Assembly: GCA_035478995.1 (NCBI GenBank)
Contig: DATIJE010000004.1
Span: 6,218-70,217 of the forward strand
Length of the DNA stretch: 64,000 bases
Direction: 5' to 3'
Source of the DNA: Rhabdochlamydiaceae bacterium
GTDB lineage: Bacteria; Chlamydiota; Chlamydiia; Chlamydiales; Rhabdochlamydiaceae
Shown here: positions 1 to 64,000 of the stretch, piece by piece
Layout: every line of letters starts with the position of its first letter
Numbering within the stretch: position 1 is the stretch's first letter
The notes under the pieces: generated by a model
Seen by the model: only the letters and a program-made list of their open reading frames with translations
Databases searched by the model: none
Told to the model about the DNA's origin: nothing
Position numbers and translations under genes: made by a program

Positions 1-839
1 ATGCGCCAACAGTGTGCAGATTCATGATTGTTTGGGTCAGTACCCCCCGCTGCAACGATCAATGCTTTCCATAAGGTCCAGGCACGCCCCCGGGCCCATG
101 TTCCTTCATCAAGGGGAAGCATGTTTCGAAAGACTTCCCGGCTTTGTCCTTCGAATAAAGTCCAGGCAATCGCCAAATCGCAAGCGGGATCGCCGACCGC
201 CAGCTGACCGAAATCGATCACGGCTCTGAGGCGCCCTTCTTGCACCAATAAGTTACCGGCACTGATGTCACCATGGACCCATACTGGTGCACGACGCCAA
301 TTGGTTGAAAGGCCTGTTTCCCAGATCTCGACCGCAGCATCGGTATCAATCCGGCCCTTCAGAGCAGCAATCGCCCATCGTGTTTCGCTGTCGTAGGTCA
401 TCAGCGCTCCTCCACGATAGAAGCTATGGGGCCCCGGTAAAGGTCCCTCGCTTGGATCGATCCGTTGTAAAGCGATTAGAAATTGCGCAAGGCTGGTTGC
501 AAATGCGCACAGATCATCTATGGGCGCAAAGGCAGCAGCCTCCCCTTCAAGCCAGCGATAGATGGACCACCTCCAGGGATATCCTTCCGCCGGCTCTCCG
601 ATTGCTAATGGAACTGGAATCGAGAGCGGCAGGAAAGGCGCCAGTGTTGGCAGCCACTTGTGTTCTTTTTCCACCTGGGCCGCATATTCTACAGCACTTG
701 GCATGCGCACGAGCATGTCCTCGCCTAGATGAAATGTTCTGTTGTCCCATCCACTGAGAGCGACAGGACGAACAGAAAGATCTTTCCATTGCGGAAACTG
801 AGTCGCAACCAAACGACGCACAAGTGCGACATCGATCAT
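1..839 (-). CDS. Phosphotransferase enzyme family (APH-like aminoglycoside/small-molecule kinase). The 5' end is complete and the 3' end runs off the window.
   Basis: This ORF is not in the ORF track because it has no stop inside the window. The minus-strand ATG is at 839-837 and the frame stays open to position 3. My translation is MIDVALVRRLVATQFPQWKDL...WVHGDISAGNLLVQEGRLRAVIDFGQLAVGDPACDLA. It carries the HxDxxxxN catalytic loop and the IDFG motif of the APH/choline-kinase fold. GC content is visibly much higher than the rest of the window. Confidence 0.7.
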   Translation of the reverse strand, partial: MIDVALVRRLVATQFPQWKDLSVRPVALSGWDNRTFHLGEDMLVRMPSAVEYAAQVEKEHKWLPTLAPFLPLSIPVPLAIGEPAEGYPWRWSIYRWLEGEAAAFAPIDDLCAFATSLAQFLIALQRIDPSEGPLPGPHSFYRGGALMTYDSETRWAIAALKGRIDTDAAVEIWETGLSTNWRRAPVWVHGDISAGNLLVQEGRLRAVIDFGQLAVGDPACDLAIAWTLFEGQSREVFRNMLPLDEGTWARGRAWTLWKALIVAAGGTDPNNHESAHCWR

Positions 840-883
840 TGTTAATAGCCTATTTTCTCGAACAGCTGTTTCCAAAATTAAAA

Positions 884-910
884 GGCCGGGTTAAGTCCCG
901 GCCTTTTTTA
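884..910 (-). terminator. Rho-independent terminator downstream of csp (hairpin with flanking A/T runs, potentially bidirectional)
   Basis: Stem GGCCGGG, loop ttaagt, stem CCCGGCC. It is followed by TTTTTT on the + strand and by TTTTAATTTT on the - strand. It lies about 86 nt after the csp stop. Confidence 0.6.
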
Positions 911-995
911 TTTGATTATAGCTTTTGAAGGTCGGATAAGAACCCGCCTTTTCGTTTAAATTTGCTAAGATAAAAGTAGAATTTTTCCGATGTAG

Positions 996-1202
996 TTAGA
1001 GAATCGTCACATCAGTAGCTTCCGGCCCTTTACGTCCTTGGCCTTCTACATACTCTACTTTTTGTCCTTCGCGCATTAATTCAGGATTTCCCTGAACGTT
1101 GTTAGCATGAACAAAAAGGTCTTTTCCACCGTTGTCAGGTGTGATGAAACCAAAACCTTTTTGTGCGTTAAAAAACTTAACTGTACCTTTTGATTTAGCC
1201 AA
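996..1202 (-). CDS. cspA: Cold-shock protein (CspA family)
   Basis: 68 aa. [32 protein letters not shown] contains the RNP1 (KGFGFI) and RNP2 (DLFVH) motifs. Confidence 0.95.
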
Positions 1203-1331
1203 AATCGTCTCCTTATTTCATTTACAAGAACCTTTATAATAAAAAACCCTTTTTTATTAGAAGCTATTTTTTCATCATTTTACCTTAGAACCTGTCCAAA
1301 AACTGGTAACAGCTTGGATACTCGTCCTTTT

Positions 1332-2438
1332 TTAATTCAAAATATGTACTGGGACATCTTCTTCAAAATTCAGATTCGACAGCTCGCATATAGGTTTTAA
1401 AGAGTGAGAAAAACGCACCGTTCTATTTTTCTCGAGTTGAGGAAGTATATCTAAAACAAATGGAGTAAATTCAGAATAATTTGGTGCAATGCCTAGAAGT
1501 TCCTCCAGCATGTATTTACGAAAAGCTGCTTGTTCACCCAGCTTTATAGCCATCCCCAATCGATGACGCTCATAAATTTCGTCCTTTTTCGGAGAAAAAG
1601 AGAGTTTTGCCTTATAGTCCGAGTATCCCTTAGCGCACATATAAGCGGTGATATTTCCTCCTAGCAACTGCAGTTCGATAGGAAATCCATCGATCAAATA
1701 ACAAAGTTTTATCACAGGTTCGCTAGAAAAACCACTTTCCTGAGGCAACTGTTGATTTCTGAAAGTTTTGATATTTTTAAGTGGAGCTAACCGGATACCA
1801 TTGATGAGGGCATCATATCTATTTTCGTCCTCCAATACTTTCATTTCCCAACGAATTCCTATAAAATCATCCACATAAGCTGCAAATTCTTTTTGGGTCA
1901 TCCGTTCAAATGCTTCCAAACTCATCACCTTCTTCCAGATGGAATGTGTCGATTTGATTCTATATGAAATACGATCGATTTGATGGCTTTGACATAGAAA
2001 TTCTTGAATTAACTTATCATATTTATTGATATAGTCCTTGCCAAAAAAATCCACGATTCGAGCTTCAACTGCATTGTGCAGTTGAGGAAAGAGATATTCA
2101 AAAGTCGTTTGGGCTAAACGAGAAGCTTCTTTTGTCATTCCTAATTTGTATAATATAGGCACATATAGATACCGATATTCTAAAGCCTGCTGATCCGAAG
2201 TGATTTCTGCGATAGCAAAGTGTTCAAAAAACTCATTGCCAAGTTCTTTGGCCTTACTTTGAATCAACGGTAAAAGAGTTTCTATTTGCTCTTTTTCTAA
2301 AGAGCGAAGCTCTTTATCTAAGGTATAAATATTTGAAGATTGTGGGATCATAGCTCCATGAAGGTTATTTTCGAAAGAATACATCAGAGACGAGTAAATA
2401 CTCATCAAGATGATTGCAATTAACCTATATTTAACCAT
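1332..2438 (-). CDS. RelA/SpoT-domain-like nucleotidyltransferase with an N-terminal hydrophobic signal/anchor
   Basis: YRIKSTHSIWKKV ... DDFIGIRWEMKV ... PIELQLL resembles the RxKxxxSIxxK / DxxGxR / ExQxRT strand pattern of alarmone-synthetase (PF04607-type) domains. The N-terminus is MVKYRLIAIILMSIYSSLMYS. Confidence 0.45.
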   Translation of the reverse strand: MVKYRLIAIILMSIYSSLMYSFENNLHGAMIPQSSNIYTLDKELRSLEKEQIETLLPLIQSKAKELGNEFFEHFAIAEITSDQQALEYRYLYVPILYKLGMTKEASRLAQTTFEYLFPQLHNAVEARIVDFFGKDYINKYDKLIQEFLCQSHQIDRISYRIKSTHSIWKKVMSLEAFERMTQKEFAAYVDDFIGIRWEMKVLEDENRYDALINGIRLAPLKNIKTFRNQQLPQESGFSSEPVIKLCYLIDGFPIELQLLGGNITAYMCAKGYSDYKAKLSFSPKKDEIYERHRLGMAIKLGEQAAFRKYMLEELLGIAPNYSEFTPFVLDILPQLEKNRTVRFSHSLKPICELSNLNFEEDVPVHILN

Positions 2439-2590
2439 CTAATCTATTCATTTAAATTTGGCCACAAATCATAGCTAGGATTGTCTTTTTTTGCTCTACA
2501 AAGTCCTCCATGAATCCCTCTTGTCCTTCCAAATGGATTGAAATTTTGTTTCCAGAATTTTAAGATTCCAAATGAACCGAGGATAGCTCT

Positions 2591-3052
2591 ATGTCCAAAT
2601 TCCTATTATTCTTTTTGACTCTTCTTAATGTGCATTTATCCGCTCAAAATGATGATTTGATGGAAAACTACTACCCTGACCGAACTCAAGGGGTACTTGA
2701 ACAAGCTCTAGCAAAAGGAAGCAATCAAGTTCTATGCGGAAGAATAAAAATTAAAGAAGGCGCTTTAAAAGAAGTCCATCATTGGTTTAACACCCTTTCT
2801 GAAAGAAAAGAAGAACTCATTGAAGCATTTACTCAAGAAGGAGTCTGGCTTGAATCTGTTTTCCTGGAACATACACAAAATGGCGACTACCTTATTTATT
2901 ACACTAGGCAGGATGATCTTGAAAAAGTCTATGCAATAATCGCTCTTCTGGAACTTCCTGTCCGGCTATTCCACGTTGAGTGCTGGAAAAAGTACTGCGA
3001 AGAATGCATCGTTTTAAAACCTCTATTCGATCTTCAAAGAACAAGTCATTAA
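2591..3052 (+). CDS. Hypothetical secreted protein
   Basis: 153-aa ORF with signal peptide MSKFLLFFLTLLNVHLSA. I recognised no family. Confidence 0.5.
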   Translation: MSKFLLFFLTLLNVHLSAQNDDLMENYYPDRTQGVLEQALAKGSNQVLCGRIKIKEGALKEVHHWFNTLSERKEELIEAFTQEGVWLESVFLEHTQNGDYLIYYTRQDDLEKVYAIIALLELPVRLFHVECWKKYCEECIVLKPLFDLQRTSH

Positions 3053-3072
3053 TCTAAAGAGGCAAATAACAC

Positions 3073-3690
3073 CTACGGAAACGTAGTGGGATCGTCAAAG
3101 AGAAGCTCTTGTAAAATAGGGTTTACGATGGCAGGAGGATTTGGCGCCGGAAAAGTCATGACCCAGACGAGATCGAAGCGATTTGGGTACGTGGGTACGA
3201 TACCTGCAGGAGGAACATATCCAAACGCCTGTATGAGGGCAGCGATGAATGTGTGATGCCAGCAGATCACGATATTTTTTCCATTAAAACGTGGCTCGTT
3301 GAGAATGGATCGCGCCAACTGCTGCTCTTGCCCAGGGCCATAGGGCGAATGGATCGGTAGTTGTAGTTTTAGCGCAGTAGGCACAAGCGTTTGAATGCAG
3401 CGTACCGTGAAATCATCGGAACGTTGCACTGGCCTGGATGCAAAAAGGGCAAAAGGAACTCCGTAGTTAAAAAGAACTACATTAGTAAGACCTGCTGAAC
3501 CTACAAAACCCGGCTCATTGTTTGGTTCCGTCAAATAAGAAGATAACGCCTCTACCCGTTCAACGCCAGCGCTGGTCAGCTCTCCTGTGATGGTGTTTTT
3601 TTCCCCATGACGCACAATGATCACCTGTCCTGGAAGACCATACGCAGTCCCTAGATAAAGCGTCATCAGGATTATCAGGGTTGTTTTCAT
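3073..3690 (-). CDS. Histidine phosphatase superfamily protein (phosphoglycerate-mutase-like), secreted
   Basis: It has the RHGE catalytic motif (VIIVRHGEKN), a downstream ICWHH histidine, and signal peptide MKTTLIILMTLYLGTAYG. Confidence 0.65.
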   Translation of the reverse strand: MKTTLIILMTLYLGTAYGLPGQVIIVRHGEKNTITGELTSAGVERVEALSSYLTEPNNEPGFVGSAGLTNVVLFNYGVPFALFASRPVQRSDDFTVRCIQTLVPTALKLQLPIHSPYGPGQEQQLARSILNEPRFNGKNIVICWHHTFIAALIQAFGYVPPAGIVPTYPNRFDLVWVMTFPAPNPPAIVNPILQELLFDDPTTFP

Positions 3691-3705
3691 AAGTACCTCG
3701 TAAAA

Positions 3706-4734
3706 TTAAAAATCGAAACGGACTGAAAATGTGACGCCTTGAGTTGAAAGATTTCGATTTTCCGGAACAAGGTCAAAATCGTCTTTTTTAAGCTCAAATT
3801 GATGAACAAAGATGTGGTATTCCCAATCTGTCTTAAAGGTCAAGGCGTACCGTTCATCACAAAAAAGGACCTTCCACTGTACTCCTGCAGCAAAGTCCGC
3901 GATCCAACGGAACCGATTCAGATGTTCATGATTGGAAAAATGGATCGTGTCGAGATAGGTCTCTTTCTGATGGATTTTAAAAAAACCATAAAGACCGGAT
4001 ATTGCCGCCTCTGCATTGAGACTAAGTCCGTTCCAGACAATGAACCTTGGAGCAATACCCACTCGTGGGCCCAATCCCCAATAATTGTTCTTCATCTTGA
4101 TAAAATCAGTACCGTTCAGAGAGATGCCCGGTTCGATAATCCCGATTAAAAACATTCCTCCTTCATAGACAACGTCCCCGTGCTGTTTAATCCATGCAGA
4201 GCGCAGCCCAAAAAAAGGATTGAGATCGAGTCGATGAAACACATTGAGATATCTGCCGAATTGCACATCTATCATATTGATAGTGAATTTCCAATTCAGT
4301 TTGGACTCGAAAACGTAATCGCCTGCGATCACATCATCAGCCATAGACCAAATGGGAAACGTGCCAATAAATGCGCTGTCATGGCTGGACCGATGCTGAG
4401 AGACATGGGAAGTAAAATGAGTCCAACTCGATTCGACATTCCAAAGATTGCAAGGAAAGAGATAACCTCCACTTATGCGATACCCAAGGCTCCAATGGAA
4501 ACGGGGATGGACTACAGGCGCTTGAGTAAAATCAGTCGTGGTAAAGACATCCGATTCTTTATTTGTCGCCACCAAAGCCCGTTCCCAAGGCTTCCAATAA
4601 AGGATATCGACCCCTATCCAAACGTCGACACCGTCTTTTACAGCGGGATAATAAGAATTGATGAGAGAAGTAGAATCGGATGCAGAGAGCACAGCACAGG
4701 TCAGCGCGGCGCATGTTAAAATAATTCTTTTCAT
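3706..4734 (-). CDS. Outer-membrane beta-barrel protein (Legionella-MOMP-like porin)
   Basis: It has a signal peptide. The DILYWKPWE and GYRISGGY motifs are typical of the Legionella/chlamydia-like MOMP family. Alternating aromatic beta-strand pattern and a C-terminal Phe (VRFDF). Confidence 0.55.
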   Translation of the reverse strand: MKRIILTCAALTCAVLSASDSTSLINSYYPAVKDGVDVWIGVDILYWKPWERALVATNKESDVFTTTDFTQAPVVHPRFHWSLGYRISGGYLFPCNLWNVESSWTHFTSHVSQHRSSHDSAFIGTFPIWSMADDVIAGDYVFESKLNWKFTINMIDVQFGRYLNVFHRLDLNPFFGLRSAWIKQHGDVVYEGGMFLIGIIEPGISLNGTDFIKMKNNYWGLGPRVGIAPRFIVWNGLSLNAEAAISGLYGFFKIHQKETYLDTIHFSNHEHLNRFRWIADFAAGVQWKVLFCDERYALTFKTDWEYHIFVHQFELKKDDFDLVPENRNLSTQGVTFSVRFDF

Positions 4735-4872
4735 AAATAAAAATTACGAAAAGAAACGAATTAAGGCAAGCTACTATCAACTTGAGCATGCAAAGCAACG
4801 AAGAAAAATAGTTGTCTATAAATTGCTGATTTACCTAATTGATATTTAAGATGGCGTTACTGTGAAATTTCT

Positions 4873-5529
4873 ATGATCCGTTCTGTTTTTCTGTTTTTAA
4901 TATTCACATATTTTCCTTTCGCAAGCGTGTACGGAGTTGTGTACATTTCTCTGGGAGGTTCCTGTTGGCCGGCCATTCATTTAAGAAACTTTGGCTTAAG
5001 AACTCAGGCCTACCCCTTCGATTGGATCATGACTATGCACGATGACTTGTACAACGTTCTTGAAGATGATTTTGAATTTTTTCTAACTGATTGGAAGCTA
5101 CGCCCTAATCAAAATGATGTAATTAATTATTATGGCATTCCTTTTACTCACGACTGGGTAACTACTGAATTTCATGATGAAGATGTGATAGACTTTAGAA
5201 CTGTTTCTTATGAAGGCTGGGAAACAAGTTGTCCATCTGTCCATGCAAAGTATCAAAGAAGAATAGAGAGATTTAGAAGCGCATGTTTGGGACAAGAAAA
5301 AGTTGTCTTCGTCAGGGCTGAATTTGTAACCCAAGCTCAATCTGTAATTTTAAGAGATTTTTTCAGAATAAAATATCCAGCTTTGGATTTCATTTTGGTC
5401 GTTATCAAAGATGACGAAAGTTTTGAAACACCTTGGGGGATAGACAGGGTTAAGAATTTTCGCTGTGATATTTATGATGAAAAATCCTGGGAAAATATAT
5501 TCAAAGTTCTATTGCCTAATGAGTTATAA
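4873..5529 (+). CDS. DUF1796-type putative papain-like cysteine peptidase, secreted
   Basis: ISLGGSCWPAIHLRNFGLRTQAYPFDW matches the N-terminal signature I recall for DUF1796. Signal peptide is MIRSVFLFLIFTYFPFASVYG. Confidence 0.5.
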   Translation: MIRSVFLFLIFTYFPFASVYGVVYISLGGSCWPAIHLRNFGLRTQAYPFDWIMTMHDDLYNVLEDDFEFFLTDWKLRPNQNDVINYYGIPFTHDWVTTEFHDEDVIDFRTVSYEGWETSCPSVHAKYQRRIERFRSACLGQEKVVFVRAEFVTQAQSVILRDFFRIKYPALDFILVVIKDDESFETPWGIDRVKNFRCDIYDEKSWENIFKVLLPNEL

Positions 5530-5575
5530 AATAACTGATATTTGCAAAGAATGAACTTGTCTAATATCAAACTCT

Positions 5576-5602
5576 GGCAGCCGAGTTACCGGCTGCCTTT
5601 TA
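5576..5602 (+). terminator. Hairpin terminator between convergent genes
   Basis: Stem GGCAGCCG, loop agttac, stem CGGCTGCC, followed by TTTTATAT. Confidence 0.45.
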
Positions 5603-5608
5603 TATAGT

Positions 5609-6667
5609 CTATTTTTTTTGGCCGACGATGTAGTAAGTTGTCGTTACGAGACGAAGCCTGTCTGCTTCGACCAAGGTTTCTCCGTCTTTTGTGAGACGAT
5701 CGAAAAGAGCTTTGAAGTGCGCAGGAAGGATTTTTGTGCGTACGAGAAAATTGATCAACTTGGTGACACGAGTAAAAAATTTGTCCGCATTTTCAATAAG
5801 AGGTGCCTGCAGTCCATCAATGCTGGGATTTTCTTCAATAAGAATCTCGAAACCAGCCGCTTTCATAAGATTCACGTATTCTTTTGTAGAGGGTGTCCCA
5901 ATGGCTCCAATCAGAGGTTTAATCCGTCTCATCAATTCGGCATGATAGGGATCTTTTGGATCGTATTTTTCAAGACTGACCCAGTCAAGACACGCGAACT
6001 TCCCACCAGGCTTGAGCATTCGGTAAATTTCTTTGAATAGTTTCAGAAGATCTTTAGAAAGGCTGAAGACCTGAATTTGGTAGATCGCATCCAGAGAGTT
6101 ATCTTCAAATGGGAAGGGAATTTCATTGAGGTCCCATTGTTTGAATTCACATTGCTGAGACATGTTCTTTGAGGCAGCGAACTTTCTGGCAGCTTCCAAC
6201 TGACTGAGATCGATATTAACACCAGTGACGTGAGCGCCAGTGTGAGAAGCGACATGATTTGCGACCCTTCCTCTCCCACATCCTACGTCCAAAACCTGGT
6301 TTCCTTTACTGATCCCTAGATCCTGGCACATTTTCTTTTCGAACAAAGTTTGATTAGCAATGATGTTTTTGGATAGATCCATGGCAGGTGGAATATACAT
6401 TTTTTCGACCTGTCCGATAGAACAAAGATGATTTAAAACACTGTAATAGTCGACGAGCTTTCTCTTGATTTCTTGGTAGTAATCGGCTCCCATTTTCTCT
6501 ATCAATTGTTTTTCATCGCTCCAGTCATGATCATAGATATTATAAGAATTGAGAAAAGCATCGACCTTTTCAGGAGGCAATTTGTATAAAGCCTTCAATG
6601 ATTTTGCAATCGTGGACATCCTATATAACCCAAATTCCAACTTGTTTTTCATTTTAGACAACGGCAT
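5609..6667 (-). CDS. Class I SAM-dependent methyltransferase, sterol-24-C-methyltransferase (ERG6/SMT)-like architecture
   Basis: VLDVGCGRGRVANHVA (motif I), LKPGGKFACLDWV, YDPKDPYHAELMRRIKPLIGAIGTP and AGFEIL are collinear with ERG6 blocks ([53 protein letters not shown]). A C-terminal extension follows. Confidence 0.5.
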   Translation of the reverse strand: MPLSKMKNKLEFGLYRMSTIAKSLKALYKLPPEKVDAFLNSYNIYDHDWSDEKQLIEKMGADYYQEIKRKLVDYYSVLNHLCSIGQVEKMYIPPAMDLSKNIIANQTLFEKKMCQDLGISKGNQVLDVGCGRGRVANHVASHTGAHVTGVNIDLSQLEAARKFAASKNMSQQCEFKQWDLNEIPFPFEDNSLDAIYQIQVFSLSKDLLKLFKEIYRMLKPGGKFACLDWVSLEKYDPKDPYHAELMRRIKPLIGAIGTPSTKEYVNLMKAAGFEILIEENPSIDGLQAPLIENADKFFTRVTKLINFLVRTKILPAHFKALFDRLTKDGETLVEADRLRLVTTTYYIVGQKK

Positions 6668-6752
6668 GACCCTCTCCGGTTTTCTGATAGTCAGTTTTTG
6701 TAAAAAGCATTTAAGATTTAACTTTTTTTACTCTTTTAACAAAGATGAAAAA

Positions 6753-6800
6753 TATACCCAAGTAAATTCAAGAATTGATTTTTGAGTTTGCTTGGGTATA
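6753..6800. repeat. 10-bp perfect inverted repeat in a divergent promoter region
   Basis: TATACCCAAG (6753-6762) and CTTGGGTATA (6791-6800), separated by 28 nt. It lies between the SMT-like gene and the 6919 gene. Confidence 0.4.
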
Positions 6801-6918
6801 AATGCTCGTAATTCTTATAGAGCAAGTCGGATTCCTATACAGGTTCGATAAAAATACTTTGAATCCAATACACTTTTTGTAGACAATGCCGTTCCAAATA
6901 TGCACAAGGGTTTGAATC

Positions 6919-7635
6919 ATGCGTAAGATAGTGTTTTTTCTTTTTTTGGTTGGATTTGCAAATGTCTTGAATGGAGAAATCCGTTTTACTCATAGAGTAG
7001 ATGATTATTCCACTCATCAACCCGTTCTTTTTGAAATGGCGATGAGGACCGAAGGGCCCATCATTGAATTTGGATGCGGAAACGGAAGTACAGATTTATT
7101 GCATGAAATTTGCAAAAAGAACGGCCGGTTGCTTATTTCTATAGATGATGATTTCGAATGGCTGCAAAAATTTAGCCAAAAATACCGGGGCGATGGGTAC
7201 GAAGAAGATAATTCAGGTTGGCATAAATTCTTTTTTGTCCCAGGAAAAAATGTCAACAATCATGAAGATTGTGGATATTGGATTCATTTTTTAGACAATT
7301 GTCAATTGCTGAAAGAAACGCATTTCGATCTTTGTTTTGTCGATCAATCCCCATGGTTAGCAAGAATAGAAACGATAAAACGTTTTAAACACAAATCCAG
7401 ATATATTATTTTGCACGACTGCGATTTTTACCCAGTCCATAAAGTCTGTGGAAAAACGGTCAAGATGACAGACTATAAAAACAGCATTCCTGGGATTTAT
7501 GACTTCAGCGATCTTTTACCACACTTTAAGCTATACTACCCTCTTCATCCATGGCCCCTATTCAGCGGCCCGCCTACCCTATTGGGAAGTGAGTTTGAAT
7601 CGGACTTTCCGGATATCAATTACAATGATTATTGA
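6919..7635 (+). CDS. Secreted Rossmann-fold methyltransferase-like protein, distantly similar to the 31930 ORF
   Basis: IIEFGCGNGST (GxGxG) ... CFVDQSPWLARIETIK ... IILHDCDF. The layout matches 31930 (FLEFGIGYGT ... AFVDPGFHMRGD ... IVAHDTNY). Signal peptide is MRKIVFFLFLVGFANVLNG. Confidence 0.4.
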   Translation: MRKIVFFLFLVGFANVLNGEIRFTHRVDDYSTHQPVLFEMAMRTEGPIIEFGCGNGSTDLLHEICKKNGRLLISIDDDFEWLQKFSQKYRGDGYEEDNSGWHKFFFVPGKNVNNHEDCGYWIHFLDNCQLLKETHFDLCFVDQSPWLARIETIKRFKHKSRYIILHDCDFYPVHKVCGKTVKMTDYKNSIPGIYDFSDLLPHFKLYYPLHPWPLFSGPPTLLGSEFESDFPDINYNDY

Positions 7636-7641
7636 GGATGC

Positions 7642-8154
7642 TTAAGATACCTTTGCTTCATGGGCCAGCAACCACCTCTTTTTGTCTAAACCTCCTGCAT
7701 ATCCGCCAATCTCACCATTTGCTTGAATGACTCTGTGGCAGGGAATGAGAATAGCCAATCGATTGGCCCCATTTGCTTGGGCAGCAGCTCGGACGGCTAA
7801 AGGTTTTCCAATTGCGTTTGCAACCGCAGAATAAGAACGGGTTTCTCCAGGGCGAATCTGTTGCAGCTCGGACCATACCTGTCTTTGGAATGGAGTTCCA
7901 AATATCGCGATAGGCGTTTTAAAATGGATACGGCCATCTTTGAAATATTGGTCGAGCTCCTTTTCAATAGATCTTATGGGATCTGTACATCCAGTCTCAA
8001 TTGTCGAATGCGTTCTGTTTCGGAACCTTTCAATGTTCCTTTCTAAATTCCGTCGATCGATAAATTCGAGCAAGCAGAGAGCTTGCTCATCGGCGATAGC
8101 AAGCATCTGGCCCAGAGGGGTGTCAATCCTTTTTGACGAGAAAATAATAGGCAC
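7642..8154 (-). CDS. ogt: Methylated-DNA--protein-cysteine methyltransferase
   Basis: The C-terminal part reads TPFQRQVWSELQQIRPGETRSYSAVA ... LAILIPCHRVIQANGEIGGYAGG, with the PCHRV active site. The track ORF (to 8505) overlaps the upstream gene. I prefer the GTG at 8154, 2 nt after the upstream stop. An alternative ATG is at 8106. Confidence 0.85.
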   Translation of the reverse strand: MPIIFSSKRIDTPLGQMLAIADEQALCLLEFIDRRNLERNIERFRNRTHSTIETGCTDPIRSIEKELDQYFKDGRIHFKTPIAIFGTPFQRQVWSELQQIRPGETRSYSAVANAIGKPLAVRAAAQANGANRLAILIPCHRVIQANGEIGGYAGGLDKKRWLLAHEAKVS

Positions 8155-8155
8155 A

Positions 8156-8743
8156 CTAACCTTCGGGTTGTTCTTCTTTAAACGCGGCTTGATAGCCTTC
8201 GGCGTAACCCGCTTTTTGTCCGTCAGCGTAGCCGCTATTATAGATATCGGTAGCATTTTTGTGACTTTCCATACGGCCTTCGCTGAAGCCATCGCTATAG
8301 CCGTCTCCGTAGGAATCATTGTGGAGTTGAACGATGCAGTCCGCTGGGTGCAAAGCAATTGCAAATAAGACTTGTCCTGTTCTCGTATTGACCAGCAAAT
8401 GTGTGCATTGCTTGAGGTCATCTTGATTAGATGCATTCGCTTCGTCGACTTCCAGATTTTCATATTTAGAATAAACCTCAATGTTGGTACCCAAATACCA
8501 ATCATTGGGAACGCATTCGTAATTTTTAGGGACTAGTTGCACCTTGCGCCACCATTCCTTGATACTTCGCCATCTTTTGGAAAAAGCGATCGTTTTCCAA
8601 CAGCTACCATCAGAAAGAACAAAGTACCCATTCGTGTTTTGCAAGATCACCTTTGATGAAAGTATTTCGACTTTTTCGGGAAAATTTGCATGAATGACTG
8701 AACAACTCAAGACAGTGGCAATGCCCAATAACCATTTTCTCAT
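8156..8743 (-). CDS. Hypothetical secreted protein with a C-terminal DGY/GxxxG (Yae1-like) repeat
   Basis: Signal peptide is MRKWLLGIATVLSCSVIHA. The C-terminal repeats are YGDGYSDGFSEG and YADGQKAGYAEGY. Confidence 0.5.
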   Translation of the reverse strand: MRKWLLGIATVLSCSVIHANFPEKVEILSSKVILQNTNGYFVLSDGSCWKTIAFSKRWRSIKEWWRKVQLVPKNYECVPNDWYLGTNIEVYSKYENLEVDEANASNQDDLKQCTHLLVNTRTGQVLFAIALHPADCIVQLHNDSYGDGYSDGFSEGRMESHKNATDIYNSGYADGQKAGYAEGYQAAFKEEQPEG

Positions 8744-8921
8744 TGTGACTCCTCAAGACCTACAATAAAATCTAATTAATTTCGAAAAGTTTACAGAAGT
8801 GCTCTATATCCATCCAGTCAAAAAATGCTCAAAAATATGGAATGGTTGCATTGGAAAAATGTTTTACGATTATCCCGCGATGATTTAGCATGCCTGCACA
8901 AAATACGATAAAGGAATATTT

Positions 8922-9758
8922 ATGAGAAAAATTGATAAATTCATCTTTTCCACTCTCTTCATTTTTTTAAATTCTCAACTTCTAGTCGCTCAACCATCAA
9001 ACACCCTTCCCCTTTTCTATTGGGATGCAAGGCCTCAACTCGGCTTTGCAAATTTTGGCGATGCATTATCTGAAACGCTTATTGAAAGAATGGTGGGAAG
9101 GAGCATCTCTGTTACAAATCAACCTTTTGATGGGCAAAAAAAACTGTTGGGAATGGGTTCAATTATGAACTATGCCCAAGATAACGATGTGATTTGGGGA
9201 TCAGGAGTAAATGGAAAAAGCCCCGACAAAGCTTACCGTTTCACAAACTTGGATGTAAGAGCCGTTCGAGGACCTTTGACGCGAGAGTTCCTGTTAAAAA
9301 GAGGAATCGCATGTCCAGAAATATATGGAGATCCTACTCTATTGCTTCCAATCTATTTTCCAGAATTTAAAAAAGCGGATATTCCCTCTAATGACTTTAT
9401 CATCATTCCCCATTTCTCTGACGAGAACCTTTTTACACATTTACCCAATATGGTTAGTGTAAAAGAACATTGGAGTGATGTCGTGCAAAAAATTCTAAAC
9501 AGCAAATTTGTAATCGCAAGCGCTTTATCTGGAGTTATTGTTGCTGAAGCTTTCGGAATCCCAGCTCGTTTATTGCAAATAGAAAACAAATCAAATACAG
9601 AGGATTTGTTTAAATACAAAGACTATTACTTCGGTACGGGTCGAATGGATTTTAAATATGCAACTTCGATTGAGGAAGCATTAGAAATGGGAGGAGAACC
9701 TTTGCCGAAATGCGATCTTGAAAAGCTAAAGCAAGCATTTCCATTCGAACTATTTTAA
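8922..9758 (+). CDS. Polysaccharide pyruvyl transferase family protein, with signal peptide
   Basis: NFGDALSETLIERMVG is the typical N-terminal NxGD motif. It is followed by GMGSI ... WGSGV ... RGPLTR blocks. Confidence 0.55.
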   Translation: MRKIDKFIFSTLFIFLNSQLLVAQPSNTLPLFYWDARPQLGFANFGDALSETLIERMVGRSISVTNQPFDGQKKLLGMGSIMNYAQDNDVIWGSGVNGKSPDKAYRFTNLDVRAVRGPLTREFLLKRGIACPEIYGDPTLLLPIYFPEFKKADIPSNDFIIIPHFSDENLFTHLPNMVSVKEHWSDVVQKILNSKFVIASALSGVIVAEAFGIPARLLQIENKSNTEDLFKYKDYYFGTGRMDFKYATSIEEALEMGGEPLPKCDLEKLKQAFPFELF

Positions 9759-9803
9759 CAATTATTTTTATGACAAACTTCCTAAAAAAGGTTTAGATAA
9801 TTT

Positions 9804-10907
9804 ATGGCCGCAGTTTCAAAAGTCGACTCCAAATGTGTTTTTTGTGCTCCTTTGCCCGGAAAACCTGATCCTAATAAACCCTGGGACCCGTCTTCGAAAG
9901 AAACTCGTCCTAGAGTGGTTCAGCCAGGTCAGAAAGGCGATGCTTCCTGGCATTATGCGCTTCAAATTCTCCGTGATGAACACAGGATTGGCAAACATCC
10001 TACCGAATCGCAAATGAAAGAAAGGGACATAGAAATAAAGATTTCCAATTATCGAAAAATAATCAAAAAGATCTATGAAACATTCCAAGTCCGAATCGAA
10101 TTTGCTCAGGAAGTTTTTGGAAATTCAGGAAGTTGTACGAAAAAAAAGGCGCGGGAATTTTCAATCGTCCTTGCAAATGCGCCAGAGTTGGATCAAAAGT
10201 TTAAAGATATATGTTGCGCTACCCTCAAAGCATTCTGCGAGCAAGAAAAGTATGATGATTTTTCTACCTATGCCAATGAAGAATTTTATCAAGCTTTGAT
10301 GCCTGTTCATGAACAGCTATTTAAGGAATTTAATGTGTCCTCTGAAGAAGTGCAAAAGGGGATTCCAAAAGGACTCAACAAAACTTGGGAAGAATTGAGT
10401 GTGACTGAAAAGGAAACGCAAGCGCAATCGGTAGCTTTTGCAGTTTCTTATAAAGCCTACAATTGTAAACGCTCTCCATGGCATCCCAAGCAGCCAATCG
10501 AGGCCTTGGAAAAGCAATTGGAACTACATGGCAGGCATCTTGTGTTAGGAAAGTTCGGCCAATTATATTATGAAGCTGAAGATCCTCCTTCTGAACTTGG
10601 AAAGATCAAAGGAAGGCCCGTTTTCGGATGGAAACCGAATGCTAAACGAAACAACCGTCCCAATTTCCATGCGGTTGTAATTGTGGACGTTAAAATTAAA
10701 GATGAGAAAAGTCATATCTATTTCCTCGATCCTCTTGATTCTTCCGATCCGAAACAAATCTCCACACAAAAAATCTATGCGATGTCTCTCGATCGATTGA
10801 GATCGTCTATAATCAGTTTGACTGGAATACAAGCTAGAACATCAGACGGAAAAATTGTTTTTGAGTCCGAAGAACAAGGGCCGAATAATTATGCACTTTA
10901 TATATGA
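9804..10907 (+). CDS. Hypothetical protein, possible papain-fold remnant
   Basis: QKGDASWHYALQIL and NFHAVVIVDV...IYFLDPLD resemble the Q..C.. and HAV..V...DP blocks of C39/papain-like peptidases. The nucleophile position is Ala/Ser. The stop overlaps the GT2 start (ATGA). Confidence 0.3.
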   Translation: MAAVSKVDSKCVFCAPLPGKPDPNKPWDPSSKETRPRVVQPGQKGDASWHYALQILRDEHRIGKHPTESQMKERDIEIKISNYRKIIKKIYETFQVRIEFAQEVFGNSGSCTKKKAREFSIVLANAPELDQKFKDICCATLKAFCEQEKYDDFSTYANEEFYQALMPVHEQLFKEFNVSSEEVQKGIPKGLNKTWEELSVTEKETQAQSVAFAVSYKAYNCKRSPWHPKQPIEALEKQLELHGRHLVLGKFGQLYYEAEDPPSELGKIKGRPVFGWKPNAKRNNRPNFHAVVIVDVKIKDEKSHIYFLDPLDSSDPKQISTQKIYAMSLDRLRSSIISLTGIQARTSDGKIVFESEEQGPNNYALYI

Positions 10908-11800
10908 AAGATCTCAGCATCATCACCGTCACTTTTCAGTCCAAAGAATATATCGATGCTTGCATCCTCTCTGTTGTGACGCATACATTGGATTGTGAAT
11001 ATGAGCATATCATCGTGGACAATGGATCGACTGACGGTACCATCGATCTGATCGAAAACGGCTATGCATCTTATGTCCGTCTGATAAAAAATGGACAGAA
11101 CATCGGCTTTGCAGCAGCGAATGATTTGGGTGTCAAAGAAGCCAAAGGGCGCTATCTTCTCTTTTTGAATCCCGACATGCTGCTTTATGATGGATATCTA
11201 GACACTTTGATCTCATGGATGGACACAAGAACAGATGTTGGCCTTGCGAGCTGCAAGCTCTTGGATTCTTCAAACACGCCTCATGAAGCGTTGAGGCCCT
11301 GCACATTTCCAACCCTCCTCCCCTATTTGCCCGCTTTTTTGAAATTCGCACCCTTTTTTTGTTCTATTCATCCAAAGTTTTTTTACTCATCTTTTAATGA
11401 TGAACTCGAACAGGAAGTGGAAGTAGTACGCGGCGCCTTTATGGTGATGAGGAGAGAGATCATTCAAAAGCTGGGATTTGCTTTCGATCCGCGCTATTTC
11501 ATTTTATTCGAAGATATCGACACCTGCAGGGAAGTCAAACGGTTAGGATATAAAACAGTCTATTTCCCTCATATCAGCTGCATCGATTACTTTGGACGTA
11601 GTTTTCTCAAGCAGACAAAAGCCTGGAAATATCTTCGGATGGCCGAAAGTTTTAAAACCTATGTGCGTAAATGGCATTCCCCTCTTCATCTTTTTTGGGT
11701 GAATCTCGTTATTCCATTAGGCTTTTTATTCCGCATACCAGAATGGGGGCTTAAAGATTCATGGGCTGCGCTAACGAAAAGGAATGGATTTTTTAGCTAG
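10904..11800 (+). CDS. Glycosyltransferase family 2
   Basis: LSIITVTFQS ... IIVDNGSTDGT ... NIGFAAANDLG ... LLFLNPD are canonical GT2 (GT-A) motifs. Confidence 0.85.
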   Translation: MKDLSIITVTFQSKEYIDACILSVVTHTLDCEYEHIIVDNGSTDGTIDLIENGYASYVRLIKNGQNIGFAAANDLGVKEAKGRYLLFLNPDMLLYDGYLDTLISWMDTRTDVGLASCKLLDSSNTPHEALRPCTFPTLLPYLPAFLKFAPFFCSIHPKFFYSSFNDELEQEVEVVRGAFMVMRREIIQKLGFAFDPRYFILFEDIDTCREVKRLGYKTVYFPHISCIDYFGRSFLKQTKAWKYLRMAESFKTYVRKWHSPLHLFWVNLVIPLGFLFRIPEWGLKDSWAALTKRNGFFS

Positions 11801-11820
11801 GTTTTGAGACCCTATTTCCC

Positions 11821-12378
11821 ATGAATATTCGTTATTTTCTTTTTATCGGTGCGTGTCTAATGAGTACTCTCTGTGCTTCTGAACGATCTACTCCCTTTTT
11901 TCAAGCTAGTAAGCAGCAACCCTATCATCTATCGATCGGAGCTGTTCTTTTTAACGAAAAAGGTCAAGTCGCCTGCCATCACTTTAAGGAAGTTCTGGGT
12001 CAAAAAGACATTTACATATTAATGCGTGAAAGCATGGAAAATGATGAGACGATCTTAATAACATTGGAACGGGGCCTTAAAGAAGAGTTCGGAGCCACTG
12101 CGAAACCAGTAGCCTTCTTGGGATGCCTGTCAGGGTTTCTCCCCGATTCCAAACTCTCTTTTGATAAAACTACCCTCTATGTCGCATGTCAATTGATCGG
12201 CTGGAATCCGGCCGAACGGGATCCAAATGATCCAGAAGCAACGAGTATCATTGAATGGCTAGATCCAAATGAACTGATCTCGATCATGCAAAAACAGGGA
12301 AACAAGTTCAAACGTGTAGATGCCGACGAATCGGAAATGATCAAAAGAGCATTGCCTTTTTTCAATATCCTCAAATAA
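11821..12378 (+). CDS. NUDIX-like hydrolase with signal peptide
   Basis: It has a degenerate Nudix box, ENDETILITLERGLKEEFGA (Ex7RxxxEExG). Signal peptide is MNIRYFLFIGACLMSTLCAS. Confidence 0.45.
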   Translation: MNIRYFLFIGACLMSTLCASERSTPFFQASKQQPYHLSIGAVLFNEKGQVACHHFKEVLGQKDIYILMRESMENDETILITLERGLKEEFGATAKPVAFLGCLSGFLPDSKLSFDKTTLYVACQLIGWNPAERDPNDPEATSIIEWLDPNELISIMQKQGNKFKRVDADESEMIKRALPFFNILK

Positions 12379-12462
12379 ATTCTTGACAATCCTTCTTTAG
12401 AATTCCTAGGATACAAAATGAGCCTCGTGTTTCAAAAATCTCAAATAAGAAGGAGTTCCTAC

Positions 12463-13266
12463 ATGAAAAAAGAAATCGCTTCTTTATTCGTTCTTTTGCT
12501 GACATCTGTTTCAGGATGGTCGATGGATGAATCACAAATGACTGAGATCAAATGTTCCGTAAAACCCATTGACAGATCGAAAATCCATCCAAAGGAAGCT
12601 TTCGGCCAAGCCGTTAGCTCTAACTGGAGCGGGTACGTCTCATCCTCAAATTTTCAACAACCTGTTCCAGGTTCTGTAAGCTACGCTGCCGGAGATTGGA
12701 TTGTACCAACTCTTTCTTCGACACCGGATGATAGCTATTGTGCAATCTGGGTAGGGATCGATGGTTATTCCGATGGAACTGTTGAACAGTTAGGCACATC
12801 TCATAACTGGATATCAGGCGCTCAGCAAAATTATGCCTGGTTCGAGATGTATCCGAATGGATCGTTCGAAATCAACGGTTTTCCCTGCGATAACGGAGAT
12901 GAAATCAGCGTTCGAATCGGCTATAAAGGAAATGATTATTTCAAGATGGTCATGTTCAATCACACAAAAGGGGTCTTTACAACCATTCCTGCTTCTTATA
13001 CTACATCCTCCGGTACTGTGAGAAATTCTGCTGAATGGGTTGTGGAAGCTCCATTTTCCGGTTCGATCCTCCCATTGTCCGATTTCCGGGTAGCTACTTT
13101 AAACTATTGTTCGGCAATCATCAATGGCGTCCAAGGCTCGATCAGTGATCCGCAATGGATGAATGATTCGATTAATATGGAAAATACCGATGGTACAGTA
13201 AAAGCCGTAACATCGGACCTGTCAAAAAATGGAAATTCTTTTTTTGTCTCATGGGAACATGAATAA
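12463..13266 (+). CDS. Peptidase family G1 (eqolisin / glutamic peptidase), secreted
   Basis: SNWSGYV, AIWVGIDG, VEQLGT (catalytic Gln), AWFEMYP, GDEISV and AEWVVEAP (catalytic Glu) are collinear with scytalidoglutamic peptidase blocks. I chose the ATG at 12463, which is preceded by AAGGAG at -7. The signal peptide starts MKKEIASLFVLLL. Confidence 0.75.
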   Translation: MKKEIASLFVLLLTSVSGWSMDESQMTEIKCSVKPIDRSKIHPKEAFGQAVSSNWSGYVSSSNFQQPVPGSVSYAAGDWIVPTLSSTPDDSYCAIWVGIDGYSDGTVEQLGTSHNWISGAQQNYAWFEMYPNGSFEINGFPCDNGDEISVRIGYKGNDYFKMVMFNHTKGVFTTIPASYTTSSGTVRNSAEWVVEAPFSGSILPLSDFRVATLNYCSAIINGVQGSISDPQWMNDSINMENTDGTVKAVTSDLSKNGNSFFVSWEHE

Positions 13267-13293
13267 TTAGTGTTTTAGAGACTGTTAACTCCG

Positions 13294-13881
13294 TTAACAG
13301 TCTCTTAGAAACTGATACATCCGGATGCAAGCCGTCGTGAGGACAAGAAAACTGAAGAGGTAAGCTAGAGGAAGAAAAGCAAAAGGAAACAGGATCATCG
13401 CTGTGAAAAAAATGAAGGCCTCGGCTCTTTCGATAAGACCAGGGCTATAGTAAAAGCTCTTTTCAGTACGATTTTCGGTGAAGACCCCGACCACTAAAAA
13501 GGAAGTGACACAGATTAGAATGCTTCCGAGCATCAATAAGGCAGGCAATCCCCGGGTGTCGAGATCGACAAACGCAAGGCCCAACACGATCGCACATTCG
13601 ACCATGCGATCGGATACGATATCCATCGCAGCTCCTTTTGGAGAAGAAAGATGACGCAGCCTAGCCGCTGAACCATCCAGAGTGTCCAGAAATCCTGAAA
13701 ACAGCATAAAGGACAATGCAACCCACGAATACCCAAATGCAAGCAGAGGGAATACGCTCACTCCTGTAAAAAAAGCGCCGAGAGTAAAAATAGTGGGATG
13801 GACCCTCTGAACACTTTTGATGGCGAGAAATGGATCGATGCAGATCTTTTGATATGTCTTACGAAGACTTGTTTCGATCAT
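13294..13881 (-). CDS. CDP-alcohol phosphatidyltransferase family protein
   Basis: DTLDGSAARLRHLSSPKGAAMDIVSDR matches DGx2ARx8Gx3Dx3D. Multi-TM protein. Confidence 0.8.
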   Translation of the reverse strand: MIETSLRKTYQKICIDPFLAIKSVQRVHPTIFTLGAFFTGVSVFPLLAFGYSWVALSFMLFSGFLDTLDGSAARLRHLSSPKGAAMDIVSDRMVECAIVLGLAFVDLDTRGLPALLMLGSILICVTSFLVVGVFTENRTEKSFYYSPGLIERAEAFIFFTAMILFPFAFLPLAYLFSFLVLTTACIRMYQFLRDC

Positions 13882-14629
13882 GTCTTTTCCTAAATCTTTT
13901 CCATATGATCGGCACTAACGATATAACTGCTAGCAGGCCCAAAGCGATTTTTACTTGCAAGTTGAAAATGGTGTTTATAGAAAACTCTTGCTGGGATTCA
14001 AAGATTTTTTCCAGGCCACCTCCGGCTAATGTGAAGACGATGGTTCCTGGGGTGATCCCCACTAAGGTCGTCCAAACAAACGTGATCAGAGAAACACCCA
14101 GGATCGCTGGAGCGATATTCACCAGCCAGAATGGAAAAACAGGAACAAACCGAAGAAAGAGCATGTAGCTCACAGCATTTTCCTGAAACCCTTTCTCCAT
14201 CTTTTTTAAAAATGGGCCTGCTTTCTTTCTTAGAAAATCACCCAGTGCAGTGCGAGCCGCAAGAAAAATAAGCGTCGCTCCGCATGTCGCAGCGAAGATG
14301 ACGTAAATGGAGCTTTGAGGCTGTGGGAAGAGATATCCCCCTAACAGAGTGAGAAAGACCGCTCCTGGGATGGACATGGCAGTGATGGCGATGTAGACGA
14401 GAATAAAAATGATCGGAACACTCACAGGATGCTGTGAAACATACGTTTTTATAATCTGATGATAGGACTTCAGAGAATCAAAAGAAAAATAATGATAAGC
14501 CCCGGTAAAGAATACAGCGGCCATCCCTGCTACAATGAGGATCAGTGGTAAAAATCGCTTCAGATACTTTAGAAATGTGTTCACTGTTTTTTCCTCCGGA
14601 AAACTTGCAAGATCGTTTGTGTAAGCCAT
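13859..14629 (-). CDS. TVP38/TMEM64 (DedA/SNARE-associated) family membrane protein
   Basis: Polytopic membrane protein with GGYLF ... RFVPVFPFWLVN motifs typical of YdjX/TVP38. Confidence 0.7.
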   Translation of the reverse strand: MAYTNDLASFPEEKTVNTFLKYLKRFLPLILIVAGMAAVFFTGAYHYFSFDSLKSYHQIIKTYVSQHPVSVPIIFILVYIAITAMSIPGAVFLTLLGGYLFPQPQSSIYVIFAATCGATLIFLAARTALGDFLRKKAGPFLKKMEKGFQENAVSYMLFLRFVPVFPFWLVNIAPAILGVSLITFVWTTLVGITPGTIVFTLAGGGLEKIFESQQEFSINTIFNLQVKIALGLLAVISLVPIIWKRFRKRHDRNKSS

Positions 14630-15972
14630 AAATCGGCGGCTTTTCTGATTGCCTGATTAAATGTTGGGTAAGGATGGATCAAGCCGGAGAGTTTGCGCAA
14701 AGGAATGTTTGCTTTCATAGCGAGGGTCAATTCACCGAGCATTTCTCCGGCGCGCGGGGCGACAATTGTACAGCCGAGTATCCGGCTGCTCCACTTTTTG
14801 GTGACCACCCTTACAAATCCCTCTGTCCGTCCCGCTGTGATTGCGCGATCGACGGATGTAAAAGGAACATGATACGTTGCGATATTGTACATTTTAGATG
14901 CTTGCTCCTCCGTCAATCCTGCACTTGCGACTTCGGGGTCAGTAAAGGTCACACGGGGAATTGCCTGATTCCGGTCGAGCTTTTTCTTAAAAGGTAAAAG
15001 AAGAGAAGTGAGCACAGTACGGGCCTGGTTCTCAGCCCAATGAGTAAAAAAAGGACTTCCTGTGACATCACCGACCGCCCAGATATGGGGTTGATTCGTA
15101 CGTCCATAAGCATCGACAGGGATCCCCTTTTCGGAGTATTGGACTTGCGCAGCCTCTAGATTCAACGAAGAAACATTAGGCCTCCTACCGACAGATACAA
15201 GCAAAGAGTGCACTTGTATTTTCTGTCCTGAATCGAGAGAGATGTGAAATTGCCCATTTTGATATTGGACCTCTTGAGTACGCGCATTCAAATGCAACAA
15301 AATGCCTTCTTTTTCAAACTGTTTAGCAATCACTGTCTGAGCCATGCTCTCTTCTTTATTCAAGAGCTGCTGATGGGAATGGACCAATGTAACTGTAGAA
15401 CCCAGTCTATGAAAAGCCTGTGCAAGTTCACAGCCGATCGGACCCCCTCCAAGCACCGCCAGAGAGGCAGGGACCTCTTCTAGATCGAAGATCGTCTCAT
15501 TGGTCAAATAAGGAGTGCCGTCCAATCCTTTGACGGGAGGAATAAATGGTGAAGACCCGGTGGCGATCACAATCCGTTTTGCAAATACCTCTTCACCGTT
15601 CACTACTAAAACATGAGGATCTTTAAAAGCCGCAGTTCCTGTGATCGTATCCACTCCCATCTTGGCAAGAGCTTTAGGATCTTCATGAGAACGGATCTCT
15701 TCGACGATCCTGCGCACTCGCGCAAGCGCATCCCGGGCTTGCAGATTTGGAGGGGCAAATTCTATTCCAAAGCTCTTGCCTTCTCGTACAGATTCTGCAG
15801 CATGGGCTGAAGCGATCAGGGATTTGCTCGGGATGCATCCGAAATTTGTACAATCCCCTCCATAATTCCCCTTTTCGATAAGGAGCACTTTTTTGCCCGC
15901 TTTGGCAGATCCGATCGCAACTACTAATCCGGCTGATCCTGCTCCAATAACTATCAGCGAATATTTTTTCAT
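14581..15972 (-). CDS. FAD-dependent pyridine nucleotide-disulfide oxidoreductase (dihydrolipoamide-dehydrogenase / mercuric-reductase-like)
   Basis: IVIGAGSAGL (FAD GxGxxG), GGDCTNFGCIPSK (redox CxxxxC), a second Rossmann motif LGGGPIGCE, and a C-terminal dimerisation region with HPYPT. Confidence 0.85.
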   Translation of the reverse strand: MKKYSLIVIGAGSAGLVVAIGSAKAGKKVLLIEKGNYGGDCTNFGCIPSKSLIASAHAAESVREGKSFGIEFAPPNLQARDALARVRRIVEEIRSHEDPKALAKMGVDTITGTAAFKDPHVLVVNGEEVFAKRIVIATGSSPFIPPVKGLDGTPYLTNETIFDLEEVPASLAVLGGGPIGCELAQAFHRLGSTVTLVHSHQQLLNKEESMAQTVIAKQFEKEGILLHLNARTQEVQYQNGQFHISLDSGQKIQVHSLLVSVGRRPNVSSLNLEAAQVQYSEKGIPVDAYGRTNQPHIWAVGDVTGSPFFTHWAENQARTVLTSLLLPFKKKLDRNQAIPRVTFTDPEVASAGLTEEQASKMYNIATYHVPFTSVDRAITAGRTEGFVRVVTKKWSSRILGCTIVAPRAGEMLGELTLAMKANIPLRKLSGLIHPYPTFNQAIRKAADLWLTQTILQVFRRKKQ

Positions 15973-16487
15973 CGTGCTATAAAATTAAAAGCTGCGGAGT
16001 CTACACAATACCGATTTCCTGTAGGAGGAGGACCATCTTTGAATATATCTCCAAGATGCCCTTCACAACGGCTGCACACCACTTCTTTTCCGGAAGCAAA
16101 CGGATTGAACGATCTTTTTATTGTGACATTCTCCTCACATATGGGAGCCCAAAAACTAGGCCAGCCTGAACCGGAATCGTATTTTTGATCTGAACTAAAA
16201 AGAGGAAGAGCGCAACCCGCACATTCATAAATTCCCTCTTGTTTATTGTCAAAATACGGATTTTTGAATGCAGGTTCTGTTCCACCCTTTCTTAAAATCC
16301 TGAATTGCTCTGGAGTAAGGCGCCCCTTCCATTCCTTTTCCGACAAAATGAGTTTTTTCCCATCAAATCGATACTCCGGCCTGCAGGAGCTATATTCTTG
16401 ATAGCTTTGATCTGTTTGACAAATACCTGCGATCGGAATATTAAGTAAAAAAAGCAAACTGACGATATAACTGATTGACTTTGTCAT
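15969..16487 (-). CDS. msrB: Peptide-methionine (R)-S-oxide reductase MsrB with signal peptide
   Basis: GIYECAGCALPLFSS..KYDSGSGWPSFW ... CSRCEGHLGDIFKDGP..TGNRYCV. N-terminus is MTKSISYIVSLLFLLNIPIAG. The stop overlaps the next start (ATGA). Confidence 0.9.
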   Translation of the reverse strand: MTKSISYIVSLLFLLNIPIAGICQTDQSYQEYSSCRPEYRFDGKKLILSEKEWKGRLTPEQFRILRKGGTEPAFKNPYFDNKQEGIYECAGCALPLFSSDQKYDSGSGWPSFWAPICEENVTIKRSFNPFASGKEVVCSRCEGHLGDIFKDGPPPTGNRYCVDSAAFNFIAR

Positions 16488-16509
16488 ATTTGAATCCCAA
16501 GGTGTAATT

Positions 16510-17103
16510 ATGCTTAAACTTCTAATGTTTCTTTTTTGCTGTTTATTTAATACTTTAAAAGCTGAAGAACCAATAAATAATCAAGGAAAATATGATATCG
16601 CCACTTTTGCAGGCGGTTGCTTTTGGTGTGTGCAGCATGATTTCGATCAGCTTAAAGGAGTCGTCTCTACGACTGCAGGGTATACCGGAGGCACGAAAGT
16701 CAATCCTACTTATGAAGAAGTATCCTCAGGCGGCACTGGTCATGTAGAGTCCGTTCAAATCGTCTATGATCCCGACCAAGTGAGTTATCAAGAACTATTG
16801 AATTTTTACTTTCATAATGTCGATCCGACAAGAGATGATGGACAGTTCTGCGATACAGGAGCGCAATACCGTCCGGTTATTTTTTACCATGATGAAAGTC
16901 AAAAAGAAATGGCCGAACGATACAAACAGAATTTGATCGATTCCAAAAAATTTAAGCGCATCATGGTGCAAATCCTCCCCGCCCAAACCTTTTATCCCGC
17001 TGAAGACTATCACCAGGAATATTACAAAAAAAATCCGATCCGATATAAATTTTACAGATATAATTGCGGCCGTGACAAACGCCTCAAAAACCTTTGGGGT
17101 TGA
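16510..17103 (+). CDS. msrA: Peptide-methionine (S)-S-oxide reductase MsrA with signal peptide
   Basis: ATFAGGCFWCVQHDFDQLKGVVSTTAGYTGG, GHVESVQIVYDP and DYHQEYY. N-terminus is MLKLLMFLFCCLFNTLKA. Confidence 0.9.
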   Translation: MLKLLMFLFCCLFNTLKAEEPINNQGKYDIATFAGGCFWCVQHDFDQLKGVVSTTAGYTGGTKVNPTYEEVSSGGTGHVESVQIVYDPDQVSYQELLNFYFHNVDPTRDDGQFCDTGAQYRPVIFYHDESQKEMAERYKQNLIDSKKFKRIMVQILPAQTFYPAEDYHQEYYKKNPIRYKFYRYNCGRDKRLKNLWG

Positions 17104-17109
17104 GCCAGG

Positions 17110-17562
17110 TTATTTTTTCATCAAGTAATAGTCCATAGAAGGACATTTGGGCATCGTACTATTAGGGTTGGTGACATAAGCTCCACCCAACTGATGATAG
17201 AACTTCTGTTGAAATAGCTGATTGGTTCTATAAAGAATGTTAAAACTCTGTTCTGTAAGATTTTTGCTCTCTTCTTTCAATATTTTGTTGCTCGCCTTAA
17301 AAGCAATAGAAGGATGACTGATATACTCCTTTTCGGCGCATCTCCATTCATCCCTTTCTATTTGATTCTCCATCTTTGCCAGAAGGTAATAAAGACCAAA
17401 AAAATAATTCTTGATCTTTTCCGGCAATTGATCCATGTGCTTGATGATCTCGTCGTCGATCTGTTTGATAAAAGATGTGGGTGCAAGAGCGCTGACACTC
17501 ATGATTCTATCTAAGGTTGAGAATAATAGCATTATTGAATCACAATGATAAAAAATGTGCAA
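17110..17562 (-). CDS. Hypothetical protein
   Basis: 150-aa ORF that fills the gap between msrA and the MBL gene. I recognised no motif. Confidence 0.35.
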   Translation of the reverse strand: MHIFYHCDSIMLLFSTLDRIMSVSALAPTSFIKQIDDEIIKHMDQLPEKIKNYFFGLYYLLAKMENQIERDEWRCAEKEYISHPSIAFKASNKILKEESKNLTEQSFNILYRTNQLFQQKFYHQLGGAYVTNPNSTMPKCPSMDYYLMKK

Positions 17563-17575
17563 TGCAGCGATTTTT

Positions 17576-18289
17576 ATGAAAATAAAAATTTTGGGAACCA
17601 GAGGCGAAATTGAAGAATCCCTGCCTTATCACTCCAAACACAGCGGGATCTTGATCGATGATAAACTGATGTTGGACCTGGGCGAGAAGGAATTCTTAAA
17701 ATATAGACCAAAGTGGATCCTTCTCACTCACCTCCATCCCGATCACGCCTATTTCGTGCGTAGAAAGGCCGAAGAAATCCCTCCTGATCACATCCCGATC
17801 TATGCTCCAGAAACTTCCAAAAAAATCCCTAACATGCACATTCTTCAAAAACAGATCAACCTATCCAGTTACTCTATCACCCCCATCCCCACCCATCATA
17901 GCAAACTGGTAAAATCCCAAGCCTATTTGATAAAGAAAGGGAAGCAATCCGTTCTCTATACAGGAGATCTTGTCTGGATCAACAAAGAATACCACGATCT
18001 CTTCGATCAGGTGGATTTAGTCATCACAGAAGCAAGTTTTTTGCGCAAAGGCGGGATGATCAGAAGAGATAAAGAAACCCATGAAATCTTCGGACACAAT
18101 GGAATACCCAACCTGATCGACTTGTTCAAAAAGCACACAAAACACATTCTATTCATCCATTTTGGCTCCTGGTTCTACAAGGATACCAAAGCCTCCAAAA
18201 AACAATTAATCGCCCTCGGCAAGGAAAAAGGGATCCGATCCATCGTAGGCCGCGATGGCTTAAAGCTCGATCTTTCCACTTTGAAGTAG
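17576..18289 (+). CDS. MBL-fold metallo-hydrolase
   Basis: It has the THLHPDHAY (HxHxDH) motif. I chose the ATG at 17576 (MKIKILGTRGE) over 17555. Confidence 0.7.
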   Translation: MKIKILGTRGEIEESLPYHSKHSGILIDDKLMLDLGEKEFLKYRPKWILLTHLHPDHAYFVRRKAEEIPPDHIPIYAPETSKKIPNMHILQKQINLSSYSITPIPTHHSKLVKSQAYLIKKGKQSVLYTGDLVWINKEYHDLFDQVDLVITEASFLRKGGMIRRDKETHEIFGHNGIPNLIDLFKKHTKHILFIHFGSWFYKDTKASKKQLIALGKEKGIRSIVGRDGLKLDLSTLK

Positions 18290-18796
18290 GCTAGGTACTG
18301 TACTTTTAAAGCCATCGATAAAACCACGTGCATATGCCTGTACATGAATTGTAAAATCTACAGGTATTTTTTGATTTATTGTTGTAGTGTCAATTGCAGT
18401 TCGAATCCCGATTCTCCTTTCATTCGATAATTGATTGTATTGTTCAACAATGTTCGATTTTTCAGATTCCCAAGCTAAAGTCGATAAGATGAGATCATCT
18501 AGATCGAATCTACTTTTTTTAAACCATTCTCTAAACGTCGCACCATTCAATTTTGGCTTGAACCCAAAAGTTCTTTGAATAAGATTGATCCAAAGCCGAT
18601 CATTATTTGCCAGCTTGTTGCATTCTTTATTGACCAAGCTTACCTTGAGTAAATCTAAGGCGCTGAGATAAGAAAAAAAACTTAAGACGATCTCCACAGG
18701 AAATTTACCCGAAAATGAAAAGTACGGCCCAGCTTCCGTTTGTCGCGCCACATGCCCTATTCTCCCCACCTCCATACCCATATCTAATCTCTTCAA
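18260..18796 (-). CDS. F-box domain protein (eukaryote-like)
   Basis: PVEIVLSFFSYLSALDLLKVSLVNKECNKLANNDRLWINL matches the F-box consensus LPxEILxxIFSYLxxxDLLxxxLVCKxWxxLxxDxxLW. Confidence 0.7.
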   Translation of the reverse strand: MKRLDMGMEVGRIGHVARQTEAGPYFSFSGKFPVEIVLSFFSYLSALDLLKVSLVNKECNKLANNDRLWINLIQRTFGFKPKLNGATFREWFKKSRFDLDDLILSTLAWESEKSNIVEQYNQLSNERRIGIRTAIDTTTINQKIPVDFTIHVQAYARGFIDGFKSTVPSLLQSGKIEL

Positions 18797-18866
18797 TTTA
18801 AGTTAAAACCGAGAGATACTATTGCATGAAAGGTTTTCCCACAAGTGAGTTCTCTTCAGAAAAATT

Positions 18867-19583
18867 TTAAAGATGAAAGCGATGATGGGATTTTTCTTTA
18901 CTTTGTCTGTTTGATGACTTAGAGGAGTTGTTTTTACGTCGGATTTCCAATAATTGGCTAAAGCTTTTTTGTAACTTGTTGCTGTATTTGATCATAAAAA
19001 ATAACAGTAAGATAAGAAAAACTAAAAACCCAATTTCGGTCCCGATTATGGAATAAAGAGAAGAATGCTGTATTAAAGGGAACACAGCAGCTGCCATTGT
19101 GATGACCAATAAAATATCAGCTATGAAATAAAAAGCTCCCCGAGTAAAGAATTTTTCTCGGCTTTTATCAATTAAAAGAGTGATTGTTTTGGATTGAAGA
19201 AGATGTGGATATTTTTCTTCCATAATTACTTCTTCAATAAATAAAGCAGACCAAAATCTATGATACACATTCATGTCTAAATGCCAAATTAAGCTTACTC
19301 CAACGAGCCCAATGAAGCAGATAATGGAAACGGCGCTAAGATGATCAATCAACCCTTTTGCTTCATTCGATAATAAAAAGCCAACCGCGGCATAAGTTGC
19401 TAGCAACCAAGTTAAAGCAATATTCTTATATTTTGTGGTGATTAGCTCAAAATGTCGTTCAAATTGATTTAATTTAAAGTAAATAGCTTGTATAAATGCC
19501 TTATGGCTTGAATGTTTGGTATCGCTATCTAAAATAAAGTTAAAATGCTCTTTTTCGTGATGATCTATTCTTTCCTTAAACAA
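18867..19583 (-). CDS. Four-TM membrane protein of unknown function, tandem paralog B
   Basis: It shares YK..A..WLLAT, LIWxLD and EEKYP blocks with the adjacent ORF. Basic C-terminal tail. Confidence 0.5.
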   Translation of the reverse strand: MFKERIDHHEKEHFNFILDSDTKHSSHKAFIQAIYFKLNQFERHFELITTKYKNIALTWLLATYAAVGFLLSNEAKGLIDHLSAVSIICFIGLVGVSLIWHLDMNVYHRFWSALFIEEVIMEEKYPHLLQSKTITLLIDKSREKFFTRGAFYFIADILLVITMAAAVFPLIQHSSLYSIIGTEIGFLVFLILLLFFMIKYSNKLQKSFSQLLEIRRKNNSSKSSNRQSKEKSHHRFHL

Positions 19584-20184
19584 GATGTTTCCTTTTTAAT
19601 TTTTCTAAACGTTCGTATGGATCTGCCTTTTTTGATGAAGAAATAAGGATAAAACCCGCTAAGGCGATTAAGAGAATTGTAAAAACAGGAATAAGCATAA
19701 ATAAATTAGATTTGTTTTCAGAAACGACATAGTAGGCCAAAGAAGCACCCATCGTGATAAATAAAATACCTATGCATCCAATATAAAAAAAAGATTTCAA
19801 ATTTATATAACTCAATAACTTACAATTATCATTAACATTGTTATAATAACGGGGCAGCCAGGGATATTTCTTTTCCATTTCAATTCCCTCATAAAGAACT
19901 GCTGCAATCGATTGTTCGCAAATAATGAGGTCTAAATACCAAATCAAAAAAATGCCTGTTGAACTAGCTAGAGCAACAAAAGCTATGATAATTAAAGGAT
20001 GAAAAGGAAGATTGACTTCATTCACTGACAGAGCATACCCTATGCCGATGAAAGTAGCTAAAAGCCAAGAGGAAGCAAAAGTCTTATAGGTTACTTGGAT
20101 GCCATTATAATGCTGAAGAAATGTTGCGATCTGGCTATAAGCTCCAAATGTCAATAATTGATCTTCGGAAACTTTTTTTTCCAT
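19576..20184 (-). CDS. Four-TM membrane protein of unknown function, tandem paralog A
   Basis: YKTFASSWLLATFIGIGYALS ... IFLIWYLDL ... EMEKKYPWL is collinear with 18867..19583. The two ORFs overlap by 8 nt. Confidence 0.5.
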   Translation of the reverse strand: MEKKVSEDQLLTFGAYSQIATFLQHYNGIQVTYKTFASSWLLATFIGIGYALSVNEVNLPFHPLIIIAFVALASSTGIFLIWYLDLIICEQSIAAVLYEGIEMEKKYPWLPRYYNNVNDNCKLLSYINLKSFFYIGCIGILFITMGASLAYYVVSENKSNLFMLIPVFTILLIALAGFILISSSKKADPYERLEKLKRKHLV

Positions 20185-20267
20185 ACAACAACTAAGTCCG
20201 CACTAGAGTCCATTCTTAGTTGTTATATAAATCTCGCAATGATTTAAATCAAACCATCTGAGAAAAA

Positions 20268-21221
20268 TTAGTTATTTTCGTTTATATTTAACTTTTTGGT
20301 CAAATGATAAACTAAAAAAGGCGGATGTCTTTCATATTCTTCACCTAATTTTGGATGAATATCCAATGCATTAATCATGTCTCTTTCCTCAGAAGAACGT
20401 AAAGTTCTTTGTGAAATTTCAACGATTTTAAGATTTCCTTTTTCAAATGCTTTAATATATTCATCTTGAGAATGATAATGATTAGGTATGGTCACTTTTG
20501 TCAATTTTCTCCAAATTTTTTGACCACTTTCTAGTCTATTTATGTCATCGACAAGAACAAGCCTATTGCCAATAACTGCAAATGTTGCGCTAACAATCTC
20601 CTCTAATTCTCCGAGTTTATTTTGAATCTCCTGATCTTTGGGATTGCTTGGAAGCCCGCTAAGCACTTTAGTAATACGCGCTTGAACTTCATTGGCTTCT
20701 TTTGAACCATCGGTAAAGACTACATCAAGAGAATATGGCAATGCAATAGTAGCTGTACCATCTTTTTTTAATACACGACCTATTTCTTCGAAATGCTTAC
20801 TAAAAATTGAAGTAGGGAGGTTGCATCCAACATTAATGCTGATTGCATGGTCGAACATTTTATCCTCAAAACTCAAATCAGTAGCATCGCCTACCTCAGA
20901 AACAATTCTCCCTGAAAGTGGTCCTGCTTGCTCTATTGCTTCTTTCGCATTTTTGATCATGCCAGGCTGTAAATCAATCGCATTGACGATTGCACCTTTT
21001 TTTGCGGCATAAATGGACCAGGGAGCTGCCCCGCACCCAGCATCGAGCAATTTTTTGCCTTCTTGCTGATTTAATTGGTCTAAATCATTTGCCACAAATA
21101 CATTGAGGAATAATCCCAAATCAGAACCATGAGCGAATTTGGCATAAGCATCCACGCCATTGTCACCGTAATTTGTTCCTCGTAATAGTTGATTTTGTGA
21201 AGAACTGTTTATAATAGTCAT
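20268..21221 (-). CDS. Class I SAM-dependent methyltransferase
   Basis: It has the LLDAGCGAAPWSIYAAKKGAIVNAIDLQPGMI motif I/II arrangement. Confidence 0.7.
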   Translation of the reverse strand: MTIINSSSQNQLLRGTNYGDNGVDAYAKFAHGSDLGLFLNVFVANDLDQLNQQEGKKLLDAGCGAAPWSIYAAKKGAIVNAIDLQPGMIKNAKEAIEQAGPLSGRIVSEVGDATDLSFEDKMFDHAISINVGCNLPTSIFSKHFEEIGRVLKKDGTATIALPYSLDVVFTDGSKEANEVQARITKVLSGLPSNPKDQEIQNKLGELEEIVSATFAVIGNRLVLVDDINRLESGQKIWRKLTKVTIPNHYHSQDEYIKAFEKGNLKIVEISQRTLRSSEERDMINALDIHPKLGEEYERHPPFLVYHLTKKLNINENN

Positions 21222-21553
21222 ATTATTTTTACCTTTTTATTAAATTAAAAAAATTAATACCAATAATGCCACATACACGATAGGTATAATTATAATTAGT
21301 GATTTTTTCATTTTTTTCATAAATTTTAAATTGTTTGTTTGAACGAGGTAAATTATATATTAATTAAATATTTAATTTGAATTAAATTCTTATTAATAAT
21401 GAAATATTATTATCCATCTTAATACAACTCACTTATATTTAATCTTTTGAATTAGATTAAATTTAATTATCGCTGTATTAAATAAATAATTAACCTATTA
21501 TAAAAGAGAAAGATCAAATTGGAGTTTAAGTATCAGGAATTGAACGAGATAAG

Positions 21554-21580
21554 AAAAAAGGCATGCTTTAGTAGCATGCC
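21554..21580 (-). terminator. Rho-independent terminator of the stress-protein cluster
   Basis: On the minus strand: stem GGCATGCT, loop actaa, stem AGCATGCC, followed by TTTTTT. It lies about 30 nt after the 21613 stop. Confidence 0.65.
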
Positions 21581-21612
21581 CCTAGAAATTTATGATAAAC
21601 TACGTAAGTCTA

Positions 21613-22122
21613 TTAAGCGCAGCGCTTACAAGCTTCGGTGTTGATGCCTGATTTGAAGAACTGCCCTTCAGCGATTTTTGAGAGAGTTTTATCGGCGTGG
21701 CTCTCTTCTTTGGCAGAGTGGTCGAGTAATTTTTCCACTTCTTTAAGTTTAAACTGTTTAGCGAAGGCTTTTAAGGTGCCATAGGCTGCAATCTCATAAT
21801 GCTCAATTCTTTGCACTGCATGGATCAGCGCTGCATCTTTAGCCATGCGGTCATAGTGGAATTTACCCACATCGGCTGCTTCTTTTAGAAGATTTTTCAT
21901 AATTTGGCATTCTAGCCCCGATAGCTTCTCGTCGATTTCGGAGGCGATTGCTTCTAATCGTTTGATTTGGACTTTGGTTTCTTCTAAGTGATGATTAATA
22001 GCTTTCTTCAGTTTAGGAGAGGATGCAGCATTGGCAAGTTTTGGAAGAGCTGCGGCAATTTGTTTTTCCGCGCTGTAGATCCGTTTGAGCTCGTTGACGA
22101 ACAAATTATAAAAGTCCTTCAT
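21613..22122 (-). CDS. Ferritin-like DUF892 (YciE/YciF family) stress protein
   Basis: LFVNELKRIYSAEKQIAAALPKLANAASSPKLKKAINHHLEETKVQIKRLEAI matches the YciE/YciF helix pattern. Confidence 0.75.
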   Translation of the reverse strand: MKDFYNLFVNELKRIYSAEKQIAAALPKLANAASSPKLKKAINHHLEETKVQIKRLEAIASEIDEKLSGLECQIMKNLLKEAADVGKFHYDRMAKDAALIHAVQRIEHYEIAAYGTLKAFAKQFKLKEVEKLLDHSAKEESHADKTLSKIAEGQFFKSGINTEACKRCA

Positions 22123-22135
22123 GGAAAGCTCCTTT

Positions 22136-22399
22136 TTATCTTCTTCTCTTTTTAATTCTATGTTTCACTTCACGTTTGATTTGCTTCCTAATCTTATTTC
22201 TTGCTTTTAGTATTTTTTTCCCTTTTGCCATCACTTCATCTTTGGTGTCTTTCATATCATGCATTTTGTGCATGAAGACTTTCTGCAGTCTCTTTCCCTC
22301 GTCTGTGGTAAATAACAATGTGGCAAGGATGATTCCCAAAGTTCCTCCGACAAAAGCCCCCAAGAATAAATTCTTACACTGATGTTCAGAATGGAACAT
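22136..22399 (-). CDS. YtxH-like small membrane stress protein
   Basis: LGAFVGGTLGIILATLLFTTDEGKRL (Gly-zipper TM followed by a G-K-x-x-R type segment). Basic tail. Confidence 0.5.
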   Translation of the reverse strand: MFHSEHQCKNLFLGAFVGGTLGIILATLLFTTDEGKRLQKVFMHKMHDMKDTKDEVMAKGKKILKARNKIRKQIKREVKHRIKKRRR

Positions 22400-22410
22400 A
22401 TAGCCTCCCC

Positions 22411-22713
22411 TTAACGTTTCTTCAATTTATTCCACAATTGAATGCCCATAGCTGTCCAATCTAAAATATCGACGATCGTGTCTTCATTTTTTTCAATTTT
22501 TCGATCGAATTCCCGAAGGGTACCTTCAGGATCTTCTAAATGGTGTTTCACCGATTCTCCTACATGGGCGAGCGTTTCCCCAACTGCATGAAGCGAACCA
22601 CCCTTTTTATGGCATCGGACTGCATGTAGAATGGCTATGGTGCCTATTCCTACTGCGGCGCCGATCACGGCTCCCAATACGAAATTTTTTGTATCTTTGT
22701 CGTTATTGGACAT
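22411..22713 (-). CDS. YtxH-like small membrane protein
   Basis: It has an N-terminal Gly-zipper TM, LGAVIGAAVGIGTIAIL. Confidence 0.4.
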   Translation of the reverse strand: MSNNDKDTKNFVLGAVIGAAVGIGTIAILHAVRCHKKGGSLHAVGETLAHVGESVKHHLEDPEGTLREFDRKIEKNEDTIVDILDWTAMGIQLWNKLKKR

Positions 22714-22719
22714 ACTCTC

Positions 22720-23112
22720 TTAGTCCCCCTTAAGTTTTTTAAATAGAAGAATCCCTTGGGAAATATAATTCATGATATTCGATACTTTTGCGTAATTATC
22801 ATGTTCATCTTCTTCTGACTTTTCTTTGTTGATCTTAAAAAGAGGTCGAAATAAAAAATTTAAAGATTCTGTTTTCTTTTTAATGTCTGTTGTTAATTCG
22901 TTTGCCACTTTAATTAATTTCACACTCTCTCCTGATATATCAACTAATTCGTGCTCTAATTTATTTAAAATATGTTTAGTTTGCTTTAAACTAGCAGCAG
23001 CATTTTTCAAAGTTATAATTAAGAATACAACTAATATTACAAATGCAAATGAAATGACTGCAACGCAGATTTCAAAGATCATGTTAGCACCTATAAATTT
23101 AGATTGAATCAA
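22720..23112 (-). CDS. DUF948-like membrane-anchored coiled-coil stress protein
   Basis: It has one N-terminal TM (ICVAVISFAFVILVVFLIITL) followed by a coiled-coil segment. DUF948 and YtxH genes are commonly neighbours. Confidence 0.5.
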   Translation of the reverse strand: MIQSKFIGANMIFEICVAVISFAFVILVVFLIITLKNAAASLKQTKHILNKLEHELVDISGESVKLIKVANELTTDIKKKTESLNFLFRPLFKINKEKSEEDEHDNYAKVSNIMNYISQGILLFKKLKGD

Positions 23113-23293
23113 TTCTTAATTATCTTCATCTATAGTTTCATTTTGCTACTATTATAATAATATGTAAATAATTATTTAAATAAAGTGATGTAAGTTATTA
23201 ACTATTAATTATAAAAATTATTTTTTTACTAAATAATATAATACTGATTGAATTATTTAAAATTTTGTTTTTAAATATAGAATAGATTAGTAA

Positions 23294-24058
23294 ATGAGGG
23301 CTCCCATGAAAAGCTCCGAAAGAGAAATGTTCTTTTTCATTGCCGATATCAGCGGCTATACGAATTACATGATACAGAACCAGATGGACTATACTCATGG
23401 AACTCTCATCGTCATGCAGCTCCTGGAAGCTCTAATCAAGGAAGTCAAAATCCCCTTGGAGATCGCAAAGCTCGAAGGAGACGCCATTTTCATGTATTTG
23501 CTCAAAGAGAATATGCCCAAGGAATATAGGGACAATCCACTCCAACTGGGGAAAAAGTTAATCCAACTGTTCAATGTCTTTTATACAAAGCTCGGTGAAT
23601 TGGAAAACTCTACCGACTGTAAATGCGGGGGTTGCAGCAATATCCACCAGTTGAAATTAAAGATCGTCGCGCATTTCGGAAAAGCTACGATCGATAAGAT
23701 CGGGACATTTCAAGAGTTGTCCGGTGTAGATGTCATTATCGCTCATAGACTTTTGAAAAATAGCATAAAGGAAAAATGCTATTTACTCATGACGGACCCG
23801 CTTTTCAAACAACTCTCTCTACCACCTGAGGGAAGATTGATCGAATCGACAGAAGAAGACAAAGACTTAGGGAAGATCCAGGTTCATGTCTACTTCCCAA
23901 TTCTCGAGAAAATTGTGCCTCAAGAGGTGAAGCCTTCTTTTTTTAACAAGCTAAAGCTGACCATGTTGCTGCATTTTGGAAATCTTTTATTCAAGCTTCA
24001 TGTAATCAAAGAACCCCATTTTCACAATTTCCCGACAACAAAGGATAAGATACCTTAG
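23294..24058 (+). CDS. DUF2652-like (nucleotidyl-cyclase-fold) protein
   Basis: FFFIADISGYTNYM ... LEIAKLEGDAIFMY resembles the two metal-Asp strands of class III cyclase-like DUF2652 proteins. Confidence 0.5.
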   Translation: MRAPMKSSEREMFFFIADISGYTNYMIQNQMDYTHGTLIVMQLLEALIKEVKIPLEIAKLEGDAIFMYLLKENMPKEYRDNPLQLGKKLIQLFNVFYTKLGELENSTDCKCGGCSNIHQLKLKIVAHFGKATIDKIGTFQELSGVDVIIAHRLLKNSIKEKCYLLMTDPLFKQLSLPPEGRLIESTEEDKDLGKIQVHVYFPILEKIVPQEVKPSFFNKLKLTMLLHFGNLLFKLHVIKEPHFHNFPTTKDKIP

Positions 24059-24571
24059 TTATTTTCCTGTCTCGCCGGACTTGCCTTTTTTGCCAAAAAA
24101 CCTCCCAAGAAAGAAATCAATCGAAAAAGGCCCTGGACCGAAGACAAAGATGAGGATGGATGCAAACAGAAAAGTAAATGGCGTTCTGGTAACGAAATTT
24201 TGCATATCGCTAAAAAACATAGCAAAGGCCCTCGCCTCGGCTGTGAGGTAGGCCACGATCATATTAATGATCAGCGGGATCGCAACTAGCCTTGAAGCAA
24301 ATCCGAAGAAAAGGCATATGCCGCATAGAAACTCGATGAGCGAGGCTACATACGCGCTGAAAGCCGGATGCCCGATTCCAAGAGATTCGAAATACGAGAT
24401 GACTTGATCCATATTTGTCAGCTTTCCCAGTCCGGTCCGGATGAACATCCAACCCCAGAAAAGACGGATGAACAATAGGAGGAATGGCTGCAAAAAATTA
24501 CCGACCATCACCAATACAGAATAGGCGCTTCTTAGAAAGTTGAACATATACGGCCTCTCTATGTAACTCAA
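24059..24571 (-). CDS. DoxX family membrane protein
   Basis: LLLFIRLFWGWMFIRTGLGKL plus four TM segments. Confidence 0.7.
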   Translation of the reverse strand: MSYIERPYMFNFLRSAYSVLVMVGNFLQPFLLLFIRLFWGWMFIRTGLGKLTNMDQVISYFESLGIGHPAFSAYVASLIEFLCGICLFFGFASRLVAIPLIINMIVAYLTAEARAFAMFFSDMQNFVTRTPFTFLFASILIFVFGPGPFSIDFFLGRFFGKKGKSGETGK

Positions 24572-24618
24572 TTTAAGGCCACGTTAATCAATCAACTCAA
24601 TTTTTAAAAAGGGATTTA

Positions 24619-25455
24619 TTAATTGAGGTCTATGATCAACTCTCTCGTGCGTACTGTATCGCTCCATTCCATTTTGAGATTATCCAAAATTTCTATGGTC
24701 TTCAGAAGACTTGTCTTTGTAAAATCAATTTGGCTCATTGCTTTATACAAACTGGGATAGCCAAGAATGTTTGGAAACAGTTTGGTCGCAATCAACCCTG
24801 TATTGAAGACAATAATTGGCTCTTGCTCCCAGACAGATCCTTTTTCTTTATTTAATATCTGTTTAAATCTAGGTGAACCATATTCAGCGGGAAGAACCAC
24901 AATCTCCCAAATATTTTTCACTGTCCATTTATCATCCTCCATTATTACTTTTAAATTTTCCGGGATATATTTCCCGATGTCTATATCGTCTATCCATTCA
25001 GGTCCTTTTTCCAATAAATTCGAGTACATTCTGGAATGCATTTTTTTTGTAAAAAAAAGGACTATTTCCAATCTTTCGATAGGCGTGATTACATTTTTTT
25101 CCAATAAGTTCAACAAGTGCTGTTCTTCCACTGGAATAACCGGTTCTGTTGCAACCGTACTATCCAGAGAAGGCGCAGGTTCCTCAGGAAGTGAAAGCAC
25201 CTGTTGAAGAAATGCTTCAGCATCTATGTTTTCTGGTTCTTGAATCACAATCTCGTTCGTTTGACATCCAGTTAAATGATCTTGATATGCATCCCGTTCA
25301 TCGGTGACTTCTTCGGAATCACCAAGGATGATATCCAATTCATCGCCATAAACTCCTGTCCATCTTTTTTCTTTCTGAATTGGTTCACTATAATTTTCGA
25401 ATCCTTTCGAAAAACTATAATGGGAATGAAACTGAATAGACATAGTATTATTCAT
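24619..25455 (-). CDS. Hypothetical protein
   Basis: 278-aa ORF with an acidic central region. No signal peptide and no recognised family. Confidence 0.4.
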   Translation of the reverse strand: MNNTMSIQFHSHYSFSKGFENYSEPIQKEKRWTGVYGDELDIILGDSEEVTDERDAYQDHLTGCQTNEIVIQEPENIDAEAFLQQVLSLPEEPAPSLDSTVATEPVIPVEEQHLLNLLEKNVITPIERLEIVLFFTKKMHSRMYSNLLEKGPEWIDDIDIGKYIPENLKVIMEDDKWTVKNIWEIVVLPAEYGSPRFKQILNKEKGSVWEQEPIIVFNTGLIATKLFPNILGYPSLYKAMSQIDFTKTSLLKTIEILDNLKMEWSDTVRTRELIIDLN

Positions 25456-25601
25456 AACTTATTAATTAAATCTTAAACCTATCTTAACATATGCAATATT
25501 TCAACTTATTTTTTAGAGATAAAGTAAAAAAAAATTTTAAAAAAATGAAGACTCTGAAATAATGAGAATATAGTTCCCCTAATTCAACAAGGAGATCTCC
25601 C

Positions 25602-26024
25602 ATGAAAAATAAGTATATTAAATTGAGCTCTTTAGCAGCTCTAAGCTTAGTTACAGGAGCAATGTCCCAAGGATGCGCGAAATGTACCGAGCCTTCTTCG
25701 GAGCAGGCTCAACAGATGATGTCTCAACTCGATCGATCTCATCAAAAGATGTACAATTCAATGGACTGCGAAGGCAAGAACATGGCGATGAGAATGGTCA
25801 ACCAATCATGCGCCGGGCAAAATTCTTGCGCGGGGGAAAATTCTTGTGCTGGAGCTAACAATAGCTGTGCTGGAATGGGTTCATGCAAAGGAACCAGCAA
25901 AGGACCATTCACAGACAAGAACAAAGCTGTTGAAATGGCATACAATAAAATGAAGATGAAAAGATCGGGATCAATGGGCAATCAGCAAAATAACAAGAGC
26001 AACAACGCCAAAAGTGGTTATTAA
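25602..26024 (+). CDS. Secreted Cys-rich RiPP precursor candidate (bufferin-like)
   Basis: AAGGAG lies 8 nt upstream of the ATG and there is an N-terminal signal sequence. The core is QSCAGQNSCAGENSCAGANNSCAGMGSCKGTSKG, with five SC(A/K)G repeats. It sits immediately upstream of, and overlaps, the DUF692 gene. Confidence 0.6.
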   Translation: MKNKYIKLSSLAALSLVTGAMSQGCAKCTEPSSEQAQQMMSQLDRSHQKMYNSMDCEGKNMAMRMVNQSCAGQNSCAGENSCAGANNSCAGMGSCKGTSKGPFTDKNKAVEMAYNKMKMKRSGSMGNQQNNKSNNAKSGY

Positions 26025-26838
26025 TTTAGGCATAGGGATCGGGCTTCGACCGGAACATTATGAAGAAATCTTCCAAAAGATGCCCGACATCGACTGGTTT
26101 GAAATCATCAGTGAAAACTACATGGTCGATGCAGGTAAACCCCTAGAAAATTTGGAAAAGATCCTCGAGAGATACCCCGTCGTACAACACGGGGTATCAC
26201 TTGCTATCGGCAGTCCTGATCCTCTTGATTTTAATTATCTTAAAAAACTAAAAGCCCTCGCAAGAAAGACAAAAACCCCCTGGATCTCCGACCATCTTTG
26301 TTGGGGACATCTGGAAGGCGCCCATTTTCACGATCTTCTACCCCTTCCATATACCAAAGAGGTCATCGACTACGTTGTTGAAAGAGCGAAAATCGTCCAA
26401 GATTATTTAGAAATCCCTTTCGCTTTGGAAAATCTCTCATCCTATGTCTCTTTTCAGCAAGATTGTATGACCGAGTGGGAGTTCTATAGCGCGGTGGTGG
26501 AAAAGGCCAATATTTACATGATGCTCGATGTCAATAATATATACGTTTCGAGCAGAAACCACGGCTTTAAACCCAAGGACTATTATGAGAATATCCCCCT
26601 TGAAAGAGTGATCCAGATCCATTTGGCGGGGCATTCCGACTATGGAGACTATGTACTGGACACCCACGACAACCATGTGTGCGATGAAGTGTGGGGTATT
26701 TACAAAGAAGTCTACAACAAGACAAAAGGGGTATCTACTCTTCTGGAGTGGGATGACAACTTTCTATCTTTTGAAGATACCTGGAAAGAAGCCCTGAGAG
26801 CAAAACAATTTCAAGAGAATCATGCAATCCGAACCTAA
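26014..26838 (+). CDS. DUF692 / MNIO (multinuclear non-heme iron oxidative enzyme, MbnB/BufB-like)
   Basis: GIGLRPEHY, DWFEIISENYM, VVQHGVSL, WISDHLCW, LLPLPYT, ALENLSSY, MLDVNNIYVS, IHLAGH, LDTHDNHV and LLEWDDN cover all the conserved UPF0276 blocks. The GTG start overlaps the precursor stop by 11 nt. Confidence 0.85.
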   Translation: MVINLGIGIGLRPEHYEEIFQKMPDIDWFEIISENYMVDAGKPLENLEKILERYPVVQHGVSLAIGSPDPLDFNYLKKLKALARKTKTPWISDHLCWGHLEGAHFHDLLPLPYTKEVIDYVVERAKIVQDYLEIPFALENLSSYVSFQQDCMTEWEFYSAVVEKANIYMMLDVNNIYVSSRNHGFKPKDYYENIPLERVIQIHLAGHSDYGDYVLDTHDNHVCDEVWGIYKEVYNKTKGVSTLLEWDDNFLSFEDTWKEALRAKQFQENHAIRT

Positions 26839-27679
26839 AACTCCTCCTCGACTTTTGACCACTCAAAAATGGTTTGCGAGCATCATTACAAGGCCGATCG
26901 ATATAGACAACCAAATGGTCTCAGTCTCTCCTTCTGGAAGACCAATGTCCGAGGAGGCTCCTGAATTCATCGCTCCAGGCATCAAATTAGCTTCAGACAA
27001 ACGGATTCAAATCTACAATCAGCAATATTGGTGGCGCCTATTTTCCAATCTCCATAAGATTTTTCCCACCCTTACTTGTCTGTTCGGATATAGCGGCTTT
27101 AATCATTTGATCGCAATCCCCTATCTGACCAAATACCCTCCTCGCCATTGGTCGCTCGGTCTACTGGGAAACAAGCTCCTGCAATGGATCGACGAGGACT
27201 ATCATGAGGATGATAAGCTTCTTCTATCTTTGACGGCAGAGCTCGACTTGGCATACCATCAAATCTTCTTTTCTCCTGCTCCTGTCAGATTGCCTTTTTC
27301 CCCAGACCTTCTCACAAAGAAAGTATCCCTGCAGCCTCATTTATATCTGTTCGAGCTTCCATTCGACTTGTTTTCATACAGGACAGCTTTTTTAAAGGAG
27401 AGCGTTCCTTTCTGGCTGGACAATGAATTTCCTCCCCTTCCACAAGAAAGGACCTATTTTTTTGTTCTCTATAGAAGTCAGAGCAATCGGATTGTCTACC
27501 AGGAACTGCAGGAGGGGCACTGGACCCTTCTAACGTTCATAGCCGATGGGATGACCATTGAAGAAGCTTGCGACGCGTTAGAAAAGCAGGGAGGAAAGGC
27601 CTACGAAGAAGCAGCCGAATCCCTTCCAGACTGGATTCAACAATGGGTCCTCGAAGGATGGATCATCCCCCATACGTAA
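26822..27679 (+). CDS. DUF2063-like partner protein (BufC-like)
   Basis: The call rests on position directly after DUF692 with a 17-nt overlap, the size, and the N-terminal TQKWFASIITRP motif. Confidence 0.55.
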   Translation: MQSEPKTPPRLLTTQKWFASIITRPIDIDNQMVSVSPSGRPMSEEAPEFIAPGIKLASDKRIQIYNQQYWWRLFSNLHKIFPTLTCLFGYSGFNHLIAIPYLTKYPPRHWSLGLLGNKLLQWIDEDYHEDDKLLLSLTAELDLAYHQIFFSPAPVRLPFSPDLLTKKVSLQPHLYLFELPFDLFSYRTAFLKESVPFWLDNEFPPLPQERTYFFVLYRSQSNRIVYQELQEGHWTLLTFIADGMTIEEACDALEKQGGKAYEEAAESLPDWIQQWVLEGWIIPHT

Positions 27680-28700
27680 AGACAAGCCTGGGATTAATAT
27701 ACAGCTTGCCATGTCCTCGAACAATCATGGAAGCATGGAAAGGGACGTGCTCGCATACGGAAGGATATTGGTATACGAAAGAACTCATTCTCCAAACGAC
27801 CGCATCAGGAGCTTCATTCAGGATGATTCCTACATTCGGATCTTCTATTCTTGGAAGATTGGATACAGGAGAGGGAATATAAACTGTCCTATGGAGTTTT
27901 TTCAAACTCTCTTGATACATTAAAATTTGATGGTGATGAAAACCTTGTTCCTGCATTTGTTTCATCCACGTCTCTAAGTCATTTGTGACAATTGCAGAAT
28001 ATCTGCAGCCTTCTATCGATGATTTTTTATAAATGCCGCATCCTCCAAAAGCAGAATATACTGGATACCAATCATCCGACTGCGAAAGAGAGAATTGTTT
28101 TTTCATATACCACCAATCGTTGCCCAAAAACTCAGAGCCCAAAGGGTATACAGCGTCTCTGAACGCATACCAATCCCAATAAGTATTCCTTGGATCTATG
28201 CCATAGGCAAAAACAGCATCCCATTCTCTCCCTGATTGAAACACTTCCACGATTCCTCGGAGCGCAGGAGGAATTTTAAAATCCATGTCCATCCAAATGA
28301 TATAGGGAAAATCTTGGAATTCCTCCGACATCGCTCTATCTAAGACAATATTCCTAGCCCTGGCAATTTCTTCCGGTCGATAAAAGTGCCCGTCATTCTT
28401 TACATTAATAATGGATTTAGCGAGATCTCCCCGATTGATGTCCTCGCTTTGAACCAGTACGCGAGAATTCCTTTGACGCCATCTTCGCAATTGGTTTTTT
28501 GTTCCATCGATAGAATTATTCTCATAAACAACGATTCGATAGTCTTGGAACAAAGCCCCGATTTTCTCCATGATTGCTATCGTGTGAGGAAGGCGGCTTT
28601 CCACATCTCTGCAGATACCGCAAATGACCACTTTTTCAGAGATAGCAGAAGCATAGGAGCAGGAGCAAACAACACAAAATACAACAAAAAGAAATCGCAT
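27663..28700 (-). CDS. GT-A fold glycosyltransferase (CAP59/CMT1-like?), signal peptide
   Basis: VVICGICRDVESRLPHTIAIMEKIGALFQDYRIVVYENNSIDGTKNQL resembles the N-terminal block of the CAP59-type mannosyltransferase family. It has the DXD-like motif WMDMDF. N-terminus is MRFLFVVFCVVCSCSYASA. Confidence 0.4.
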   Translation of the reverse strand: MRFLFVVFCVVCSCSYASAISEKVVICGICRDVESRLPHTIAIMEKIGALFQDYRIVVYENNSIDGTKNQLRRWRQRNSRVLVQSEDINRGDLAKSIINVKNDGHFYRPEEIARARNIVLDRAMSEEFQDFPYIIWMDMDFKIPPALRGIVEVFQSGREWDAVFAYGIDPRNTYWDWYAFRDAVYPLGSEFLGNDWWYMKKQFSLSQSDDWYPVYSAFGGCGIYKKSSIEGCRYSAIVTNDLETWMKQMQEQGFHHHQILMYQESLKKLHRTVYIPSPVSNLPRIEDPNVGIILNEAPDAVVWRMSSFVYQYPSVCEHVPFHASMIVRGHGKLYINPRLVFTYGG

Positions 28701-28710
28701 ATTTTAATTC

Positions 28711-29784
28711 CTATCCTGAAGTTTTGTAGGGATAAGCCATGGAATGGATCTTTTCTAACCAGTATTGATTCGTCAATTTTTCACGATAAAGGGGGTTTGT
28801 AAAGGCGTCACCATATTCTTTCACCCATTTTTCTAGATTGCTTTGAGTGATTTCAGACCAGTCCTGGACAATCACAACGGGAAGTCCCTCAAACATGGGA
28901 TCCAGGGTAGAACTTTTTACAATCGCAATGCATCCAAGAACCAAATCTTCCCAAACTCGATGTGTATCCAAGCCATTCCCAAAAGGACAAATCGAAAAGG
29001 CGTAATGCCCTTTTGTTTCCCACAGGGTAGACCGTTTCATGAATCCAGAATAGTCAATAAGCCCAGTAGGAAGAAGGCGCTGGAATATCGTAGTGCGGTC
29101 TTCTCCAAACTGAAGATATCGCTTGTGACCTGCTCTCATCGTATCTGATAGCTGAAAATCCACAAAAGCGCGTAATTTTCGATCATAGGTAGGCGGAAAT
29201 TTCTTTAGGAGATTTTTTAAGACTTCCTCCTGCTGTTTAGGAGAGCCCCTTTCCCCCCATCCTCCAGACACCCCTTTATAAGCTATCGTATGAAAGTCCA
29301 TTCCAATAGGAATATGGCTGACTTTTGAACTATTCCCACAATAATCGTTGTTTTGAGCAAAGACATGAATGATCTTGTCATTTCGCAAAAACTCTTCGAT
29401 GTTAAAATCATTGCCGCAATCCGAGGGAAAGGATTCATCCCCGTCGTTGATGACCAATACAAAAGGATGTTCTACATAAGGGAGAACGTGTTTATTAAAC
29501 GCATCGATGAATCGGCACTGAATCCAGATGATGTCGCCTCGTTTGATCGCCTTATACTTATTTTCATCCAAAGCATTATCTGGAGCAAAGTGTGCAAAAA
29601 ATGCCCGTGGATTTTTTTCCGGACCAATATCGCAAGATGCCGCCATGCCAAGGTTCCAAACATATTCAGTCATTTCCCAAGCATCTACTTTTCCTTCCCT
29701 ATCCCGCCTTCCTTCCCTGGCTATGAGAAGATTCGAAAAGATCAGCAAAAAACAAATTAAAGATTTTTTAAGTACCGATTTCAT
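28711..29784 (-). CDS. Exostosin (GT47)-like glycosyltransferase, signal peptide, paralog of 43213..44100
   Basis: FSICPFGNGLDTHRVWEDLVLGCIAIV resembles the exostosin C-terminal motif F.L.P.G....R..EA...G.IPV. N-terminus is MKSVLKKSLICFLLIFSNLLIA. Confidence 0.45.
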   Translation of the reverse strand: MKSVLKKSLICFLLIFSNLLIAREGRRDREGKVDAWEMTEYVWNLGMAASCDIGPEKNPRAFFAHFAPDNALDENKYKAIKRGDIIWIQCRFIDAFNKHVLPYVEHPFVLVINDGDESFPSDCGNDFNIEEFLRNDKIIHVFAQNNDYCGNSSKVSHIPIGMDFHTIAYKGVSGGWGERGSPKQQEEVLKNLLKKFPPTYDRKLRAFVDFQLSDTMRAGHKRYLQFGEDRTTIFQRLLPTGLIDYSGFMKRSTLWETKGHYAFSICPFGNGLDTHRVWEDLVLGCIAIVKSSTLDPMFEGLPVVIVQDWSEITQSNLEKWVKEYGDAFTNPLYREKLTNQYWLEKIHSMAYPYKTSG

Positions 29785-29922
29785 AGAGACCCTGTTTTAT
29801 CAGATTCAGGAGACTAATGATTGCGATTTTTTTTTACACTTGTTTTTTTGTCGGAGGCGTTATTTGACTTGAAAAATTCAATCCTATTTGAATAGATTGG
29901 CTGAAAAAATGGGGTTCCTAAA

Positions 29923-31062
29923 ATGAAATCAAAAACAATTGTGCCTTGGCTTACATTTCTTATCATAGGCTTGTTCGCAAACCTATCTGCAGACATTGCA
30001 ATCGCACCCAAAAAAGCTCTTATTTTTGGAATTACCGGCCAAGATGGCGCCTATCTTGCAGAACTACTATTGGACAAAAATTATGAAGTGCATGGAGTCA
30101 AAAGGCGTTCTTCTACTAGAAATACAGAACGTTTGGAGCAGATATGTGAAAAGGCAGAAAAAGAAAATAAGCGCTTTTTTCTTCATTATGGAGACCTTTG
30201 CGACAATATAAACATCAGCAATTTGATCCAAACGATCAAACCTGATGAAGTGTATAACCTGGCAGCGCAAAGTCATGTGAAGGTCTCTTTTGAAATGCCT
30301 TTATATACCGTCGATGTCGATGGGATGGGCGCTTTGCGCATATTGGAAGCGATCAGACAGATCGGCCATGAAAAACAAATGAAGTATTATCAAGCATCAA
30401 GCAGTGAAATGTTCGGGAAAGTGCAAGAGACCCCTCAAACAGAAATGACCAACTTTCATCCCAGATCTCCTTATGGTGTCGCGAAAGTGCTGGCCTACTG
30501 GATCACTGTAAATTATAGAGAAGCTTATGGGGTCTTTGCTTGCAATGGAATCCTTTTCAATCATGAATCCCCTTTAAGAGAGGAAACGTTCGTCACTCGA
30601 AAAATCGCTCTCGCTGCATGCCGATACAAATGTGGTTATAACCAAGTGTTACAGCTAGGCAACCTCGACGCCAAAAGAGACTGGGGTTATGCCAAAGATT
30701 ACGTTGAAGCCATATGGCTGATGCTCCAACAAGATAAGCCTGAGGATTATGTAATCGCAACAGGGGAAACTCATTCCGTGCGAGAATTCGTAGAGTTGGC
30801 CTATAAAGAATTAGGCATCGATATTGAATGGAAAGGCGAAGGGATCAATGAACAGGGAATCGATAAAAAAACAGGACGGACCATAGTGAAAGTCAATCCG
30901 GAGTTTTACCGGCCTGCAGAAGTGGACTTTCTCTTAGGAAATGCTGAAAAAGCAAGGCAAAATCTTAAATGGGAACCAAAAACACATTTTAGAGACTTAT
31001 TGAAAATCATGATCGAATCTGACCTTAAAAAAACTGAAGACGAATCTAGAAGGGAAATATGA
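29923..31062 (+). CDS. gmd: GDP-mannose 4,6-dehydratase with a 29-aa hydrophobic N-terminal extension
   Basis: [58 protein letters not shown] and NHESPLR. The extension is [23 protein letters not shown]. An in-frame TTG inside the hydrophobic stretch could be an alternative start. Confidence 0.9.
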
Positions 31063-31913
31063 AAAAACTGATTGCTTATATCCTTTTTTTATTTTTGTGT
31101 TTTCGAGCTGACGCGAAAATCTACAACTTTACAAATGACCCGGTTGACGTGGTCATTCCTTGCACAGACAAAGACTTGGACACCTTAAACTTATGTATAG
31201 AAGGCATCCGCAACAACTGCAGCCAAGTCAGACGGATTATCGTCATCTCAGATCGTCCCCTGACCGATAAAGCTGAATGGTTCGATGAGAAGCAATTTCC
31301 TTTCGACAAAACAAGTGTAGCCTATTATTTACTAGGCTGCAATGAACAGAAAGCCAATGAATATCTTTCTGCTCCTAAACCCAGAGTTGGCTGGTATATT
31401 CAGCAATTGTATAAGTTATACGCCAGTTATGTCATACCTGGCATTTCAACGAATGTCCTCCACCTCGATTCTGATACCATCTTTTTAAATCCTGTTAGTT
31501 TTGTCGATCCGTCCGGCGGAGGACTGTACAACCCCGGTACCGAATACCATATCCCCTACTTTGATCATATTAATAAGGTGCTCCCGGGCCTTACGAGAAC
31601 ATACCGAGAATACTCAGGTATATCTCACCACATGCTTCTGCAAAAAGACGCCTTGGATGAGCTATTCCAATTAGTAGAATCCCACCATAATCTGGATCTT
31701 TGGAAAGTTTACTGTTTGTGCGTGGATCAAAAAGATCTTTTCCTTTCAGGGGCCGCGAGCGATGAGTTGTATTTCAATTTTGTGTTTCCCAGAACAAATC
31801 AAGTGAAACTGAGATTTTTAAAATGGGAGAACATCTCATCTTTGAGAAATATTTTTAGATACCAAAGGGCGGGATATCATTACGTTTCATGCCATTCATA
31901 CTCAAGAAGCTGA
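31059..31913 (+). CDS. Nucleotide-diphospho-sugar transferase-like protein (GT-A-like, DXD), signal peptide, paralog of 42324..43238
   Basis: [34 protein letters not shown] and [10 protein letters not shown] are about 50% identical by eye to 42324..43238. N-terminus is [19 protein letters not shown]. Confidence 0.45.
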
Positions 31914-31929
31914 AAAATAATGAGGAACA

Positions 31930-32643
31930 ATGACAATTCTTAGTAAAGCAAGAAAATTTTTTATTTTTTTTACTATTTATTTAGCTTCTTATAGATGCTT
32001 TTTGTTTTCGGTAGAATTTGATGATTTAACCTATGATTTTCTTTTATCAAACCCATATACCGATCATGTGCAGCATTTCCAGAAGCTCTTTCAGCAAACA
32101 AAAATTACATCATTTCTTGAATTTGGAATCGGCTATGGAACTAAATATTTTTTGGATCATTGTCAGAAAGTAACTTCCTGCGAAATTATTTTCCAAAATC
32201 AAACATCTTTATGGTTTTACCACTCGGTAGATCTATTTCAGAGATGCTCCAATTGGAAACCTATTTTAATGCATGGCGGTACAGCCTTGCAAAACGCGAA
32301 CGAGTTTTGTATTCATAACCACAAAGATCCAGCCCTTTACGAACCAGCTTATTTGCTCGATCTTAAAAGTATTTGCAACGAGTTATTTAAAGATAACCAA
32401 TTTGATGTCGCCTTCGTCGATCCCGGTTTTCACATGAGAGGCGATCTTGTAAATGAACTTTTTGATCGAGTACCGATTATCGTGGCTCATGATACAAATT
32501 ACGTTCCTGAACTTTACGGATGGAATAAAATTCAGATGCCTTCTAACTACAAAAAGGTTGTCTTTACAGAAGGCCAAGGAATTACATTCTGGATACAAAA
32601 CAACAGACCAGAATTAATTGCGGAACTTAGCAAAAGAAATTAA
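31930..32643 (+). CDS. Rossmann-fold methyltransferase-like protein with hydrophobic N-terminus
   Basis: FLEFGIGYGTKYF ... VAFVDPGFHMRGD ... IIVAHDTNY. Confidence 0.35.
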   Translation: MTILSKARKFFIFFTIYLASYRCFLFSVEFDDLTYDFLLSNPYTDHVQHFQKLFQQTKITSFLEFGIGYGTKYFLDHCQKVTSCEIIFQNQTSLWFYHSVDLFQRCSNWKPILMHGGTALQNANEFCIHNHKDPALYEPAYLLDLKSICNELFKDNQFDVAFVDPGFHMRGDLVNELFDRVPIIVAHDTNYVPELYGWNKIQMPSNYKKVVFTEGQGITFWIQNNRPELIAELSKRN

Positions 32644-32671
32644 ATTGGTTTTTGAATCACACTCGGTATGG

Positions 32672-33673
32672 TCATAAAGAATAAAAGAAGGGAAGTCTTT
32701 TTTTGTTATTTATATGCAAGTTGTTAATGCGCATTTGTTTTCCGTTGTATGATATGAACGGGACCCGCCTCCCTTCTAAATCGATCTTCCAATCAATGGT
32801 AAAATGAGAAGGATTATAGATACAGAAAGCAGAAATTACCCCTGGCTCTGAGGCTGCATGCCAGTAAGGATCCCACCCGCCCAAATAAATTCCAAAAGCT
32901 GCTGCATCAAAAACGGAAGCAAAATCATCAATATAGTTAGAATAGAATAAAAATTCATTCGACTTTTGCGAAAGTTCTAGCTTGTGGTCCTCAATGTATT
33001 CAGATGTAAGTACCGGCAAATAATCAATAAAGACCTTAAGATAATTATTTTTGAATTGAGCAATCGTTAACATATCATTCATTTCAGAGTTAACGTAATC
33101 AGGAAATGAATTTATCAAATGACCTAGAGGCACGGAATTTGCGATATAAAGAAAGCCTGCAACACACCGTGAATCTGTTTCAAAAGTTGCCCCTATCATG
33201 CCATTATAGTGCTTTCTGAAAACCGGAAGCAGTTCAGATAAATCAACATATAGCATGACGTCATTTTCTAAATGAAATACATCTGAAAGGTTGTACATTC
33301 TGACAAAATCATCGAGGTAAAAAAAACGTTCCGTTGTATATACCCAATACAGTTTGGTATAGTCAGTTCCAATAATTTCATGAGAAACGCTATTCTGAAA
33401 TTTCAAATGTCTTTCCGATAGGATCAAAGATTCACATGAAATAGGAATGACAGAATAACTATTCAATATAGAGGATCCTTTCATGATCGCCTGCTCATTT
33501 GCTATTAAGTAAATTGAGCATTCCTTATTAAACAGTCGTGCTTGAGCAATTGAAAATTCCAAATGATGTGGAAAAGATGGACCGATATGAACAAAAGTAA
33601 TCGAGAATGCGTTCAAAGAAGCTTGAAAGCTCGCAAAAAAAAGTAAAATAAAATATAAAAAATAAAATTTCAT
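32672..33673 (-). CDS. Putative glycosyltransferase (uncharacterised family), signal peptide, paralog of 40239..41234
   Basis: ITFVHIGPSFPHHLEFSIAQARLFN and FHLENDVMLY are collinear with 40239..41234 (IVFIHIGNKLPQYAEIALRQARSFN, FHMEYDNMLY). Confidence 0.35.
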   Translation of the reverse strand: MKFYFLYFILLFFASFQASLNAFSITFVHIGPSFPHHLEFSIAQARLFNKECSIYLIANEQAIMKGSSILNSYSVIPISCESLILSERHLKFQNSVSHEIIGTDYTKLYWVYTTERFFYLDDFVRMYNLSDVFHLENDVMLYVDLSELLPVFRKHYNGMIGATFETDSRCVAGFLYIANSVPLGHLINSFPDYVNSEMNDMLTIAQFKNNYLKVFIDYLPVLTSEYIEDHKLELSQKSNEFLFYSNYIDDFASVFDAAAFGIYLGGWDPYWHAASEPGVISAFCIYNPSHFTIDWKIDLEGRRVPFISYNGKQMRINNLHINNKKRLPFFYSL

Positions 33674-33703
33674 TTATTAACTTTGTCGAAAATCTCTTCC
33701 CAA

Positions 33704-34633
33704 CTATTTTTTGGATCTATGAATTTTTCTTACTTTTTTATATTTATAAAACATTTTTGCACTAGTATTCTGAAAATTTAATCCAACTTCTTCTAAAGGA
33801 ACTGCAAGAGGCGGCGTAGAATAAGTGTCATATTGGATTAATAATGGATTCGTAGCCCGCGTTATCCAAATATATTGCTGATCATAGGGTTGATTTAATC
33901 CCATATAATTCCATGAGTCGAGCCATAAAGTCATGGGATCGTTCTTGATTTCTGAAAACAAATGATAGTAATCGTTTCTTACCAAGATTAAATTTACGAC
34001 GAGAAAACAAACAGGTTCATATCCTTTATTTTTAGCTATATCTATTATAATAGACAATGGTTGGCCTAGGTTTTGCTGAGCAACTTCATCGGGAACTCTT
34101 GTTTGAAATGATGGATGCCAATATCCACTCGATTCAATGCATATCACCTTAGGCTTGCAATCCAAACTTTCTAAAATTAAATAATCTCCACCATCGATAT
34201 CAATAGAAAGTACATCGATCTCTTGATCTGGAAAATTTTGTTGAGTGATCACATCCAACATCTTCCCCCTGTTGTCGGAGGGATTAGATGTAACAAACTC
34301 CTGGATACACTTGACATTGGGAAGCTGATCGCATGTCGATTGAAGTTGAGGTATATAGGCCTCATCGCATTCGATAAATGCCCCACTCCAACCTCTCTCA
34401 ACTAGAAATCTTGTATTAGAGAATAAAACTCCATCGCATGCTCCAAATTCAACAAAGAAACCATGATGAATTTTCATGCGATTTAAAATTTCTTCTAGAA
34501 CTCCTTCTTCCCCATTTTGGGAATGCAATTTCCAGTGTTTATGCAATAAACTAAATTCCTGGTAGGAATCCGTTGCAAAACTAAAATCCATGATACCGAT
34601 GCAGCTCGCAATAAAAAACAAGACTAGTTTCAT
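33704..34633 (-). CDS. FkbM-like methyltransferase, signal peptide
   Basis: FFVEFGACDGVLFSNTRFL..GWSGAFIECDE and VLSIDIDGGDYLIL. Confidence 0.5.
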   Translation of the reverse strand: MKLVLFFIASCIGIMDFSFATDSYQEFSLLHKHWKLHSQNGEEGVLEEILNRMKIHHGFFVEFGACDGVLFSNTRFLVERGWSGAFIECDEAYIPQLQSTCDQLPNVKCIQEFVTSNPSDNRGKMLDVITQQNFPDQEIDVLSIDIDGGDYLILESLDCKPKVICIESSGYWHPSFQTRVPDEVAQQNLGQPLSIIIDIAKNKGYEPVCFLVVNLILVRNDYYHLFSEIKNDPMTLWLDSWNYMGLNQPYDQQYIWITRATNPLLIQYDTYSTPPLAVPLEEVGLNFQNTSAKMFYKYKKVRKIHRSKK

Positions 34634-34671
34634 TGCTTTACCTTAGAAGCCAACTCCATTATGAAAATCTA

Positions 34672-35406
34672 CTAGCTTTTTCTCTTAAAAACAGCATAAC
34701 CATTTCTCAGTTGATGGTTCTGTTCAATGAGTTCATAGCCAGGGTCGCTAAGCAGCTGTTTGTAATTAGCATAATTTTTAAAGGCATTGATATCATCGAG
34801 AAGGATGAATTTTGCTCCATAGACAAATTGAAACTCCGCCATGCCAGTGAACTCTGAACCATCAATCAGGACCATGTCAAAATCTGTTATATGATTCTCT
34901 GTTTTGATAAGCTCAATTCCTGTTTGCGCTACTCCCGCTGTTTTAACATAATCGATATCTTGTCTAAGCCAGCCTAATACCCGGTCCAAAGTATAAAGAC
35001 GAAGAGTTGAAGAGACATTGTTATAGAATGAAGCCACTTCGCTTTCACTGGGAAAGACTTCGAGAGGAACTGATGAAACATTATAGCATTTCACCTGAGG
35101 ATCATTTTCATAGTGTCGCGCCAAAGCAGCAAAACGTGGCCTCGACAACTCCATGCAGAATAAAGTAGGATGATTGGGATTTACGCGTATGCCCAAAACA
35201 AATGCTTCCGTGCTACCTTCCCCACTTGAAGAACCTATCTCTAAAATGGTATTCACTGTTTCAGAGCTAGCTAATCGATAAATCGACCGGTAGAAAGCAT
35301 CATTTTTAATTTCTCCAGGTATGATTCGATCTAACTCTGATTCTGCACATAGAGATAAACTGCTCGCCAAGAAAATAGCGCTTAGAAATTTTGTTTTTGT
35401 AAACAT
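34672..35406 (-). CDS. Class I SAM-dependent methyltransferase-like, signal peptide
   Basis: ILEIGSSSGEGST ... FDMVLIDGSEF ... ILLDDIN. Confidence 0.45.
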   Translation of the reverse strand: MFTKTKFLSAIFLASSLSLCAESELDRIIPGEIKNDAFYRSIYRLASSETVNTILEIGSSSGEGSTEAFVLGIRVNPNHPTLFCMELSRPRFAALARHYENDPQVKCYNVSSVPLEVFPSESEVASFYNNVSSTLRLYTLDRVLGWLRQDIDYVKTAGVAQTGIELIKTENHITDFDMVLIDGSEFTGMAEFQFVYGAKFILLDDINAFKNYANYKQLLSDPGYELIEQNHQLRNGYAVFKRKS

Positions 35407-35428
35407 TAAGATCCTCCAGCTGGTTTCA

Positions 35429-36148
35429 TTATTTCAAATCGGCTCTCTTAAAAAGATAATCATTATGTGTTCCATCGTAATCCGGATTGACCGCCCGATT
35501 AAAGTTTGTCACATTTTCCACGAGGTCGTACCCTTTGCTTTCGAGGAAAGCGATGATATCGTTGTATTGATCTGTATAAATTTCTATGAGCATGTAATCG
35601 AAAACTGTTCTATTGAAGTCAATCCCCTTTAAAATATTCAGCTCATATCCCTCAGTGTCTAAACTGAAAAAGTTAATGTGCTGAAGACATGCTTCATCAA
35701 GGATCGACTGCAGACTTCGAACAAATACTCTGATGTTTGCAGAATTATTGAGCCTTTTTCCACCCACACTTGACATAGGGGTTCCATTGAAATCCCCATA
35801 AACATAGGTGTTGTCTTCTTGAAAAGAACCGAGAGCACATTGATAACATCGGGAATTAGGCCGATTGCTAGAAAGAATTGGAAACAGAACTTCAGAGGGT
35901 TCGATCAATATTCCAGTCCATCCATAAAGTTCTTCCAAAAGCATCGTATTTGATTGAGTGATCCCATCATAAGCTCCTACTTCGATGAACACACCATTTC
36001 TATAATTCATCTTTTTTATTAATTTCTGATCCAAGTAGATTCCGGAAGAATCTGTACCGGAATAACCAATTTGATCAGCTAAGATCAATGACGGATAGAT
36101 TCTTAATATGGTAGATATCAATATTTTATAGAATTGGCTTCGAATCAT
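35429..36148 (-). CDS. FkbM family methyltransferase
   Basis: VFIEVGAYDGITQSNT ... GILIEPSEVLF ... FFSLDTEGYELNILKG. Confidence 0.65.
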   Translation of the reverse strand: MIRSQFYKILISTILRIYPSLILADQIGYSGTDSSGIYLDQKLIKKMNYRNGVFIEVGAYDGITQSNTMLLEELYGWTGILIEPSEVLFPILSSNRPNSRCYQCALGSFQEDNTYVYGDFNGTPMSSVGGKRLNNSANIRVFVRSLQSILDEACLQHINFFSLDTEGYELNILKGIDFNRTVFDYMLIEIYTDQYNDIIAFLESKGYDLVENVTNFNRAVNPDYDGTHNDYLFKRADLK

Positions 36149-36199
36149 GGTTTCTTCCTTGCAGTTACGATTAAATTCTTCTGCAACATTTTTTAGAGT

Positions 36200-37048
36200 T
36201 TATTTAAATCTGACCAATTCGTAGCCAGGCATGTCTTCTTTGCAAATTGCAAAGTAATTGGAAAGATCGAAATTTTCCAGAGAGCCCTTCCATACAGCAA
36301 TGTGAATGAGCCCTGAAGGAATGATTCTAAATACAACATAATGATTATCTGTCAAAAACCTAATGACTTGTTTTAAACTCGTCTTGGCATCGATATAACA
36401 TCCGCCATACTCAAATTGAACGGCACGTATTTGATGATTCTTTAATAAGTTCTTTGCACCCTGTAAAATTCTCCATTCTGCTCCTTCTGTATCGATCTTG
36501 ATAAAATCGATTTTCGAAATTTCATTTCCAGCACAAAAATCATCCAAAGTCTCTTGCTGAACTAAAATAAGCTGCGGTTCGGCAAGTTCGCCACGCAATA
36601 CTTCGCGATAATAAAAGCCGCTAAGGGCGTCCGCCTCAAGATAGTAATGAAATGCTGCTTCTCCTTTCTGGTCGGACAGAGCATAATTGAATATTCGAAT
36701 GTTGTTTTGCGATTGCATGAGAGTTCTAAATCTCTCAAAAACGGAAGGTACAGGTTCGAAAGCCATGATTTGTACACTTGGCTCCGTCTTTAAAGCATAC
36801 TGGCTCCATTCTCCGCAATTTCCTCCTATATCAAATACTAAATTGCCAGGTTTTAAAAATCTCTTCATAAGAGTCAGCTCTCCATCTGTATCGATATACC
36901 AATCACCGTAGCCTAGCTTGTCTGTTTTAGGAGATTGTGAGTAAATTGCGAATGAGCATAAAGAGAACGACTTAAAGAGACATAAAACCCATAAGAAACA
37001 TCTGGAACAGCGTCGAATAATAGCAAACATATCCACTCTATTTTTCAA
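36200..37048 (-). CDS. FkbM family methyltransferase
   Basis: LVFDIGGNCGEWSQYAL ... IMAFEPVPSVFERF ... DFIKIDTEGAEWRILQGA. Confidence 0.8.
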   Translation of the reverse strand: MKNRVDMFAIIRRCSRCFLWVLCLFKSFSLCSFAIYSQSPKTDKLGYGDWYIDTDGELTLMKRFLKPGNLVFDIGGNCGEWSQYALKTEPSVQIMAFEPVPSVFERFRTLMQSQNNIRIFNYALSDQKGEAAFHYYLEADALSGFYYREVLRGELAEPQLILVQQETLDDFCAGNEISKIDFIKIDTEGAEWRILQGAKNLLKNHQIRAVQFEYGGCYIDAKTSLKQVIRFLTDNHYVVFRIIPSGLIHIAVWKGSLENFDLSNYFAICKEDMPGYELVRFK

Positions 37049-37194
37049 AATTAAAAAGCTCTTTTACAGAAAGCACTAGTGATAAATTTTTCACAAGCAA
37101 ATATTTAAGTATGCGAGAAAAAAAATAATTGCTTACTTTTACAAGAAACTCATAATGAAGAAAAACACACTTGGTTGCTATAAAGGGAAATTCA

Positions 37195-38157
37195 ATGCAA
37201 AAATATCTTAAAATCTTTCCGTTTGTATGGATTTTTCTTCTTCACATTTGTATCCCTATAGATATGAGTGCAAATCACAATCCATCTTGTGCTGTTACCT
37301 ATGAATTTAGCGGTGGACGACTTGGCGATAACATCATTACCTACATGCATGCCAAATGGATCTCTTTCCAATATGGAATGCCTCTGCTCTATAAACCCTT
37401 TAAATATTCTGACCACTTTATTTTGGACCAAGAAGAGCCGCGATACAACCCCAATGACGCGTCAAGATATAGAAGAGTAGTGCGTCTTGGAAGAGGCGCT
37501 ACAGTTACGAATAATAATGATGCCACCCTTTACATCGTCCCCTATTTTCCAGAATCTGATTCCGAACGCAGATTTTTTAAGGATGGCGATGGCAACCAAT
37601 TCCCCCATTTCTTCGTGGATTGGAAAAACCCGGACTTTCGACAAGTCATTCTTCACGTGCTTCAACCCAAACAAACTGTTGCTTTGTGCGAAGTGCCGAA
37701 AGATAAAATTACCGTTGCTGTACATGTAAGAAAAGGAGGTGGATACGATACGGACGATTACATGTTCATACAGCCTTTAAAGATCCCACCAGAATCGTTT
37801 TATTTGGAACAACTCCAAAATCTATGCAACATGTTTCCCGAACAAAATATGCACATCCATCTTTTTACAGATGATCGTAATCCTGAGGCGATTGCAAACC
37901 GCTTCAAGACATTTTTAAACCAAGATAGAATAGTCTTTTCTTATAGAAATAGCGGAAATTTTCATGATAGTAATGTATTGGAAGATCTCTTTTCAATGCT
38001 GCAGTTCGACTGCCTGATCCGACCCGAATCGAGCTTTTCAATCATTCCTTCCCTTTTGAAAGATTATGACCTCCTAATACATCCGGATAACTTTGTTAAG
38101 ATAAACAATTATCCCTACATCGACCGAGTTAAAATTTCAGGCAAATTCATTCCCTAA
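37195..38157 (+). CDS. Fucosyltransferase-superfamily-like (GT11/GT23/POFUT-related) protein, signal peptide, paralog of 39245..40234
   Basis: FSGGRLGDNIITYMHAKWIS, VAVHVRKGGGYD and IRPESSFSIIPSLL are analogous to the GT11 GGLGNQ / HVRRGDY / S.FSWW motifs. I chose the ATG at 37195; the track ORF starts at a TTG at 37171. Confidence 0.45.
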   Translation: MQKYLKIFPFVWIFLLHICIPIDMSANHNPSCAVTYEFSGGRLGDNIITYMHAKWISFQYGMPLLYKPFKYSDHFILDQEEPRYNPNDASRYRRVVRLGRGATVTNNNDATLYIVPYFPESDSERRFFKDGDGNQFPHFFVDWKNPDFRQVILHVLQPKQTVALCEVPKDKITVAVHVRKGGGYDTDDYMFIQPLKIPPESFYLEQLQNLCNMFPEQNMHIHLFTDDRNPEAIANRFKTFLNQDRIVFSYRNSGNFHDSNVLEDLFSMLQFDCLIRPESSFSIIPSLLKDYDLLIHPDNFVKINNYPYIDRVKISGKFIP

Positions 38158-38226
38158 AAGCTCTTTACACATATTTAAATAATATTTACACTCCCCTCTT
38201 TTCAAAAATTCTTATTTGAGGCGAAC

Positions 38227-38646
38227 ATGCACGTTTCTGGATCCAATCATTCCACTTTTGATGTTTACTCTTCTATTTCATTCATTTCTAAAATGGCTGC
38301 TTTGGGAATTGTTTTAGGGGGAACTGCTGCTCTTGTAAAGCATGTCTATACTAGAAATTCGAACAGCGCAGTGAAAAGTATATTGGAATCTCGCGGAAAA
38401 ACAATGCCTGAAAGTGATGAAGTGACTGCATGTTTTAAATGCGGTACGTTCGAAGCATATACTTCTCATGATGCGAAATGGAAAGTTAGGGCAAACAAAA
38501 TGATCTTGTCATTTTCAGCTTCAAATCTAGAATGTCACATAAAAGACAGCGGTATTTTTAAACTAACCTTCGAAAAGGGCAAACCTATTTTGACTCGCGC
38601 AGGCAATCACTGTACTATCAAATCTAAAAAAGAGGCAACAACATGA
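38227..38646 (+). CDS. Hypothetical single-TM protein
   Basis: 139-aa ORF. Its stop overlaps the next start (ATGA), which suggests co-translation within the operon. Confidence 0.4.
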   Translation: MHVSGSNHSTFDVYSSISFISKMAALGIVLGGTAALVKHVYTRNSNSAVKSILESRGKTMPESDEVTACFKCGTFEAYTSHDAKWKVRANKMILSFSASNLECHIKDSGIFKLTFEKGKPILTRAGNHCTIKSKKEATT

Positions 38647-39233
38647 CATCGATACGTACTATATGGACTTTATCTTTAATTCTGATTCCTTTGATAGCAT
38701 CGGCAAATATCGGACCACAAGGGTTCTATGCACATCCGAACAAGTATTTTGTAGAAACTGGATCATTCGGTGGAGAAGGGATTCAAAAAGCCTTAGATGC
38801 CGGTTTTTCCGAAGTTCATTCTCTTGATATAGAACCTGCTTTCATCAGAGATTGTAAAAGAAGATTTAAAAACCGTAATAATGTGCATCTTTGGTTGAGA
38901 GACTCGGGGTTTCAACTTTGGGAAGTAATCGAACCCATCAATGAACCCATTACTTTTTGGTTAGATGGGCATAGAGGAACACCAGATCCTCGTGGAGGGA
39001 AAAACACTCCCCTAATGGAAGAGTTAGAACAAATAAAGAAACATCCAATTAAAACACACACGATCATGATCGACGATTTGCATTGCTGCAATACAATTCT
39101 TTTTGATTTTCTCAGTCGAGAAGACATAGTTAACAAGGTTTTAGAAATAAATCCAAATTATACAATTACTTTCGAACCGGGTGGCAATGAAGGAGAATAC
39201 CCTATAAATGTTCTTGTAGCTTTTGTTCAATAG
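38643..39233 (+). CDS. Methyltransferase-like protein, signal peptide
   Basis: YFVETGSFGGEGIQKAL..GFSEVHSLDIEP ... WLDGH ... IMIDDLH. Confidence 0.4.
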   Translation: MTSIRTIWTLSLILIPLIASANIGPQGFYAHPNKYFVETGSFGGEGIQKALDAGFSEVHSLDIEPAFIRDCKRRFKNRNNVHLWLRDSGFQLWEVIEPINEPITFWLDGHRGTPDPRGGKNTPLMEELEQIKKHPIKTHTIMIDDLHCCNTILFDFLSREDIVNKVLEINPNYTITFEPGGNEGEYPINVLVAFVQ

Positions 39234-39244
39234 CAATACAACGT

Positions 39245-40234
39245 ATGCGATTTTCGATAATCAAAAAAGTCAGTCTACAAATTTTCTTAGGAATATCTAT
39301 TTTCGGCATGACTTTCTTGCATAGCCGCAACCAGGGAGGTGTCACTTATACATTTAGTGGAGGAAGATTTGGTGATAATCTTCTTGCTTACTTACATGCG
39401 AAGTGGATTTCTTATCAGGAAAAAATTCCTCTTTTATATAAGCCGTTTGGGTATTCATCTTATTTAGTTTTGGATGAAAAAGAAATGACTTACGAATCAT
39501 CGAGACATTTTTTTACTCATACAATCGAATATTCTCAGTCTCTAAGGCTAGGCATTGAACGAATAAAAACAAGAAACTTTCTTTATTCAGTGCCTTACTT
39601 TCCGGAAGATAAAGAAGAACAGCTAACTTATAGCTTTTTTCATTTCGATGTGGACTGGAAGAATACGGAATTTAGAACTATTGTGAAGGAATTACTCGCT
39701 CCAAAGCGGCCATTGGCAACAATTGAAGTGCCACAAAATTGCATCAGTATTGCATTGCACGTTCGCGAGGGAGGAGGATTCGATACGGACCATACTCGAT
39801 ATTATGCACCAAAAAAACTTCCTCCTTTGCATTTCTACATTGATGGACTGTTAAAGATGTTGGAATATTTTAAAGGAAAGTCCATCTATTGCCATGTTTT
39901 TACTGATGCCGTTAATCCCGAATCCATTATTGAAAACATTAGAGCTGGAATTAAAAATAATCATTCCATTGTTTTTGCATACCGGAAAGAAAATAATCAT
40001 CATGATTCTAATATTCTTGAAGATTTCTTTTCCTTTTTCAAATTTGATGCAATGATCCGCCCTCAATCTAATTTCAGCATCATTCCCTCTTTGCTTAAGG
40101 ATTACGCTATTTTAATCCACCCAAAAACAGCGATCATCAAATACGGATCTCCATTTATCGATCAGTTAGAAATTGTCATTCAAGATGAGCTTTATCAGAA
40201 ATTGATGAATGATTGCTCTTCTAATTTCAACTAA
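39245..40234 (+). CDS. Fucosyltransferase-superfamily-like protein, paralog of 37195..38157
   Basis: FSGGRFGDNLLAYLHAKWIS, IALHVREGGGFD and IRPQSNFSIIPSLL. Confidence 0.45.
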   Translation: MRFSIIKKVSLQIFLGISIFGMTFLHSRNQGGVTYTFSGGRFGDNLLAYLHAKWISYQEKIPLLYKPFGYSSYLVLDEKEMTYESSRHFFTHTIEYSQSLRLGIERIKTRNFLYSVPYFPEDKEEQLTYSFFHFDVDWKNTEFRTIVKELLAPKRPLATIEVPQNCISIALHVREGGGFDTDHTRYYAPKKLPPLHFYIDGLLKMLEYFKGKSIYCHVFTDAVNPESIIENIRAGIKNNHSIVFAYRKENNHHDSNILEDFFSFFKFDAMIRPQSNFSIIPSLLKDYAILIHPKTAIIKYGSPFIDQLEIVIQDELYQKLMNDCSSNFN

Positions 40235-40238
40235 GCCT

Positions 40239-41234
40239 CTAAGACGCAAATTCATGCAATTGTTTAGAATGAATGTGTAAATTATTGATCCTGTACTTGA
40301 TTCCATTATACACAGCGTAAGGAACTTTCCTTCCTTGGCTATCTCGTATCCATTCATAAGAAAGCAGAGAGGGATTAAACACACAGCTTTCATTGATAAA
40401 ACCAGGTGTTGAATTACCATTGCTAGGATCGATCCCTCCTAGGTATTGCCCGATGGCCGCTGCGTCGAAAATCGAATGGAATAAATGAATATTCTGACAA
40501 TATTTAGCTTTGTTTTGAGCCTTGTGTCCCGTGGGACTGATGAGAGCATGCTGCTGCACATATTCTTCATGAACGATGGGCAAGTGATCGATGGCATTGT
40601 AACCATTCTCTTTTTTAAACAAGGCTATCAATTCCATATCGTTCAATTTCTTCGAAGCATGGTTAGCGAAAGAGTTGGCAAGTCGTTTCATCCTTTGCGG
40701 ATTGGGAATGAAGATGAATCCGGCAATGCATCTCTTGTCATTGTCGAATGTTGCCGCAATACCTTTATATTGAGTCTGAAAAATGGGGAGCAGCTCCTCC
40801 AGATTTGCGTAAAGCATATTGTCGTACTCCATATGAAATACATTTTTTAGTCCATATTGAGTCATTAAATCATTTAGATACAAAAATCGTTCACTTGTAC
40901 ACCGCCAAAAACCTTCTCTCCAATGATTGTCCAGGGTGCTTCTTTGAATAAAACGAGCATGTTCAGTCGTCCTTGCAAGAGATTCATAATCGATCGTAGT
41001 GATATTCGCATTTAATGCATCATGTGACAAAGAGCGTATCGCTGATTTGCTGGAAAGCAAAATAATTGGACATTCTGGATTAAAAGATCTTGCTTGCCGC
41101 AAAGCGATTTCTGCATATTGAGGCAGCTTATTCCCAATATGAATGAAGACGATGTTATAGTCTGCTGCATTTAGAAAAACTTGCAAGAAACCTGTAATGA
41201 TAAAAGCAAAAAAAATAGCGCATTTTTTATACAT
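40239..41234 (-). CDS. Putative glycosyltransferase (uncharacterised family), signal peptide, paralog of 32672..33673
   Basis: It is collinear with 32672..33673. N-terminus is MYKKCAIFFAFIITGFLQVFLNA. Confidence 0.35.
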   Translation of the reverse strand: MYKKCAIFFAFIITGFLQVFLNAADYNIVFIHIGNKLPQYAEIALRQARSFNPECPIILLSSKSAIRSLSHDALNANITTIDYESLARTTEHARFIQRSTLDNHWREGFWRCTSERFLYLNDLMTQYGLKNVFHMEYDNMLYANLEELLPIFQTQYKGIAATFDNDKRCIAGFIFIPNPQRMKRLANSFANHASKKLNDMELIALFKKENGYNAIDHLPIVHEEYVQQHALISPTGHKAQNKAKYCQNIHLFHSIFDAAAIGQYLGGIDPSNGNSTPGFINESCVFNPSLLSYEWIRDSQGRKVPYAVYNGIKYRINNLHIHSKQLHEFAS

Positions 41235-41329
41235 GCAACACCTAAATCAATTGTCTATTGTTTTTTTAAAAAGCGAATGTTTGCTAAGATCCATAACATA
41301 AAAAAATTTTAACAAAACGCTGGGGTATT

Positions 41330-42241
41330 GTGCACTCATTCTTTTTCACTTTAGTGTTTATATCTTTATCTTTGAGCATATATGGCACCGTGATTGCTCG
41401 CTTTCGCGGACAATTCGGCAACCAACTTTTCCAAGCAGCTGCAGCCATTGCTCTAGCTAAGGAAAATCGATGCGACGTTTATTTTCCCGATTTCGATAAT
41501 TTAAACGCACCTCACTTACAGGAAATGAATTTAGAAAAAAATTATCGAATTTTATTTCATCGAATACACAATACAGTTTTCAGACCTTATCCGAGTGTCG
41601 TCTATAGAGAGCCGGATTTTAATTATCATCCAATTCCTTATTATCGCAATATTGAAATTGTGGGTTTTTTTCTATCGGAAAAATTCTTCAAGAAATACAA
41701 GGACGTGATCTTAGAATTATATTCTGCTCCAAGAGAAGTCGAGGATCATCTGCAGATGCATTTTGCTTCACTCCTCGACCATCCCAAGACAGTCGGAGTC
41801 CATGTGCGCACAGGCTATCCAGACTATAAAAAATCGGGTTTTAGCCCTCAATTTTATCAGGTCTACCTTCCACCCGATGCAGAGTATTTCAAAAAGGCAA
41901 TCCATATGTTCGAATCCGACTGTTTATTTGTCGTATTCTCAGATCATATTGGATGGTGTAAGGAACAATTTAAAGGGATCGATCGAAACCTGATTTTCAT
42001 TGAAGGACAGGATTACATTCATGATTTTTATTTATTGACAAAATGTAAACATGCCATCATTGCAAATTCCAGTTTTTCATGGTGGGCTGCTTATCTTAAC
42101 AGAAATCCAGATAAAAAAATTATCTGTCGACGGCCTTTTATTGCACCCTATGATCCCTTGAGTCATCCTAAGGATATCATTTGTGAAGATTGGTATCCCA
42201 TTGACATGCATCAAGTACCTGGTATGCCAATTTTCCCATAA
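41330..42241 (+). CDS. Glycosyltransferase family 11 (alpha-1,2-fucosyltransferase)
   Basis: RGQFGNQLFQAAAAIALA, VGVHVRTGYPDY and IANSSFSWWAAYLN are the GT11 motifs. GTG start with hydrophobic leader MHSFFFTLVFISLSLSIYG. An internal GTG (giving MIARFRGQFGNQ) is a possible alternative start. Confidence 0.8.
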   Translation: MHSFFFTLVFISLSLSIYGTVIARFRGQFGNQLFQAAAAIALAKENRCDVYFPDFDNLNAPHLQEMNLEKNYRILFHRIHNTVFRPYPSVVYREPDFNYHPIPYYRNIEIVGFFLSEKFFKKYKDVILELYSAPREVEDHLQMHFASLLDHPKTVGVHVRTGYPDYKKSGFSPQFYQVYLPPDAEYFKKAIHMFESDCLFVVFSDHIGWCKEQFKGIDRNLIFIEGQDYIHDFYLLTKCKHAIIANSSFSWWAAYLNRNPDKKIICRRPFIAPYDPLSHPKDIICEDWYPIDMHQVPGMPIFP

Positions 42242-42323
42242 TAATGTATCAGGTTTTTTGCGTTGTAAAAATTTTGAATAAATTCTAAAGTTTGCATTTT
42301 TTTTTAGCGAGGCAAACGTAACC

Positions 42324-43238
42324 ATGAAGCGATTATTGATCATTTTATGCTTTATAGTTCAAATGACGGCGTATGCTTTTGACAAAGTTCAATATACATT
42401 CGACCCTGCACCTATCGATGTAATCATTCCTTGTACTGATAAGGATATTCCTACCTTAGATCTTTGCATCGATGGAATTCGCAAGAACGGAAGAGGAATC
42501 CGCCGTGTGATTGTGGTCTCTGCAAAACGACTCACGGAAAAAGCAGAATGGTTTAATGAAAGAAATTATCCTTTTACTCCTTTTGATCTCGCTTTAGAAA
42601 TCTTTAGAAATCATGCCAATGCCGCATCCAGCGCTCATGCATATGTATCGTCCAAAAAAACCCGGGTTGGATGGATCTATCAACAGTTTTTAAAATTCTA
42701 TGCGCCTTTTGTAATCCCTGATCTTTCATCAAACATTCTCATTTTGGATGCAGATACCATTTTTCTCAATCCTGTTTCATTTTTAGGAGATCAAGGACAG
42801 GGCCTCTATAATCCCGGCACCGAACATCATTTCCCTTACTTTGAACTGATGGGCCGTTTAATTCCCGGACTGAAAAAAGTATTTCCGAAATTATCCGGAA
42901 TTTCCCATCACATGCTGTTTCAAAAAACTGTGCTAAAAGATCTGTTATATACAATTGAATCTATCCATCAAATTGATGCCTGGAAAGCAATCTGTCGATG
43001 CATCGATCACCGCTTTCTTTATGAAGCTGCTTTATCAGAATATGAAATCTACTTTAACTTTGTATTTACTCGTAGCGATCAAATGAAAGTCAGATATCTT
43101 AAATGGACAAATATTCAAAAAATTGAAGACATTCGCAAATACAAGAAACGAGGGTACCACTATGTTTCTTGTCATTCTTATGCACGTAAACCTACATCAA
43201 CAGGAAAGGCTCATGAGACACTTAAAAAAACTGATTAA
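42324..43238 (+). CDS. Nucleotide-diphospho-sugar transferase-like protein, signal peptide, paralog of 31059..31913
   Basis: IDVIIPCTDKDIPTLDLCIDGIRKN, LDADTIFLNP and [11 protein letters not shown]-terminus is MKRLLIILCFIVQMTAYA. Confidence 0.45.
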   Translation: MKRLLIILCFIVQMTAYAFDKVQYTFDPAPIDVIIPCTDKDIPTLDLCIDGIRKNGRGIRRVIVVSAKRLTEKAEWFNERNYPFTPFDLALEIFRNHANAASSAHAYVSSKKTRVGWIYQQFLKFYAPFVIPDLSSNILILDADTIFLNPVSFLGDQGQGLYNPGTEHHFPYFELMGRLIPGLKKVFPKLSGISHHMLFQKTVLKDLLYTIESIHQIDAWKAICRCIDHRFLYEAALSEYEIYFNFVFTRSDQMKVRYLKWTNIQKIEDIRKYKKRGYHYVSCHSYARKPTSTGKAHETLKKTD

Positions 43239-44100
43239 TTTATTTTGTTTAACCACGATAGCTGTTGTGGCCTCGAGTGCTCTTGCCCAAAACCGCGGTT
43301 CAAGTGCACCTTATATTTCTGGAGATACGTTTCGTTCTTATGCGGATTTTATCTTCGATGAAACAAATATTCCTTTTTTTCCCGAGAGAGTTAGACCGGG
43401 TAATACCATTTTCGTAAAAACAGATTATCTTAAATATTTTTTCCGAAGAATGCGCCCCCTCATTAATTGCCCTTACATCCTGATCACGCATAATAGCGAT
43501 TTGCCTGCTCCAGGAAACTACACGCAGCTTTTAGAGGATAAAAACTTGATCGCCTGGTTTGGACAAAATGTCGAACACTACTCTCATCCAAAACTCCACC
43601 CTATACCTATTGGAATTGCAAACAAATATTGGGGCCATGGGAATACCGACCTCTTAGATATTGCTAGAAGCCACGCAAATCAATTGTATCGCAGCAACTT
43701 GCTATTTTTGAATTTTTCGGTCGGAACCCATCCTGAACGGACTAATGTATATCACCAATTCATCAATCAACCTTTTTGCCTTTATAAAACGAATCAAAAT
43801 TATCGAGAGTATTTGGACAGTACGGCTTCGTGCAAATTTGTTTTAAGTCCTAGAGGCAATGGGATTGATTGTCATAGAACCTGGGAAGCTTTATATCTCG
43901 GCGCCATTCCTGTTGTTAAAACCTCCTTTCTCGATCCATTATATGAAAATCTTCCTGTCGTCATTGTAAAAGATTGGGCAGAAGTAACAGAAGAATTTCT
44001 CAATAAAAAATACGCTGAGATGCAAAATCTGACTTATCAGACAGAAAAAATATACGCAGACTATTGGTTCAAATTAATCGACAGCTATAAAAACCAGTAG
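43213..44100 (+). CDS. Exostosin (GT47)-like glycosyltransferase, signal peptide, paralog of 28711..29784
   Basis: FVLSPRGNGIDCHRTWEALYLGAIPVV. I chose the ATG at 43213 (MRHLKKLINLFCLTTIAVVASSALA), which is preceded by AGGAAAGG. The track ORF starts at 43123, inside the upstream gene. Confidence 0.45.
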   Translation: MRHLKKLINLFCLTTIAVVASSALAQNRGSSAPYISGDTFRSYADFIFDETNIPFFPERVRPGNTIFVKTDYLKYFFRRMRPLINCPYILITHNSDLPAPGNYTQLLEDKNLIAWFGQNVEHYSHPKLHPIPIGIANKYWGHGNTDLLDIARSHANQLYRSNLLFLNFSVGTHPERTNVYHQFINQPFCLYKTNQNYREYLDSTASCKFVLSPRGNGIDCHRTWEALYLGAIPVVKTSFLDPLYENLPVVIVKDWAEVTEEFLNKKYAEMQNLTYQTEKIYADYWFKLIDSYKNQ

Positions 44101-44114
44101 CTTTTGTCTCAAAT

Positions 44115-44150
44115 GCATCAGGCTAGTTTAAAACTAGCCTGATGCCTTTT
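44115..44150 (+). terminator. Rho-independent terminator
   Basis: 15-bp perfect palindrome GCATCAGGCTAGTTT a AAACTAGCCTGATGC, followed by CTTTTT. Confidence 0.6.
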
Positions 44151-45197
44151 TCATAGTCCCAATCGTTCACTAAAGTAAACAATCGTGGGCTTAAGGCCTT
44201 CATCAAGGGAGACTTTCGGACCCCATTTTAAAACTTGATTGGCTAGAGTCAAATCAGGACGTCTTTGTTTAGGATCGTCTAGGGGTAAAGGCTTGAACAC
44301 GACCTGAGAGTTTGAGTTGGTGAGGCTGATGACTTTTGAAGCGAGTTCCAACATGGTGAATTCTCCGGGATTGCCTATGTTTACAGGTCCCGTAAATTCT
44401 TCTGTCGTATTCATCAGGGCACGGATCGCATCAATGAGATCGCTCACATAACAGAAGGAGCGTGTCTGCTCTCCGTTTCCATACATGGTAATAGGATCAT
44501 TTTTTAAAGCCTGGACGATAAAATTCGAGACGACGCGCCCATCATCCGGGCTCATACGAGGACCGTAGGTATTGAATATCCGTCCCACCTTAATTTTTGT
44601 ACCATAAGCGCGATGGTAATCGAAAAATAATGTCTCTGCGCTTCGTTTTCCTTCATCATAACAAGAACGGATTCCGATTGGATTGACATTCCCCCAATAC
44701 GATTCCTTTTGAGGATGCATTGTAGGGTCTCCATAGACTTCACTTGTAGAGGCTTGAAAGACTTTCGCGTTCCATTTTTTTGCGAGTTCCAATACAAAAA
44801 GCGCGCCGAAAAAATTCGTTTTTATCGTCTGGATAGGATCTTTCTGGTAATGCGGCGGGGAAGCAGCGCAGGCGAGGTTGTAAATTTCATCCAAGGGCTT
44901 ATCGAGATCGAGCGGCTTTGTAATATCATGCTGAATAAAAGTAAAAAGAGGATTTGTTAATAAATGTTCGATATTTGCTCGACTTCCGGTGGACAAATCA
45001 TCTAAACAGATGACTTCGTAACCTTCCTCAAGAAGATGGTCGCATAGGTTAGATCCGAGAAAGCCCGCCCCACCCGTCACCAGGCTGCATTTTTGCCCTT
45101 CTATGGCCTGTAAGAAATTTAACTGCATGAACAAGCATGCTAAAACCAAAATGATATTACTCCATTTTTTCCACATGCGAACGTCCGACGTTTTCAT
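44151..45197 (-). CDS. uxs: UDP-glucuronate decarboxylase (UDP-xylose synthase)
   Basis: [56 protein letters not shown] and [10 protein letters not shown]. The start is ambiguous. ATG 45197 gives an N-terminal TM ([12 protein letters not shown]) and overlaps the ugd stop. ATG 45128 ([11 protein letters not shown]) gives a soluble protein with no overlap. Confidence 0.85.
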
Positions 45198-46575
45198 ATT
45201 TAAATCCAAGGTTTTTTAAGGTTTCGGTTGAGATCAAATTACGTCCATCTACAAAAAGAGGTCTTTTCATGGAATCACGAAGTTTCACCAGATCGATATT
45301 TTCGAATTCTTTCCATCCTGTGAGAAGCATGATCGCATCGCTCTCTTCTGCAGCATCGTAAGAAGAATCGCAATATTCGATTTGGGGATAGATTTTTTTA
45401 ACATGTTGCATCGCTATAGGATCGTATGCTTTTACATAAGCGCCATTTTTTAACAATTCTTCTATGATCTTAAGAGAAGGTGAACAGCGCACATCGTCTG
45501 TATTTTCCTTAAATGACAATCCCAATATTGCAATCGTCTTATTTTCAACCTCGGAATCTAACAATTTGTATAGTTTTTGTAGAATGATCTGCGGTTGTAA
45601 TTTATTTGCTTCAATAGCCGCTTGAACGATCTTCAAATCTACACCTAACTTCTGAGCATCATGTACCAATGCAATTGTGTCTTTTGGCAGGCAATACCCT
45701 CCGTATCCTGGACCGGGATTTAAACACTTTGATCCAATGCGACTATCGAGGGCAAGTCCACTTTTAACTTCAAACACATCGGCTCCGACCTGATCGCATA
45801 AATTGGCAATTTCATTGATGAATGCAATTTTTACGGCTAGAAAGGAATTCGCCGCATATTTGATCATTTCTGCAGATTCAATGCTAGTGAAAAGAAAGGG
45901 AACCTTTTTGGAATAAAGAGGCCAAAGAATTTCAACCAAAATTTGATTCGCTCTTTTAGATTCAGAACCAATCACCACACGTTCGGGATCACAAAAATCT
46001 TGTACCGAAGTGCCCTCGCGTAAAAATTCGGGGGTATAAGCTAGATCAAAATCAAACTGATCGTCGCAATTCTGCCGAATTAGATCCGCAAATTTTTTCA
46101 CCGAACCAATAGGAACGGTACTCTTAACAAAAATGACTTTTTGACCATTGATATTTTTTCCGATTGTTTTAGCGACGGCATGAAATGCGCCTAAATTGGC
46201 TTCTCCATTTTCATTTGAAGGCGTTCCAACGGCGATAAAAATAATCTCATTTTTTCTAATGGATTGTTTGACATCGCTGCTAAAAAGCAATCGATTCTCC
46301 TGCACATTTTTATCGACGAGTTCTTTCAGACCGATCTCAAAAATGGGAATATGGCCCTGATTGAGAAGATCGATCTTATCTTGATCGATATCGCAACAAA
46401 TCACATGGTTTCCGAATTCTGCAAGACAGGCTCCTAAAGTGAGCCCGACATAACCTGTGCCAATGACTGTGATCCCATGAGTTTTTCGATCGAGGAAACT
46501 CTCGTCGTGTTCTATCGAGAAAAGTTCGCCAGCTTGTAATAAAAGAATCAAAAAAAGTATTGATATTGATTTCAT
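45157..46575 (-). CDS. ugd: UDP-glucose 6-dehydrogenase with hydrophobic N-terminal leader
   Basis: [38 protein letters not shown] and VDGRN. I chose the ATG at 46575 ([20 protein letters not shown]). The longer track ORF (to 46731) overlaps phoH2. There is no ATG, GTG or TTG start between the leader and the Rossmann fold. Confidence 0.85.
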
Positions 46576-46702
46576 AAAAACTCTCAAATTATTTTTTTGG
46601 GAAAGATAGATAAGGAATTCTTTTTTTGCAAAAAATAATTTGCAATTTGATGATTCCCAAGACAGTTTAGAGGAATTCAAAACTGTCTTGGGAAACTTTG
46701 TA

Positions 46703-48136
46703 TTACAGAACTTCCGCTGCGATGGCTGCAAGTTCCGAGCGTTCGGTGCGCTCTAAAAAGACATGTCCGTAAATAGGATATTGTTTGAACTTACTGACGA
46801 TGAAGGTAAGTCCGTTTGAATCTTTATCGAGATAGGGATTGTCTATCTGGGTCGGGTCGCCTGTGAGAATGACCTTTGTCCCCTGTCCAGCACGAGAGAC
46901 GATCGTTTTGACTTCGTGAGGGGTCAAATTCTGCGCCTCGTCGATGATCATGAACATTTTTGGCAAGGAGCGTCCACGAATGTATGTCACCGCTTCCATT
47001 TCGATTTTTTTGCTTTCAACGATCCACTTTTGCGTCTCTACGCCATTGCCTTGGCCGCTGGATGATTGGCATAGGAATTCAAGGTTGTCATAGATGGGCT
47101 GCATCCAATGATACAGCTTTTCTTCTTTTGTTCCGGGCAAATAGCCTATGTCCTTTCCAAGCGGGATGATGGGCCTGCTGACCAGGATCCGTGTGTAGAG
47201 GTTTTCGTCAAACACTTTGCGAAGCCCTGCAGCCAATGCGAGTAGCGTCTTGCCAGTTCCAGCCTGCCCGACCAATGTGACAAGCTTGACATCATCGCGC
47301 AACAGTAGATCCAATGCACATTTTTGTTCCAGGTTGAGCGGAAGGATACCCCAGATATCCCTCGATAACTTCATGAGAGGTTCAAGGCGTCCTGATACGC
47401 GGTTGTATTTGCAGATAGCGGAAGATTGTTCTGTGGAGGTCAGAAGGCAATATTCATTTGGATTGAAGTCTTTGACGTCCATTTCCAGAAAGCCGTCTTT
47501 GTAGAACAAATCGATCTCTCGTTTAGAAACGTCAATTTTTCGATACCCGCGATAGATTTCATCGTACGCGGCTTTGAGGTTTTCATAATCTTCTGCTTCG
47601 AGTCCGATCGCCTCCGCCTTCACTCTCAATACGAAGTCTTTAGAGACCACCACGACCCGTTCGTTCGTCTCTCTAATTTGATAAGCTGCTAACAGAATTC
47701 GATTATTTTGACGGTCGAGAGGTAAAGGGAATGCTCTTTTGTCCTGTGATTTCACTTCGAGGTGGACACGGACCGTGATCCCGTTTTCGATTTTGACCCC
47801 GCTATGTAGATCCCCGGTTTTCTTTTGTTTCAAAGAGTCAATATACCTCATTACTTGTCTGGCATTTTTTCCAAGTTCGTCTGACAACCGCTTCATCCCG
47901 TCTAGTTCTTCCAATACAGCGAGAGGAATGACGACATCGTTGTTATTGAATTTAACAATTGCATCTGGATCGTGCAGCAGAACGTTCGTGTCTATGACAA
48001 ATGTTTTTCGGGCCACGATTTTACTCTCCTCTGATTCGCTTTGTACTACTCCCTGAGGTCGAATGATAAAGTTCGACATGTTTGGTGAGTCATCGGCGGG
48101 TTTGATTCTTTTGTTGTCGATTTCTGATCTTTGCAT
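46703..48136 (-). CDS. phoH: PIN-domain PhoH-like ATPase (PhoH2/YlaK)
   Basis: N-terminal PIN (FVIDTNVLLHDP ... VLEELD), Walker A (GQAGTGKTLLALAAG) and Walker B (MIIDEAQN). Confidence 0.85.
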   Translation of the reverse strand: MQRSEIDNKRIKPADDSPNMSNFIIRPQGVVQSESEESKIVARKTFVIDTNVLLHDPDAIVKFNNNDVVIPLAVLEELDGMKRLSDELGKNARQVMRYIDSLKQKKTGDLHSGVKIENGITVRVHLEVKSQDKRAFPLPLDRQNNRILLAAYQIRETNERVVVVSKDFVLRVKAEAIGLEAEDYENLKAAYDEIYRGYRKIDVSKREIDLFYKDGFLEMDVKDFNPNEYCLLTSTEQSSAICKYNRVSGRLEPLMKLSRDIWGILPLNLEQKCALDLLLRDDVKLVTLVGQAGTGKTLLALAAGLRKVFDENLYTRILVSRPIIPLGKDIGYLPGTKEEKLYHWMQPIYDNLEFLCQSSSGQGNGVETQKWIVESKKIEMEAVTYIRGRSLPKMFMIIDEAQNLTPHEVKTIVSRAGQGTKVILTGDPTQIDNPYLDKDSNGLTFIVSKFKQYPIYGHVFLERTERSELAAIAAEVL

Positions 48137-48459
48137 AATTCTCCTGGTTTAAAATTGCTTTCAAACGACTGGGAAGATTTCCATTTAATGTTGTAAATTA
48201 AAAGGATACAACGACTTAGAACTTAATAGGTTTTGAAACAGTTTTTATGGGAATGGACTTGTGAAAAGAAAGAATGAATTTGAGATATTTGTTCATATGG
48301 ATTACCTTAATTTGCATAACTAGTTAACTTAAGCATATATTTAAATGATCTCTTCGACAACTTTTTTCTTTAATTTTTTTCATCTTATTTTTACAAAGGT
48401 CTAAAAATCAGTTATTTACTTATTAAATCAGCAGATAAACGATTAGAGTGCTAAATCAA

Positions 48460-48488
48460 TTGACATAGGTGAAGCAATCTTTTATAAT
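48460..48488 (+). promoter_or_regulatory. Consensus sigma-70-type promoter
   Basis: TTGACA (48460-48465), a 17-nt spacer and TATAAT (48483-48488). It ends 44 nt upstream of the 48532 ATG. Confidence 0.55.
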
Positions 48489-48531
48489 AATAGTTAAAAT
48501 TCATTTGGATTATTAACAAGGCAGGTATTCC

Positions 48532-49287
48532 ATGAGAATCAACCACAAGATCCTAAGCATCCCCCCTTATATCTCCACGTCATGGAAAAACATCACTTCT
48601 CTTCATTGCGAATATCGAGAAGAAGTACTTGTTCTCGTCGTCGGCCTGAATAATGGGACCAGAATCGAAATCCCTCAACTAGAAGCCTCTGCAATAGAGG
48701 CCATTTTTGCCGCCCACTCCAAATTTTTAGAACAGGACCAAACTGGCATTTCTCAAAAAAATCATCCAGTCCCACGTCCTTCTTTCCAAGCTCCAGGAAA
48801 TGGATCCCCGTCTAATGAACCGTCCTCTTTTCCATCCGGCGTCCCCTTTCTTCAGATTGGCCCTGCCGGCATAGAGAATTTTGGATCGGTCCTGCAGCAT
48901 AATCCGGAAATGTCCAATGCTCCTGATCTTCCAAAGGAAATGTTGAATAAAATTGCATCTATCTCAAAAGCGGTAGGAATCGACGATCCGAATCTTCTTC
49001 CTAAACCTGAACCTCATTGCAATTGTTTCCATTGTCAAATTTCACGCGCGATCCAATTGGCCGATGAAGGGGAACAACCACCGGCTGAAAATGCAGTAGA
49101 AGAAGTCGTTTCTGATGAAGATTTGAAGTTTCGTCTATGGGATGTCGCACAGACATCGGACAAACTGTATCTTGTAAGCAATCCTATGGATTCTAAAGAG
49201 CATTACAGCGTTTTCTTGGGTGAGCCTATAGGATGCACCTGTGGAGAAAAAAATTGCGAGCATGTCCGCGCTGTATTAAATAGTTAA
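48532..49287 (+). CDS. Hypothetical protein with a C-terminal SWIM-type zinc-finger-like motif
   Basis: GCTCGEKNCEHVRAV fits CxCxnCxH. An additional HCNCFHCQ motif lies upstream. Confidence 0.45.
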   Translation: MRINHKILSIPPYISTSWKNITSLHCEYREEVLVLVVGLNNGTRIEIPQLEASAIEAIFAAHSKFLEQDQTGISQKNHPVPRPSFQAPGNGSPSNEPSSFPSGVPFLQIGPAGIENFGSVLQHNPEMSNAPDLPKEMLNKIASISKAVGIDDPNLLPKPEPHCNCFHCQISRAIQLADEGEQPPAENAVEEVVSDEDLKFRLWDVAQTSDKLYLVSNPMDSKEHYSVFLGEPIGCTCGEKNCEHVRAVLNS

Positions 49288-49316
49288 GCAGTTTACCAAA
49301 TTTATTAAACAGAAAA

Positions 49317-49350
49317 GGCCGTAGAAGAAATTCTGCGGCCTTTTCTTTTT
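49317..49350 (+). terminator. Rho-independent terminator
   Basis: Stem GGCCGTAGAA, loop gaaa, stem TTCTGCGGCC, followed by TTTTCTTTTT. Confidence 0.65.
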
Positions 49351-49425
49351 GCTTTTATTAAAAAAACCTAAATTCTAGAATGTGGATTTATATAACATGC
49401 AAAGGGGTAGGAGGGAATTTATAAC

Positions 49426-50658
49426 ATGTCTAGATTTTTGCCGTATGTATGTACCACACTCGCAGCATTATCTCTGAGTTATGCAAGCGCTGATGAAGGT
49501 TATCAAGACGATGTAGCCGAGGCTCCCACTTTCGTCAGAGACTCCACGGTTGCATCGAACTTTTCAGATAAACAACCTGCAGCGAAACCTCAAGAAATCG
49601 CTATCAAACCTTTCACTGGAAAAGTCAAAGGAAAAAAAGTCCGAATGCGGCTCAATGCAGAATTGGATAGCCGCGTTATCAAGGAACTCAATGCAAATGA
49701 ATTGCTTTCCGTTGTAGGAGAAAAGGGAGATTTTTGGGCTGTCGATCCTCCTGCAGGAACCAAAGCTTATGTGTTCCGCAGTTTTGTCCTTGATAATGTC
49801 GTTGAAGGAAACCGTGTCAATGTACGTATCGAACCCGATCTAGAAGCCCCAGTCATCGGACATCTAAATGCCGGAGACAGGGTTCAAGGGATCGTCTCCT
49901 CATTAAATAATAAATGGCTGGAAATCGCTCCTCCAGCGCAAACCCATTTCTACGTCGCTAAAGACTATCTCGATAACGTCGGCGGTCTGGAAGTGAAAAA
50001 ACAATACGATAAACGCAAAACCTCAGCGGAACAACTTCTGGATGCAGCGAGCCTGTTGAGTAAAACCGAGCTTCGCAAGCCTTTTGATGAAATTGACCTT
50101 GAAAGGATCACCCATAGTTATAATAACGTCATCCATGACTATGCTGAATTTCCAGAATACGTCGAAAAAGCAAGAGAATCGCTTGCAAGCCTGCAAGAGT
50201 CTTACATCCAGAAAAAAATTGCCTATCTTGAATCAAAAAATATGGCCTCCCTCGAAGGAAAACAAGGATTTGACTCGGATGATGCGCAGAATCAAAAAAG
50301 CAGCTTTGCGCTGACTGCTATAGATGCGACAGACAGAATGAAGCTTTGGGAACCTATCGAAGAGTCTTTGTATCTTTCATGGGCACGCATGAATGAAGAC
50401 CGAACCATGCAGGATTTTTATGAAGAGCAGAAAATAGCCGCGGTGCCTTTGAACGGCATCCTCGAAGCCTACGTATCCCCTGTGAAGAACAAACCGGGAG
50501 ATTTCATCTTGCGCGACAAGGACCTGCCAGTCGCTTATTTGTACAGCACACAAATAAACTTGCAACATCTTATCGGGAAAAAAATCAGTATTGTTGGAGT
50601 TCAAAGACCTAACAATAATTTTGCTTTCCCAGCTTATTTTGTTCTTTCAGTAGAGTGA
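49426..50658 (+). CDS. Secreted protein with two bacterial SH3 (SH3b) domains
   Basis: It has a signal peptide. KKVRMRLNAELDSRVIKELNANELLSVVGEKGDFWAV and NRVNVRIEPDLEAPVIGHLNAGDRVQG...NKWLEI match the SH3_3 pattern. Confidence 0.6.
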   Translation: MSRFLPYVCTTLAALSLSYASADEGYQDDVAEAPTFVRDSTVASNFSDKQPAAKPQEIAIKPFTGKVKGKKVRMRLNAELDSRVIKELNANELLSVVGEKGDFWAVDPPAGTKAYVFRSFVLDNVVEGNRVNVRIEPDLEAPVIGHLNAGDRVQGIVSSLNNKWLEIAPPAQTHFYVAKDYLDNVGGLEVKKQYDKRKTSAEQLLDAASLLSKTELRKPFDEIDLERITHSYNNVIHDYAEFPEYVEKARESLASLQESYIQKKIAYLESKNMASLEGKQGFDSDDAQNQKSSFALTAIDATDRMKLWEPIEESLYLSWARMNEDRTMQDFYEEQKIAAVPLNGILEAYVSPVKNKPGDFILRDKDLPVAYLYSTQINLQHLIGKKISIVGVQRPNNNFAFPAYFVLSVE

Positions 50659-50672
50659 TGTTTTAATCCATT

Positions 50673-50706
50673 GCCCTGATCTTTCCTGATCAGGGCTTTC
50701 TTTTTT
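50673..50706 (+). terminator. Rho-independent terminator
   Basis: Stem GCCCTGATC, loop tttcct, stem GATCAGGGC, followed by TTTCTTTTTT. Confidence 0.65.
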
Positions 50707-50717
50707 AAGCTTCAATT

Positions 50718-51494
50718 ATGGAAATTAGAGAATGGGCCAATCGCATCCTTGCTGCAGATAACATCGAGGAAAAGCTGCTCGATCCAATTGTTCTTACCGA
50801 TCATCAACCGGGACCTCCCATTTTTTGGAAAGAACCTTCCAGACCGCAGGGTATGGAATTCAAGCGGCATTCCCGCAAGGAAAAGCTGCCTGCTTTCCAT
50901 GAACACCGCGATCCAGATAAACGCGCCATTTGCATGCATCGTTTTGCCGGCCATGAACTATTAGCAGTCGAAATCATGGCCTACGCTCTACTTGCCTTTC
51001 CCGAAGCTCCCAGTCATTTCAGGCGCGGAGTTGCAAACACTTTGCGGGAAGAACAAGGGCACGTTCAGCTTTATATAAAGAGAATGGCTGAAATGGGACT
51101 GCGGTTTGGCGATCTCCCTCTCTACCGTCATTTCTGGTCCTATGTTCCATTTTTAACTTCTCCCCTTCGCTATATCAGTGTGATGAGCTTGACTTTTGAA
51201 ATGGCAAACTTGGACTTTGCTCCTCTTTATGGGAATTCTTTTGCGCGCTGCGGAGATGAAGCATCCGCGGCATTGATGAACACAATCCTGGAAGATGAAA
51301 TCGCCCACGTCGCTTTTGGATGGAATTGGCTTCGCAAAATGAAGCCCGGAGAACTTTCTGAATGGGAAACCTGGCTAAACAACACGCCAGCGATCATGAC
51401 GCCTAAACGGGCATGCGGATTCGTGGTCATGGAAGAAAATCGAAAGCGCGCAGGCATCCCTGAAGATTGGATCCACAATCTGCAATCCTGCTAA
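50718..51494 (+). CDS. DUF455 ferritin-like di-iron protein
   Basis: FAGHELLAVEIMAYALLAFPEAP..FRRGVANTLREEQGHVQLYIKRMAEMGLRFGDLP and DEIAHVAFG (ExxH motifs). Confidence 0.65.
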   Translation: MEIREWANRILAADNIEEKLLDPIVLTDHQPGPPIFWKEPSRPQGMEFKRHSRKEKLPAFHEHRDPDKRAICMHRFAGHELLAVEIMAYALLAFPEAPSHFRRGVANTLREEQGHVQLYIKRMAEMGLRFGDLPLYRHFWSYVPFLTSPLRYISVMSLTFEMANLDFAPLYGNSFARCGDEASAALMNTILEDEIAHVAFGWNWLRKMKPGELSEWETWLNNTPAIMTPKRACGFVVMEENRKRAGIPEDWIHNLQSC

Positions 51495-51576
51495 AAGAAC
51501 GCAGACTAAAGTCTACGCTACAAAAAAATGCGGTTGCGGGTTATCATCATCCCTTTTTTTGTATATTTATTAGATT

Positions 51577-53103
51577 ATGCCTCTTGCTGTCATTCATTCG
51601 CTTGCGTTTCTGGGCGTCGATGCAATTTCGATCGATGTCGAAGTCGATGTAAAAAGCTCCGATAAATTTTCTTTGATCATTGTAGGGCTGCCTGACGCCG
51701 CTGTAAAGGAATCGAAAGACCGCGTTTTGACTGCCATCGGCAATTCGGGATTCAAGCTGAACACGTGTCATTGTACTGTCAATCTAGCACCGGGCGATTT
51801 AAAAAAAGAAGGCCCATTGTACGATCTTCCCATTGCATTGGGAATCCTTTGCTGCAATGGGGTGATTTCCAACTCTACTTATGAAGATTACCTGTACGCG
51901 GGCGAGCTTGGACTGAGCGGACAAATGAGGCCTATGCGCGGCGCACTTTCTGCCGCTCTTTTGGCGCGGAAGCTGGGCAAAAAAGGGGTTCTTCTTCCTG
52001 CTGCGAATGCTCGGGAGGCAGCGTCTGTTCCGAACATTTCTGTGATCGGGATCGAAGGACTAAAAGACGCATTGCAGTTTTTGCAAGACCCTTCGTCAAT
52101 TGCCCCAAGTGTTTATCATCATCGATCTGATTCTGCTGTGTGCACATCTTCTTTAGATTTTGCCAATATTAAAGGCCAGCTGCATGCTAAACGGGCATTG
52201 GAGATCGCGGCAAGTGGAGGACACAATGTATTGTTTTTCGGACCTCCAGGATCAGGAAAGACCATTTTAGCCAAGGCCATGTGCGGAATCCTCCCTTCTT
52301 TGTCGATCGAAGAATCGCTAGAAGTGACCAAAATCCATTCTATCGCAGGTTTATTGTCTGAAGAGAACAGCCTGGTCCTGCAAAGGCCTTTTCGTTCTCC
52401 TCATCATACGATCAGTCCGGCAGGTTTGATCGGCGGTGGCAGCATTCCCAGACCTGGAGAAATTTCTCTCGCACATAAAGGTGTGCTCTTCCTTGACGAG
52501 CTTCCGGAATTTCCTAGATCTGCTTTGGAAGTACTGCGGCAGCCCTTGGAAAATAAATCCATCACTATTTCACGTGCTTTTGGCACTGTGGCCTTCCCGA
52601 CAGACTGCATTTTTATTGCGGCTATGAACCCATGCCCTTGCGGTCTTTTGGGACATCCAAAGAAACCGTGCCGCGACACTCCCACTCAAATTCAAAAATA
52701 TCGAAACAAGATCTCCGGCCCCATTCTCGACCGGATCGATATGCACATTGAAGTTCCTTCGATCTCCTTTGCAGACATGAGCTTTCCTTCCCATTCTGAA
52801 AGTTCAGCATCTGTTCAAAAAAGAGTGATCGCTGCACGATCTGTCCAATATGCAAGACAAGGAGGAAGCACAATCAATGCATTGCTATCTTCTGAAGACA
52901 TTGCTACTTTTTGCCATCTGGACCACCCTTGCTCTCTATTGATGAGGGAAGCGATGGATAAGATGGGGATTTCTGCTCGGGCTTACCATCGGATTTTAAA
53001 GGTCGCTCGAACAATTGCGGATTTAGAACAAAAAGTCCAGATTCATAAAGAGCATTTGATGGAAGCCATCAGTTTCAGGTCCTGGGAAAGACCAATAGGT
53101 TAG
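51577..53103 (+). CDS. comM: YifB/ComM family Mg-chelatase-like ATPase
   Basis: N-terminal Lon-protease-like domain (GVDAISIDVEVDV, GPLYDLPIALGIL), Walker A (FGPPGSGKT), LFLDELPEF and the NPCPCG zinc motif. Confidence 0.9.
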   Translation: MPLAVIHSLAFLGVDAISIDVEVDVKSSDKFSLIIVGLPDAAVKESKDRVLTAIGNSGFKLNTCHCTVNLAPGDLKKEGPLYDLPIALGILCCNGVISNSTYEDYLYAGELGLSGQMRPMRGALSAALLARKLGKKGVLLPAANAREAASVPNISVIGIEGLKDALQFLQDPSSIAPSVYHHRSDSAVCTSSLDFANIKGQLHAKRALEIAASGGHNVLFFGPPGSGKTILAKAMCGILPSLSIEESLEVTKIHSIAGLLSEENSLVLQRPFRSPHHTISPAGLIGGGSIPRPGEISLAHKGVLFLDELPEFPRSALEVLRQPLENKSITISRAFGTVAFPTDCIFIAAMNPCPCGLLGHPKKPCRDTPTQIQKYRNKISGPILDRIDMHIEVPSISFADMSFPSHSESSASVQKRVIAARSVQYARQGGSTINALLSSEDIATFCHLDHPCSLLMREAMDKMGISARAYHRILKVARTIADLEQKVQIHKEHLMEAISFRSWERPIG

Positions 53104-53112
53104 AGACGTTCT

Positions 53113-53739
53113 CTAGCGGCTCATGGTTACCTGAGCGCAAAACATCACGAATGGTTGAAGAGCGGTGTCTCTAATCGCATCGTCAATCGCTTCGTCACAT
53201 AAAATCACGCTAGATCGCCACTTGATCACTTCGCTTAAGTTTTTCTTTCTTAAAAGAGGCATTACCTCTTTAAGTTGAACCAAAAAATTTTCATAGATTT
53301 TTTCGATCTGCGGTTTCAATTCCGTTTTATAGTCCAAAATATCAGCAAATTGGTCGATCCCGTCTCTTTTCCAATTTTCAAAATAATTGATCTGGATCAT
53401 TTTCATAGCTTCTAATTGAGCCTGAAAGACATCTTTCACCATTTCGGACGAGAGGCCGGCAGGAATGCCCTTTTGAGATAATTTTTCCAGTAGGATTTTT
53501 TCTTTTTCCATATTCCCTATGGAAGACTTCTGATTCCATTTCCATTTTGCTACATTATGCATCGTCGAAAATAATTCTTGCATTGCATTCAAGACGCCGT
53601 CTATTTTCTCTATGAATTCATGATCGACCATTTGTACAGCAGGCGCTGCGGGCTCAGCATGTAGGGCCGGCATCGCAACAGAAATTTCCATAATTGCCAG
53701 ATAAAACGCTAGTTTCATTTTCATGTTAGACCTACGCAC
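53113..53739 (-). CDS. Secreted chorismate-mutase-like (AroQ-fold) protein
   Basis: It has a signal peptide. IEKIDGVLNAMQELFSTMHNVAKWKW...MEKEKILLEKL resembles the AroQ helix-1/loop pattern R.eID.lD..ll.L...R...VA..K....D..RE..vl. The first Arg is not conserved. Confidence 0.35.
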   Translation of the reverse strand: MRRSNMKMKLAFYLAIMEISVAMPALHAEPAAPAVQMVDHEFIEKIDGVLNAMQELFSTMHNVAKWKWNQKSSIGNMEKEKILLEKLSQKGIPAGLSSEMVKDVFQAQLEAMKMIQINYFENWKRDGIDQFADILDYKTELKPQIEKIYENFLVQLKEVMPLLRKKNLSEVIKWRSSVILCDEAIDDAIRDTALQPFVMFCAQVTMSR

Positions 53740-53852
53740 AAAACAGACAAAGATTTGTCAGAGTTTGCTTTAAAAAAGTTTTTAAAGCAATATCAAAGCC
53801 TTGCAGAATATCAAACCCAATTCTATAATATTTCCACCTTATAGGCATCCTT

Positions 53853-55208
53853 ATGTCAGTTGAAGCCATTTTTCCTTCCTCCACTCCAAAACATCCAGAC
53901 CATTTTCAAGGTGTTTACGAAGCCTCTTCAGAACATGAAATAGGCAATGTTCAAAAAGTATTTCAAGAAACGGTGAAAAGAAAAACATGCGACAATCCAT
54001 CCGATCTCTCTTCAAAATGTGCGAAACCCGATCTACCAGAGAGCCCTGTTGATGAATCTCCTGATACCCTTCTTGTCATGAGAGGAGAAAAGCTTTATGT
54101 ACATTCAAAATCCCTGATCACAGATGAAGATGTGTATGCGCCTTTTGAACAAGAAGCCCCTACAATCCAGCCTTACATCGCTGCAACAGATCAACTCTTA
54201 TCGGGCGTCTGCTTTTACGTAGAACGGTCTTACTCAGAAAAGTTAAATGTGACGTTAAAAATTATACGGCGCATGCTTAAAGCGATAGAGAAAAATAACG
54301 GTGCGAGCCTCTCTATAAGCGAGCTAAATTCATTTCTTCCTAACAAATTGAAGAAAAAAATTGAAGAAGGGAACCATCCTCAATATACAATTGATCTTCC
54401 TTTTGGCACAGATCATCCAAATTATGCATTTAAAGATATCTACGTATTGGGATTAATTCTTAAAGCCCTGTTTATTTCCACTGCTGAAAATCAAGATATC
54501 GATAACCGATTGGTTAAGTTAATTCCAGGGATTACAGATAAATTTACTGAAATAGATTTCATAGGTTCTTCCTTGATTGGATATTTGCACGCTACGGAGA
54601 AAATTCTGATTAACATTGAAGAATCCAATCGCGCTGTACGAGACAATCTTACTTCTGTAACAAGCTGTTCTCAAACCATTCCACAAAAAAAGCAACCCTC
54701 CCCTGACCGTCCTATGCATGAAATGTTCTCTTGGGAAGCAGACAAGGTATATGTTCTTACAGATGTCTGCAAATTTATTCCTATTGAGAACAGGTTACTG
54801 ATCATCGATGGGATCGCCAGTAGAATTTTTGACATAGAAACTGCTTTATCTGAAGAGGAAATGCAATTCTATTCCCCCAAAAATATTGGTGTTTTTTCCT
54901 CTTCCATCGATAAACAATTGCATGTTTCTTCTATCAACCTCATTGAGTCATTTGCCGCTTCCGTTCATTCTGAGCCCGAATTACAATTACTCGATCCGAC
55001 AGCTATGAAAATGCAAAAGTTTCGATTCATCGAAACATTCATAGCAGAACTTTTTTCAGAGAGCGACCCAAAGGATTCTGAGATAGATAGAAAAATTACG
55101 AACCTACGCAAGAACCTAATAGACCCTAAGAATTCTTTAACCCTGACCCTTAATATGGTCAGACATGAAATTAAAAGATTGCGCTCATCATCGAAAATCC
55201 AGAACTGA
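53853..55208 (+). CDS. Hypothetical protein, tandem paralog 1
   Basis: It shares SISELNSFLPNK, KDIYVLGLILKALF and LLIIDGIASRIF...LSEEEMQFYSPKNIGVF blocks with the next ORF. Confidence 0.5.
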   Translation: MSVEAIFPSSTPKHPDHFQGVYEASSEHEIGNVQKVFQETVKRKTCDNPSDLSSKCAKPDLPESPVDESPDTLLVMRGEKLYVHSKSLITDEDVYAPFEQEAPTIQPYIAATDQLLSGVCFYVERSYSEKLNVTLKIIRRMLKAIEKNNGASLSISELNSFLPNKLKKKIEEGNHPQYTIDLPFGTDHPNYAFKDIYVLGLILKALFISTAENQDIDNRLVKLIPGITDKFTEIDFIGSSLIGYLHATEKILINIEESNRAVRDNLTSVTSCSQTIPQKKQPSPDRPMHEMFSWEADKVYVLTDVCKFIPIENRLLIIDGIASRIFDIETALSEEEMQFYSPKNIGVFSSSIDKQLHVSSINLIESFAASVHSEPELQLLDPTAMKMQKFRFIETFIAELFSESDPKDSEIDRKITNLRKNLIDPKNSLTLTLNMVRHEIKRLRSSSKIQN

Positions 55209-55225
55209 AAAATACCCAGGATTTT

Positions 55226-56356
55226 ATGACTCATAATTTAACTGTCCATCCTCCTTTACCGAATGTAAATCATTTTGGACTGCAATCTCATGCGGCTTCC
55301 GCTTCAAAAAAAAGGTCGTTTCAGGAGATCGAAAATAGATCTAGTCTTCTAGAAGCTTGTCGCACGAATCAGCTATCCACATCACAAAGGTTAAAAATCG
55401 CCGTAATCATTCTTGATCAGATGAAAATAACTCTTGGTAAATTGGGAGGTAACGGTTTTTCTCTGAATGAATTAGGAACATTTCTACCCGAAAATGTTCA
55501 AATTATTTTTGAAAAAGACTATCATAAAATCGAATTTGTACATTCTCGGGAATACACTCTTCCTGAAGAATGTTCTTGTTATCGCAATGATCCAAGATCC
55601 CAGATCAAAGATGTGTATATCGCATCCCATATCCTATACAAAATTTTGCCACAAGAAAGCTTTGAAAAGTTGCACGAACTCAATAAACCATTTTTCGGAA
55701 GCGATTGTAAAATAGGTAAGGAAAAGCCTCTCATTTCTTCTCTCAGGAAGGACCTTTTTGATCAATTGATCACGAATTTGGGAGAGCAAGCTCGGTCACA
55801 TGAAGAAAATGATCGTTTAGTTAATGAAAACGAAGAAAAAATTATTTATACATCTTCCGAACCTTTAGCTGCGCGAATGCGCACAAACTGTTACTATTCT
55901 TTTAATGAGTTTCGTAAATTTTTGCCTTCCAGAAGCAAATTATTGATCATCAACAATATCCTGCAAAAAATTTTTTATTCACGCGATGGCCTTTCTCAAG
56001 AGGAGATGCTTCAGTATTACCCCAGAAATATGTCAGTTTTTTATTCCTTAGAAAAAACTGTGACTATTTCTTCGTTGACAAATGTTACAGCGTTTCCTAA
56101 AAGCTACAGGCCTATGAATTCGTATTCTGAAGTATTCAAACGTTCTAAACCCGATAATCTCTTTATTGTTGCCAATCTACTAAGAGAATTCTTTCCATAT
56201 CAAGCATATGCATCTTATACATTCCAAAAGGAGATTCAAAAGGAGGTATATAATCTCATCTATGATTTAAGTTCTATAGATCCCTCCCGCCTTCCTGAAA
56301 TATTTGAAAAAATCCAACATATTTTCCTTAATACATTGAATCAAGTAGGAGTTTGA
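55226..56356 (+). CDS. Hypothetical protein, tandem paralog 2
   Basis: SLNELGTFLPEN, KDVYIASHILYKIL and LLIINNILQKIF...LSQEEMLQYYPRNMSVF. Confidence 0.5.
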   Translation: MTHNLTVHPPLPNVNHFGLQSHAASASKKRSFQEIENRSSLLEACRTNQLSTSQRLKIAVIILDQMKITLGKLGGNGFSLNELGTFLPENVQIIFEKDYHKIEFVHSREYTLPEECSCYRNDPRSQIKDVYIASHILYKILPQESFEKLHELNKPFFGSDCKIGKEKPLISSLRKDLFDQLITNLGEQARSHEENDRLVNENEEKIIYTSSEPLAARMRTNCYYSFNEFRKFLPSRSKLLIINNILQKIFYSRDGLSQEEMLQYYPRNMSVFYSLEKTVTISSLTNVTAFPKSYRPMNSYSEVFKRSKPDNLFIVANLLREFFPYQAYASYTFQKEIQKEVYNLIYDLSSIDPSRLPEIFEKIQHIFLNTLNQVGV

Positions 56357-57684
56357 TCAGAAGCCATCTCGGAGGCTTGTAATTCGCGGGGAATTCGCTC
56401 GATCACTTCAATCTGGTCAAGTTGGGCAATGGATGGGGCTGCGCCTAGCTCTTCAAATTTTCGCGCAGTGACAAGGACCCGCGCTTCTAAAGAACCGACC
56501 GCTTTATTATAATGTTCGACAGCACTGGAAAGTGAACGTCCCATCTTCGTCCAATGGCCGGCCATATCCACGATCCTTTTATATAGATCCTGACCCAGTT
56601 CACTGATCTTTTCCACATGTCGCGTCAGGTTTTCTTGTTTCCACCCATAAGCGACAGTCCTCAATAAGGCGATCAATGTCGTGGGTGTGGCAAGAATGAC
56701 TCCCTGGTCGACGCCTATTTCAATGAGAGAAGGATCATGCTCCAGTGCAGCGCTGAAAAACGTATCAGAAGGAAGAAAAAGAACGACAAATTCTGGAGTA
56801 GGTTGAAATTGCTCCCAATAACTTTTCCTGCTGAGAGCCATTACGTGCGTGCGTACTTGTCGGGAATGATCTTTTAGCTTCAACTCTTTGATTGCATCGT
56901 CCGGAGATTGTATCGCTTCGAGGTACGCGTCCAAAGGAGCTTTAGCATCGACAACAACATGCCTGCCTCCAGGAAGATGAACGATCATGTCCGGTCTAAA
57001 ACCCACATCATCGACCACCTGATGCTGTTGTTCATAAAAATCGCAATGGTTCAACATGCCTGCCAATTCAACCACCCGCTTCAATTGGATCTCCCCCCAC
57101 CTGCCGCGAGTGATCGGCGCTCTAAGAGCTTTGACCAGGCTCCCTGTTTCTGTGCGAAGCTGTTTTTCTGTTTCTAGCAAAGAACCGATCTGTTGCCGCA
57201 AAGATTCATGATGTCCCTTATGCTCTTTTTCCATTTGGCGCATTCCATGGTCGAGCTTGCTCAACGACTCTTTAACGGGCGTGATCAATTCGGAAATGGA
57301 TTGCTGCCTTTTTTCCAGATCTCCTTTAGCTCCTTCCTGATACTTTGAAAAGGCGGCCTGCGCCAAATCCAAAAAAGACCGGTTATTTTTTTCAAGGGCA
57401 TCCGAAGAAAGCGCTTTGAATGTTTCAGTGAGCTTTTCATGTGCGGCCTGGATCAGCTGCAATTTTTCTTCTGCAGCAATTTGTTTGCCTAAAAGATGGA
57501 TGTTCTCAGCTTCTTTTTCTTTCAACGCATGTTCAAGATCTGGAACACGGCTATTTTTTTCCTCCAGGACCGCATTCCTGATACTGAGCTCCTTTTTTTT
57601 ACGAACTTCCCATAACCATGCGCAGAATGCCGCGATCATTAAAATGCAGAAAATGGGTGCAAGCAGATTGTTCGTTTCTAACAT
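56341..57684 (-). CDS. rmuC: DNA recombination protein RmuC
   Basis: N-terminal TM and coiled coil, then RGRWGEIQLKRVVELAGM..CDF, VVDAKAPL and VLFLPSD nuclease-fold motifs. Confidence 0.9.
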   Translation of the reverse strand: MLETNNLLAPIFCILMIAAFCAWLWEVRKKKELSIRNAVLEEKNSRVPDLEHALKEKEAENIHLLGKQIAAEEKLQLIQAAHEKLTETFKALSSDALEKNNRSFLDLAQAAFSKYQEGAKGDLEKRQQSISELITPVKESLSKLDHGMRQMEKEHKGHHESLRQQIGSLLETEKQLRTETGSLVKALRAPITRGRWGEIQLKRVVELAGMLNHCDFYEQQHQVVDDVGFRPDMIVHLPGGRHVVVDAKAPLDAYLEAIQSPDDAIKELKLKDHSRQVRTHVMALSRKSYWEQFQPTPEFVVLFLPSDTFFSAALEHDPSLIEIGVDQGVILATPTTLIALLRTVAYGWKQENLTRHVEKISELGQDLYKRIVDMAGHWTKMGRSLSSAVEHYNKAVGSLEARVLVTARKFEELGAAPSIAQLDQIEVIERIPRELQASEMASDQTPT

Positions 57685-57707
57685 TTGATATCCTTAGAGA
57701 CTGTTAT

Positions 57708-58541
57708 CTATTCGTCTTCTTGATCAGGCTCGAAATCTTCCAGAGTCTTGGATTTTTTACCGGCGATCAAACGGATGATCGAAAGGATCCATCCTAAAAT
57801 AATATAACCCCAAACGATGACCAGGAGAATGATTGGGAAAAAATACAAAATTCCATAGAGTACGATAATCGCCAGAATCACTGTAAAAAACACTAATTGA
57901 AAAGAGGGAACGCGAAAATGCAATGCTTTCATACTGGGAAACTTCCAACGGCTGACCATAAAATAGCCCAGAATAATCATCAAACAGATCAGTACGATAG
58001 CATGCACCTTTTCATTCATGGGCAGCATTTTTTCTCCAAAAGGAGAAGATAAAAAAAAGTTTGCGGCAACGGCAGCTAAAGCAGCGGCAGGAATAGGCAG
58101 TCCTGTGAAATGTTTTTTTTGGGAAGCGGCTGCATAGGCATTGCCTTTGACCTCTCCGGATTTCAAATTATAACGCACAAGCCGCAACACACCGCAGATC
58201 GAATAGAGCATGGAACCTAGAACTGCGAAAAAAGACAGCCAGGTGCCTTGTTCCAAGGAAAGGGTTTTCAACAGTAGAACAGATGGGGCCACTCCGAATG
58301 AAATCGCGTCGGCCAATGAATCGAAGATCAGACCGAACTCGCTTTCTGCGTGCATGAGCCTGGCCAAAGCACCATCGATGAAATCGGCGAACGCAGCGAC
58401 GAGAAGCAGTACTGCTGAGGCAAACAGAACTTGATAGTTGCCTGAACCAGGCTCGACCATATTGACTTTGAAGATGACGAATAGACCGCAAGCCAGGGCG
58501 AAAGCTGTGATGAGATTAGGAATTAAATAGACCTGTTTCAT
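57708..58541 (-). CDS. pssA: CDP-diacylglycerol--serine O-phosphatidyltransferase
   Basis: IPNLITAFAL ... DFIDGALARLMHAESEFGLIFDSLADAISFGVAP (CDP-alcohol motif). Polytopic membrane protein. Confidence 0.8.
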   Translation of the reverse strand: MKQVYLIPNLITAFALACGLFVIFKVNMVEPGSGNYQVLFASAVLLLVAAFADFIDGALARLMHAESEFGLIFDSLADAISFGVAPSVLLLKTLSLEQGTWLSFFAVLGSMLYSICGVLRLVRYNLKSGEVKGNAYAAASQKKHFTGLPIPAAALAAVAANFFLSSPFGEKMLPMNEKVHAIVLICLMIILGYFMVSRWKFPSMKALHFRVPSFQLVFFTVILAIIVLYGILYFFPIILLVIVWGYIILGWILSIIRLIAGKKSKTLEDFEPDQEDE

Positions 58542-58681
58542 TTACCCCTCATTTCTTATACTCTAACATAAAGAAAAATATCTAAGAAACGAGAAATAGG
58601 AATTCAGATCTGCATCTTAATTCCTTCATTATTTGAACGTTGGAAGGTATGTATATTTTTTTAAAAATTCATTTTCTTTTT

Positions 58682-58748
58682 TTGTAGACTTAAAGCTGTC
58701 GGCTACTATATATGGTGTGGATATAAGAAAAGCACTACTAGATGTAGT
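58682..58748 (+). promoter_or_regulatory. Candidate nrdAB promoter with two NrdR-box-like palindromes
   Basis: TTGTAG (58682-58687), 16 nt, TACTAT (58704-58709). Box 1 is CTACTATATATGGTGT (58703-58718), 13/16 to ACACTATATATAGTGT. Box 2 is CACTACTAGATGTAGT (58733-58748), with arms ACTAC/GTAGT. The centres are about 30 bp apart. Confidence 0.4.
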
Positions 58749-58836
58749 AAATTCCAAGTAGCAGCAACTGACTAAAACTTGGATACTTGCAGTTTTTTTT
58801 CTCATAAACAAAAAGCATATAACAGGGAGAAGACAC

Positions 58837-61800
58837 ATGACCAATACGCTGAACGACGCTCAAAAAAAGAACCCTGCTATGACAGATACCAATTTTACTG
58901 TAGTCAAGCGAGATGGATCCTTTGTTCCTTTCAGGAAAGAAAGGATTTACCGTGCCATAGAGGCGGCGTTCCGAGATACAAAGAAAGTTTTAAAAATCGA
59001 ACCTTTGCCTGAAGATCTTGCTGAAATCGTATTAGAAGTGACCGATCTTGTCGCTGCCCAGCTTATGATCCCGGCCTCAAAAGGGGCAAGCCTGACCGTG
59101 GAAGGGATACAGGACATGGTCGAAGTGACCTTGATGACACAAGGGCATCACGACGTCGCAAGAGATTACATCATTTATCGCGACCAGCACAAGGCCCTGC
59201 GCGAAGACTCTCCCCAAAGCCTTAGAATTATCCGTAAAGATGGGAACAGGGTACGCTTCAATCCTATGAAGATCGCCTCATCCATCGAAGGCGCGTTCCG
59301 TAGAACCCGACGCATTGAAGGGCCTTCTACTCAAGCAATCATCGAGGCCGTCAATCTTTTGACGCAGAACATTGTTGCCCGAGCAGTTGCTTTGTCCAAA
59401 GCGGGCCAATCGCTCCATGTTTCCCTGATCCAGGACGAGATCGAATGCCATCTCATGAGACAGGGTTTCTTCGATATCGCCAAGGATTTCATTCTCTATC
59501 GAGCCTCTCTTGGAGAACAGACTCTTTCGGAACAGGAAGAAAAAGCCCTCGCAGAAGAAAGGGCCCAAAGACAGTTCACCGTCGCGCTTGAAGATCAGAC
59601 GACACGGATCATTACGGAATCGCAGCTCCGCAGCAAACTTGCTTTCGCATGCAGAGGTTTGGAAGAGCTTGTCTCTGTCGAAGAGCTTTTAGAAAGCGCA
59701 ATTGCCAATTTTTATGAAGGAATGAAAGAAAGCGAAGTAGACCTTGCCAATCAATTCTCGTCCCGAGCGAAAATTGAAATTGAACCGGCTTACTCGAAAG
59801 TGGCATCCCGTCTTCTTTTAGACGTCATTTATCGAGAGACCATGCAAGTCAGTTCCTCAGATCCGACGCTTGAAGCGACCCATCACAAGTATTTCAAAAA
59901 TTACATGAAACAAGCCGTCGAGCTTCAGCGCGTGCATCCTTCTTTACTGGAATATGATCTGGATAAACTCGCCATGGCCATGGACCTGCAGCGGGACGAT
60001 CAATTTTCTTATCTGGGATTGCAGACTCTCTACGACCGTTATTTCATCCATGATCAGCAAAGACGTCTTGAAACCCCTCAGATTTTTTGGATGCGCGTCG
60101 CGATGGGCGTAGCTCTATGCGAAAAAGATCAAAAGAACGAACGAGCCATCGAATTTTATAACGTGCTGTCGAAATTTCTGTTTATCTCCGGGACTCCGAC
60201 CTTGTTCAATTCAGGGACCATGACCTCTCAACTCAGCTCATGCTATCTCTCCACGGTGATGGACGATCTGTCCAACATTTTTAAAGTCGTCTCTGACGAT
60301 GCCCAGCTCTCCAAATGGGCGGGAGGAATTGGAAATGATTGGACGAATGTGCGCGCTACGGGAGCCATGATCAAAGGCACCAATGGCAAAAGCCAAGGAG
60401 TCATTCCGTTCTTGAAAGTGGCAAACGACACTGCTGTAGCAGTCAATCAGTGTTTTGCGCCTGAAACCATGATCTATACAGCCGATGGAATCAAACCTAT
60501 TGCCGAGATCAACATAGGAGAGCTTGTTCTTGGAATCAAAGGAACATATCGCGAGGTCACGGACAAGTTTACATATAATCAACATGGTCCTATGGTCTCC
60601 CTGAAAGTCAAACATTCTATTTCTTCCATAGATGTAACGGCTGGCCACCCTTTTTATGCAATTTGCAGCGTGCCAATGGAACAATCGATAGATCGTACCC
60701 TGTCCTGGTTAAAGAAAGGAAAGATCAAGTGTGAATGGGTAGAAGCAGGTCAACTGAAACGAGGTGATTATATCGCCCAAGTGATTCCTAAAGAAGTCGT
60801 ACGAGTCGAGGATTTCGAGGAAGAGGATGCACGCCTTTACGGCATTCTTTTAGGCGATGGCCATCTTTCTAAAAATGCTTCTCAATGGGGAGTTTCAGGG
60901 AATCCGGAGTCTGACGAACATTTAGAATTCGTCCGCAGTTATTTAATAAAAAGAGGCATCCATTTTTGGGAAACTGGTCGAGGAGATCATTATGTGCAAA
61001 TCCACTGGGCTGCAGGAAAGGGTGCTGTACGCGATGCCACAACAGGACGGATTGTAGGAAGCGGAGAAAATACGCTGCCGTTTGAGCATGAAGATCTCTA
61101 TGATCAACAAGCCAGAAAGCATATTGCCCCCCGTTTCTCTCATTTACCACGTTCGCAGACATTGGCTTTGATACAAGGGCTTTTAGAAACGGATGGCAAT
61201 GTTTCCAGAAATAAAGAAATTTCATTCACGAATACCTCTCAATCTCTGATCGAAGGCCTTCGTTATCAACTGTTGCGCTTAGGCGTTCCGACAGCTGGTG
61301 CTTATCGGGTGCGCAAAAATGACCATGTAGGACACCGTTCCGATGGATCTTTTGCTTACTTCAATGGAGAAACATGTTGCTACGACCTGCGCATTCCTGC
61401 GGTTCCCGAACTCGCCGAACGGATTCAATGCAAACCTCTTACAAAATTCAATTGGCTCACTTTTAATGATCATCTCTTCACACGAGTCAAAAAAACGCAA
61501 TCTATCGATGCAACACCTCTTGTTTGCGATCTTCAAGTGGAAGGTGCTGAATCTTACATGACAACTGCTGGCCTTGCCCATAATGGTGGAAAACGGAAGG
61601 GAGCGATGTGCGCGTATTTGGAGACATGGCATCTCGATATCGAAGACTTCTTGGACCTGCGCAAGAACACAGGCGATGATAGACGGCGTACGCACGATAT
61701 GAATACGGCCAACTGGATCCCCGATTTGTTCATGAAACGGGTGCAGGCCAATGGAATGTGGACCTTGTTCAGTCCAAGCGATGTGCCTGACCTGCACGAT

Positions 61801-63180
61801 CTTTATGGCGCAGCCTTTGAAAAACGGTATCTCGAATACGAAAGAATGGTCGAGGAAGGGAAAATCAAACTTTTCAAAAAGATCGAGGCGGTCCAGCTCT
61901 GGCGCAAAATGCTCAGCATGCTCTTTGAGACAGGCCATCCATGGATCACTTTCAAAGATCCTTCCAATATACGCTCTCCTCAAGACCATGCCGGCGTGGT
62001 GCACAGCTCTAACCTATGCACCGAGATCTTGCTTAATACATCAATAGATGAAACGGCTGTATGCAACCTCGGTTCGATCAATCTTCCAGAGCATATGACA
62101 GAAAAAGGGATCGACGAGAAGAAACTCGCAGAGACGATCCGCACTGCAGTCCGCATGCTCGACAACGTGATCGATATCAACTTCTATCCCACACCCGAAG
62201 CTGAGCGCGCCAACTTGCGCCATCGGGCGATCGGTCTGGGACTCATGGGATTCCAAGACGCTCTTTACATTCAAAATATCAGCTACGCCAGCCATGAAGC
62301 GGTCAAATTCGCAGACAACAGTATGGAGCTCATCTCTTACTATGCGATTCTGTCCTCTAGCGAATTGGCAAAAGAAAGAGGCGCTTATTCTTCGTTTAAA
62401 GGCTCAAAGTGGGACCGGGGATTTTTGCCGATCGATACGCTCGATCTCCTCGAAGAAGAAAGAGGCGGGTATGTGGATGTCGATCGGAGCTCTATTCTCG
62501 ATTGGACTCTTGTTCGGGAATCGATCAAGAAATATGGGATGCGCAATTGCAACACCATGGCGATCGCGCCAACGGCCACAATTTCGAATATCACAGGAAT
62601 CACGCAATCGATCGAACCGATGTACAAACATCTGTTCGTAAAGTCGAATCTGTCCGGCGAGTTCACCATCACGAATACGTATCTGGTCGATCGTCTCAAA
62701 AAACTTGGACTATGGGATGCTGTCATGCTCGACGACCTGAAATACTTCGATGGTTCGATCTCGGAAATAGACCGGATTCCTCAAGAGCTCAAGCATTTGT
62801 TCCTGACCGCTTTTGAAATCGATCCCGAATGGATCATCGAATGCGCGAGCCGCAGACAAAAATGGATCGATATGGGGCAATCGCTCAATCTTTATCTCGC
62901 TGAACCAAGCGGTAAAAAATTGAATCAAATGTACTTCTTATCTTGGACCAAGGGGTTAAAGACCAACTATTACCTCCGTACTTTGGCTGCGACCCAAATT
63001 GAAAAATCGACCACAGATATCAATGCACGCGGACTGCAGCCTCGTTGGATGAAGCACAAATCCGCATCCAGCAACATCCTCATAGAAAGAGATGAAGAAC
63101 AGAAAGATGAAAAAGAAGACCGCCCCAAAAAAAATCCGATGAGCTGCTCTCTCGGAGAAGAATGTGAAAGCTGCCAATAA
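58837..63180 (+). CDS. nrdA: Ribonucleoside-diphosphate reductase alpha subunit with three N-terminal ATP-cones and one intein
   Basis: ATP-cones: [48 protein letters not shown], and a third degenerate one. Catalytic blocks: [20 protein letters not shown][intein][36 protein letters not shown] and the C-terminal CxxC tail ([11 protein letters not shown]). Confidence 0.95.
60451..61584 (+). mobile_element. Intein (378 aa) with a LAGLIDADG homing-endonuclease domain, inserted in nrdA
   Basis: Block A is [13 protein letters not shown] (Cys1) and block B is VTAGHPFYA (TxxH). The LAGLIDADG motifs are [11 protein letters not shown] and [12 protein letters not shown]. Blocks F/G are [21 protein letters not shown] (terminal His-Asn). 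The flanks rejoin to the conserved AVNQ|GGKRKGA. Confidence 0.85.
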
Positions 63181-63204
63181 ATCTATAATTTTAGGGAATA
63201 TTTT

Positions 63205-64000
63205 ATGATTAGATTTGAAGAACAAGAAATCGAAGAGGCCTCTGCCGAAGAAAAAAATGAAAGAGGACCCGATACGAGCAAACGCGTCAATGTCGATGAA
63301 AAACGTTTGATCAATTGCAATGCAGTCGACGTGAACCAGCTCATGCCCCTAAAATACAAATGGGCTTGGGAACATTATCTCAATGGGTGCTCCAACCATT
63401 GGATGCCGACCGAAGTCCCGATGGGCAAAGATATCGAGCTCTGGAAGTCAGATGCGTTCAGCATAGATGAAAAAAGAGTGATCATGCGCAATCTTGGTTT
63501 TTTCAGCACTGCGGAAAGCCTGGTGGGCAACAATATCGTGCTCGCTATTTTCAAACACGTCACAAATCCTGAGGTGCGGCAATACCTTTTGCGCCAGGCT
63601 TTTGAAGAAGCGATCCACACCCATGCGTTTCTTTACATAGTGGAATCCCTTTCCCTCGATCAGGGCGAAGTCTTCAATATGTACAACGAGATCAACACGA
63701 TCAACACTAAAGATATGTTTGAAATGAAGCTCACAGAGGACATCCTGCGCCCCGGCTTCAATACTTCCACTCCACAAGGCGCGCAAAAATTTTTGGAAAA
63801 TCTGATCGGATTTTACATCATCATGGAAGGGATCTTCTTCTATAGCGGATTCGTCATGATCCTCTCCTTCCACCGTCAAAATAAAATGACGGGCATAGGC
63901 GAGCAGTTCCAATATATCCTTCGGGATGAGACCATCCATCTTAATTTCGGCATCGATCTCATCAATGGCATTAAAGAAGAAAACCCCCATCTATGGACGC
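63205..64000 (+). CDS. nrdB: Ribonucleoside-diphosphate reductase beta subunit, class Ic-like (partial; 3' end beyond the window)
   Basis: This ORF is not in the ORF track because there is no stop in the window. The ATG is at 63205. It reads [10 protein letters not shown]...[12 protein letters not shown]...[19 protein letters not shown]...[11 protein letters not shown]...[10 protein letters not shown]. Phe aligns with E. coli Tyr122 and Glu with Asp84, as in Chlamydia trachomatis R2. Confidence 0.9.

Follow-up and report, generated by a model that had tools for sequence, protein, structure and literature searches.

What do three overlapping genes on the forward strand of a Rhabdochlamydiaceae bacterium genome make, and do members of the Chlamydiota possess bufferins (captophorins), which belong to the RiPP systems with the widest distribution? 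The genes lie in a stretch of 64,000 nucleotides of contig DATIJE010000004.1 (hereafter, the window). As originally predicted, they encode a secreted-type Cys-repeat protein of 140 aa (the presumed precursor; 25602..26024), an MNIO (DUF692) enzyme of 274 aa with a GTG start (26014..26838) and a DUF2063 partner of 285 aa (26822..27679). The reading frames of the precursor and the MNIO overlap by 11 nt, and those of the MNIO and the partner by 17 nt. The chlamydia-like origin of the genome was also borne out, as identical proteins in NCBI (HSW85922.1 and HSW85924.1) are named Rhabdochlamydiaceae bacterium. In the NCBI annotation the precursor is a 'hypothetical protein', and the partner a 'putative DNA-binding domain-containing protein'.

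The MNIO matches the Pfam family MbnB_TglH_ChrH over its full length (E = 1e-105) and passes the cut-off of the NCBIfam MNIO_BufB model (327.5 bits; cut-off 310), while staying below those of the HvfB (251 bits; cut-off 360), ApyH, ChrH and MbnB models. Using the metal-ligand identities of MbnB (PMC9060507), we mapped the ligands onto 3BWW and 7DZ9 by motif and sequence alignment, not by structural superposition; by this mapping, the nine metal-ligand positions (H59, H94, E139, D172, N175, H203, D216, H218 and E245) and the catalytic Asp, D247, are invariant in 54 MNIOs, in line with the original description of a full-length DUF692 enzyme with every conserved block. D247 is followed by a second Asp (D248) and not by Phe, and Asp at this position is the reported signature of MNIOs of the Cys-Lys group (PMC13097082). 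The enzyme also clusters with Buf2-type MNIOs. Its sequence thus points to a BufB-type enzyme, predicted to convert the core Cys of the precursor to 5-thiooxazoles.

The partner is of the BufC/PME1 type and has an RRE-like C-terminal domain. It passes the cut-offs of Pfam DUF2063 (PF09836; 40.1 bits, cut-off 27.2) and NGO1945_C (PF22106; 32.6 bits, cut-off 27), but it is not an HvfC equivalog, scoring 25.8 bits against an NCBIfam cut-off of 142. No relative of the partner was detectable by sequence in the PDB.

The affiliation of the precursor was less straightforward. Buf2 is defined by six (or twelve) conserved Cys and a CysI-CysVI disulfide (PMC11626156, PMC12452194). The NCBIfam model for BufA2 (BUF_6/12Cys; NF050166), with its curated cut-off of 60 bits, gave the window precursor 21.8 bits, over residues 66-99 only; ten other chlamydial-type members scored 24-52 bits and canonical members 82-93 bits. 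An hhalign comparison, in turn, matched the signal peptide and core to canonical Buf2 with a probability of 98.1% (E = 1.2e-13); the core is likewise built of C-x-G units, and in the alignment the 5-5-6-5 spacing of its Cys is identical to that of canonical Buf2. CysVI is absent from the window precursor, as it is from 28 of the 45 subfamily members, so that the Cys bookkeeping of Buf2 is not directly transferable. Because the BufA2 cut-off is failed and CysVI is missing, the precursor is, as judged from its sequence, a member of a distinct, divergent Buf2-like subfamily rather than a plain BufA2 member. Of the two precursor families named in the original prediction, BUF_6/12Cys was thus recovered as homology of the core, below the family cut-off, and DUF2282 was not recovered: the precursor had no match to DUF2282 (PF10048), the mark of Buf1/BufA1, at E up to 0.1. 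The bufferin reading accordingly survives for the Buf2, or 'Cys-Lys captophorin', branch and falls for the DUF2282 type. We also rejected an HvfA/oxazolin assignment (EGKCG motifs are absent from the precursor, Lys-Cys occurs in it just once, and the HvfB model is below cut-off), as well as methanobactin, chryseobasin and ApyH assignments, all below cut-offs in Pfam and NCBIfam. Pfam matches of the precursor to OS-D and DUF6729 were below cut-offs and were ignored.

The precursor begins with a putative Sec-type signal peptide (residues 1-24, MKNKYIKLSSLAALSLVTGAMSQG; 25602..25673). Its n-region is rich in Lys, the hydrophobic stretch spans 13 residues, and the c-region is composed of small residues; hhalign places it on the signal peptides of canonical Buf2. 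For unmodified residues 25-140, the calculated monoisotopic mass is 12455.35 Da. Cys are found at positions 25, 28, 56, 70, 76, 82, 89 and 95. C25 directly follows the putative signal peptide in a lipobox-like context, SQG|C, that matches a PROSITE-like lipobox regular expression. Then comes a clade-specific three-helix domain (residues 29-67; 25686..25802), seen as an insertion relative to Buf2 in hhalign and modelled by AlphaFold2 as helices 33-40, 45-53 and 56-67 with pLDDT of 81-88. C28 and C56 are assigned to the region of this domain. C56 and the N-terminal Cys occur together in 17 of 17 sequences and, since C28 co-varies with C56, the two probably form a disulfide. The 'CAKC pair' noted at the outset is therefore real and can be refined, with C25 at a lipobox-like or signal-cleavage position and C28 co-varying with C56.

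The core, QSCAGQNSCAGENSCAGANNSCAGMGSCKG, has the five-fold SC(A/K)G repeat that had been described. It occupies residues 70-97 (25809..25892), and its five S-C-(A/K)-G units follow a 5-5-6-5 spacing; it matches positions 29-62 of the BufA2 model, and tblastn matches from other phyla stack exactly on 25809-25892. An 18-nt DNA repeat is present at 25806-25841, within the stretch coding for the core. All 45 sequences have C76, C82, C89 and C95, and 43 of them have C70. The four invariant Cys correspond to CysII-V of Buf2 and are the predicted thiooxazole sites, and C70 corresponds to CysI. Four of the five core sites are Cys-Ala and not Cys-Lys. The MNIO keeps the Lys-pairing Asp despite this.

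After the core, residues 103-127 (25908..25982) form an amphipathic helix, F..DKN.AV..A...M..KR, modelled by AlphaFold2 at 106-126/127 with pLDDT of 71-81; D105, N107, A109, M117 and R121 are conserved among homologues. The long Asn/Lys-rich tail, listed earlier among the peculiarities of the protein, is present but is not conserved among homologues. For the Cys core the AlphaFold2 pLDDT was below about 55, and a deeper alignment of 108 sequences brought no gain in confidence there. A Foldseek search of the precursor model against the PDB returned nothing below E = 2.9.

Could the MNIO make a different modification on a precursor this divergent: an oxazolone-thioamide, cross-links, or changes to residues of the helical domain? 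The precursor architecture is new and its sites are mostly Cys-Ala-Gly, and the MNIO superfamily is reported to have a very broad reaction range. The enzyme, however, scores above the cut-off for BufB equivalogs and groups with MNIOs of the Buf2 type, the only Cys invariant across the alignment are the four of the core, and the oxazolin products of MNIO-PME1 clusters were lately reassigned to 5-thiooxazoles (PMC13097082). We therefore regard a different modification as quite improbable, and thiooxazole formation in the core as the preferred reading.

A comparison of gene neighbourhoods across many phyla placed a homologue of the precursor directly 5′ of an MNIO gene at about 50 of 68 loci. The order precursor-MNIO-DUF2063 is kept across the Chlamydiota, the DUF2063 gene coming after the MNIO gene, including in the cultured, amoeba-infecting Estrella lausannensis. 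Because the Cys core is invariant (in 45-108 homologues) and the precursor homologue adjoins the MNIO in most loci, the arrangement of the operon is, on this comparative evidence, not due to chance. The Estrella cluster contains a second small Cys-Gly-rich gene. In the window we found no second copy of the precursor, MNIO or DUF2063 gene, and no other candidate MNIO substrate. These observations bear on whether the Cys-rich protein might stay unmodified, as a secreted metal-binding or structural protein, with the MNIO and DUF2063 protein acting on an unlinked substrate. Such a division of labour would fit the second gene of Estrella and the 5 of about 14 informative chlamydial loci in which the precursor has no MNIO within 6 kb (L002, L004, L008, L009 and L022). 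Yet true bufferins, too, often have precursor genes that stand alone (PMC12452194) and, given the overlapping frames, the adjacency at about 50 of 68 loci and the lack of another candidate in the window, we consider it very improbable that the protein is not the substrate.

The subfamily is large, with 239–316 clusters or more when grouped at 90% identity, and every taxon-named member, Estrella lausannensis included, belongs to the Chlamydiota. The combination of helical domain, five-Cys core and C-terminal helix thus appears, from the sequences seen so far, only in this phylum. According to a published census, MNIO and DUF2063 genes but no recognised precursor are present in Protochlamydia amoebophila and Waddlia chondrophila; we infer that they may carry a precursor of this subfamily. 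Neither genus was named among the best 120 matches, most of them nameless, of a homologue search seeded with a member of the Parachlamydiaceae.

The surroundings of the operon were analysed for regulatory and accessory elements. A Shine-Dalgarno sequence, AAGGAG (25589..25594), lies 7 nt 5′ of the precursor ATG. A consensus scan picked out a promoter-like site, TTTAAA-16-AATAAT with a TG extension (25536..25563, forward strand), in the 146-bp AT-rich intergenic region common to the operon and the divergent ORF278-DoxX unit; since the site count in this region is not above shuffled expectation, we take it as weak evidence. Neither promoter nor terminator scans around the operon rose convincingly above shuffled background, and an Rfam search of the operon and its surroundings brought up no known RNA element. 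The DoxX gene predicted about 1 kb upstream on the opposite strand is present (24059..24571; Pfam DoxX E = 9e-22). It is parted from the operon by one lineage-specific ORF and transcribed divergently. The protein scores 62.8 bits against the NCBIfam HvfX family (cut-off 80) and is 44-46% identical to the DoxX proteins embedded in the sister-clade clusters described below and to a DoxX 2 kb upstream in one other chlamydial locus (L075; 44%). This gene may be a displaced BufD-type accessory gene; apart from the window and L075, no chlamydial locus had a DoxX within 6 kb. The original prediction treated the lack of DoxX in the operon as a departure from the usual, but it is not anomalous, because DoxX is likewise missing from the Caulobacter operon that serves as the model for Buf2 (PMC11626156). 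General stress genes encoding DUF892, YtxH and DUF948 proteins are found just upstream of the operon.

No copper-related gene or regulator was found among the 26 window ORFs scanned and in the ±8 kb neighbourhood. The same enzymology might then serve a target other than copper, be it another thiophilic metal (Zn, Hg, Cd or Au) or defence against redox or oxidative stress. Fusions of MerC with bufferins, which suggest other metals for some bufferins (PMC12452194), and the adjoining stress genes are in line with such a role. Against it, every characterised member (Buf1, Buf2, oxazolin, fontiphorin and gonophorin) is tied to copper (PMC11626156, PMC13097082), and we judge a target other than copper to be unlikely, if less so than the alternatives considered above.

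The BufB-type MNIO, the DUF2063/RRE partner and the Buf2-homologous core together support the original prediction of a bufferin-like RiPP cluster. We put at about three in four the probability that the operon directs bufferin/captophorin biosynthesis of the Buf2 ('Cys-Lys') branch in this Rhabdochlamydiaceae bacterium. For the thiooxazole chemistry, the identity of the modified Cys, export and the role of copper, we reason by analogy with the work on Caulobacter Buf2 and on fontiphorin and oxazolin. In Caulobacter Buf2, CysII-V each lose 4.03 Da, and CysI and CysVI are unmodified (PMC11626156). By this analogy, the 140-aa precursor would be synthesised with its Sec signal peptide and, in the cytoplasm, the iron-dependent MNIO and its DUF2063/RRE partner would oxidise C76, C82, C89 and C95 to 5-thiooxazoles, with a change of about -4 Da each. 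Modification may extend to C70, as the CysVI with which it would normally pair in a disulfide is missing. The product would then be exported by Sec, with release after G24 or a lipid anchor at C25. In the periplasm, a C28-C56 disulfide would probably staple the clade-specific helical domain, and the thiooxazole cluster would sequester copper.

A bolder extension is that the Chlamydiota have a bufferin class of their own: a thiooxazole core on a C28-C56-stapled helical scaffold, with all five core Cys modified as CysVI was lost, sometimes lipid-anchored, and with long forms (200-435 aa) in which dozens of additional Cys-Gly sites are fused into a high-capacity metal sponge, protecting these obligate intracellular bacteria from copper or zinc delivered by the host into the inclusion. 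We offer this as speculation with a small chance of being correct; if true, it would give the phylum its first demonstrated RiPP pathway. Our literature search found no experimentally characterised chlamydial member.

The operon itself is of a well-known type, and what is new is the precursor subfamily; since we expect no departure from conventional enzymology, the advance is incremental and not conceptual. Chlamydial bufferin systems have so far been half-invisible, the current annotation models missing the precursor. Recognition of the subfamily supplies the probable missing substrate for the census genomes that have an MNIO and a DUF2063 protein, and with a profile derived from it, hundreds of chlamydial proteins could be annotated afresh. 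The cluster of the cultured E. lausannensis offers a route to asking whether modified peptides contribute to metal-stress resistance in environmental chlamydiae.

Among known systems, the closest in design is Bufferin 2 of Caulobacter vibrioides (BufA2-BufB2-BufC2, BUF_6/12Cys; 'Cys-Lys' captophorins). It likewise comprises three genes in an A-B-C operon, DoxX being absent, and has a precursor led by a Sec signal peptide (putative in the window), a BufB-type MNIO in which a second Asp follows the catalytic one, a DUF2063/RRE partner and a C-x5-C-x5-C-x6-C-x5-C core built from C-(K/A)-G units. Unlike it, the window precursor has about 40 extra residues, forming three helices, between signal peptide and core, the additional C28/C56 pair, mostly Cys-Ala sites, and a conserved C-terminal helix in place of the CysVI tail, so that CysI is left without its disulfide partner. 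The nearest non-chlamydial MNIOs (53-56% identity) belong to Buf2-like clusters of Verrucomicrobia, Planctomycetota and Acidobacteriota (for example, L017, L028, L029, L046 and L055), which form a sister clade in the NJ tree and share the core Cys pattern. Their precursors, however, are short (about 100 aa), with neither the helical domain nor the C-terminal helix, and carry a sixth Cys spaced x5 after CysV, and their DoxX gene is inside the operon, directly after DUF2063. Oxazolin, fontiphorin and gonophorin (HvfA-type, EGKCG 'Lys-Cys' captophorins) also rely on an MNIO and a DUF2063 partner, with Cys converted to 5-thiooxazole and a function in copper handling, but their precursors contain repeated EGKCG units of five residues, and in their MNIOs the catalytic Asp is followed by Phe and an Arg-Arg pair lies close to the N-terminus. 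Bufferin 1, finally, differs in its DUF2282 precursor, in which two of the four Cys are modified, and in the DoxX of its operon, whereas the enzyme pair is the same as in the window and the export logic the same as that predicted there.

ORF calling in the window returned the three plus-strand genes exactly where the original prediction had placed them: the precursor gene (25602-26024; 140 aa), preceded by a strong ribosome-binding site (AAGGAG), the gene for the DUF692 enzyme (MNIO; 26014-26838), which starts with GTG and overlaps the precursor gene by 11 nt, and the DUF2063 gene (26822-27679), which overlaps the MNIO gene by 17 nt. The gene call of GCA_964386375.1 (L069:9344-10078 in the locus from that assembly) gives the last protein a later start and 244 aa; the 285-aa form overlapping the MNIO gene is supported by other gene calls and by a Pfam domain that starts at residue 14. 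The precursor contains eight cysteines (25, 28, 56, 70, 76, 82, 89 and 95), and its hexapeptide repeat is seen in the DNA as an 18-nt tandem (25806-25841). The genome had been called chlamydia-like, correctly so, because the identical proteins in NCBI, HSW85922.1 ('hypothetical protein') and HSW85924.1 ('putative DNA-binding domain-containing protein'), belong to a Rhabdochlamydiaceae MAG; the same locus is also present on CAYLRP010000002.1 (GCA_964386375.1) and in three sequencing-run assemblies. No known RNA element was found in or around the operon, and no metal-related neighbour among the window ORFs scanned.

Downstream, a glycan-biosynthesis neighbourhood (27663-34633 and 45157-46731) converges on the operon; it encodes a GT2/CAP59-like glycosyltransferase, whose gene overlaps the DUF2063 stop by 17 nt, GDP-mannose 4,6-dehydratase, an FkbM-type methyltransferase and UDP-glucose dehydrogenase. 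Elsewhere in the window, a 1447-aa ribonucleotide reductase large subunit (58837-63180, plus strand) carries a LAGLIDADG domain, probably an intein, inserted at residues 775-824. A plus-strand ORF (12418-13266) has a match to Peptidase_A4 (E 6e-28); these glutamic peptidases are known mainly from fungi, so that a chlamydial one would be unusual. An F-box-like protein (precomputed Pfam PF12937; approximately 18261-18782, minus strand, mapped from L069:660-1181) has a eukaryote-like domain, as would be expected of an effector that interacts with the host.

Pfam MbnB_TglH_ChrH matches the MNIO from end to end (E 1e-105), and NCBIfam MNIO_BufB gives the enzyme 327.5 bits (cut-off 310); the HvfB, ApyH, ChrH and MbnB models in the NCBIfam scan did not reach their cut-offs. 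The metal ligands of MbnB (His54, His90, Glu133, Asp163, Asn166, His192, Asp208, His210 and Glu239; PMC9060507) correspond, when the motifs are aligned with 3BWW and 7DZ9, to H59, H94, E139, D172, N175, H203, D216, H218 and E245; none of these nine positions varies among 54 MNIOs from related loci, and neither does D247, which occupies the place of the proposed catalytic base. D248, a further Asp, directly follows the catalytic one, and of the N-terminal Arg-Arg pair the second Arg is missing; both traits have been reported for the 'Cys-Lys' group of MNIOs, BufB2 included, in contrast to the EGKCG group (PMC13097082). The partner exceeds the Pfam cut-offs for DUF2063 as well as for NGO1945_C.

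Chlamydial MNIOs are 78-81% identical to that of the window, and all others 41-56%. In a neighbour-joining tree without bootstrap support they form one clade, with a sister clade from Verrucomicrobia, Planctomycetota and Acidobacteriota, whose operons end in DoxX. The window does encode DoxX upstream on the opposite strand, at 24059-24571, as first reported; the protein is 44-46% identical to DoxX of the sister-clade operons and 44% identical to DoxX encoded two genes upstream of the cluster on a 2.4-Mb chlamydial contig. None of the other chlamydial loci had DoxX within 6 kb. Buf1 was able to function without DoxX, and in Caulobacter the buf2 operon has none (PMC11626156); the window DoxX is possibly a displaced accessory gene, not a core part. 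A 278-aa acidic ORF between DoxX and the operon (24619-25455, minus strand), without a Pfam or NCBIfam match, is probably co-transcribed with DoxX, and looks like a lineage-specific insertion because none of the 68 related loci has it. Immediately upstream of the genes for DUF2652 and DoxX is a series of small stress-type genes (DUF892, YtxH-like, a 100-aa ORF and DUF948; 21613-23112, minus strand).

In Caulobacter Buf2 the four central cysteines each lose 4.03 Da upon conversion to thiooxazoles, and CysI and CysVI stay unmodified, probably joined to each other by a disulfide (PMC11626156). Among 45 diverse members of the precursor subfamily, C76, C82, C89 and C95 (CysII-V) are invariant and C70 (CysI) is kept in 43; CysVI occurs in only 17, and the window protein lacks it. 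An N-terminal Cys at the position of C28 was found in all 17 proteins having C56, versus 3 of the 28 others (Fisher p = 1e-9, phylogeny ignored), and this co-occurrence suggests a disulfide between C28 and C56 that is specific to the clade. The residues around C25 resemble a lipobox and meet a PROSITE-style rule, as in 13 of the 45 members, and about 16% of Buf2 proteins are predicted to be lipoproteins (PMC12452194); lipidation at C25 and cleavage by signal peptidase I behind G24 are equally possible.

An exhaustive profile search gave 450 subfamily representatives (50% identity) at E < 1e-3, 268 of them at E < 1e-10; the best 150 of the 450 all match over the helical domain, the core and the C-terminal helix. 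Searches at 90% identity gave at least 239 and at least 316 clusters, none carrying a Pfam annotation. All hits with a taxon name are Chlamydiota (Rhabdochlamydiaceae, Parachlamydiaceae, 'Chlamydiota bacterium' and the cultured Estrella lausannensis), and several full-architecture loci come from MAGs labelled just 'bacterium'. Many members are 200-435 aa long (P0029, P0030, P0034, P0040, P0089, P0096, P0122 and P0163 of the profile search, and the related locus L003:5236-6339), with a C-terminal module of about 100 aa (helix, core, helix) following Q/P/G-rich low-complexity regions; the many extra Cys-Gly motifs of these regions (SHGCG, HGCGG, ASCGG and similar) might serve as additional MNIO sites or simply as thiol ligands. 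In Estrella the gene order is Cys-Gly-rich small secreted protein, precursor, MNIO, DUF2063 and MFS transporter; the first, a 151-aa protein directly upstream of the precursor (L074:5469-5924) with the motifs AAGCGGGGACGG, HSCGG and NGCGQQNGCGG and no NCBIfam match, may be a second substrate. Five loci of chlamydial MAGs (L002, L004, L008, L009 and L022) have a subfamily member with no MNIO within 6 kb; stand-alone precursor genes exist here, like those reported for other bufferins.

Systems of this kind are covered by work on bufferins (PMC11626156, PMC12452194) and captophorins (PMC13097082), where MNIOs of the Planctomycetes/Verrucomicrobia/Chlamydia group receive one sentence only; none of the papers searched deals with a chlamydial system. 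Protochlamydia amoebophila and Waddlia chondrophila are each listed with one DUF692, one DUF2063 and one DoxX, and with zero Buf1, Buf_6-12Cys and Buf_EGKCG precursors (PMC12452194, supplementary genome table). These counts are consistent with a subfamily that escapes the published signatures, its members in those two genomes being putative. The window precursor belongs to no Pfam family and matches NCBIfam BufA2 weakly, over residues 66-99 only (21.8 bits; cut-off 60); likewise, all chlamydial-type precursors tested fall below this cut-off, and their MNIOs exceed that of BufB.

A scan for relatives with one genome per species gave 68 loci, about 50 of which have the MNIO gene directly after the precursor relative. 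The non-chlamydial relatives are regular Buf2 proteins (BufA2, 82-93 bits), with the consensus V-x-C-x-G-x-N-x-C-K-G-Q-S-A-C-x-x-A-x-N-x-C-K-G-Q-N-x-C-K-G-Q-G-W...C. Profile-to-profile comparison aligned the chlamydial clade with canonical Buf2 (probability 98.1%, E 1.2e-13) over the signal peptide and core only, and the window core has the same Cys spacing, 5-5-6-5. The window precursor differs from Buf2 in an insertion of about 40 residues between signal peptide and core, predicted by AlphaFold2 with good confidence (pLDDT 81-88) as three helices (residues 33-40, 45-53 and 56-67), and in a conserved, predicted C-terminal helix (residues 106-126) where Buf2 has the CysVI tail. The Cys core is poorly modelled, and the model had no structural match in the PDB. 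By analogy, the cluster most likely works as Buf2 does: a cytoplasmic complex of MNIO and partner would turn core cysteines into 5-thiooxazoles, and the product would be exported by Sec and sequester metal in the periplasm, possibly as a membrane-anchored form. For this chemistry, the number of modified cysteines (four or five) and a role in copper, we infer from the known systems. The cluster is a genuine bufferin/captophorin member at the enzyme level, and its precursor belongs to a distinct subfamily, so far named only in Chlamydiota and at present unannotated.

Follow-up and report, generated by a model that had tools for sequence, protein, structure and literature searches.

Chlamydiae import ATP, NAD+ and SAM from the host over the inner membrane, and these molecules must therefore transit the chlamydial periplasm. 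We know of no extracytoplasmic assembly of sugars in free-living bacteria by enzymes of the kind described below. In Chlamydia trachomatis, host UDP-glucose is taken into the inclusion, where it is used by a secreted Leloir enzyme (PMC4829429). The initial annotation of our locus cited this as a precedent, which stands as regards the use of host UDP-glucose in the inclusion; the route differs, since the glycogen enzymes of C. trachomatis are delivered by type 3 secretion (PMC4829429), whereas the proteins described here carry Sec-type leaders. In chloroviruses, the GT114 enzyme A075L takes part in building the core N-glycan carried by the capsid protein of the virus itself (PMC11571054).

The window (the whole analyzed stretch of 64,000 nucleotides) comes from a Rhabdochlamydiaceae MAG. 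Positions 27663-46575 (approx. 19 kb) are filled by 20 back-to-back ORFs, in agreement with the run of about 19 consecutive glycosylation genes initially annotated, and 19 of the 20 open with a hydrophobic, short-cored leader of the Sec signal-peptide type, as had been noted for nearly every gene. The ORFs of the island are as follows:

27663-28700, minus strand: CAP59-like/GT2-type GT-A, leader MRFLFVVFCVVCSCSYASA (PF11735, 32.4 bits; PF00535)
28711-29784, minus strand: GT114-like (A075L-type) with a divergent N-terminal domain, leader MKSVLKKSLICFLLIFSNLLIA (PDB 8avq/8q8i, E 2.5e-12 over the C-terminal domain)
29923-31062, plus strand: GDP-mannose 4,6-dehydratase (GMD), leader of 23 aa (PF16363, E 1e-148 from residue 33)
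31059-31913, plus strand: DUF6492-like GT-A, paralogue a, with a DSD motif and a leader (PF20102, weak: 20.1 bits, below the 22.9 cut-off)
31930-32643, plus strand: 237-aa protein with a hydrophobic N-terminus (no Pfam or NCBIfam match below E 0.01)
32672-33673, minus strand: GT8-like GT-A with a leader, no Pfam model (40% identical to its paralogue 40239-41234; included in alignment A2)
33704-34633, minus strand: FkbM-type methyltransferase, leader MKLVLFFIASCIGIMDFSFA (PF05050)
34672-35406, minus strand: 244-aa protein with a leader (no Pfam or PDB match; leaderless counterpart in viral cassette L108)
35429-36148, minus strand: FkbM-type methyltransferase with a weaker leader (h-core of 7 residues; PF05050, E 1.5e-18)
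36200-37030, minus strand: FkbM/RfbT-type methyltransferase with a leader, start at the ATG of codon 7 (PF05050, E 8e-22; 276 aa in public gene calls)
37195-38157, plus strand: GT11-related putative fucosyltransferase-superfamily glycosyltransferase, paralogue 1, with a leader (hhalign versus GT11: 78%, E 1.7e-5)
38227-38646, plus strand: 139-aa ORF with an internal TM segment (residues 23-37), the sole island ORF without an N-terminal leader
38643-39233, plus strand: 196-aa protein, leader MTSIRTIWTLSLILIPLIASA (no Pfam or PDB match)
39245-40234, plus strand: GT11-related glycosyltransferase, paralogue 2, with a leader (44% identical to 37195-38157; included in alignment A1)
40239-41234, minus strand: GT8-like GT-A, no Pfam model, leader MYKKCAIFFAFIITGFLQVFLNA (AF2 and Foldseek)
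41330-42241, plus strand: GT11 (alpha-1,2-fucosyltransferase family) with a hydrophobic N-terminus and a GTG start (PF01531, E 1.4e-27)
42324-43238, plus strand: DUF6492-like GT-A, paralogue b, leader MKRLLIILCFIVQMTAYA (PF20102, 25.3 bits)
43213-44100, plus strand: GT114 (A075L-like beta-xylosyltransferase), ATG of codon 31 as start, leader MRHLKKLINLFCLTTIAVVASSALA (PDB 8q8i/8avq, E 6e-31)
44151-45197, minus strand: UDP-xylose synthase-like short-chain dehydrogenase (UXS), hydrophobic leader of 17-20 residues (PF01370 and PF16363)
45157-46575, minus strand: UDP-glucose 6-dehydrogenase (UGD) with a leader (all three UGD domains)

The identities of the enzymes were read from Pfam, PDB or fold evidence. 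The island combines GT-A and GT-B Leloir glycosyltransferases (GT11, two GT11-related, two GT114-like, CAP59-like, two DUF6492-like and two GT8-like proteins) with three FkbM methyltransferases, GMD, UGD and UXS. The domain matches recovered the gmd, ugd and uxs genes of the initial annotation (the last as a UXS-like epimerase), together with its CAP59-like transferase and GT11. Its two "exostosin-like" proteins belong instead to CAZy GT114, and the alignment of 43213-44100 keeps all of Ser72, Asp73, Arg158, Asn202, Gly203, Arg208 and Glu211 of A075L (residues as given in PMC11571054). The two DXD GT-A proteins were narrowed to DUF6492-like enzymes (48% identical to each other) with weak Pfam support, and the two "GT11/23-like" proteins show a distant kinship with GT11. 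A pair assigned to an unknown family still has no Pfam model, but it no longer merits that label: the AF2 model of 40239-41234 (pLDDT 95.5) consists of a helix at residues 2-23 followed by a strand at 27-31 and the rest of a GT-A fold, its nearest Foldseek neighbors are the GT8 enzyme glycogenin and Legionella SetA and Lgt1 (E ~2e-8), and, as modelled, the pair is a new family with this fold. The AF2 model of 37195-38157 reached a pLDDT of 37, too low to be of use. Six or seven methyltransferases had been expected; the three FkbM proteins account for part of these. Searches of Pfam, NCBIfam and PDB brought no significant match for 31930-32643, initially annotated as a methyltransferase, or for 34672-35406 and 38643-39233, and these three proteins stay unassigned.

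The anatomy of the leaders was examined with classical signal-peptide rules coded by hand. The n-region charge is +1 to +3 in 18 of the 19 island leaders (0 in GT11), the h-core mostly comprises 11-16 residues, a small-x-small site is present in 17, and neither a twin-arginine (Tat) motif nor a lipobox was seen on reading all 19. The GT11-related protein 37195-38157 is without a small-x-small site. A wider survey covered 241 orthologous leaders of three families. Their median h-core is 12-13 residues (19 is reached in one leader), 184 have a net positive n-region, 204 (85%) have a small-x-small cleavage-type site after the core, and the median total length is 20-27 residues; in two of the three families, the charge of the 15 residues past the core is neutral to negative. 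The gap between leader and first catalytic-domain strand is only 2-8 residues, with no stem. Judged by these features, the leaders are of cleavable Sec signal anatomy (N-in, domain out) and are neither N-out anchors, of the sort that would keep the enzymes in the cytoplasm, nor Golgi-type anchors plus stem.

Leaders recur in the islands of approx. 17 Chlamydiota and Babeliales MAGs, and across hundreds of orthologues their sequence differs while the hydrophobic shape stays and the frame is kept. The CAP59-like family gave 474 matches (the best 120 of these are 50-79% identical), with leaders in at least 100 of 121 proteins; for the GT8-like family of 40239-41234 (998 matches) a leader was scored in 107 of the best 120. 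Leader-bearing homologues of 37195-38157 were found in 17 of 18 MAG loci, those of 38643-39233 in loci L020 (42% identical) and L026 (60% identical), and those of 42324-43238 in L008 and L011. Other chlamydial islands carry leaders also on GT2, GT4, LicD, NodZ-like, GT14, acetyltransferase and methyltransferase proteins.

Within the window, a signal-peptide-like score was obtained for 16 of 18 island ORFs versus 15 of 43 elsewhere (binomial 3.5e-6), a comparison based on one crude heuristic. The same window encodes leaderless cytoplasmic enzymes, namely a GT2 (10904-11800) and two class-I methyltransferases (5609-6667 and 20268-21221), which argues that the leaders are not a genome-wide artefact; Ogt, a pyridine-nucleotide oxidoreductase, PhoH and ComM are likewise leaderless.

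On contigs assigned to giant viruses by IMG/VR, the same enzyme families again occur in clusters. Their proteins start directly at the catalytic domain: a hydrophobic extension was present in 7 of 243 homologues from nine island families, including 2 of 46 DUF6492-like proteins, 2 of 54 relatives of 40239-41234 (192 viral relatives in all, nearly all leaderless) and none of 51 CAP59-like homologues. In one giant-virus cassette (L108), seven of the island families follow one another, and the GT114-like and CAP59-like genes adjoin in the same order as in the island. For six of its seven proteins the alignment begins at residues 1-11 of the viral protein and residues 20-36 of the island protein; for the FkbM-like protein it begins at residue 15 and island residue 58. 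The leaderless products of L108 2015-3001 and 357-1007 are 44% and 35% identical to 28711-29784 (from island residue 33) and 34672-35406 (from residue 36), respectively. By these alignments, the island closely matches giant-virus glycan clusters whose proteins lack the leader, and among the homologues examined leaders are confined to Chlamydiota and Babeliales. Since the nearest viral and bacterial non-chlamydial relatives have no N-terminal hydrophobic segment, the leaders appear to have been gained, not inherited. The likeness to signal-anchored eukaryotic Golgi enzymes, drawn in the initial annotation, holds for topology only; the nearest kin of the cassette are the leaderless viral clusters and not the Golgi enzymes of eukaryotes. 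Such leaderless viral counterparts of a leader-bearing chlamydial island are new here, and our literature search found no published description of an export-tagged glycan cassette of this type.

The reading that we favor, and consider probable, is that a glycan cassette of the type seen without leaders in giant viruses of protists was refitted for Sec export, and that its enzymes draw on the host's UDP-Glc, GDP-Man, NAD+ and SAM in the periplasm or the lumen of the inclusion. We infer the export, compartment, donor source, acceptor and glycan from the gene content and the leaders. The pathway would comprise (i) passage of the leader-bearing enzymes across the inner membrane via Sec, (ii) their release on the periplasmic side, where a few with longer cores would stay tethered and from which some may pass on into the inclusion lumen, (iii) conversion of UDP-glucose to UDP-xylose by UGD and UXS, and of GDP-mannose to GDP-4-keto-6-deoxymannose (precursor of fucose or rhamnose) by GMD, (iv) building of a fucose/xylose/mannose-type glycan on an acceptor by the island glycosyltransferases, and (v) O-methylation of this glycan by at least three FkbM enzymes, with the host supplying the starting donors and cofactors. 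The sole nucleotide-sugar enzymes in the window are converting ones, starting from UDP-Glc and GDP-Man, and its genes include no nucleotidyltransferase, initiating phosphoglycosyltransferase, flippase, polymerase, ABC exporter or GT-C enzyme. The UGD reaction uses up NAD+ stoichiometrically, and bound NAD(P)+ is required by both GMD and UXS. None of the three has a Tat motif, and once through Sec each would depend on folding and cofactor loading in an extracytoplasmic setting, which counts against export. On balance, the glycan-building outside the bacterial cytoplasm proposed initially is supported to the extent that sequence can show it: orthologous islands bear leaders, the translation starts do not lie downstream of them, and the leaders are not of the cytoplasm-retaining type.

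The leaders might instead be uncleaved signal anchors, with the enzymes forming a tethered assembly line on the periplasmic side of the inner membrane and not a soluble or secreted set, which we regard as unlikely; it is a variant of the export model, as the chemistry would still be extracytoplasmic. UXS, GT11, 40239-41234 and 39245-40234, with cores of 17-20 residues, could be such anchors, and the missing small-x-small site of 37195-38157 and the single continuous helix modelled for the leader of 40239-41234 point the same way. However, the orthologous cores almost never reach 19 residues and are mostly followed by a cleavage-type site, and the leaders are too short for a membrane span plus linker.

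It is similarly improbable that the proteins are effectors, exported by Sec and then by type 2 secretion or vesicles, which glycosylate or methylate host molecules (of the inclusion membrane, cytosol or secretory pathway) without building a bacterial glycan. In structure, the closest neighbors of the GT8-like family are, besides glycogenin, toxin glycosyltransferases that target the host (Legionella SetA and Lgt1, YeGT, PaTox); in locus L007 the island is 2 kb away from a gene for a GspD secretin; and the host cytosol is rich in all donors and cofactors. Toxin-type glycosyltransferases usually act alone, however, whereas the island encodes a full glycan-building kit (sugar-nucleotide conversion, about ten transferases, methyltransferases); no secretion signal beyond Sec was found in its proteins, and the GT114 homologue A075L acts on the virus's own glycan (PMC11571054).

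Conventional glycan assembly in the cytoplasm, by enzymes anchored at the cytoplasmic face (N-out/C-in or monotopic), would remove the problem of cofactor and donor supply, and many bacterial glycosyltransferases do act at that face. A leaderless GDP-fucose synthase (Fcl) amid leader-bearing neighbors in locus L026, together with the leaderless GT2 of the window, suggests that some sugar-nucleotide chemistry may remain cytoplasmic in parallel, in which case an exporter would be needed. We nevertheless consider such anchoring of the island proteins very unlikely: the positive n-regions and the neutral-to-negative flank in two of three families predict, by the positive-inside rule, an N-in orientation with the domain outside, cores of 12-13 residues cannot span the membrane, no requirement for an anchor is known for soluble enzymes such as UGD, UXS and GMD, and the window lacks an initiating transferase, flippase and exporter.

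Several alternative start codons bear on whether the island proteins have leaders at all. Those initially noted for uxs and GT11 exist (ATG at codon 28 and GTG at codon 21, respectively), and 39245-40234 has an ATG at codon 22, where one public gene call begins. The UXS orthologues in L026, L027 and L028 all keep leaders, without an internal Met in the leaders of L026 and L027, and the GT11 orthologues in L007 and L026 are leader-bearing despite the alternative GTG here. A downstream gmd start had also been suggested, wrongly: no in-frame start lies between leader and Rossmann motif, the first (codon 50) being past the GxxGxxG motif. For UGD no alternative start codon was found, as initially stated; its 20 closest homologues all carry leaders, and 83 of 120 ordinary UGDs of other bacteria begin at the Rossmann motif. 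A point against the export model is that few relatives share the GMD leader (2 of 14 N-termini read, from 150 cluster representatives), most of those without it aligning from their own residues 2-7. That the leaders are artefacts, with true starts downstream, or functionless vestiges of eukaryotic type II anchors brought by gene transfer, is scarcely credible and already largely refuted, since neither GMD nor UGD offers a usable start past the leader, in-frame hydrophobic leaders persist in hundreds of diverged orthologues, and the leaderless state of the nearest non-chlamydial relatives marks them as gained.

The 20 ORFs of the glycosylation island (27663-46575) are close-packed and form seven blocks of alternating strand; the island is bordered by a DUF692/DUF2063 locus at one end and by a PhoH gene at the other. 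The G+C content over 32-44 kb is 34-39%, compared with 40-46% for most of the remaining window. Four of the island families occur twice, as diverged paralogues with 25-48% identity, and the GMD protein has an identical copy encoded on contig CAYLRP010000002.1 of assembly GCA_964386375.1.

A hydrophobic N-terminal segment (leader) was found in 19 of the 20 ORFs, the exception being a 139-aa ORF in which the segment is internal. The leaders, scored by hand-coded classical rules (not by SignalP), carry an n-region of net charge +1 to +3 in 18 of 19 cases (0 in GT11), and 17 of the 19 have a small-x-small site (small uncharged residues at -3/-1) shortly past the core. The hydrophobic core spans 11-16 residues in most of them and 17-20 residues in UXS, GT11, 40239-41234 and 39245-40234. 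Inspection of the 19 leaders by eye revealed neither Tat nor lipoprotein signals (no RR before the core, no [LVI][ASTVI][GAS]C lipobox).

Most starts fall on the earliest ATG of the ORF, and several are preceded by a purine-rich stretch. The initial annotation had allowed for alternative starts downstream of the leader in gmd, uxs and GT11, and for none in ugd. Inspection of in-frame start codons bore this out for UGD, and such starts do exist in UXS (ATG, codon 28) and GT11 (GTG, codon 21), which, with the ATG at codon 22 of 39245-40234, are the conceivable leaderless starts. The caveat was wrong for GMD, in which no in-frame start occurs from the leader to codon 50, a codon already past the Rossmann motif.

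The same window also encodes leaderless cytoplasmic enzymes, including a GT2 and two class-I methyltransferases, and the leaders are thus not shared by every gene. A crude any-start heuristic classed 16 of 18 island ORFs as signal-peptide-like, against 15 of 43 outside (binomial probability 3.5e-6), but its background in such secretion-rich regions is high (35-40%), and the argument therefore rests on family-level comparisons instead.

The best-supported reading is that the island enzymes are exported, as predicted, by the Sec pathway and would act on the outer side of the inner membrane. The catalytic domains start 2-8 residues past the leader, and in the AlphaFold2 model of the GT8-like protein a helix (residues 2-23) is followed by a strand (27-31), which leaves no room for a stem. 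A variant of this reading, in which the leaders are uncleaved anchors facing the periplasm, is plausible for four proteins; overall we consider it rather unlikely.

Pfam searches identified a CAP59-like (GT2-type) GT-A protein, GMD, three FkbM methyltransferases, GT11, UGD and a UXS-like dehydrogenase. The GT11 protein (41330-42241) matched PF01531 with 97.1 bits (cut-off 23.9), and UGD gave strong matches to PF03721, PF00984 and PF03720, i.e. the N-terminal NAD-binding, central and UDP-binding domains. Pfam support was weak for two DUF6492-like GT-A proteins, one of which fell under the curated cut-off. The UXS-like protein contains SDR/epimerase domains and was putatively assigned as UXS because its gene overlaps that of UGD and stays beside it in two other bacterial loci (L027 and L028). 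The six or seven methyltransferases counted in the initial annotation are reduced to the three FkbM proteins, since three small putative methyltransferases gave no match in Pfam (E values up to 5) or NCBIfam (E values up to 1).

The pair earlier described as exostosin-like does consist of transferases, but the family is GT114: 43213-44100 and 28711-29784 matched the solved structure of A075L from chlorovirus PBCV-1 with E values of 6e-31 and 2.5e-12, respectively, the second match covering the C-terminal domain only. A075L, a beta-1,4-xylosyltransferase with fucose as its acceptor, founded CAZy family GT114. Its catalytic base is Asp73, and Arg158, Arg208, Glu211, Asn202 and Gly203 bind the donor (PMC11571054). 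The alignment of 43213-44100 keeps all of Ser72-Asp73, Arg158, Asn202-Gly203, Arg208 and Glu211. For this protein we propose UDP-xylose as the putative donor and fucose as the putative acceptor, given the UGD-UXS pair next to it and the presence of GT11-type genes.

The two GT8-like proteins (32672-33673 and 40239-41234) have no Pfam model. An AlphaFold2 model built from a 68-sequence alignment (pLDDT 95.5) was found by Foldseek to be nearest to GT8 glycogenin and to toxin-type GT-A enzymes of Legionella (SetA/Lgt1), with a probability of 1.00 and E values of approx. 2e-8 but TM-scores of only 0.4-0.5, and H134-x-E136-x-D138, an acidic DXD-type motif of the GT-A Rossmann-like fold, is invariant in the alignment. 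Sequence searches gave no indication of GT8 membership, either in Pfam or, with paralogue 32672-33673, in the PDB. Another reading, in which the island products are secreted effectors modifying host targets, draws mainly on this fold likeness to toxin glycosyltransferases; we regard it as fairly improbable.

The GT11-related pair (37195-38157 and 39245-40234) resembles GT11 distantly, in the donor-binding half (hhalign probability 78%, E value 1.7e-5), and was not filed as GT11; an AlphaFold2 model computed from the two window paralogues alone reached a pLDDT of 37 and was discarded. PDB sequence searches were uninformative for the CAP59-like, DUF6492-like, GT8-like and GT11-related proteins, as well as for two small unassigned proteins. 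The large uncharacterized families GT8-like (approx. 1000 members), CAP59-like (approx. 470), GT11-related and DUF6492 offer themselves as targets for further work.

Comparison with bacterial orthologues revealed that the leaders are widely conserved. The CAP59-like protein gave 474 matches, the best 120 being 50-79% identical; 100 of 121 sequences were scored as leader-bearing, and a leader is visible in most of the other 21. The GT8-like protein gave 998 matches, with 107 of the best 120 scored as leader-bearing and a leader visible in most of the others. In the case of UGD, an extension precedes the GxGxxG motif in all of the 20 best matches and in 34 of the best 120 (median 35 residues, range 21-92, when the longest gene call is taken), whereas 83 of the best 120 start directly at the motif. 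All UXS orthologues from three other contigs carry leaders, and in two of them the internal Met is absent. A leader is rare among relatives of GMD. A comparison of conserved cysteines for signs of oxidative folding was uninformative: in UGD they occupy the same columns whether or not a leader is present, and in the CAP59-like proteins their number, five, is odd.

A scan of species-representative genomes identified 18 loci containing the GT11-related family, nearly all of them in Chlamydiota MAGs; those outside Chlamydiota include two Candidatus Babeliales MAGs and a single MAG labelled Pseudomonadota, whose locus resembles the Babeliales ones. In these loci and in those reached through UGD, the leader-bearing products comprise homologues of nearly every island family and, in addition, GT2, GT4, LicD, NodZ/FUT8-like, GT14, acetyltransferase and other methyltransferase proteins. 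The Babeliales loci also hold leader-bearing genes, and here a single leader precedes a fusion of GT8-like and DUF6492-like domains in the following genes of Babeliales-type loci:

L010, 4955-6529, GT8-like and DUF6492-like fusion
L013, 11000-12796, GT8-like and DUF6492-like fusion
L014, 11910-13769, GT8-like and DUF6492-like fusion

The leaders pooled from three families (241 in total) have a median length of 20-27 residues and an h-core with a median of 12-13 residues (interquartile range 11-14; at least 19 in one of the 241), with a net positive n-region in 184 and a cleavage-type site in 204. The shape of the leader is conserved and its sequence is not, which is the usual mark of a functional signal peptide. 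The charge distribution and the length of the core speak against the leaders being anchors that leave the catalytic domains facing the cytoplasm, which makes this arrangement very unlikely.

Several genes adjoining the orthologous islands were also recorded. In locus L026, on another contig, an Fcl-like GDP-fucose synthase (4783-5709, minus strand) is leaderless among leader-bearing GT2, GT14, GT11, FkbM, UGD, CAP59-like and UXS neighbours, and a DsbA-like thioredoxin with a signal peptide (1829-2455, minus strand), encoded close to the island, is a possible helper of oxidative folding. A class-B acid phosphatase with a signal peptide (L027, 3601-4275, minus strand) directly follows UGD-UXS and possibly removes nucleotide by-products. 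A collagen-repeat protein and a 2069-aa protein, which adjoin one chlamydial island (L006, 16341-21386), are possible glycan acceptors, and a GspD secretin gene lies 2 kb away from another island (L007, 1-1978).

Searches of the IMG/VR collection, in which viral status is as classed by the collection and many contigs belong to GVMAG giant-virus bins, revealed 192 relatives of the GT8-like and 91 of the CAP59-like protein, and none of the GT11-related family. The approx. 5 kb around these viral genes contain homologues of DUF6492-like, GT114, FkbM, GMD, UXS, UGD and GT11 proteins, and at 46 viral loci at least three island families occur inside approx. 5 kb. In the viral proteins, the N-terminus coincides with the first catalytic-domain strand: none of 51 CAP59-like homologues has a leader, and a hydrophobic extension was found in 7 of 243 homologues from nine families. 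Domain fusions in giant-virus loci (L071, L082 and L093) join GT114 with DUF6492-like, GT11-like with FkbM, and GT8-like with GT114.

Seven island families, all leaderless, were found in one row on a 225-kb IMG/VR contig (3300028804_000001, locus L108), where the GT114-like and CAP59-like genes are neighbours and their order matches that of the island. The identities to the island proteins are 23-44% (44% for two genes). Residues 1-11 of six of the seven products align to island residues 20-36, and residue 15 of the FkbM-like product aligns to island residue 58; from these offsets, most of the bacterial proteins correspond to the viral ones plus a leader. This contig, of which 7 kb were read, is much nearer to the chlamydial genes than the other viral contigs, which may reflect a recent transfer or a misclassified contig.

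Since the viral homologues are leaderless and most UGDs start at the motif, the sequence comparison shows that several unrelated families have acquired leaders within the chlamydial lineage, which argues for selection relocating an entire pathway. That the leaders are mis-called starts or vestigial anchors has next to no likelihood in view of their conservation in orthologues and the leaderless nearest relatives.

According to the current view, bacterial Leloir transferases are confined to the cytoplasm, and extracytoplasmic additions proceed via lipid-linked donors and GT-C enzymes (PMC11127046). Full-text searching of the literature found no description of leader-bearing chlamydial glycosylation enzymes. 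We tentatively propose, as a real but by no means assured possibility, that environmental chlamydiae and the leader-sharing Babeliales (Dependentiae) run a complete nucleotide-sugar glycosylation pathway, including sugar-nucleotide conversion and methylation, outside the cytoplasmic membrane, and that it is fed by the host with UDP-glucose, GDP-mannose, NAD+ and SAM. If true, bacteria would have a third way of assembling glycans, in addition to the cytoplasmic Leloir and the periplasmic GT-C/lipid-donor modes, made by adding Sec signals to a cassette that giant viruses share.

In the proposed mechanism, the enzymes would (i) cross the inner membrane via Sec and work in the periplasm or further out, in the inclusion lumen, (ii) use UDP-glucose and GDP-mannose supplied by the host, (iii) assemble an O-methylated glycan containing fucose/6-deoxyhexose, xylose and mannose, and (iv) possibly attach it to the surface of the infectious particle. 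The host would be the simplest source of donors because the island has converting enzymes only, whose starting compounds are UDP-glucose and GDP-mannose. Host nucleotides, NAD+ and SAM are taken up by chlamydiae over the inner membrane, and these compounds thus transit through the periplasm. C. trachomatis moves host UDP-glucose into its vacuole and uses it with a Leloir enzyme secreted by type 3 secretion (PMC4829429), which, with the import through the periplasm, makes a host supply plausible. The glycan is the likely product given the GT11, GT11-related, GT114, UGD-UXS, GMD, CAP59-like and FkbM enzymes, and it recalls the fucose-xylose core of the chlorovirus capsid protein, which is built with the help of A075L (PMC11571054). 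By analogy with the viruses, the infectious-particle surface may be the acceptor; a possible purpose would be to coat the particle, as giant viruses glycosylate their capsids or fibrils.

The weak points of the export model are that NAD(P)-dependent Rossmann enzymes must fold and load their cofactor after Sec transport, the rarity of the GMD leader, and the leaderless state of the L026 Fcl and the window GT2.

The nearest systems are the giant-virus glycosylation cassettes, which contain the same parts without leaders, and the lumenal glycogen pathway of C. trachomatis. Giant-virus glycosylation enzymes are generally held to act in the host cytoplasm. Their clusters (e.g. the capsid N-glycan machinery of PBCV-1, with A075L) share with the island GT8-like GT-A, DUF6492-like, GT114, FkbM, CAP59-like, GT11, GMD, UGD and UXS families, co-located in IMG/VR/GVMAG contigs, and in both cases sugar-nucleotide converters are paired with transferases and methyltransferases. 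Among the viral genes, fusion to multidomain proteins is frequent. Each bacterial copy has an additional leader of approx. 20-30 residues. C. trachomatis likewise has a Leloir-type enzyme at work beyond its own cytoplasm, with a nucleotide sugar taken from the host: its glycogen is made in the inclusion lumen from UDP-glucose brought by SLC35D2 (Gehre et al. 2016, PMC4829429). However, that pathway depends on type 3 secretion and not on Sec, and yields a single storage polymer rather than a methylated glycan of several sugars, with no exported sugar-nucleotide dehydrogenase, decarboxylase, dehydratase or methyltransferases. The island would extend this single precedent to an entire glycan pathway, and the link between chlamydial surface chemistry and giant-virus cassettes would be a concrete case of toolkits common to protist parasites. 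Export signals conserved throughout the lineage, whether the enzyme is a Leloir transferase, a SAM methyltransferase or an NAD-dependent sugar-nucleotide enzyme, suggest that for obligate intracellular bacteria the periplasm or vacuole serves as a compartment supplied with metabolites.

Periplasmic GT-C systems also add sugars outside the Gram-negative inner membrane, and their hallmarks are a polytopic GT-C enzyme, a polyprenyl-phosphate-linked donor and a flippase (Gtr, ArnT and the three-component pentofuranose system; PMC11127046). The island has instead soluble-type GT-A/GT-B enzymes only, from families using nucleotide sugars, and the Pfam-scanned ORFs of the window include no GT-C enzyme, polyprenyl-phosphate sugar synthase, flippase, nucleotidyltransferase, initiating phosphoglycosyltransferase, polymerase, ABC exporter or ligase. 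GMD, UGD, GT2/GT11-type transferases and FkbM methyltransferases are typical of O-antigen and capsule clusters too, but there the enzymes are cytoplasmic and leaderless and are accompanied by an initiating phosphoglycosyltransferase and Wzx/Wzy or ABC export genes, none of which occurs in the window.

Golgi type II glycosyltransferases and lumenal UXS resemble the island enzymes in the non-cytoplasmic location of the catalytic domain (predicted in the case of the island) and in families with eukaryotic members (CAP59/GT69-like, GT11, RXYLT1/GT47-like). UDP-xylose synthesis is lumenal in eukaryotes, a parallel to the island UXS, whereas UGD and GMD are cytosolic there. The Golgi enzymes have an uncleaved anchor of approx. 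18-22 residues and a stem, in contrast to the shorter cores, cleavage-type sites and stemless arrangement of the orthologue leaders. A eukaryotic Golgi origin of the leaders was rejected, as the nearest relatives are without any N-terminal hydrophobic segment.

Some further observations concern the remainder of the window. A second set of leader-bearing enzymes, some of normally cytoplasmic types, was found at 4873-13266, interspersed with leaderless Ogt, class-I methyltransferase and GT2 genes:

4873-5529, DUF1796 papain-like protein, leader-bearing
6919-7635, protein of unassigned family, leader-bearing
8922-9758, polysaccharide pyruvyl-transferase-like protein, leader-bearing
11821-12378, NUDIX hydrolase, leader-bearing
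12418-13266, peptidase A4, leader-bearing

The NUDIX hydrolase, if exported, could handle nucleotide by-products. Divergent MsrB (minus strand) and MsrA (plus strand) genes at 15969-17103, both encoding signal peptides, adjoin genes for a VTT/DedA membrane protein and for a pyridine-nucleotide-disulfide oxidoreductase that has no leader.

The region directly adjoining the island (25602-27679, plus strand) begins with a gene whose Cys-rich product of 140 aa has a signal peptide and contains SCAG/NSCAG motifs in repeats, and looks like an Hvf/bufferin-type modified-peptide locus. This gene is followed by:

26014-26838, plus strand, MbnB/DUF692 gene
26822-27679, plus strand, HvfC/DUF2063 gene

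On the other side of the island, a signal-peptide protein (53113-53739, minus strand) weakly matches type II chorismate mutase (PF01817, 23.4 bits, under the curated cut-off of 27), and the longest ORF of the window (58837-63180, plus strand) encodes 1447 aa.

Follow-up and report, generated by a model that had tools for sequence, protein, structure and literature searches.

A glycine-flanked LAGLIDADG intein in specificity loop 2 of a chlamydial NrdA belongs to a conserved family that may splice without a +1 nucleophile

Canonical class 1 inteins such as PI-SceI, TliVMA, PI-PfuI and PI-TkoII are inserted in frame at conserved sites, carry an endonuclease nested among the splicing blocks A, B, F and G, and are removed exactly from the host protein. 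Their splicing passes through a branched intermediate that depends on Cys, Ser or Thr as the first residue of the C-extein (+1), and mutation of this residue generally leaves cleavage as the only reaction. According to reviews, inteins occur solely in front of Cys, Ser or Thr, and a Hint domain without such a residue mostly cleaves. The type A bacterial intein-like (BIL) domains, such as that of Clostridium thermocellum (PDB 2lwy; Amitai, 2003; Dassa, 2004; Aranko, 2013), possess Cys1 and a terminal His-Asn without any +1 nucleophile, and can splice by a proposed attack of the freed amine on the N-terminal thioester, the products being mostly cleaved, with less spliced protein (PMC4031507, citing Dassa, 2004 and Aranko, 2013). 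BILs measure some 130-150 aa and lack an endonuclease; their hosts are hypervariable proteins, whose variable regions they occupy, and homing is not known for them (PMC4031507; PMC2814812); conserved sites are not preferred by them (PMC2814812). A non-nucleophilic +1 residue, in this case Tyr, is likewise found in an intein-like element of Magnetospirillum magnetotacticum (Southworth, 2004). Within ribonucleotide reductase (RNR), nrdA of Aeromonas phage Aeh1 is split by a homing endonuclease gene (nrdA-a/mobE/nrdA-b), and the enzyme consists of two polypeptides (PMC3045599). The closest described relatives of the element treated here are the NrdA inteins of Azotobacter chroococcum (Achr_15980, aa 442-800) and A. 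vinelandii (Avin_33290), annotated in a report that is silent on the Gly at +1 (PMC4465626).

The window analyzed here, a stretch of 64,000 nucleotides from a Rhabdochlamydiaceae bacterium, carries nrdA as a single open frame followed by nrdB (Table 1). An initial annotation had described a full-length LAGLIDADG intein within nrdA, and its fold and motifs bear this out to the nucleotide. The element begins CFAPETM and ends AGLAHN; block B reads VTAGHP, and the two LAGLIDADG motifs read YGILLGDGH (D136) and QGLLETDGN (D248). It thus has the Hint fold with blocks A, B, F and G, the Cys1 and the His-Asn of a class 1 intein, but in place of the +1 Cys, Ser or Thr there is Gly. [quoted passage not shown]

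Table 1. Features of the nrdA region, in window coordinates.
Feature	Position	Strand	Evidence
nrdA precursor ORF (1447 aa): N-extein 538 aa, intein 378 aa, C-extein 531 aa	58837..63180	+	ORF list
nrdA precursor Pfam domains: ATP-cone, Ribonuc_red_lgN, Ribonuc_red_lgC barrel (interrupted, two parts)	58837..63180	+	Pfam
N-extein, C-terminal end NDTAVAVNQ; -1 Gln (CAG) = yeast R1 Q288, specificity loop 2	58837..60450	+	alignment to 5im3, 1zyz, 3tb9 (Q288A mutant)
Intein (378 aa), LAGLIDADG endonuclease domain nested in Hint splicing domain	60451..61584	+	Pfam, model, Foldseek
Cys1 codon TGT, N-terminal nucleophile	60451..60453	+	81/81 family members, 62/62 superfamily members
Block B TxxH (T63-A-G-H66)	60637..60648	+	T63, H66 in 81/81
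LAGLIDADG motif 1, catalytic D136	60835..60864	+	D136 in 80/81; helix in model
LAGLIDADG motif 2, catalytic D248	61168..61200	+	within Pfam LAGLIDADG_3, E 2.5e-11; D248 in 80/81
Block F Asp D360	61528..61530	+	81/81
Block G His377-Asn378 (CAT AAT), Asn cyclisation site	61579..61584	+	81/81; every superfamily member examined
C-extein +1 GGT (Gly) = first Gly of loop 2 GGKRKGA	61585..61587	+	homologues: GGC, GGT, GGA, GGG
C-extein (531 aa) + stop; SSNLCTE active-site motif, C-terminal CxxC tail	61585..63180	+	ORF list, Pfam, alignment
nrdB 5' part, class Ic type, continues beyond window end	63205..64000	+	translation

Pfam PT-HINT (24.5 bits), Pfam Intein_splicing (24.4 bits) and TIGR01445 all scored below their cut-offs on the intein; a single-sequence search of the PDB gave no match, and a profile search of the PDB gave marginal matches only, the best being the BIL 2lwy, confined to the first 70 residues (E 8.8e-4). 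The AlphaFold2 model (pLDDT 88.3, pTM 0.86) matched the solved endonuclease-bearing inteins TliVMA, PI-SceI and PI-PfuI in Foldseek with E values of 1e-18 to 1e-13 (to 1e-11 when PI-TkoII is included; TM 0.52-0.65), and I-DmoI and I-SceI were also among its fold matches. The adjoining nrdB, which the initial annotation had called class Ic, is confirmed as such by its match to the R2 protein of C. trachomatis (1syy, 4d8f; E 3.5e-131). A Phe of its product aligns with the Phe of that enzyme's EEAIHTHAF motif, the position that other class I R2 proteins use for the radical Tyr.

The insertion site, and with it the identity of the +1 residue, can be fixed exactly. Deletion of the intein restores a contiguous AVAVNQGGKRKGA, as in the intein-free NrdA of Pseudomonas aeruginosa, and the resulting protein of 1069 aa aligns without gaps across the junction to that NrdA (5im3) and to yeast R1 (1zyz). 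The intein therefore lies in specificity loop 2, between the equivalents of yeast Q288 and G289 (NQ/GGKRKGA), in agreement with the conserved loop and the Gly +1 recognized at first annotation. Two doubts raised at that time can be laid to rest. Shifted junctions that would place Cys, Ser or Thr at +1 are rejected, as the intein-free 5im3 fixes the spliced NQGGKRKGA and offers no such residue within reach. A sequencing error at the Gly codon is rejected as well: two independent Logan assemblies (SRR9179560 and SRR9179562) show 0 mismatches to the window in alignments of 3345 and 2886 nt, GGT included, and the homologues differ synonymously at this codon.

Nor is the element peculiar to one genome, the Azotobacter allele having already been annotated as an intein (PMC4465626). 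Matches were obtained in 354 species genomes, from which 80 loci were fetched, giving 81 alleles together with that of the window. The arrangement NQ/C...HN/GG is found in every one of them, and the use of all four Gly codons (GGC, GGT, GGA and GGG) at +1 indicates that selection acts on the amino acid. Chlamydiae MAGs account for roughly 19 of the 80, so that in public data an intein of this kind is not new to the Chlamydiae, where the initial annotation was aware of none. Cultured hosts with an intact reading frame include Azotobacter vinelandii, Azorhizophilus paspali, Halomonas spp., Thiothrix eikelboomii, Thiolinea disciformis, Thiofilum flexile and Fulvimonas soli, and Chlamydiales OY969554.1 is one of the complete genomes that carry the intein. 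Intein length is exactly 378 aa in 74 of the 81 alleles, none has an internal stop, and at a mean identity of 65% C1, T63, H66, D360, H377 and N378 never vary and D136 and D248 are kept in 80 alleles each; apart from Cys1 no Cys is conserved in the intein of the 81 members, block F included. Truncated database homologues were considered as possible pseudogenes and rejected, since they apparently owe their shortness to contig ends and to frameshifts lying outside the intein; L002 and L031, the affected loci noted, both come from 'MFD' MAG assemblies.

Selection on the element was estimated from the 25 closest pairs, in which both alleles carry the intein. Intein dN/dS was about 0.04-0.13 in 21 of these pairs, with a full range of 0.03-0.46 whose upper end is due to pairs of very low dS; for the exteins dN/dS was mostly 0.01-0.11, with a maximum of 0.19. 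Pairs from Halomonas show a dS of 0.03-0.07 in the intein vs. 0.28-0.38 in the extein, which suggests recent transfer of the intein. Likewise, the similarity ranking of the inteins disagrees with that of the exteins, and the distribution across phyla is patchy; judged from these sequences, the family is apparently still mobile. We consider it almost certain that the Gly+1 intein allele in the nrdA of the window is genuine and maintained by selection, and on sequence comparison this represents a conserved, little-studied intein type common to hundreds of bacterial species.

Since the Azotobacter allele had been annotated before, the kind is known and the window intein is a further member of it. 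The A. vinelandii copy (locus L041) is a 378-aa intein with 65% identity to that of the window, alike in its junctions and LAGLIDADG type. Its host differs in being a gammaproteobacterium that has a class II RNR too, and as some hosts thus possess a second reductase, NrdA need not be essential everywhere. The A. vinelandii intein is presumably the entry 'Avin RIR1 BIL' of the InBase registry; neither this term nor 'Mca RIR1' returned anything in a literature full-text search. Full-text searches yielded no paper on Gly+1 RNR inteins apart from the Azotobacter annotation, and the searchable literature gave no biochemical work on any member of the nrdA family.

A natural comparison is offered by inteins that occupy the same site in other RNR lineages, where the +1 residue is either Ser or Gly. 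Profile hits numbered roughly 6,500 in all, and the nearest full-length relatives of the window intein are RNR inteins, some of them Ser+1. The Ser+1 loop 2 inteins (P0105, P0107, P0113 and P0123; INQ/CF..DT...GLVHN/SGKRNGS) are homologous to it (profile E 1e-51 to 1e-59), measure some 353-359 aa, and share its insertion point and motif layout. They differ in that they can splice ordinarily via Ser, where the window intein has Gly, and in having a His in block F (NHNY) vs. ESY. By composition and sequence, their hosts seem to be R1 proteins of eukaryotic or viral type that contain several inteins, and intein-free relatives of these hosts read GG, SG or AG at the site. On a rough tree the +1 state has changed more than once. 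No intein position separated the Gly+1 from the Ser+1 members at an 80%/80% criterion; weak trends at P67 and A376 were either present in canonical outgroups or non-exclusive, and the comparison found no compensating substitution specific to the Gly+1 inteins. The +1 residue thus appears to track the host sequence, with no intein position tracking the +1 state.

The window intein shares with canonical class 1 inteins the fold, the four blocks, the nested endonuclease, the in-frame insertion at a conserved site and the exact restoration of the host sequence on its removal, but their branched intermediate is impossible for it. It has the residues by which type A BILs are defined (PMC4031507), and is unlike BILs in its 378 aa, its conserved endonuclease and its location in the near-invariant loop 2 of NrdA. 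The M. magnetotacticum element is apparently an isolated decayed case, whereas Gly+1 is kept under selection in hundreds of species. The initial annotation had asserted that every known splicing mechanism needs Cys, Ser or Thr at +1; this goes too far, as type A BILs can splice without one (PMC4031507).

How, then, might such a precursor be processed? Because Gly has no side chain, the canonical transesterification step is impossible. Because Cys1, the TxxH motif, the block F Asp and the His-Asn are all kept, and intein and host enzyme alike are under purifying selection, the precursor must yield active enzyme. The element is best explained as a functional allele within a widespread family of mobile inteins, which targets the DNA encoding loop 2 of class I RNR large subunits. 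As to its chemistry and the ligation of NrdA, we infer, at what we judge to be even chances, that the intein splices by direct aminolysis, in which the freed amine of Gly+1 attacks the Cys1 thioester. An N-S acyl shift at the Gln-Cys1 bond would generate the thioester, and cyclisation of Asn378 would free the alpha-amino group of Gly+1. This unhindered amine would then attack the thioester directly and restore a Gln-Gly peptide bond, the two ends being kept together by the alpha/beta barrel into which both NrdA halves have by then folded. The 43-kDa intein so released would act as a putative homing endonuclease on intein-free nrdA alleles. A broader proposition, to which we give slightly less than even chances, is that the Gly+1 loop 2 RNR inteins are efficient homing inteins that constitute a fourth natural class of protein splicing, in which aminolysis by the Gly amine is templated by the host barrel.

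Of the three explanations put forward at first annotation, unusual splicing and cleavage alone are both still live, and a non-functional nrdA is very unlikely given Gly at +1 in 81/81 alleles and purifying selection. Cleavage into a two-piece enzyme is the main rival to aminolysis, and no sequence feature tells ligation from double cleavage. Hydrolysis of the Cys1 thioester together with cyclisation of Asn378 would leave halves of 538 and 531 aa that form a non-covalent two-piece large subunit with a nick in loop 2. Such an outcome would account for the kept Cys1, TxxH and His-Asn just as well as splicing would, and elements without a +1 nucleophile yield chiefly cleavage products. Phage Aeh1 provides a precedent, its split NrdA (NrdA-a/NrdA-b) being fully active; however, that split lies elsewhere, after the NLCxE motif, it arose with a free-standing HNH endonuclease gene and no Hint domain, and assembly of the Aeh1 enzyme needs special acquired tail peptides, of which there are none here (PMC3045599). 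The 2010 Aeh1 paper reports no split gene among some 1200 surveyed nrdA genes (PMC3045599). A break at the window site would moreover fall between the loop 2 Gln and the Arg that read substrate and effector (yeast Q288 and R293 mutants, 3tb9 and 3s8a), and would leave charged termini there. Finally, the same-site Ser+1 relatives presumably splice normally, which suggests that a continuous loop is needed at this position. On balance we regard cleavage alone as unlikely, though it deserves serious weight.

Ligation might also come about by chemistry other than aminolysis by Gly+1, be it a relay nucleophile, a small-molecule thiol, or a superfamily-wide mechanism for which the +1 side chain is irrelevant, that of the Ser+1 members included. 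The occurrence of Gly or Ser at +1 in close relatives with no matching change in the intein speaks for such chemistry, and a Cys at +9 (GGKRKGAxC), common among hosts, might be thought to serve as a relay. A relay Cys is nonetheless rejected: within the intein only Cys1 is conserved, and the +9 Cys is a host-family feature, present also in the intein-free P. aeruginosa NrdA and missing from some intein-bearing alleles (GAVFGYL in L018, GAFAAYL in P0074 and P0077). We find non-canonical chemistry of this sort doubtful, a degree more so than cleavage.

Much less probable than either is an unprocessed precursor, in which NrdA would be active with a 43-kDa domain in loop 2 or would be held in an inactive regulatory state. 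The adjacent N and C termini of a Hint domain would make it sterically comparable to a loop insertion in the model, but loop 2 lies between the specificity and catalytic sites, at the dimer interface, and autoprocessing residues that are invariant in 81 alleles at 65% identity would then be needless. A dead gene, an artefact at the Gly codon or a mis-assigned junction has nothing but the missing nucleophile to recommend it, and can be dismissed as exceedingly improbable in view of the intact frame of 1447 aa, the two identical independent assemblies, Gly+1 in all 81 alleles with synonymously varying codons, the gap-free alignment of the spliced sequence to 5im3, and the purifying selection on intein and exteins (extein dN/dS 0.01-0.19), which makes a dead gene very unlikely.

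The Gly+1 inteins form a large group that selection maintains and that is apparently still mobile; they bear an endonuclease and interrupt a core enzyme in the synthesis of DNA precursors. If they splice, nucleophile-free ligation would be a normal, efficient reaction rather than the side activity seen in BILs, and inteins that leave behind Gly, or perhaps any residue, would lend themselves to traceless protein ligation. If they constitute a fourth class, the rule that inteins are inserted only before Cys, Ser or Thr would fall, and the class would extend over hundreds of bacterial species and apparently also to hosts resembling virus- or eukaryote-type R1. If they only cleave, many bacteria would live with a two-piece RNR nicked in its specificity loop, which would surprise RNR specialists. 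In Chlamydiae, for which a lone class Ic RNR is the usual arrangement, the processing step could control the supply of dNTPs.

The window's nrdA, the gene for the class I ribonucleotide reductase (RNR) large subunit, holds an insert with TxxH (VTAGHP), two LAGLIDADG motifs, a block F Asp and a terminal His-Asn. The codons bear out the initial annotation in placing Gly directly after the terminal Asn, where canonical inteins have Cys, Ser or Thr. Removal of residues 539-916 leaves a protein of 1069 aa. Its alignment with the intein-free NrdA of P. aeruginosa (5im3) shows no gap at the junction, and the same is true for yeast and human R1; on these alignments the junctions are exact and the insertion site is specificity loop 2. 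Shifted boundaries were also considered, and in the alignment to intein-free NrdA no shift gives Cys, Ser or Thr at +1. Because the residues altered in the yeast loop 2 mutants Q288A (3tb9) and R293A (3s8a) correspond in the alignment to the Gln at -1 and the GGKRKG Arg, the intein lies between the two substrate-/effector-reading residues. A sequencing error at the Gly codon, raised earlier as a possibility, is excluded by independent Logan assemblies of two different runs: stretches of 3345 and 2886 nt, GGT included, are identical to nrdA of the window. From the genes around nrdA, the host is a Rhabdochlamydiaceae MAG.

Coordinates of nrdA, its intein junctions and neighbouring features in the window
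Feature	Position	Strand	Remark
nrdA	58837..63180	+	single open frame, 1447 aa
NrdA N-terminus	58837-59600	+	more than one ATP-cone before the all-alpha domain (Pfam, two stretches, E 2e-31)
-1 Gln codon CAG	60448-60450	+	directly before Cys1
Cys1 codon TGT	60451-60453	+	first intein residue
Terminal His-Asn, CAT AAT	61579-61584	+	intein end
+1 Gly codon GGT	61585-61587	+	first C-extein codon
nrdB, 5' part	63205-64000	+	extends beyond the window
Antisense ORFs, several	60238-62004	-	65-241 aa; overlap intein and exteins
Antisense ORF, example	61279..62004	-	241 aa

Chlamydial NrdA N-termini are multi-cone. In its metal-site helices the adjoining nrdB is near-identical to the class Ic R2 of Chlamydia trachomatis (1syy/4d8f, E about 1e-131). 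When EEAIHTHAF of the window is aligned with EEAVHTHTF of that protein, Phe pairs with Phe, and STAESLV is identical in both. In other class I R2 proteins, the radical Tyr and the first metal ligand occupy these positions. The antisense ORFs, located inside a strongly conserved sense frame, are most likely spurious.

Pfam recognised LAGLIDADG_3 in the insert (E 2.5e-11); Hint and intein models stayed below threshold in both Pfam and NCBIfam, and the fold was therefore modelled. The AlphaFold2 model, run on the intein with flanks of 10 aa, reached pLDDT 88.3 and pTM 0.86, and its best Foldseek matches in the PDB were the endonuclease-bearing inteins TliVMA (7qsu/7qss), PI-SceI, PI-PfuI and PI-TkoII (E 1e-18 to 1e-11), with free LAGLIDADG enzymes ranking next.

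The Gly+1 intein is a real, well-conserved feature, and its supposed uniqueness did not survive database searching. A protein search with the intein returned 70 homologues (38-71% identity), with HN/GGKRKG in every one that extends to the C-junction, and when one genome per species was scanned, 354 genomes proved to encode a relative. Loci were fetched from the best 80 of the 354, among which about 19 are Chlamydiae MAGs and the remainder include Verrucomicrobiota, Acidobacteria, one actinomycete and many Gamma- and Betaproteobacteria. Cultured hosts among these best 80 include Azotobacter vinelandii, Azorhizophilus paspali, Thiothrix eikelboomii, Halomonas cerina, H. ventosae, Halomonas sp. 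25-S5, Thiolinea disciformis, Thiofilum flexile and Fulvimonas soli. NQ/C...HN/GG is present in all 80 fetched loci, the +1 codon being GGC, GGT, GGA or GGG, and the frame runs unbroken from N-extein to C-extein in most. In 'MFD' MAG assemblies, 400-600-aa 'proteins' on very long contigs (database protein P0001, loci L002 and L031) represent nrdA frameshifted just outside the intein (P0001 reads ...AHNGGKTKRGDVRL); as the intein itself remains in frame, they have the look of faulty assemblies and not of pseudogenes.

Some hosts carry a second intein. Four loci of Usitatibacter/Betaproteobacteria MAGs (L033, L071, L073, L075) have one of about 365 aa in the C-extein at the active-site motif (HSSNLC/CIAADQ...VTKN/TEITLNT), with a canonical Thr+1 and a penultimate Lys instead of His; these precursors must have one canonical and one Gly+1 intein removed. 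Cultured Thiofilum flexile DSM 14609 (L059) has, beside its Gly+1 loop 2 intein, a canonical C-extein intein with Cys+1 (EIAV/CFPAGTQIL...ANGLVVHN/CNLGSVNL), convenient for comparing both chemistries within one protein.

When 1.84 billion representative proteins were searched with a profile, 6465 matched (128 with E <1e-30). Nearly every full-length match is an RNR large subunit whose intein shares the [ND]Q/ insertion site and is followed by Gly (GGKRKG, GGGKRKG, GGNKRPG) or Ser (SGKRNGS). The Ser+1 hosts look, from composition, like virus- or eukaryote-type R1 proteins; their intein-free relatives have GG (110), SG (4) or AG (2) at this position, and the +1 residue therefore simply follows host lineage. 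In a neighbour-joining tree, rough and without support values, the Gly+1 inteins are spread over two or more clades and the Ser+1 inteins over two, with canonical multi-intein proteins outside, so the +1 state switched more than once. A position-by-position comparison gave no site in the intein that tells Gly+1 members from Ser+1 members. Three Ser+1 RNR large subunits (P0105, P0123, P0093), whose composition resembles that of R1 proteins of giant-virus or eukaryote type, contain additional inteins, and that of P0105 after SSNL has an apparent Gly-Gln end before Cys+1 (...IITGQ/CNEI), a C-terminal Gln appearing to replace Asn.

Across the 81 alleles (80 loci plus the window), mean pairwise intein identity is 65%, length is exactly 378 aa in 74, none has a stop, C1, T63, H66, D360, H377 and N378 are invariant, and each of the two endonuclease Asp residues is conserved in 80. 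Of the 25 closest pairs, 21 had an intein dN/dS of about 0.04-0.13 (full range 0.03-0.46, the highest from pairs of very low dS). Flanking exteins, in pairs with the intein in both alleles, gave mostly 0.01-0.11 (maximum 0.19), which indicates that the host NrdA is in use. Among Halomonas loci L064, L068 and L043, dS in the intein (0.03-0.09) lies four- to tenfold below that of 300 flanking extein codons (0.28-0.40), which suggests recent transfer between species. The window intein is nearest to a Verrucomicrobiota allele (74%), whereas its exteins are nearest to those of other Chlamydiae (91%), in which intein identity is only 65-69%. Both patterns are consistent with horizontal transfer via homing; the element seems mobile.

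The premise that no known splicing mechanism can do without Cys, Ser or Thr at +1 does not hold, since type A bacterial intein-like domains, with His-Asn and no +1 nucleophile, can splice: a thioester forms, Asn cyclises and the amino group thereby released attacks; cleavage products predominate, and a Magnetospirillum element needed a Tyr+1 to Cys change (review by Mills, Johnson and Perler, PMC4031507). On bacterial intein-like domains Iwai's group concurs (PMC7664689). The Hint active site here is of class 1 type and complete apart from the +1 nucleophile, selection acts on it and on the host enzyme, and we infer that autoprocessing cuts the precursor at its two junctions. A type A-like aminolysis route, to which we give about an even chance, would be the most economical restoration of an intact loop 2: an N-S acyl shift at Gln-Cys1 would be followed by cyclisation of Asn378, and the Gly+1 alpha-amine would then perform aminolysis of the thioester. 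Gly offers the least hindered amine, and the NrdA halves, in one alpha/beta barrel, should keep the ends together after C-cleavage; both features could raise efficiency above that in bacterial intein-like domains. The main rival, double cleavage leaving NrdA in two pieces, is rather unlikely. Split NrdA can function in phage Aeh1, but that protein is split at a different place and depends on tail peptides (PMC3045599). Ligation through other chemistry is slightly less probable still, and a precursor left unprocessed is improbable. An artefact or the non-functional copy once proposed is scarcely credible, the extein dN/dS arguing strongly against a dead gene.

The window element is an intein by descent and lifestyle, given its Hint and LAGLIDADG fold, conserved core-enzyme site, homing-type distribution and nearest relatives among Ser+1 inteins, yet of the features that define canonical inteins it lacks one, the +1 nucleophile. 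Its junction chemistry agrees with the definition of type A bacterial intein-like domains, but those are small, without endonuclease and at variable host sites, and it differs in all three. The best PDB sequence-profile match, to the bacterial intein-like domain 2lwy, is weak (E 8.8e-4, 70 residues). InBase reportedly listed the Azotobacter element as 'Avin RIR1 BIL'. The Azotobacter genome paper annotates the same insertion as a LAGLIDADG intein (Achr_15980 aa 442-800, conserved in Avin_33290) with no remark on the +1 residue (PMC4465626), a full-text literature search found no paper describing or testing Gly+1 RNR inteins, and Chlamydiae are absent from the phyla listed with RNR inteins in a 2015 survey of bacterial inteins. 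The window element is a new member of a family that public databases already contain and that the literature records for Azotobacter; its defining oddity, a Gly+1 residue after a mobile intein in a core enzyme, is accessible to direct testing in cultured hosts.
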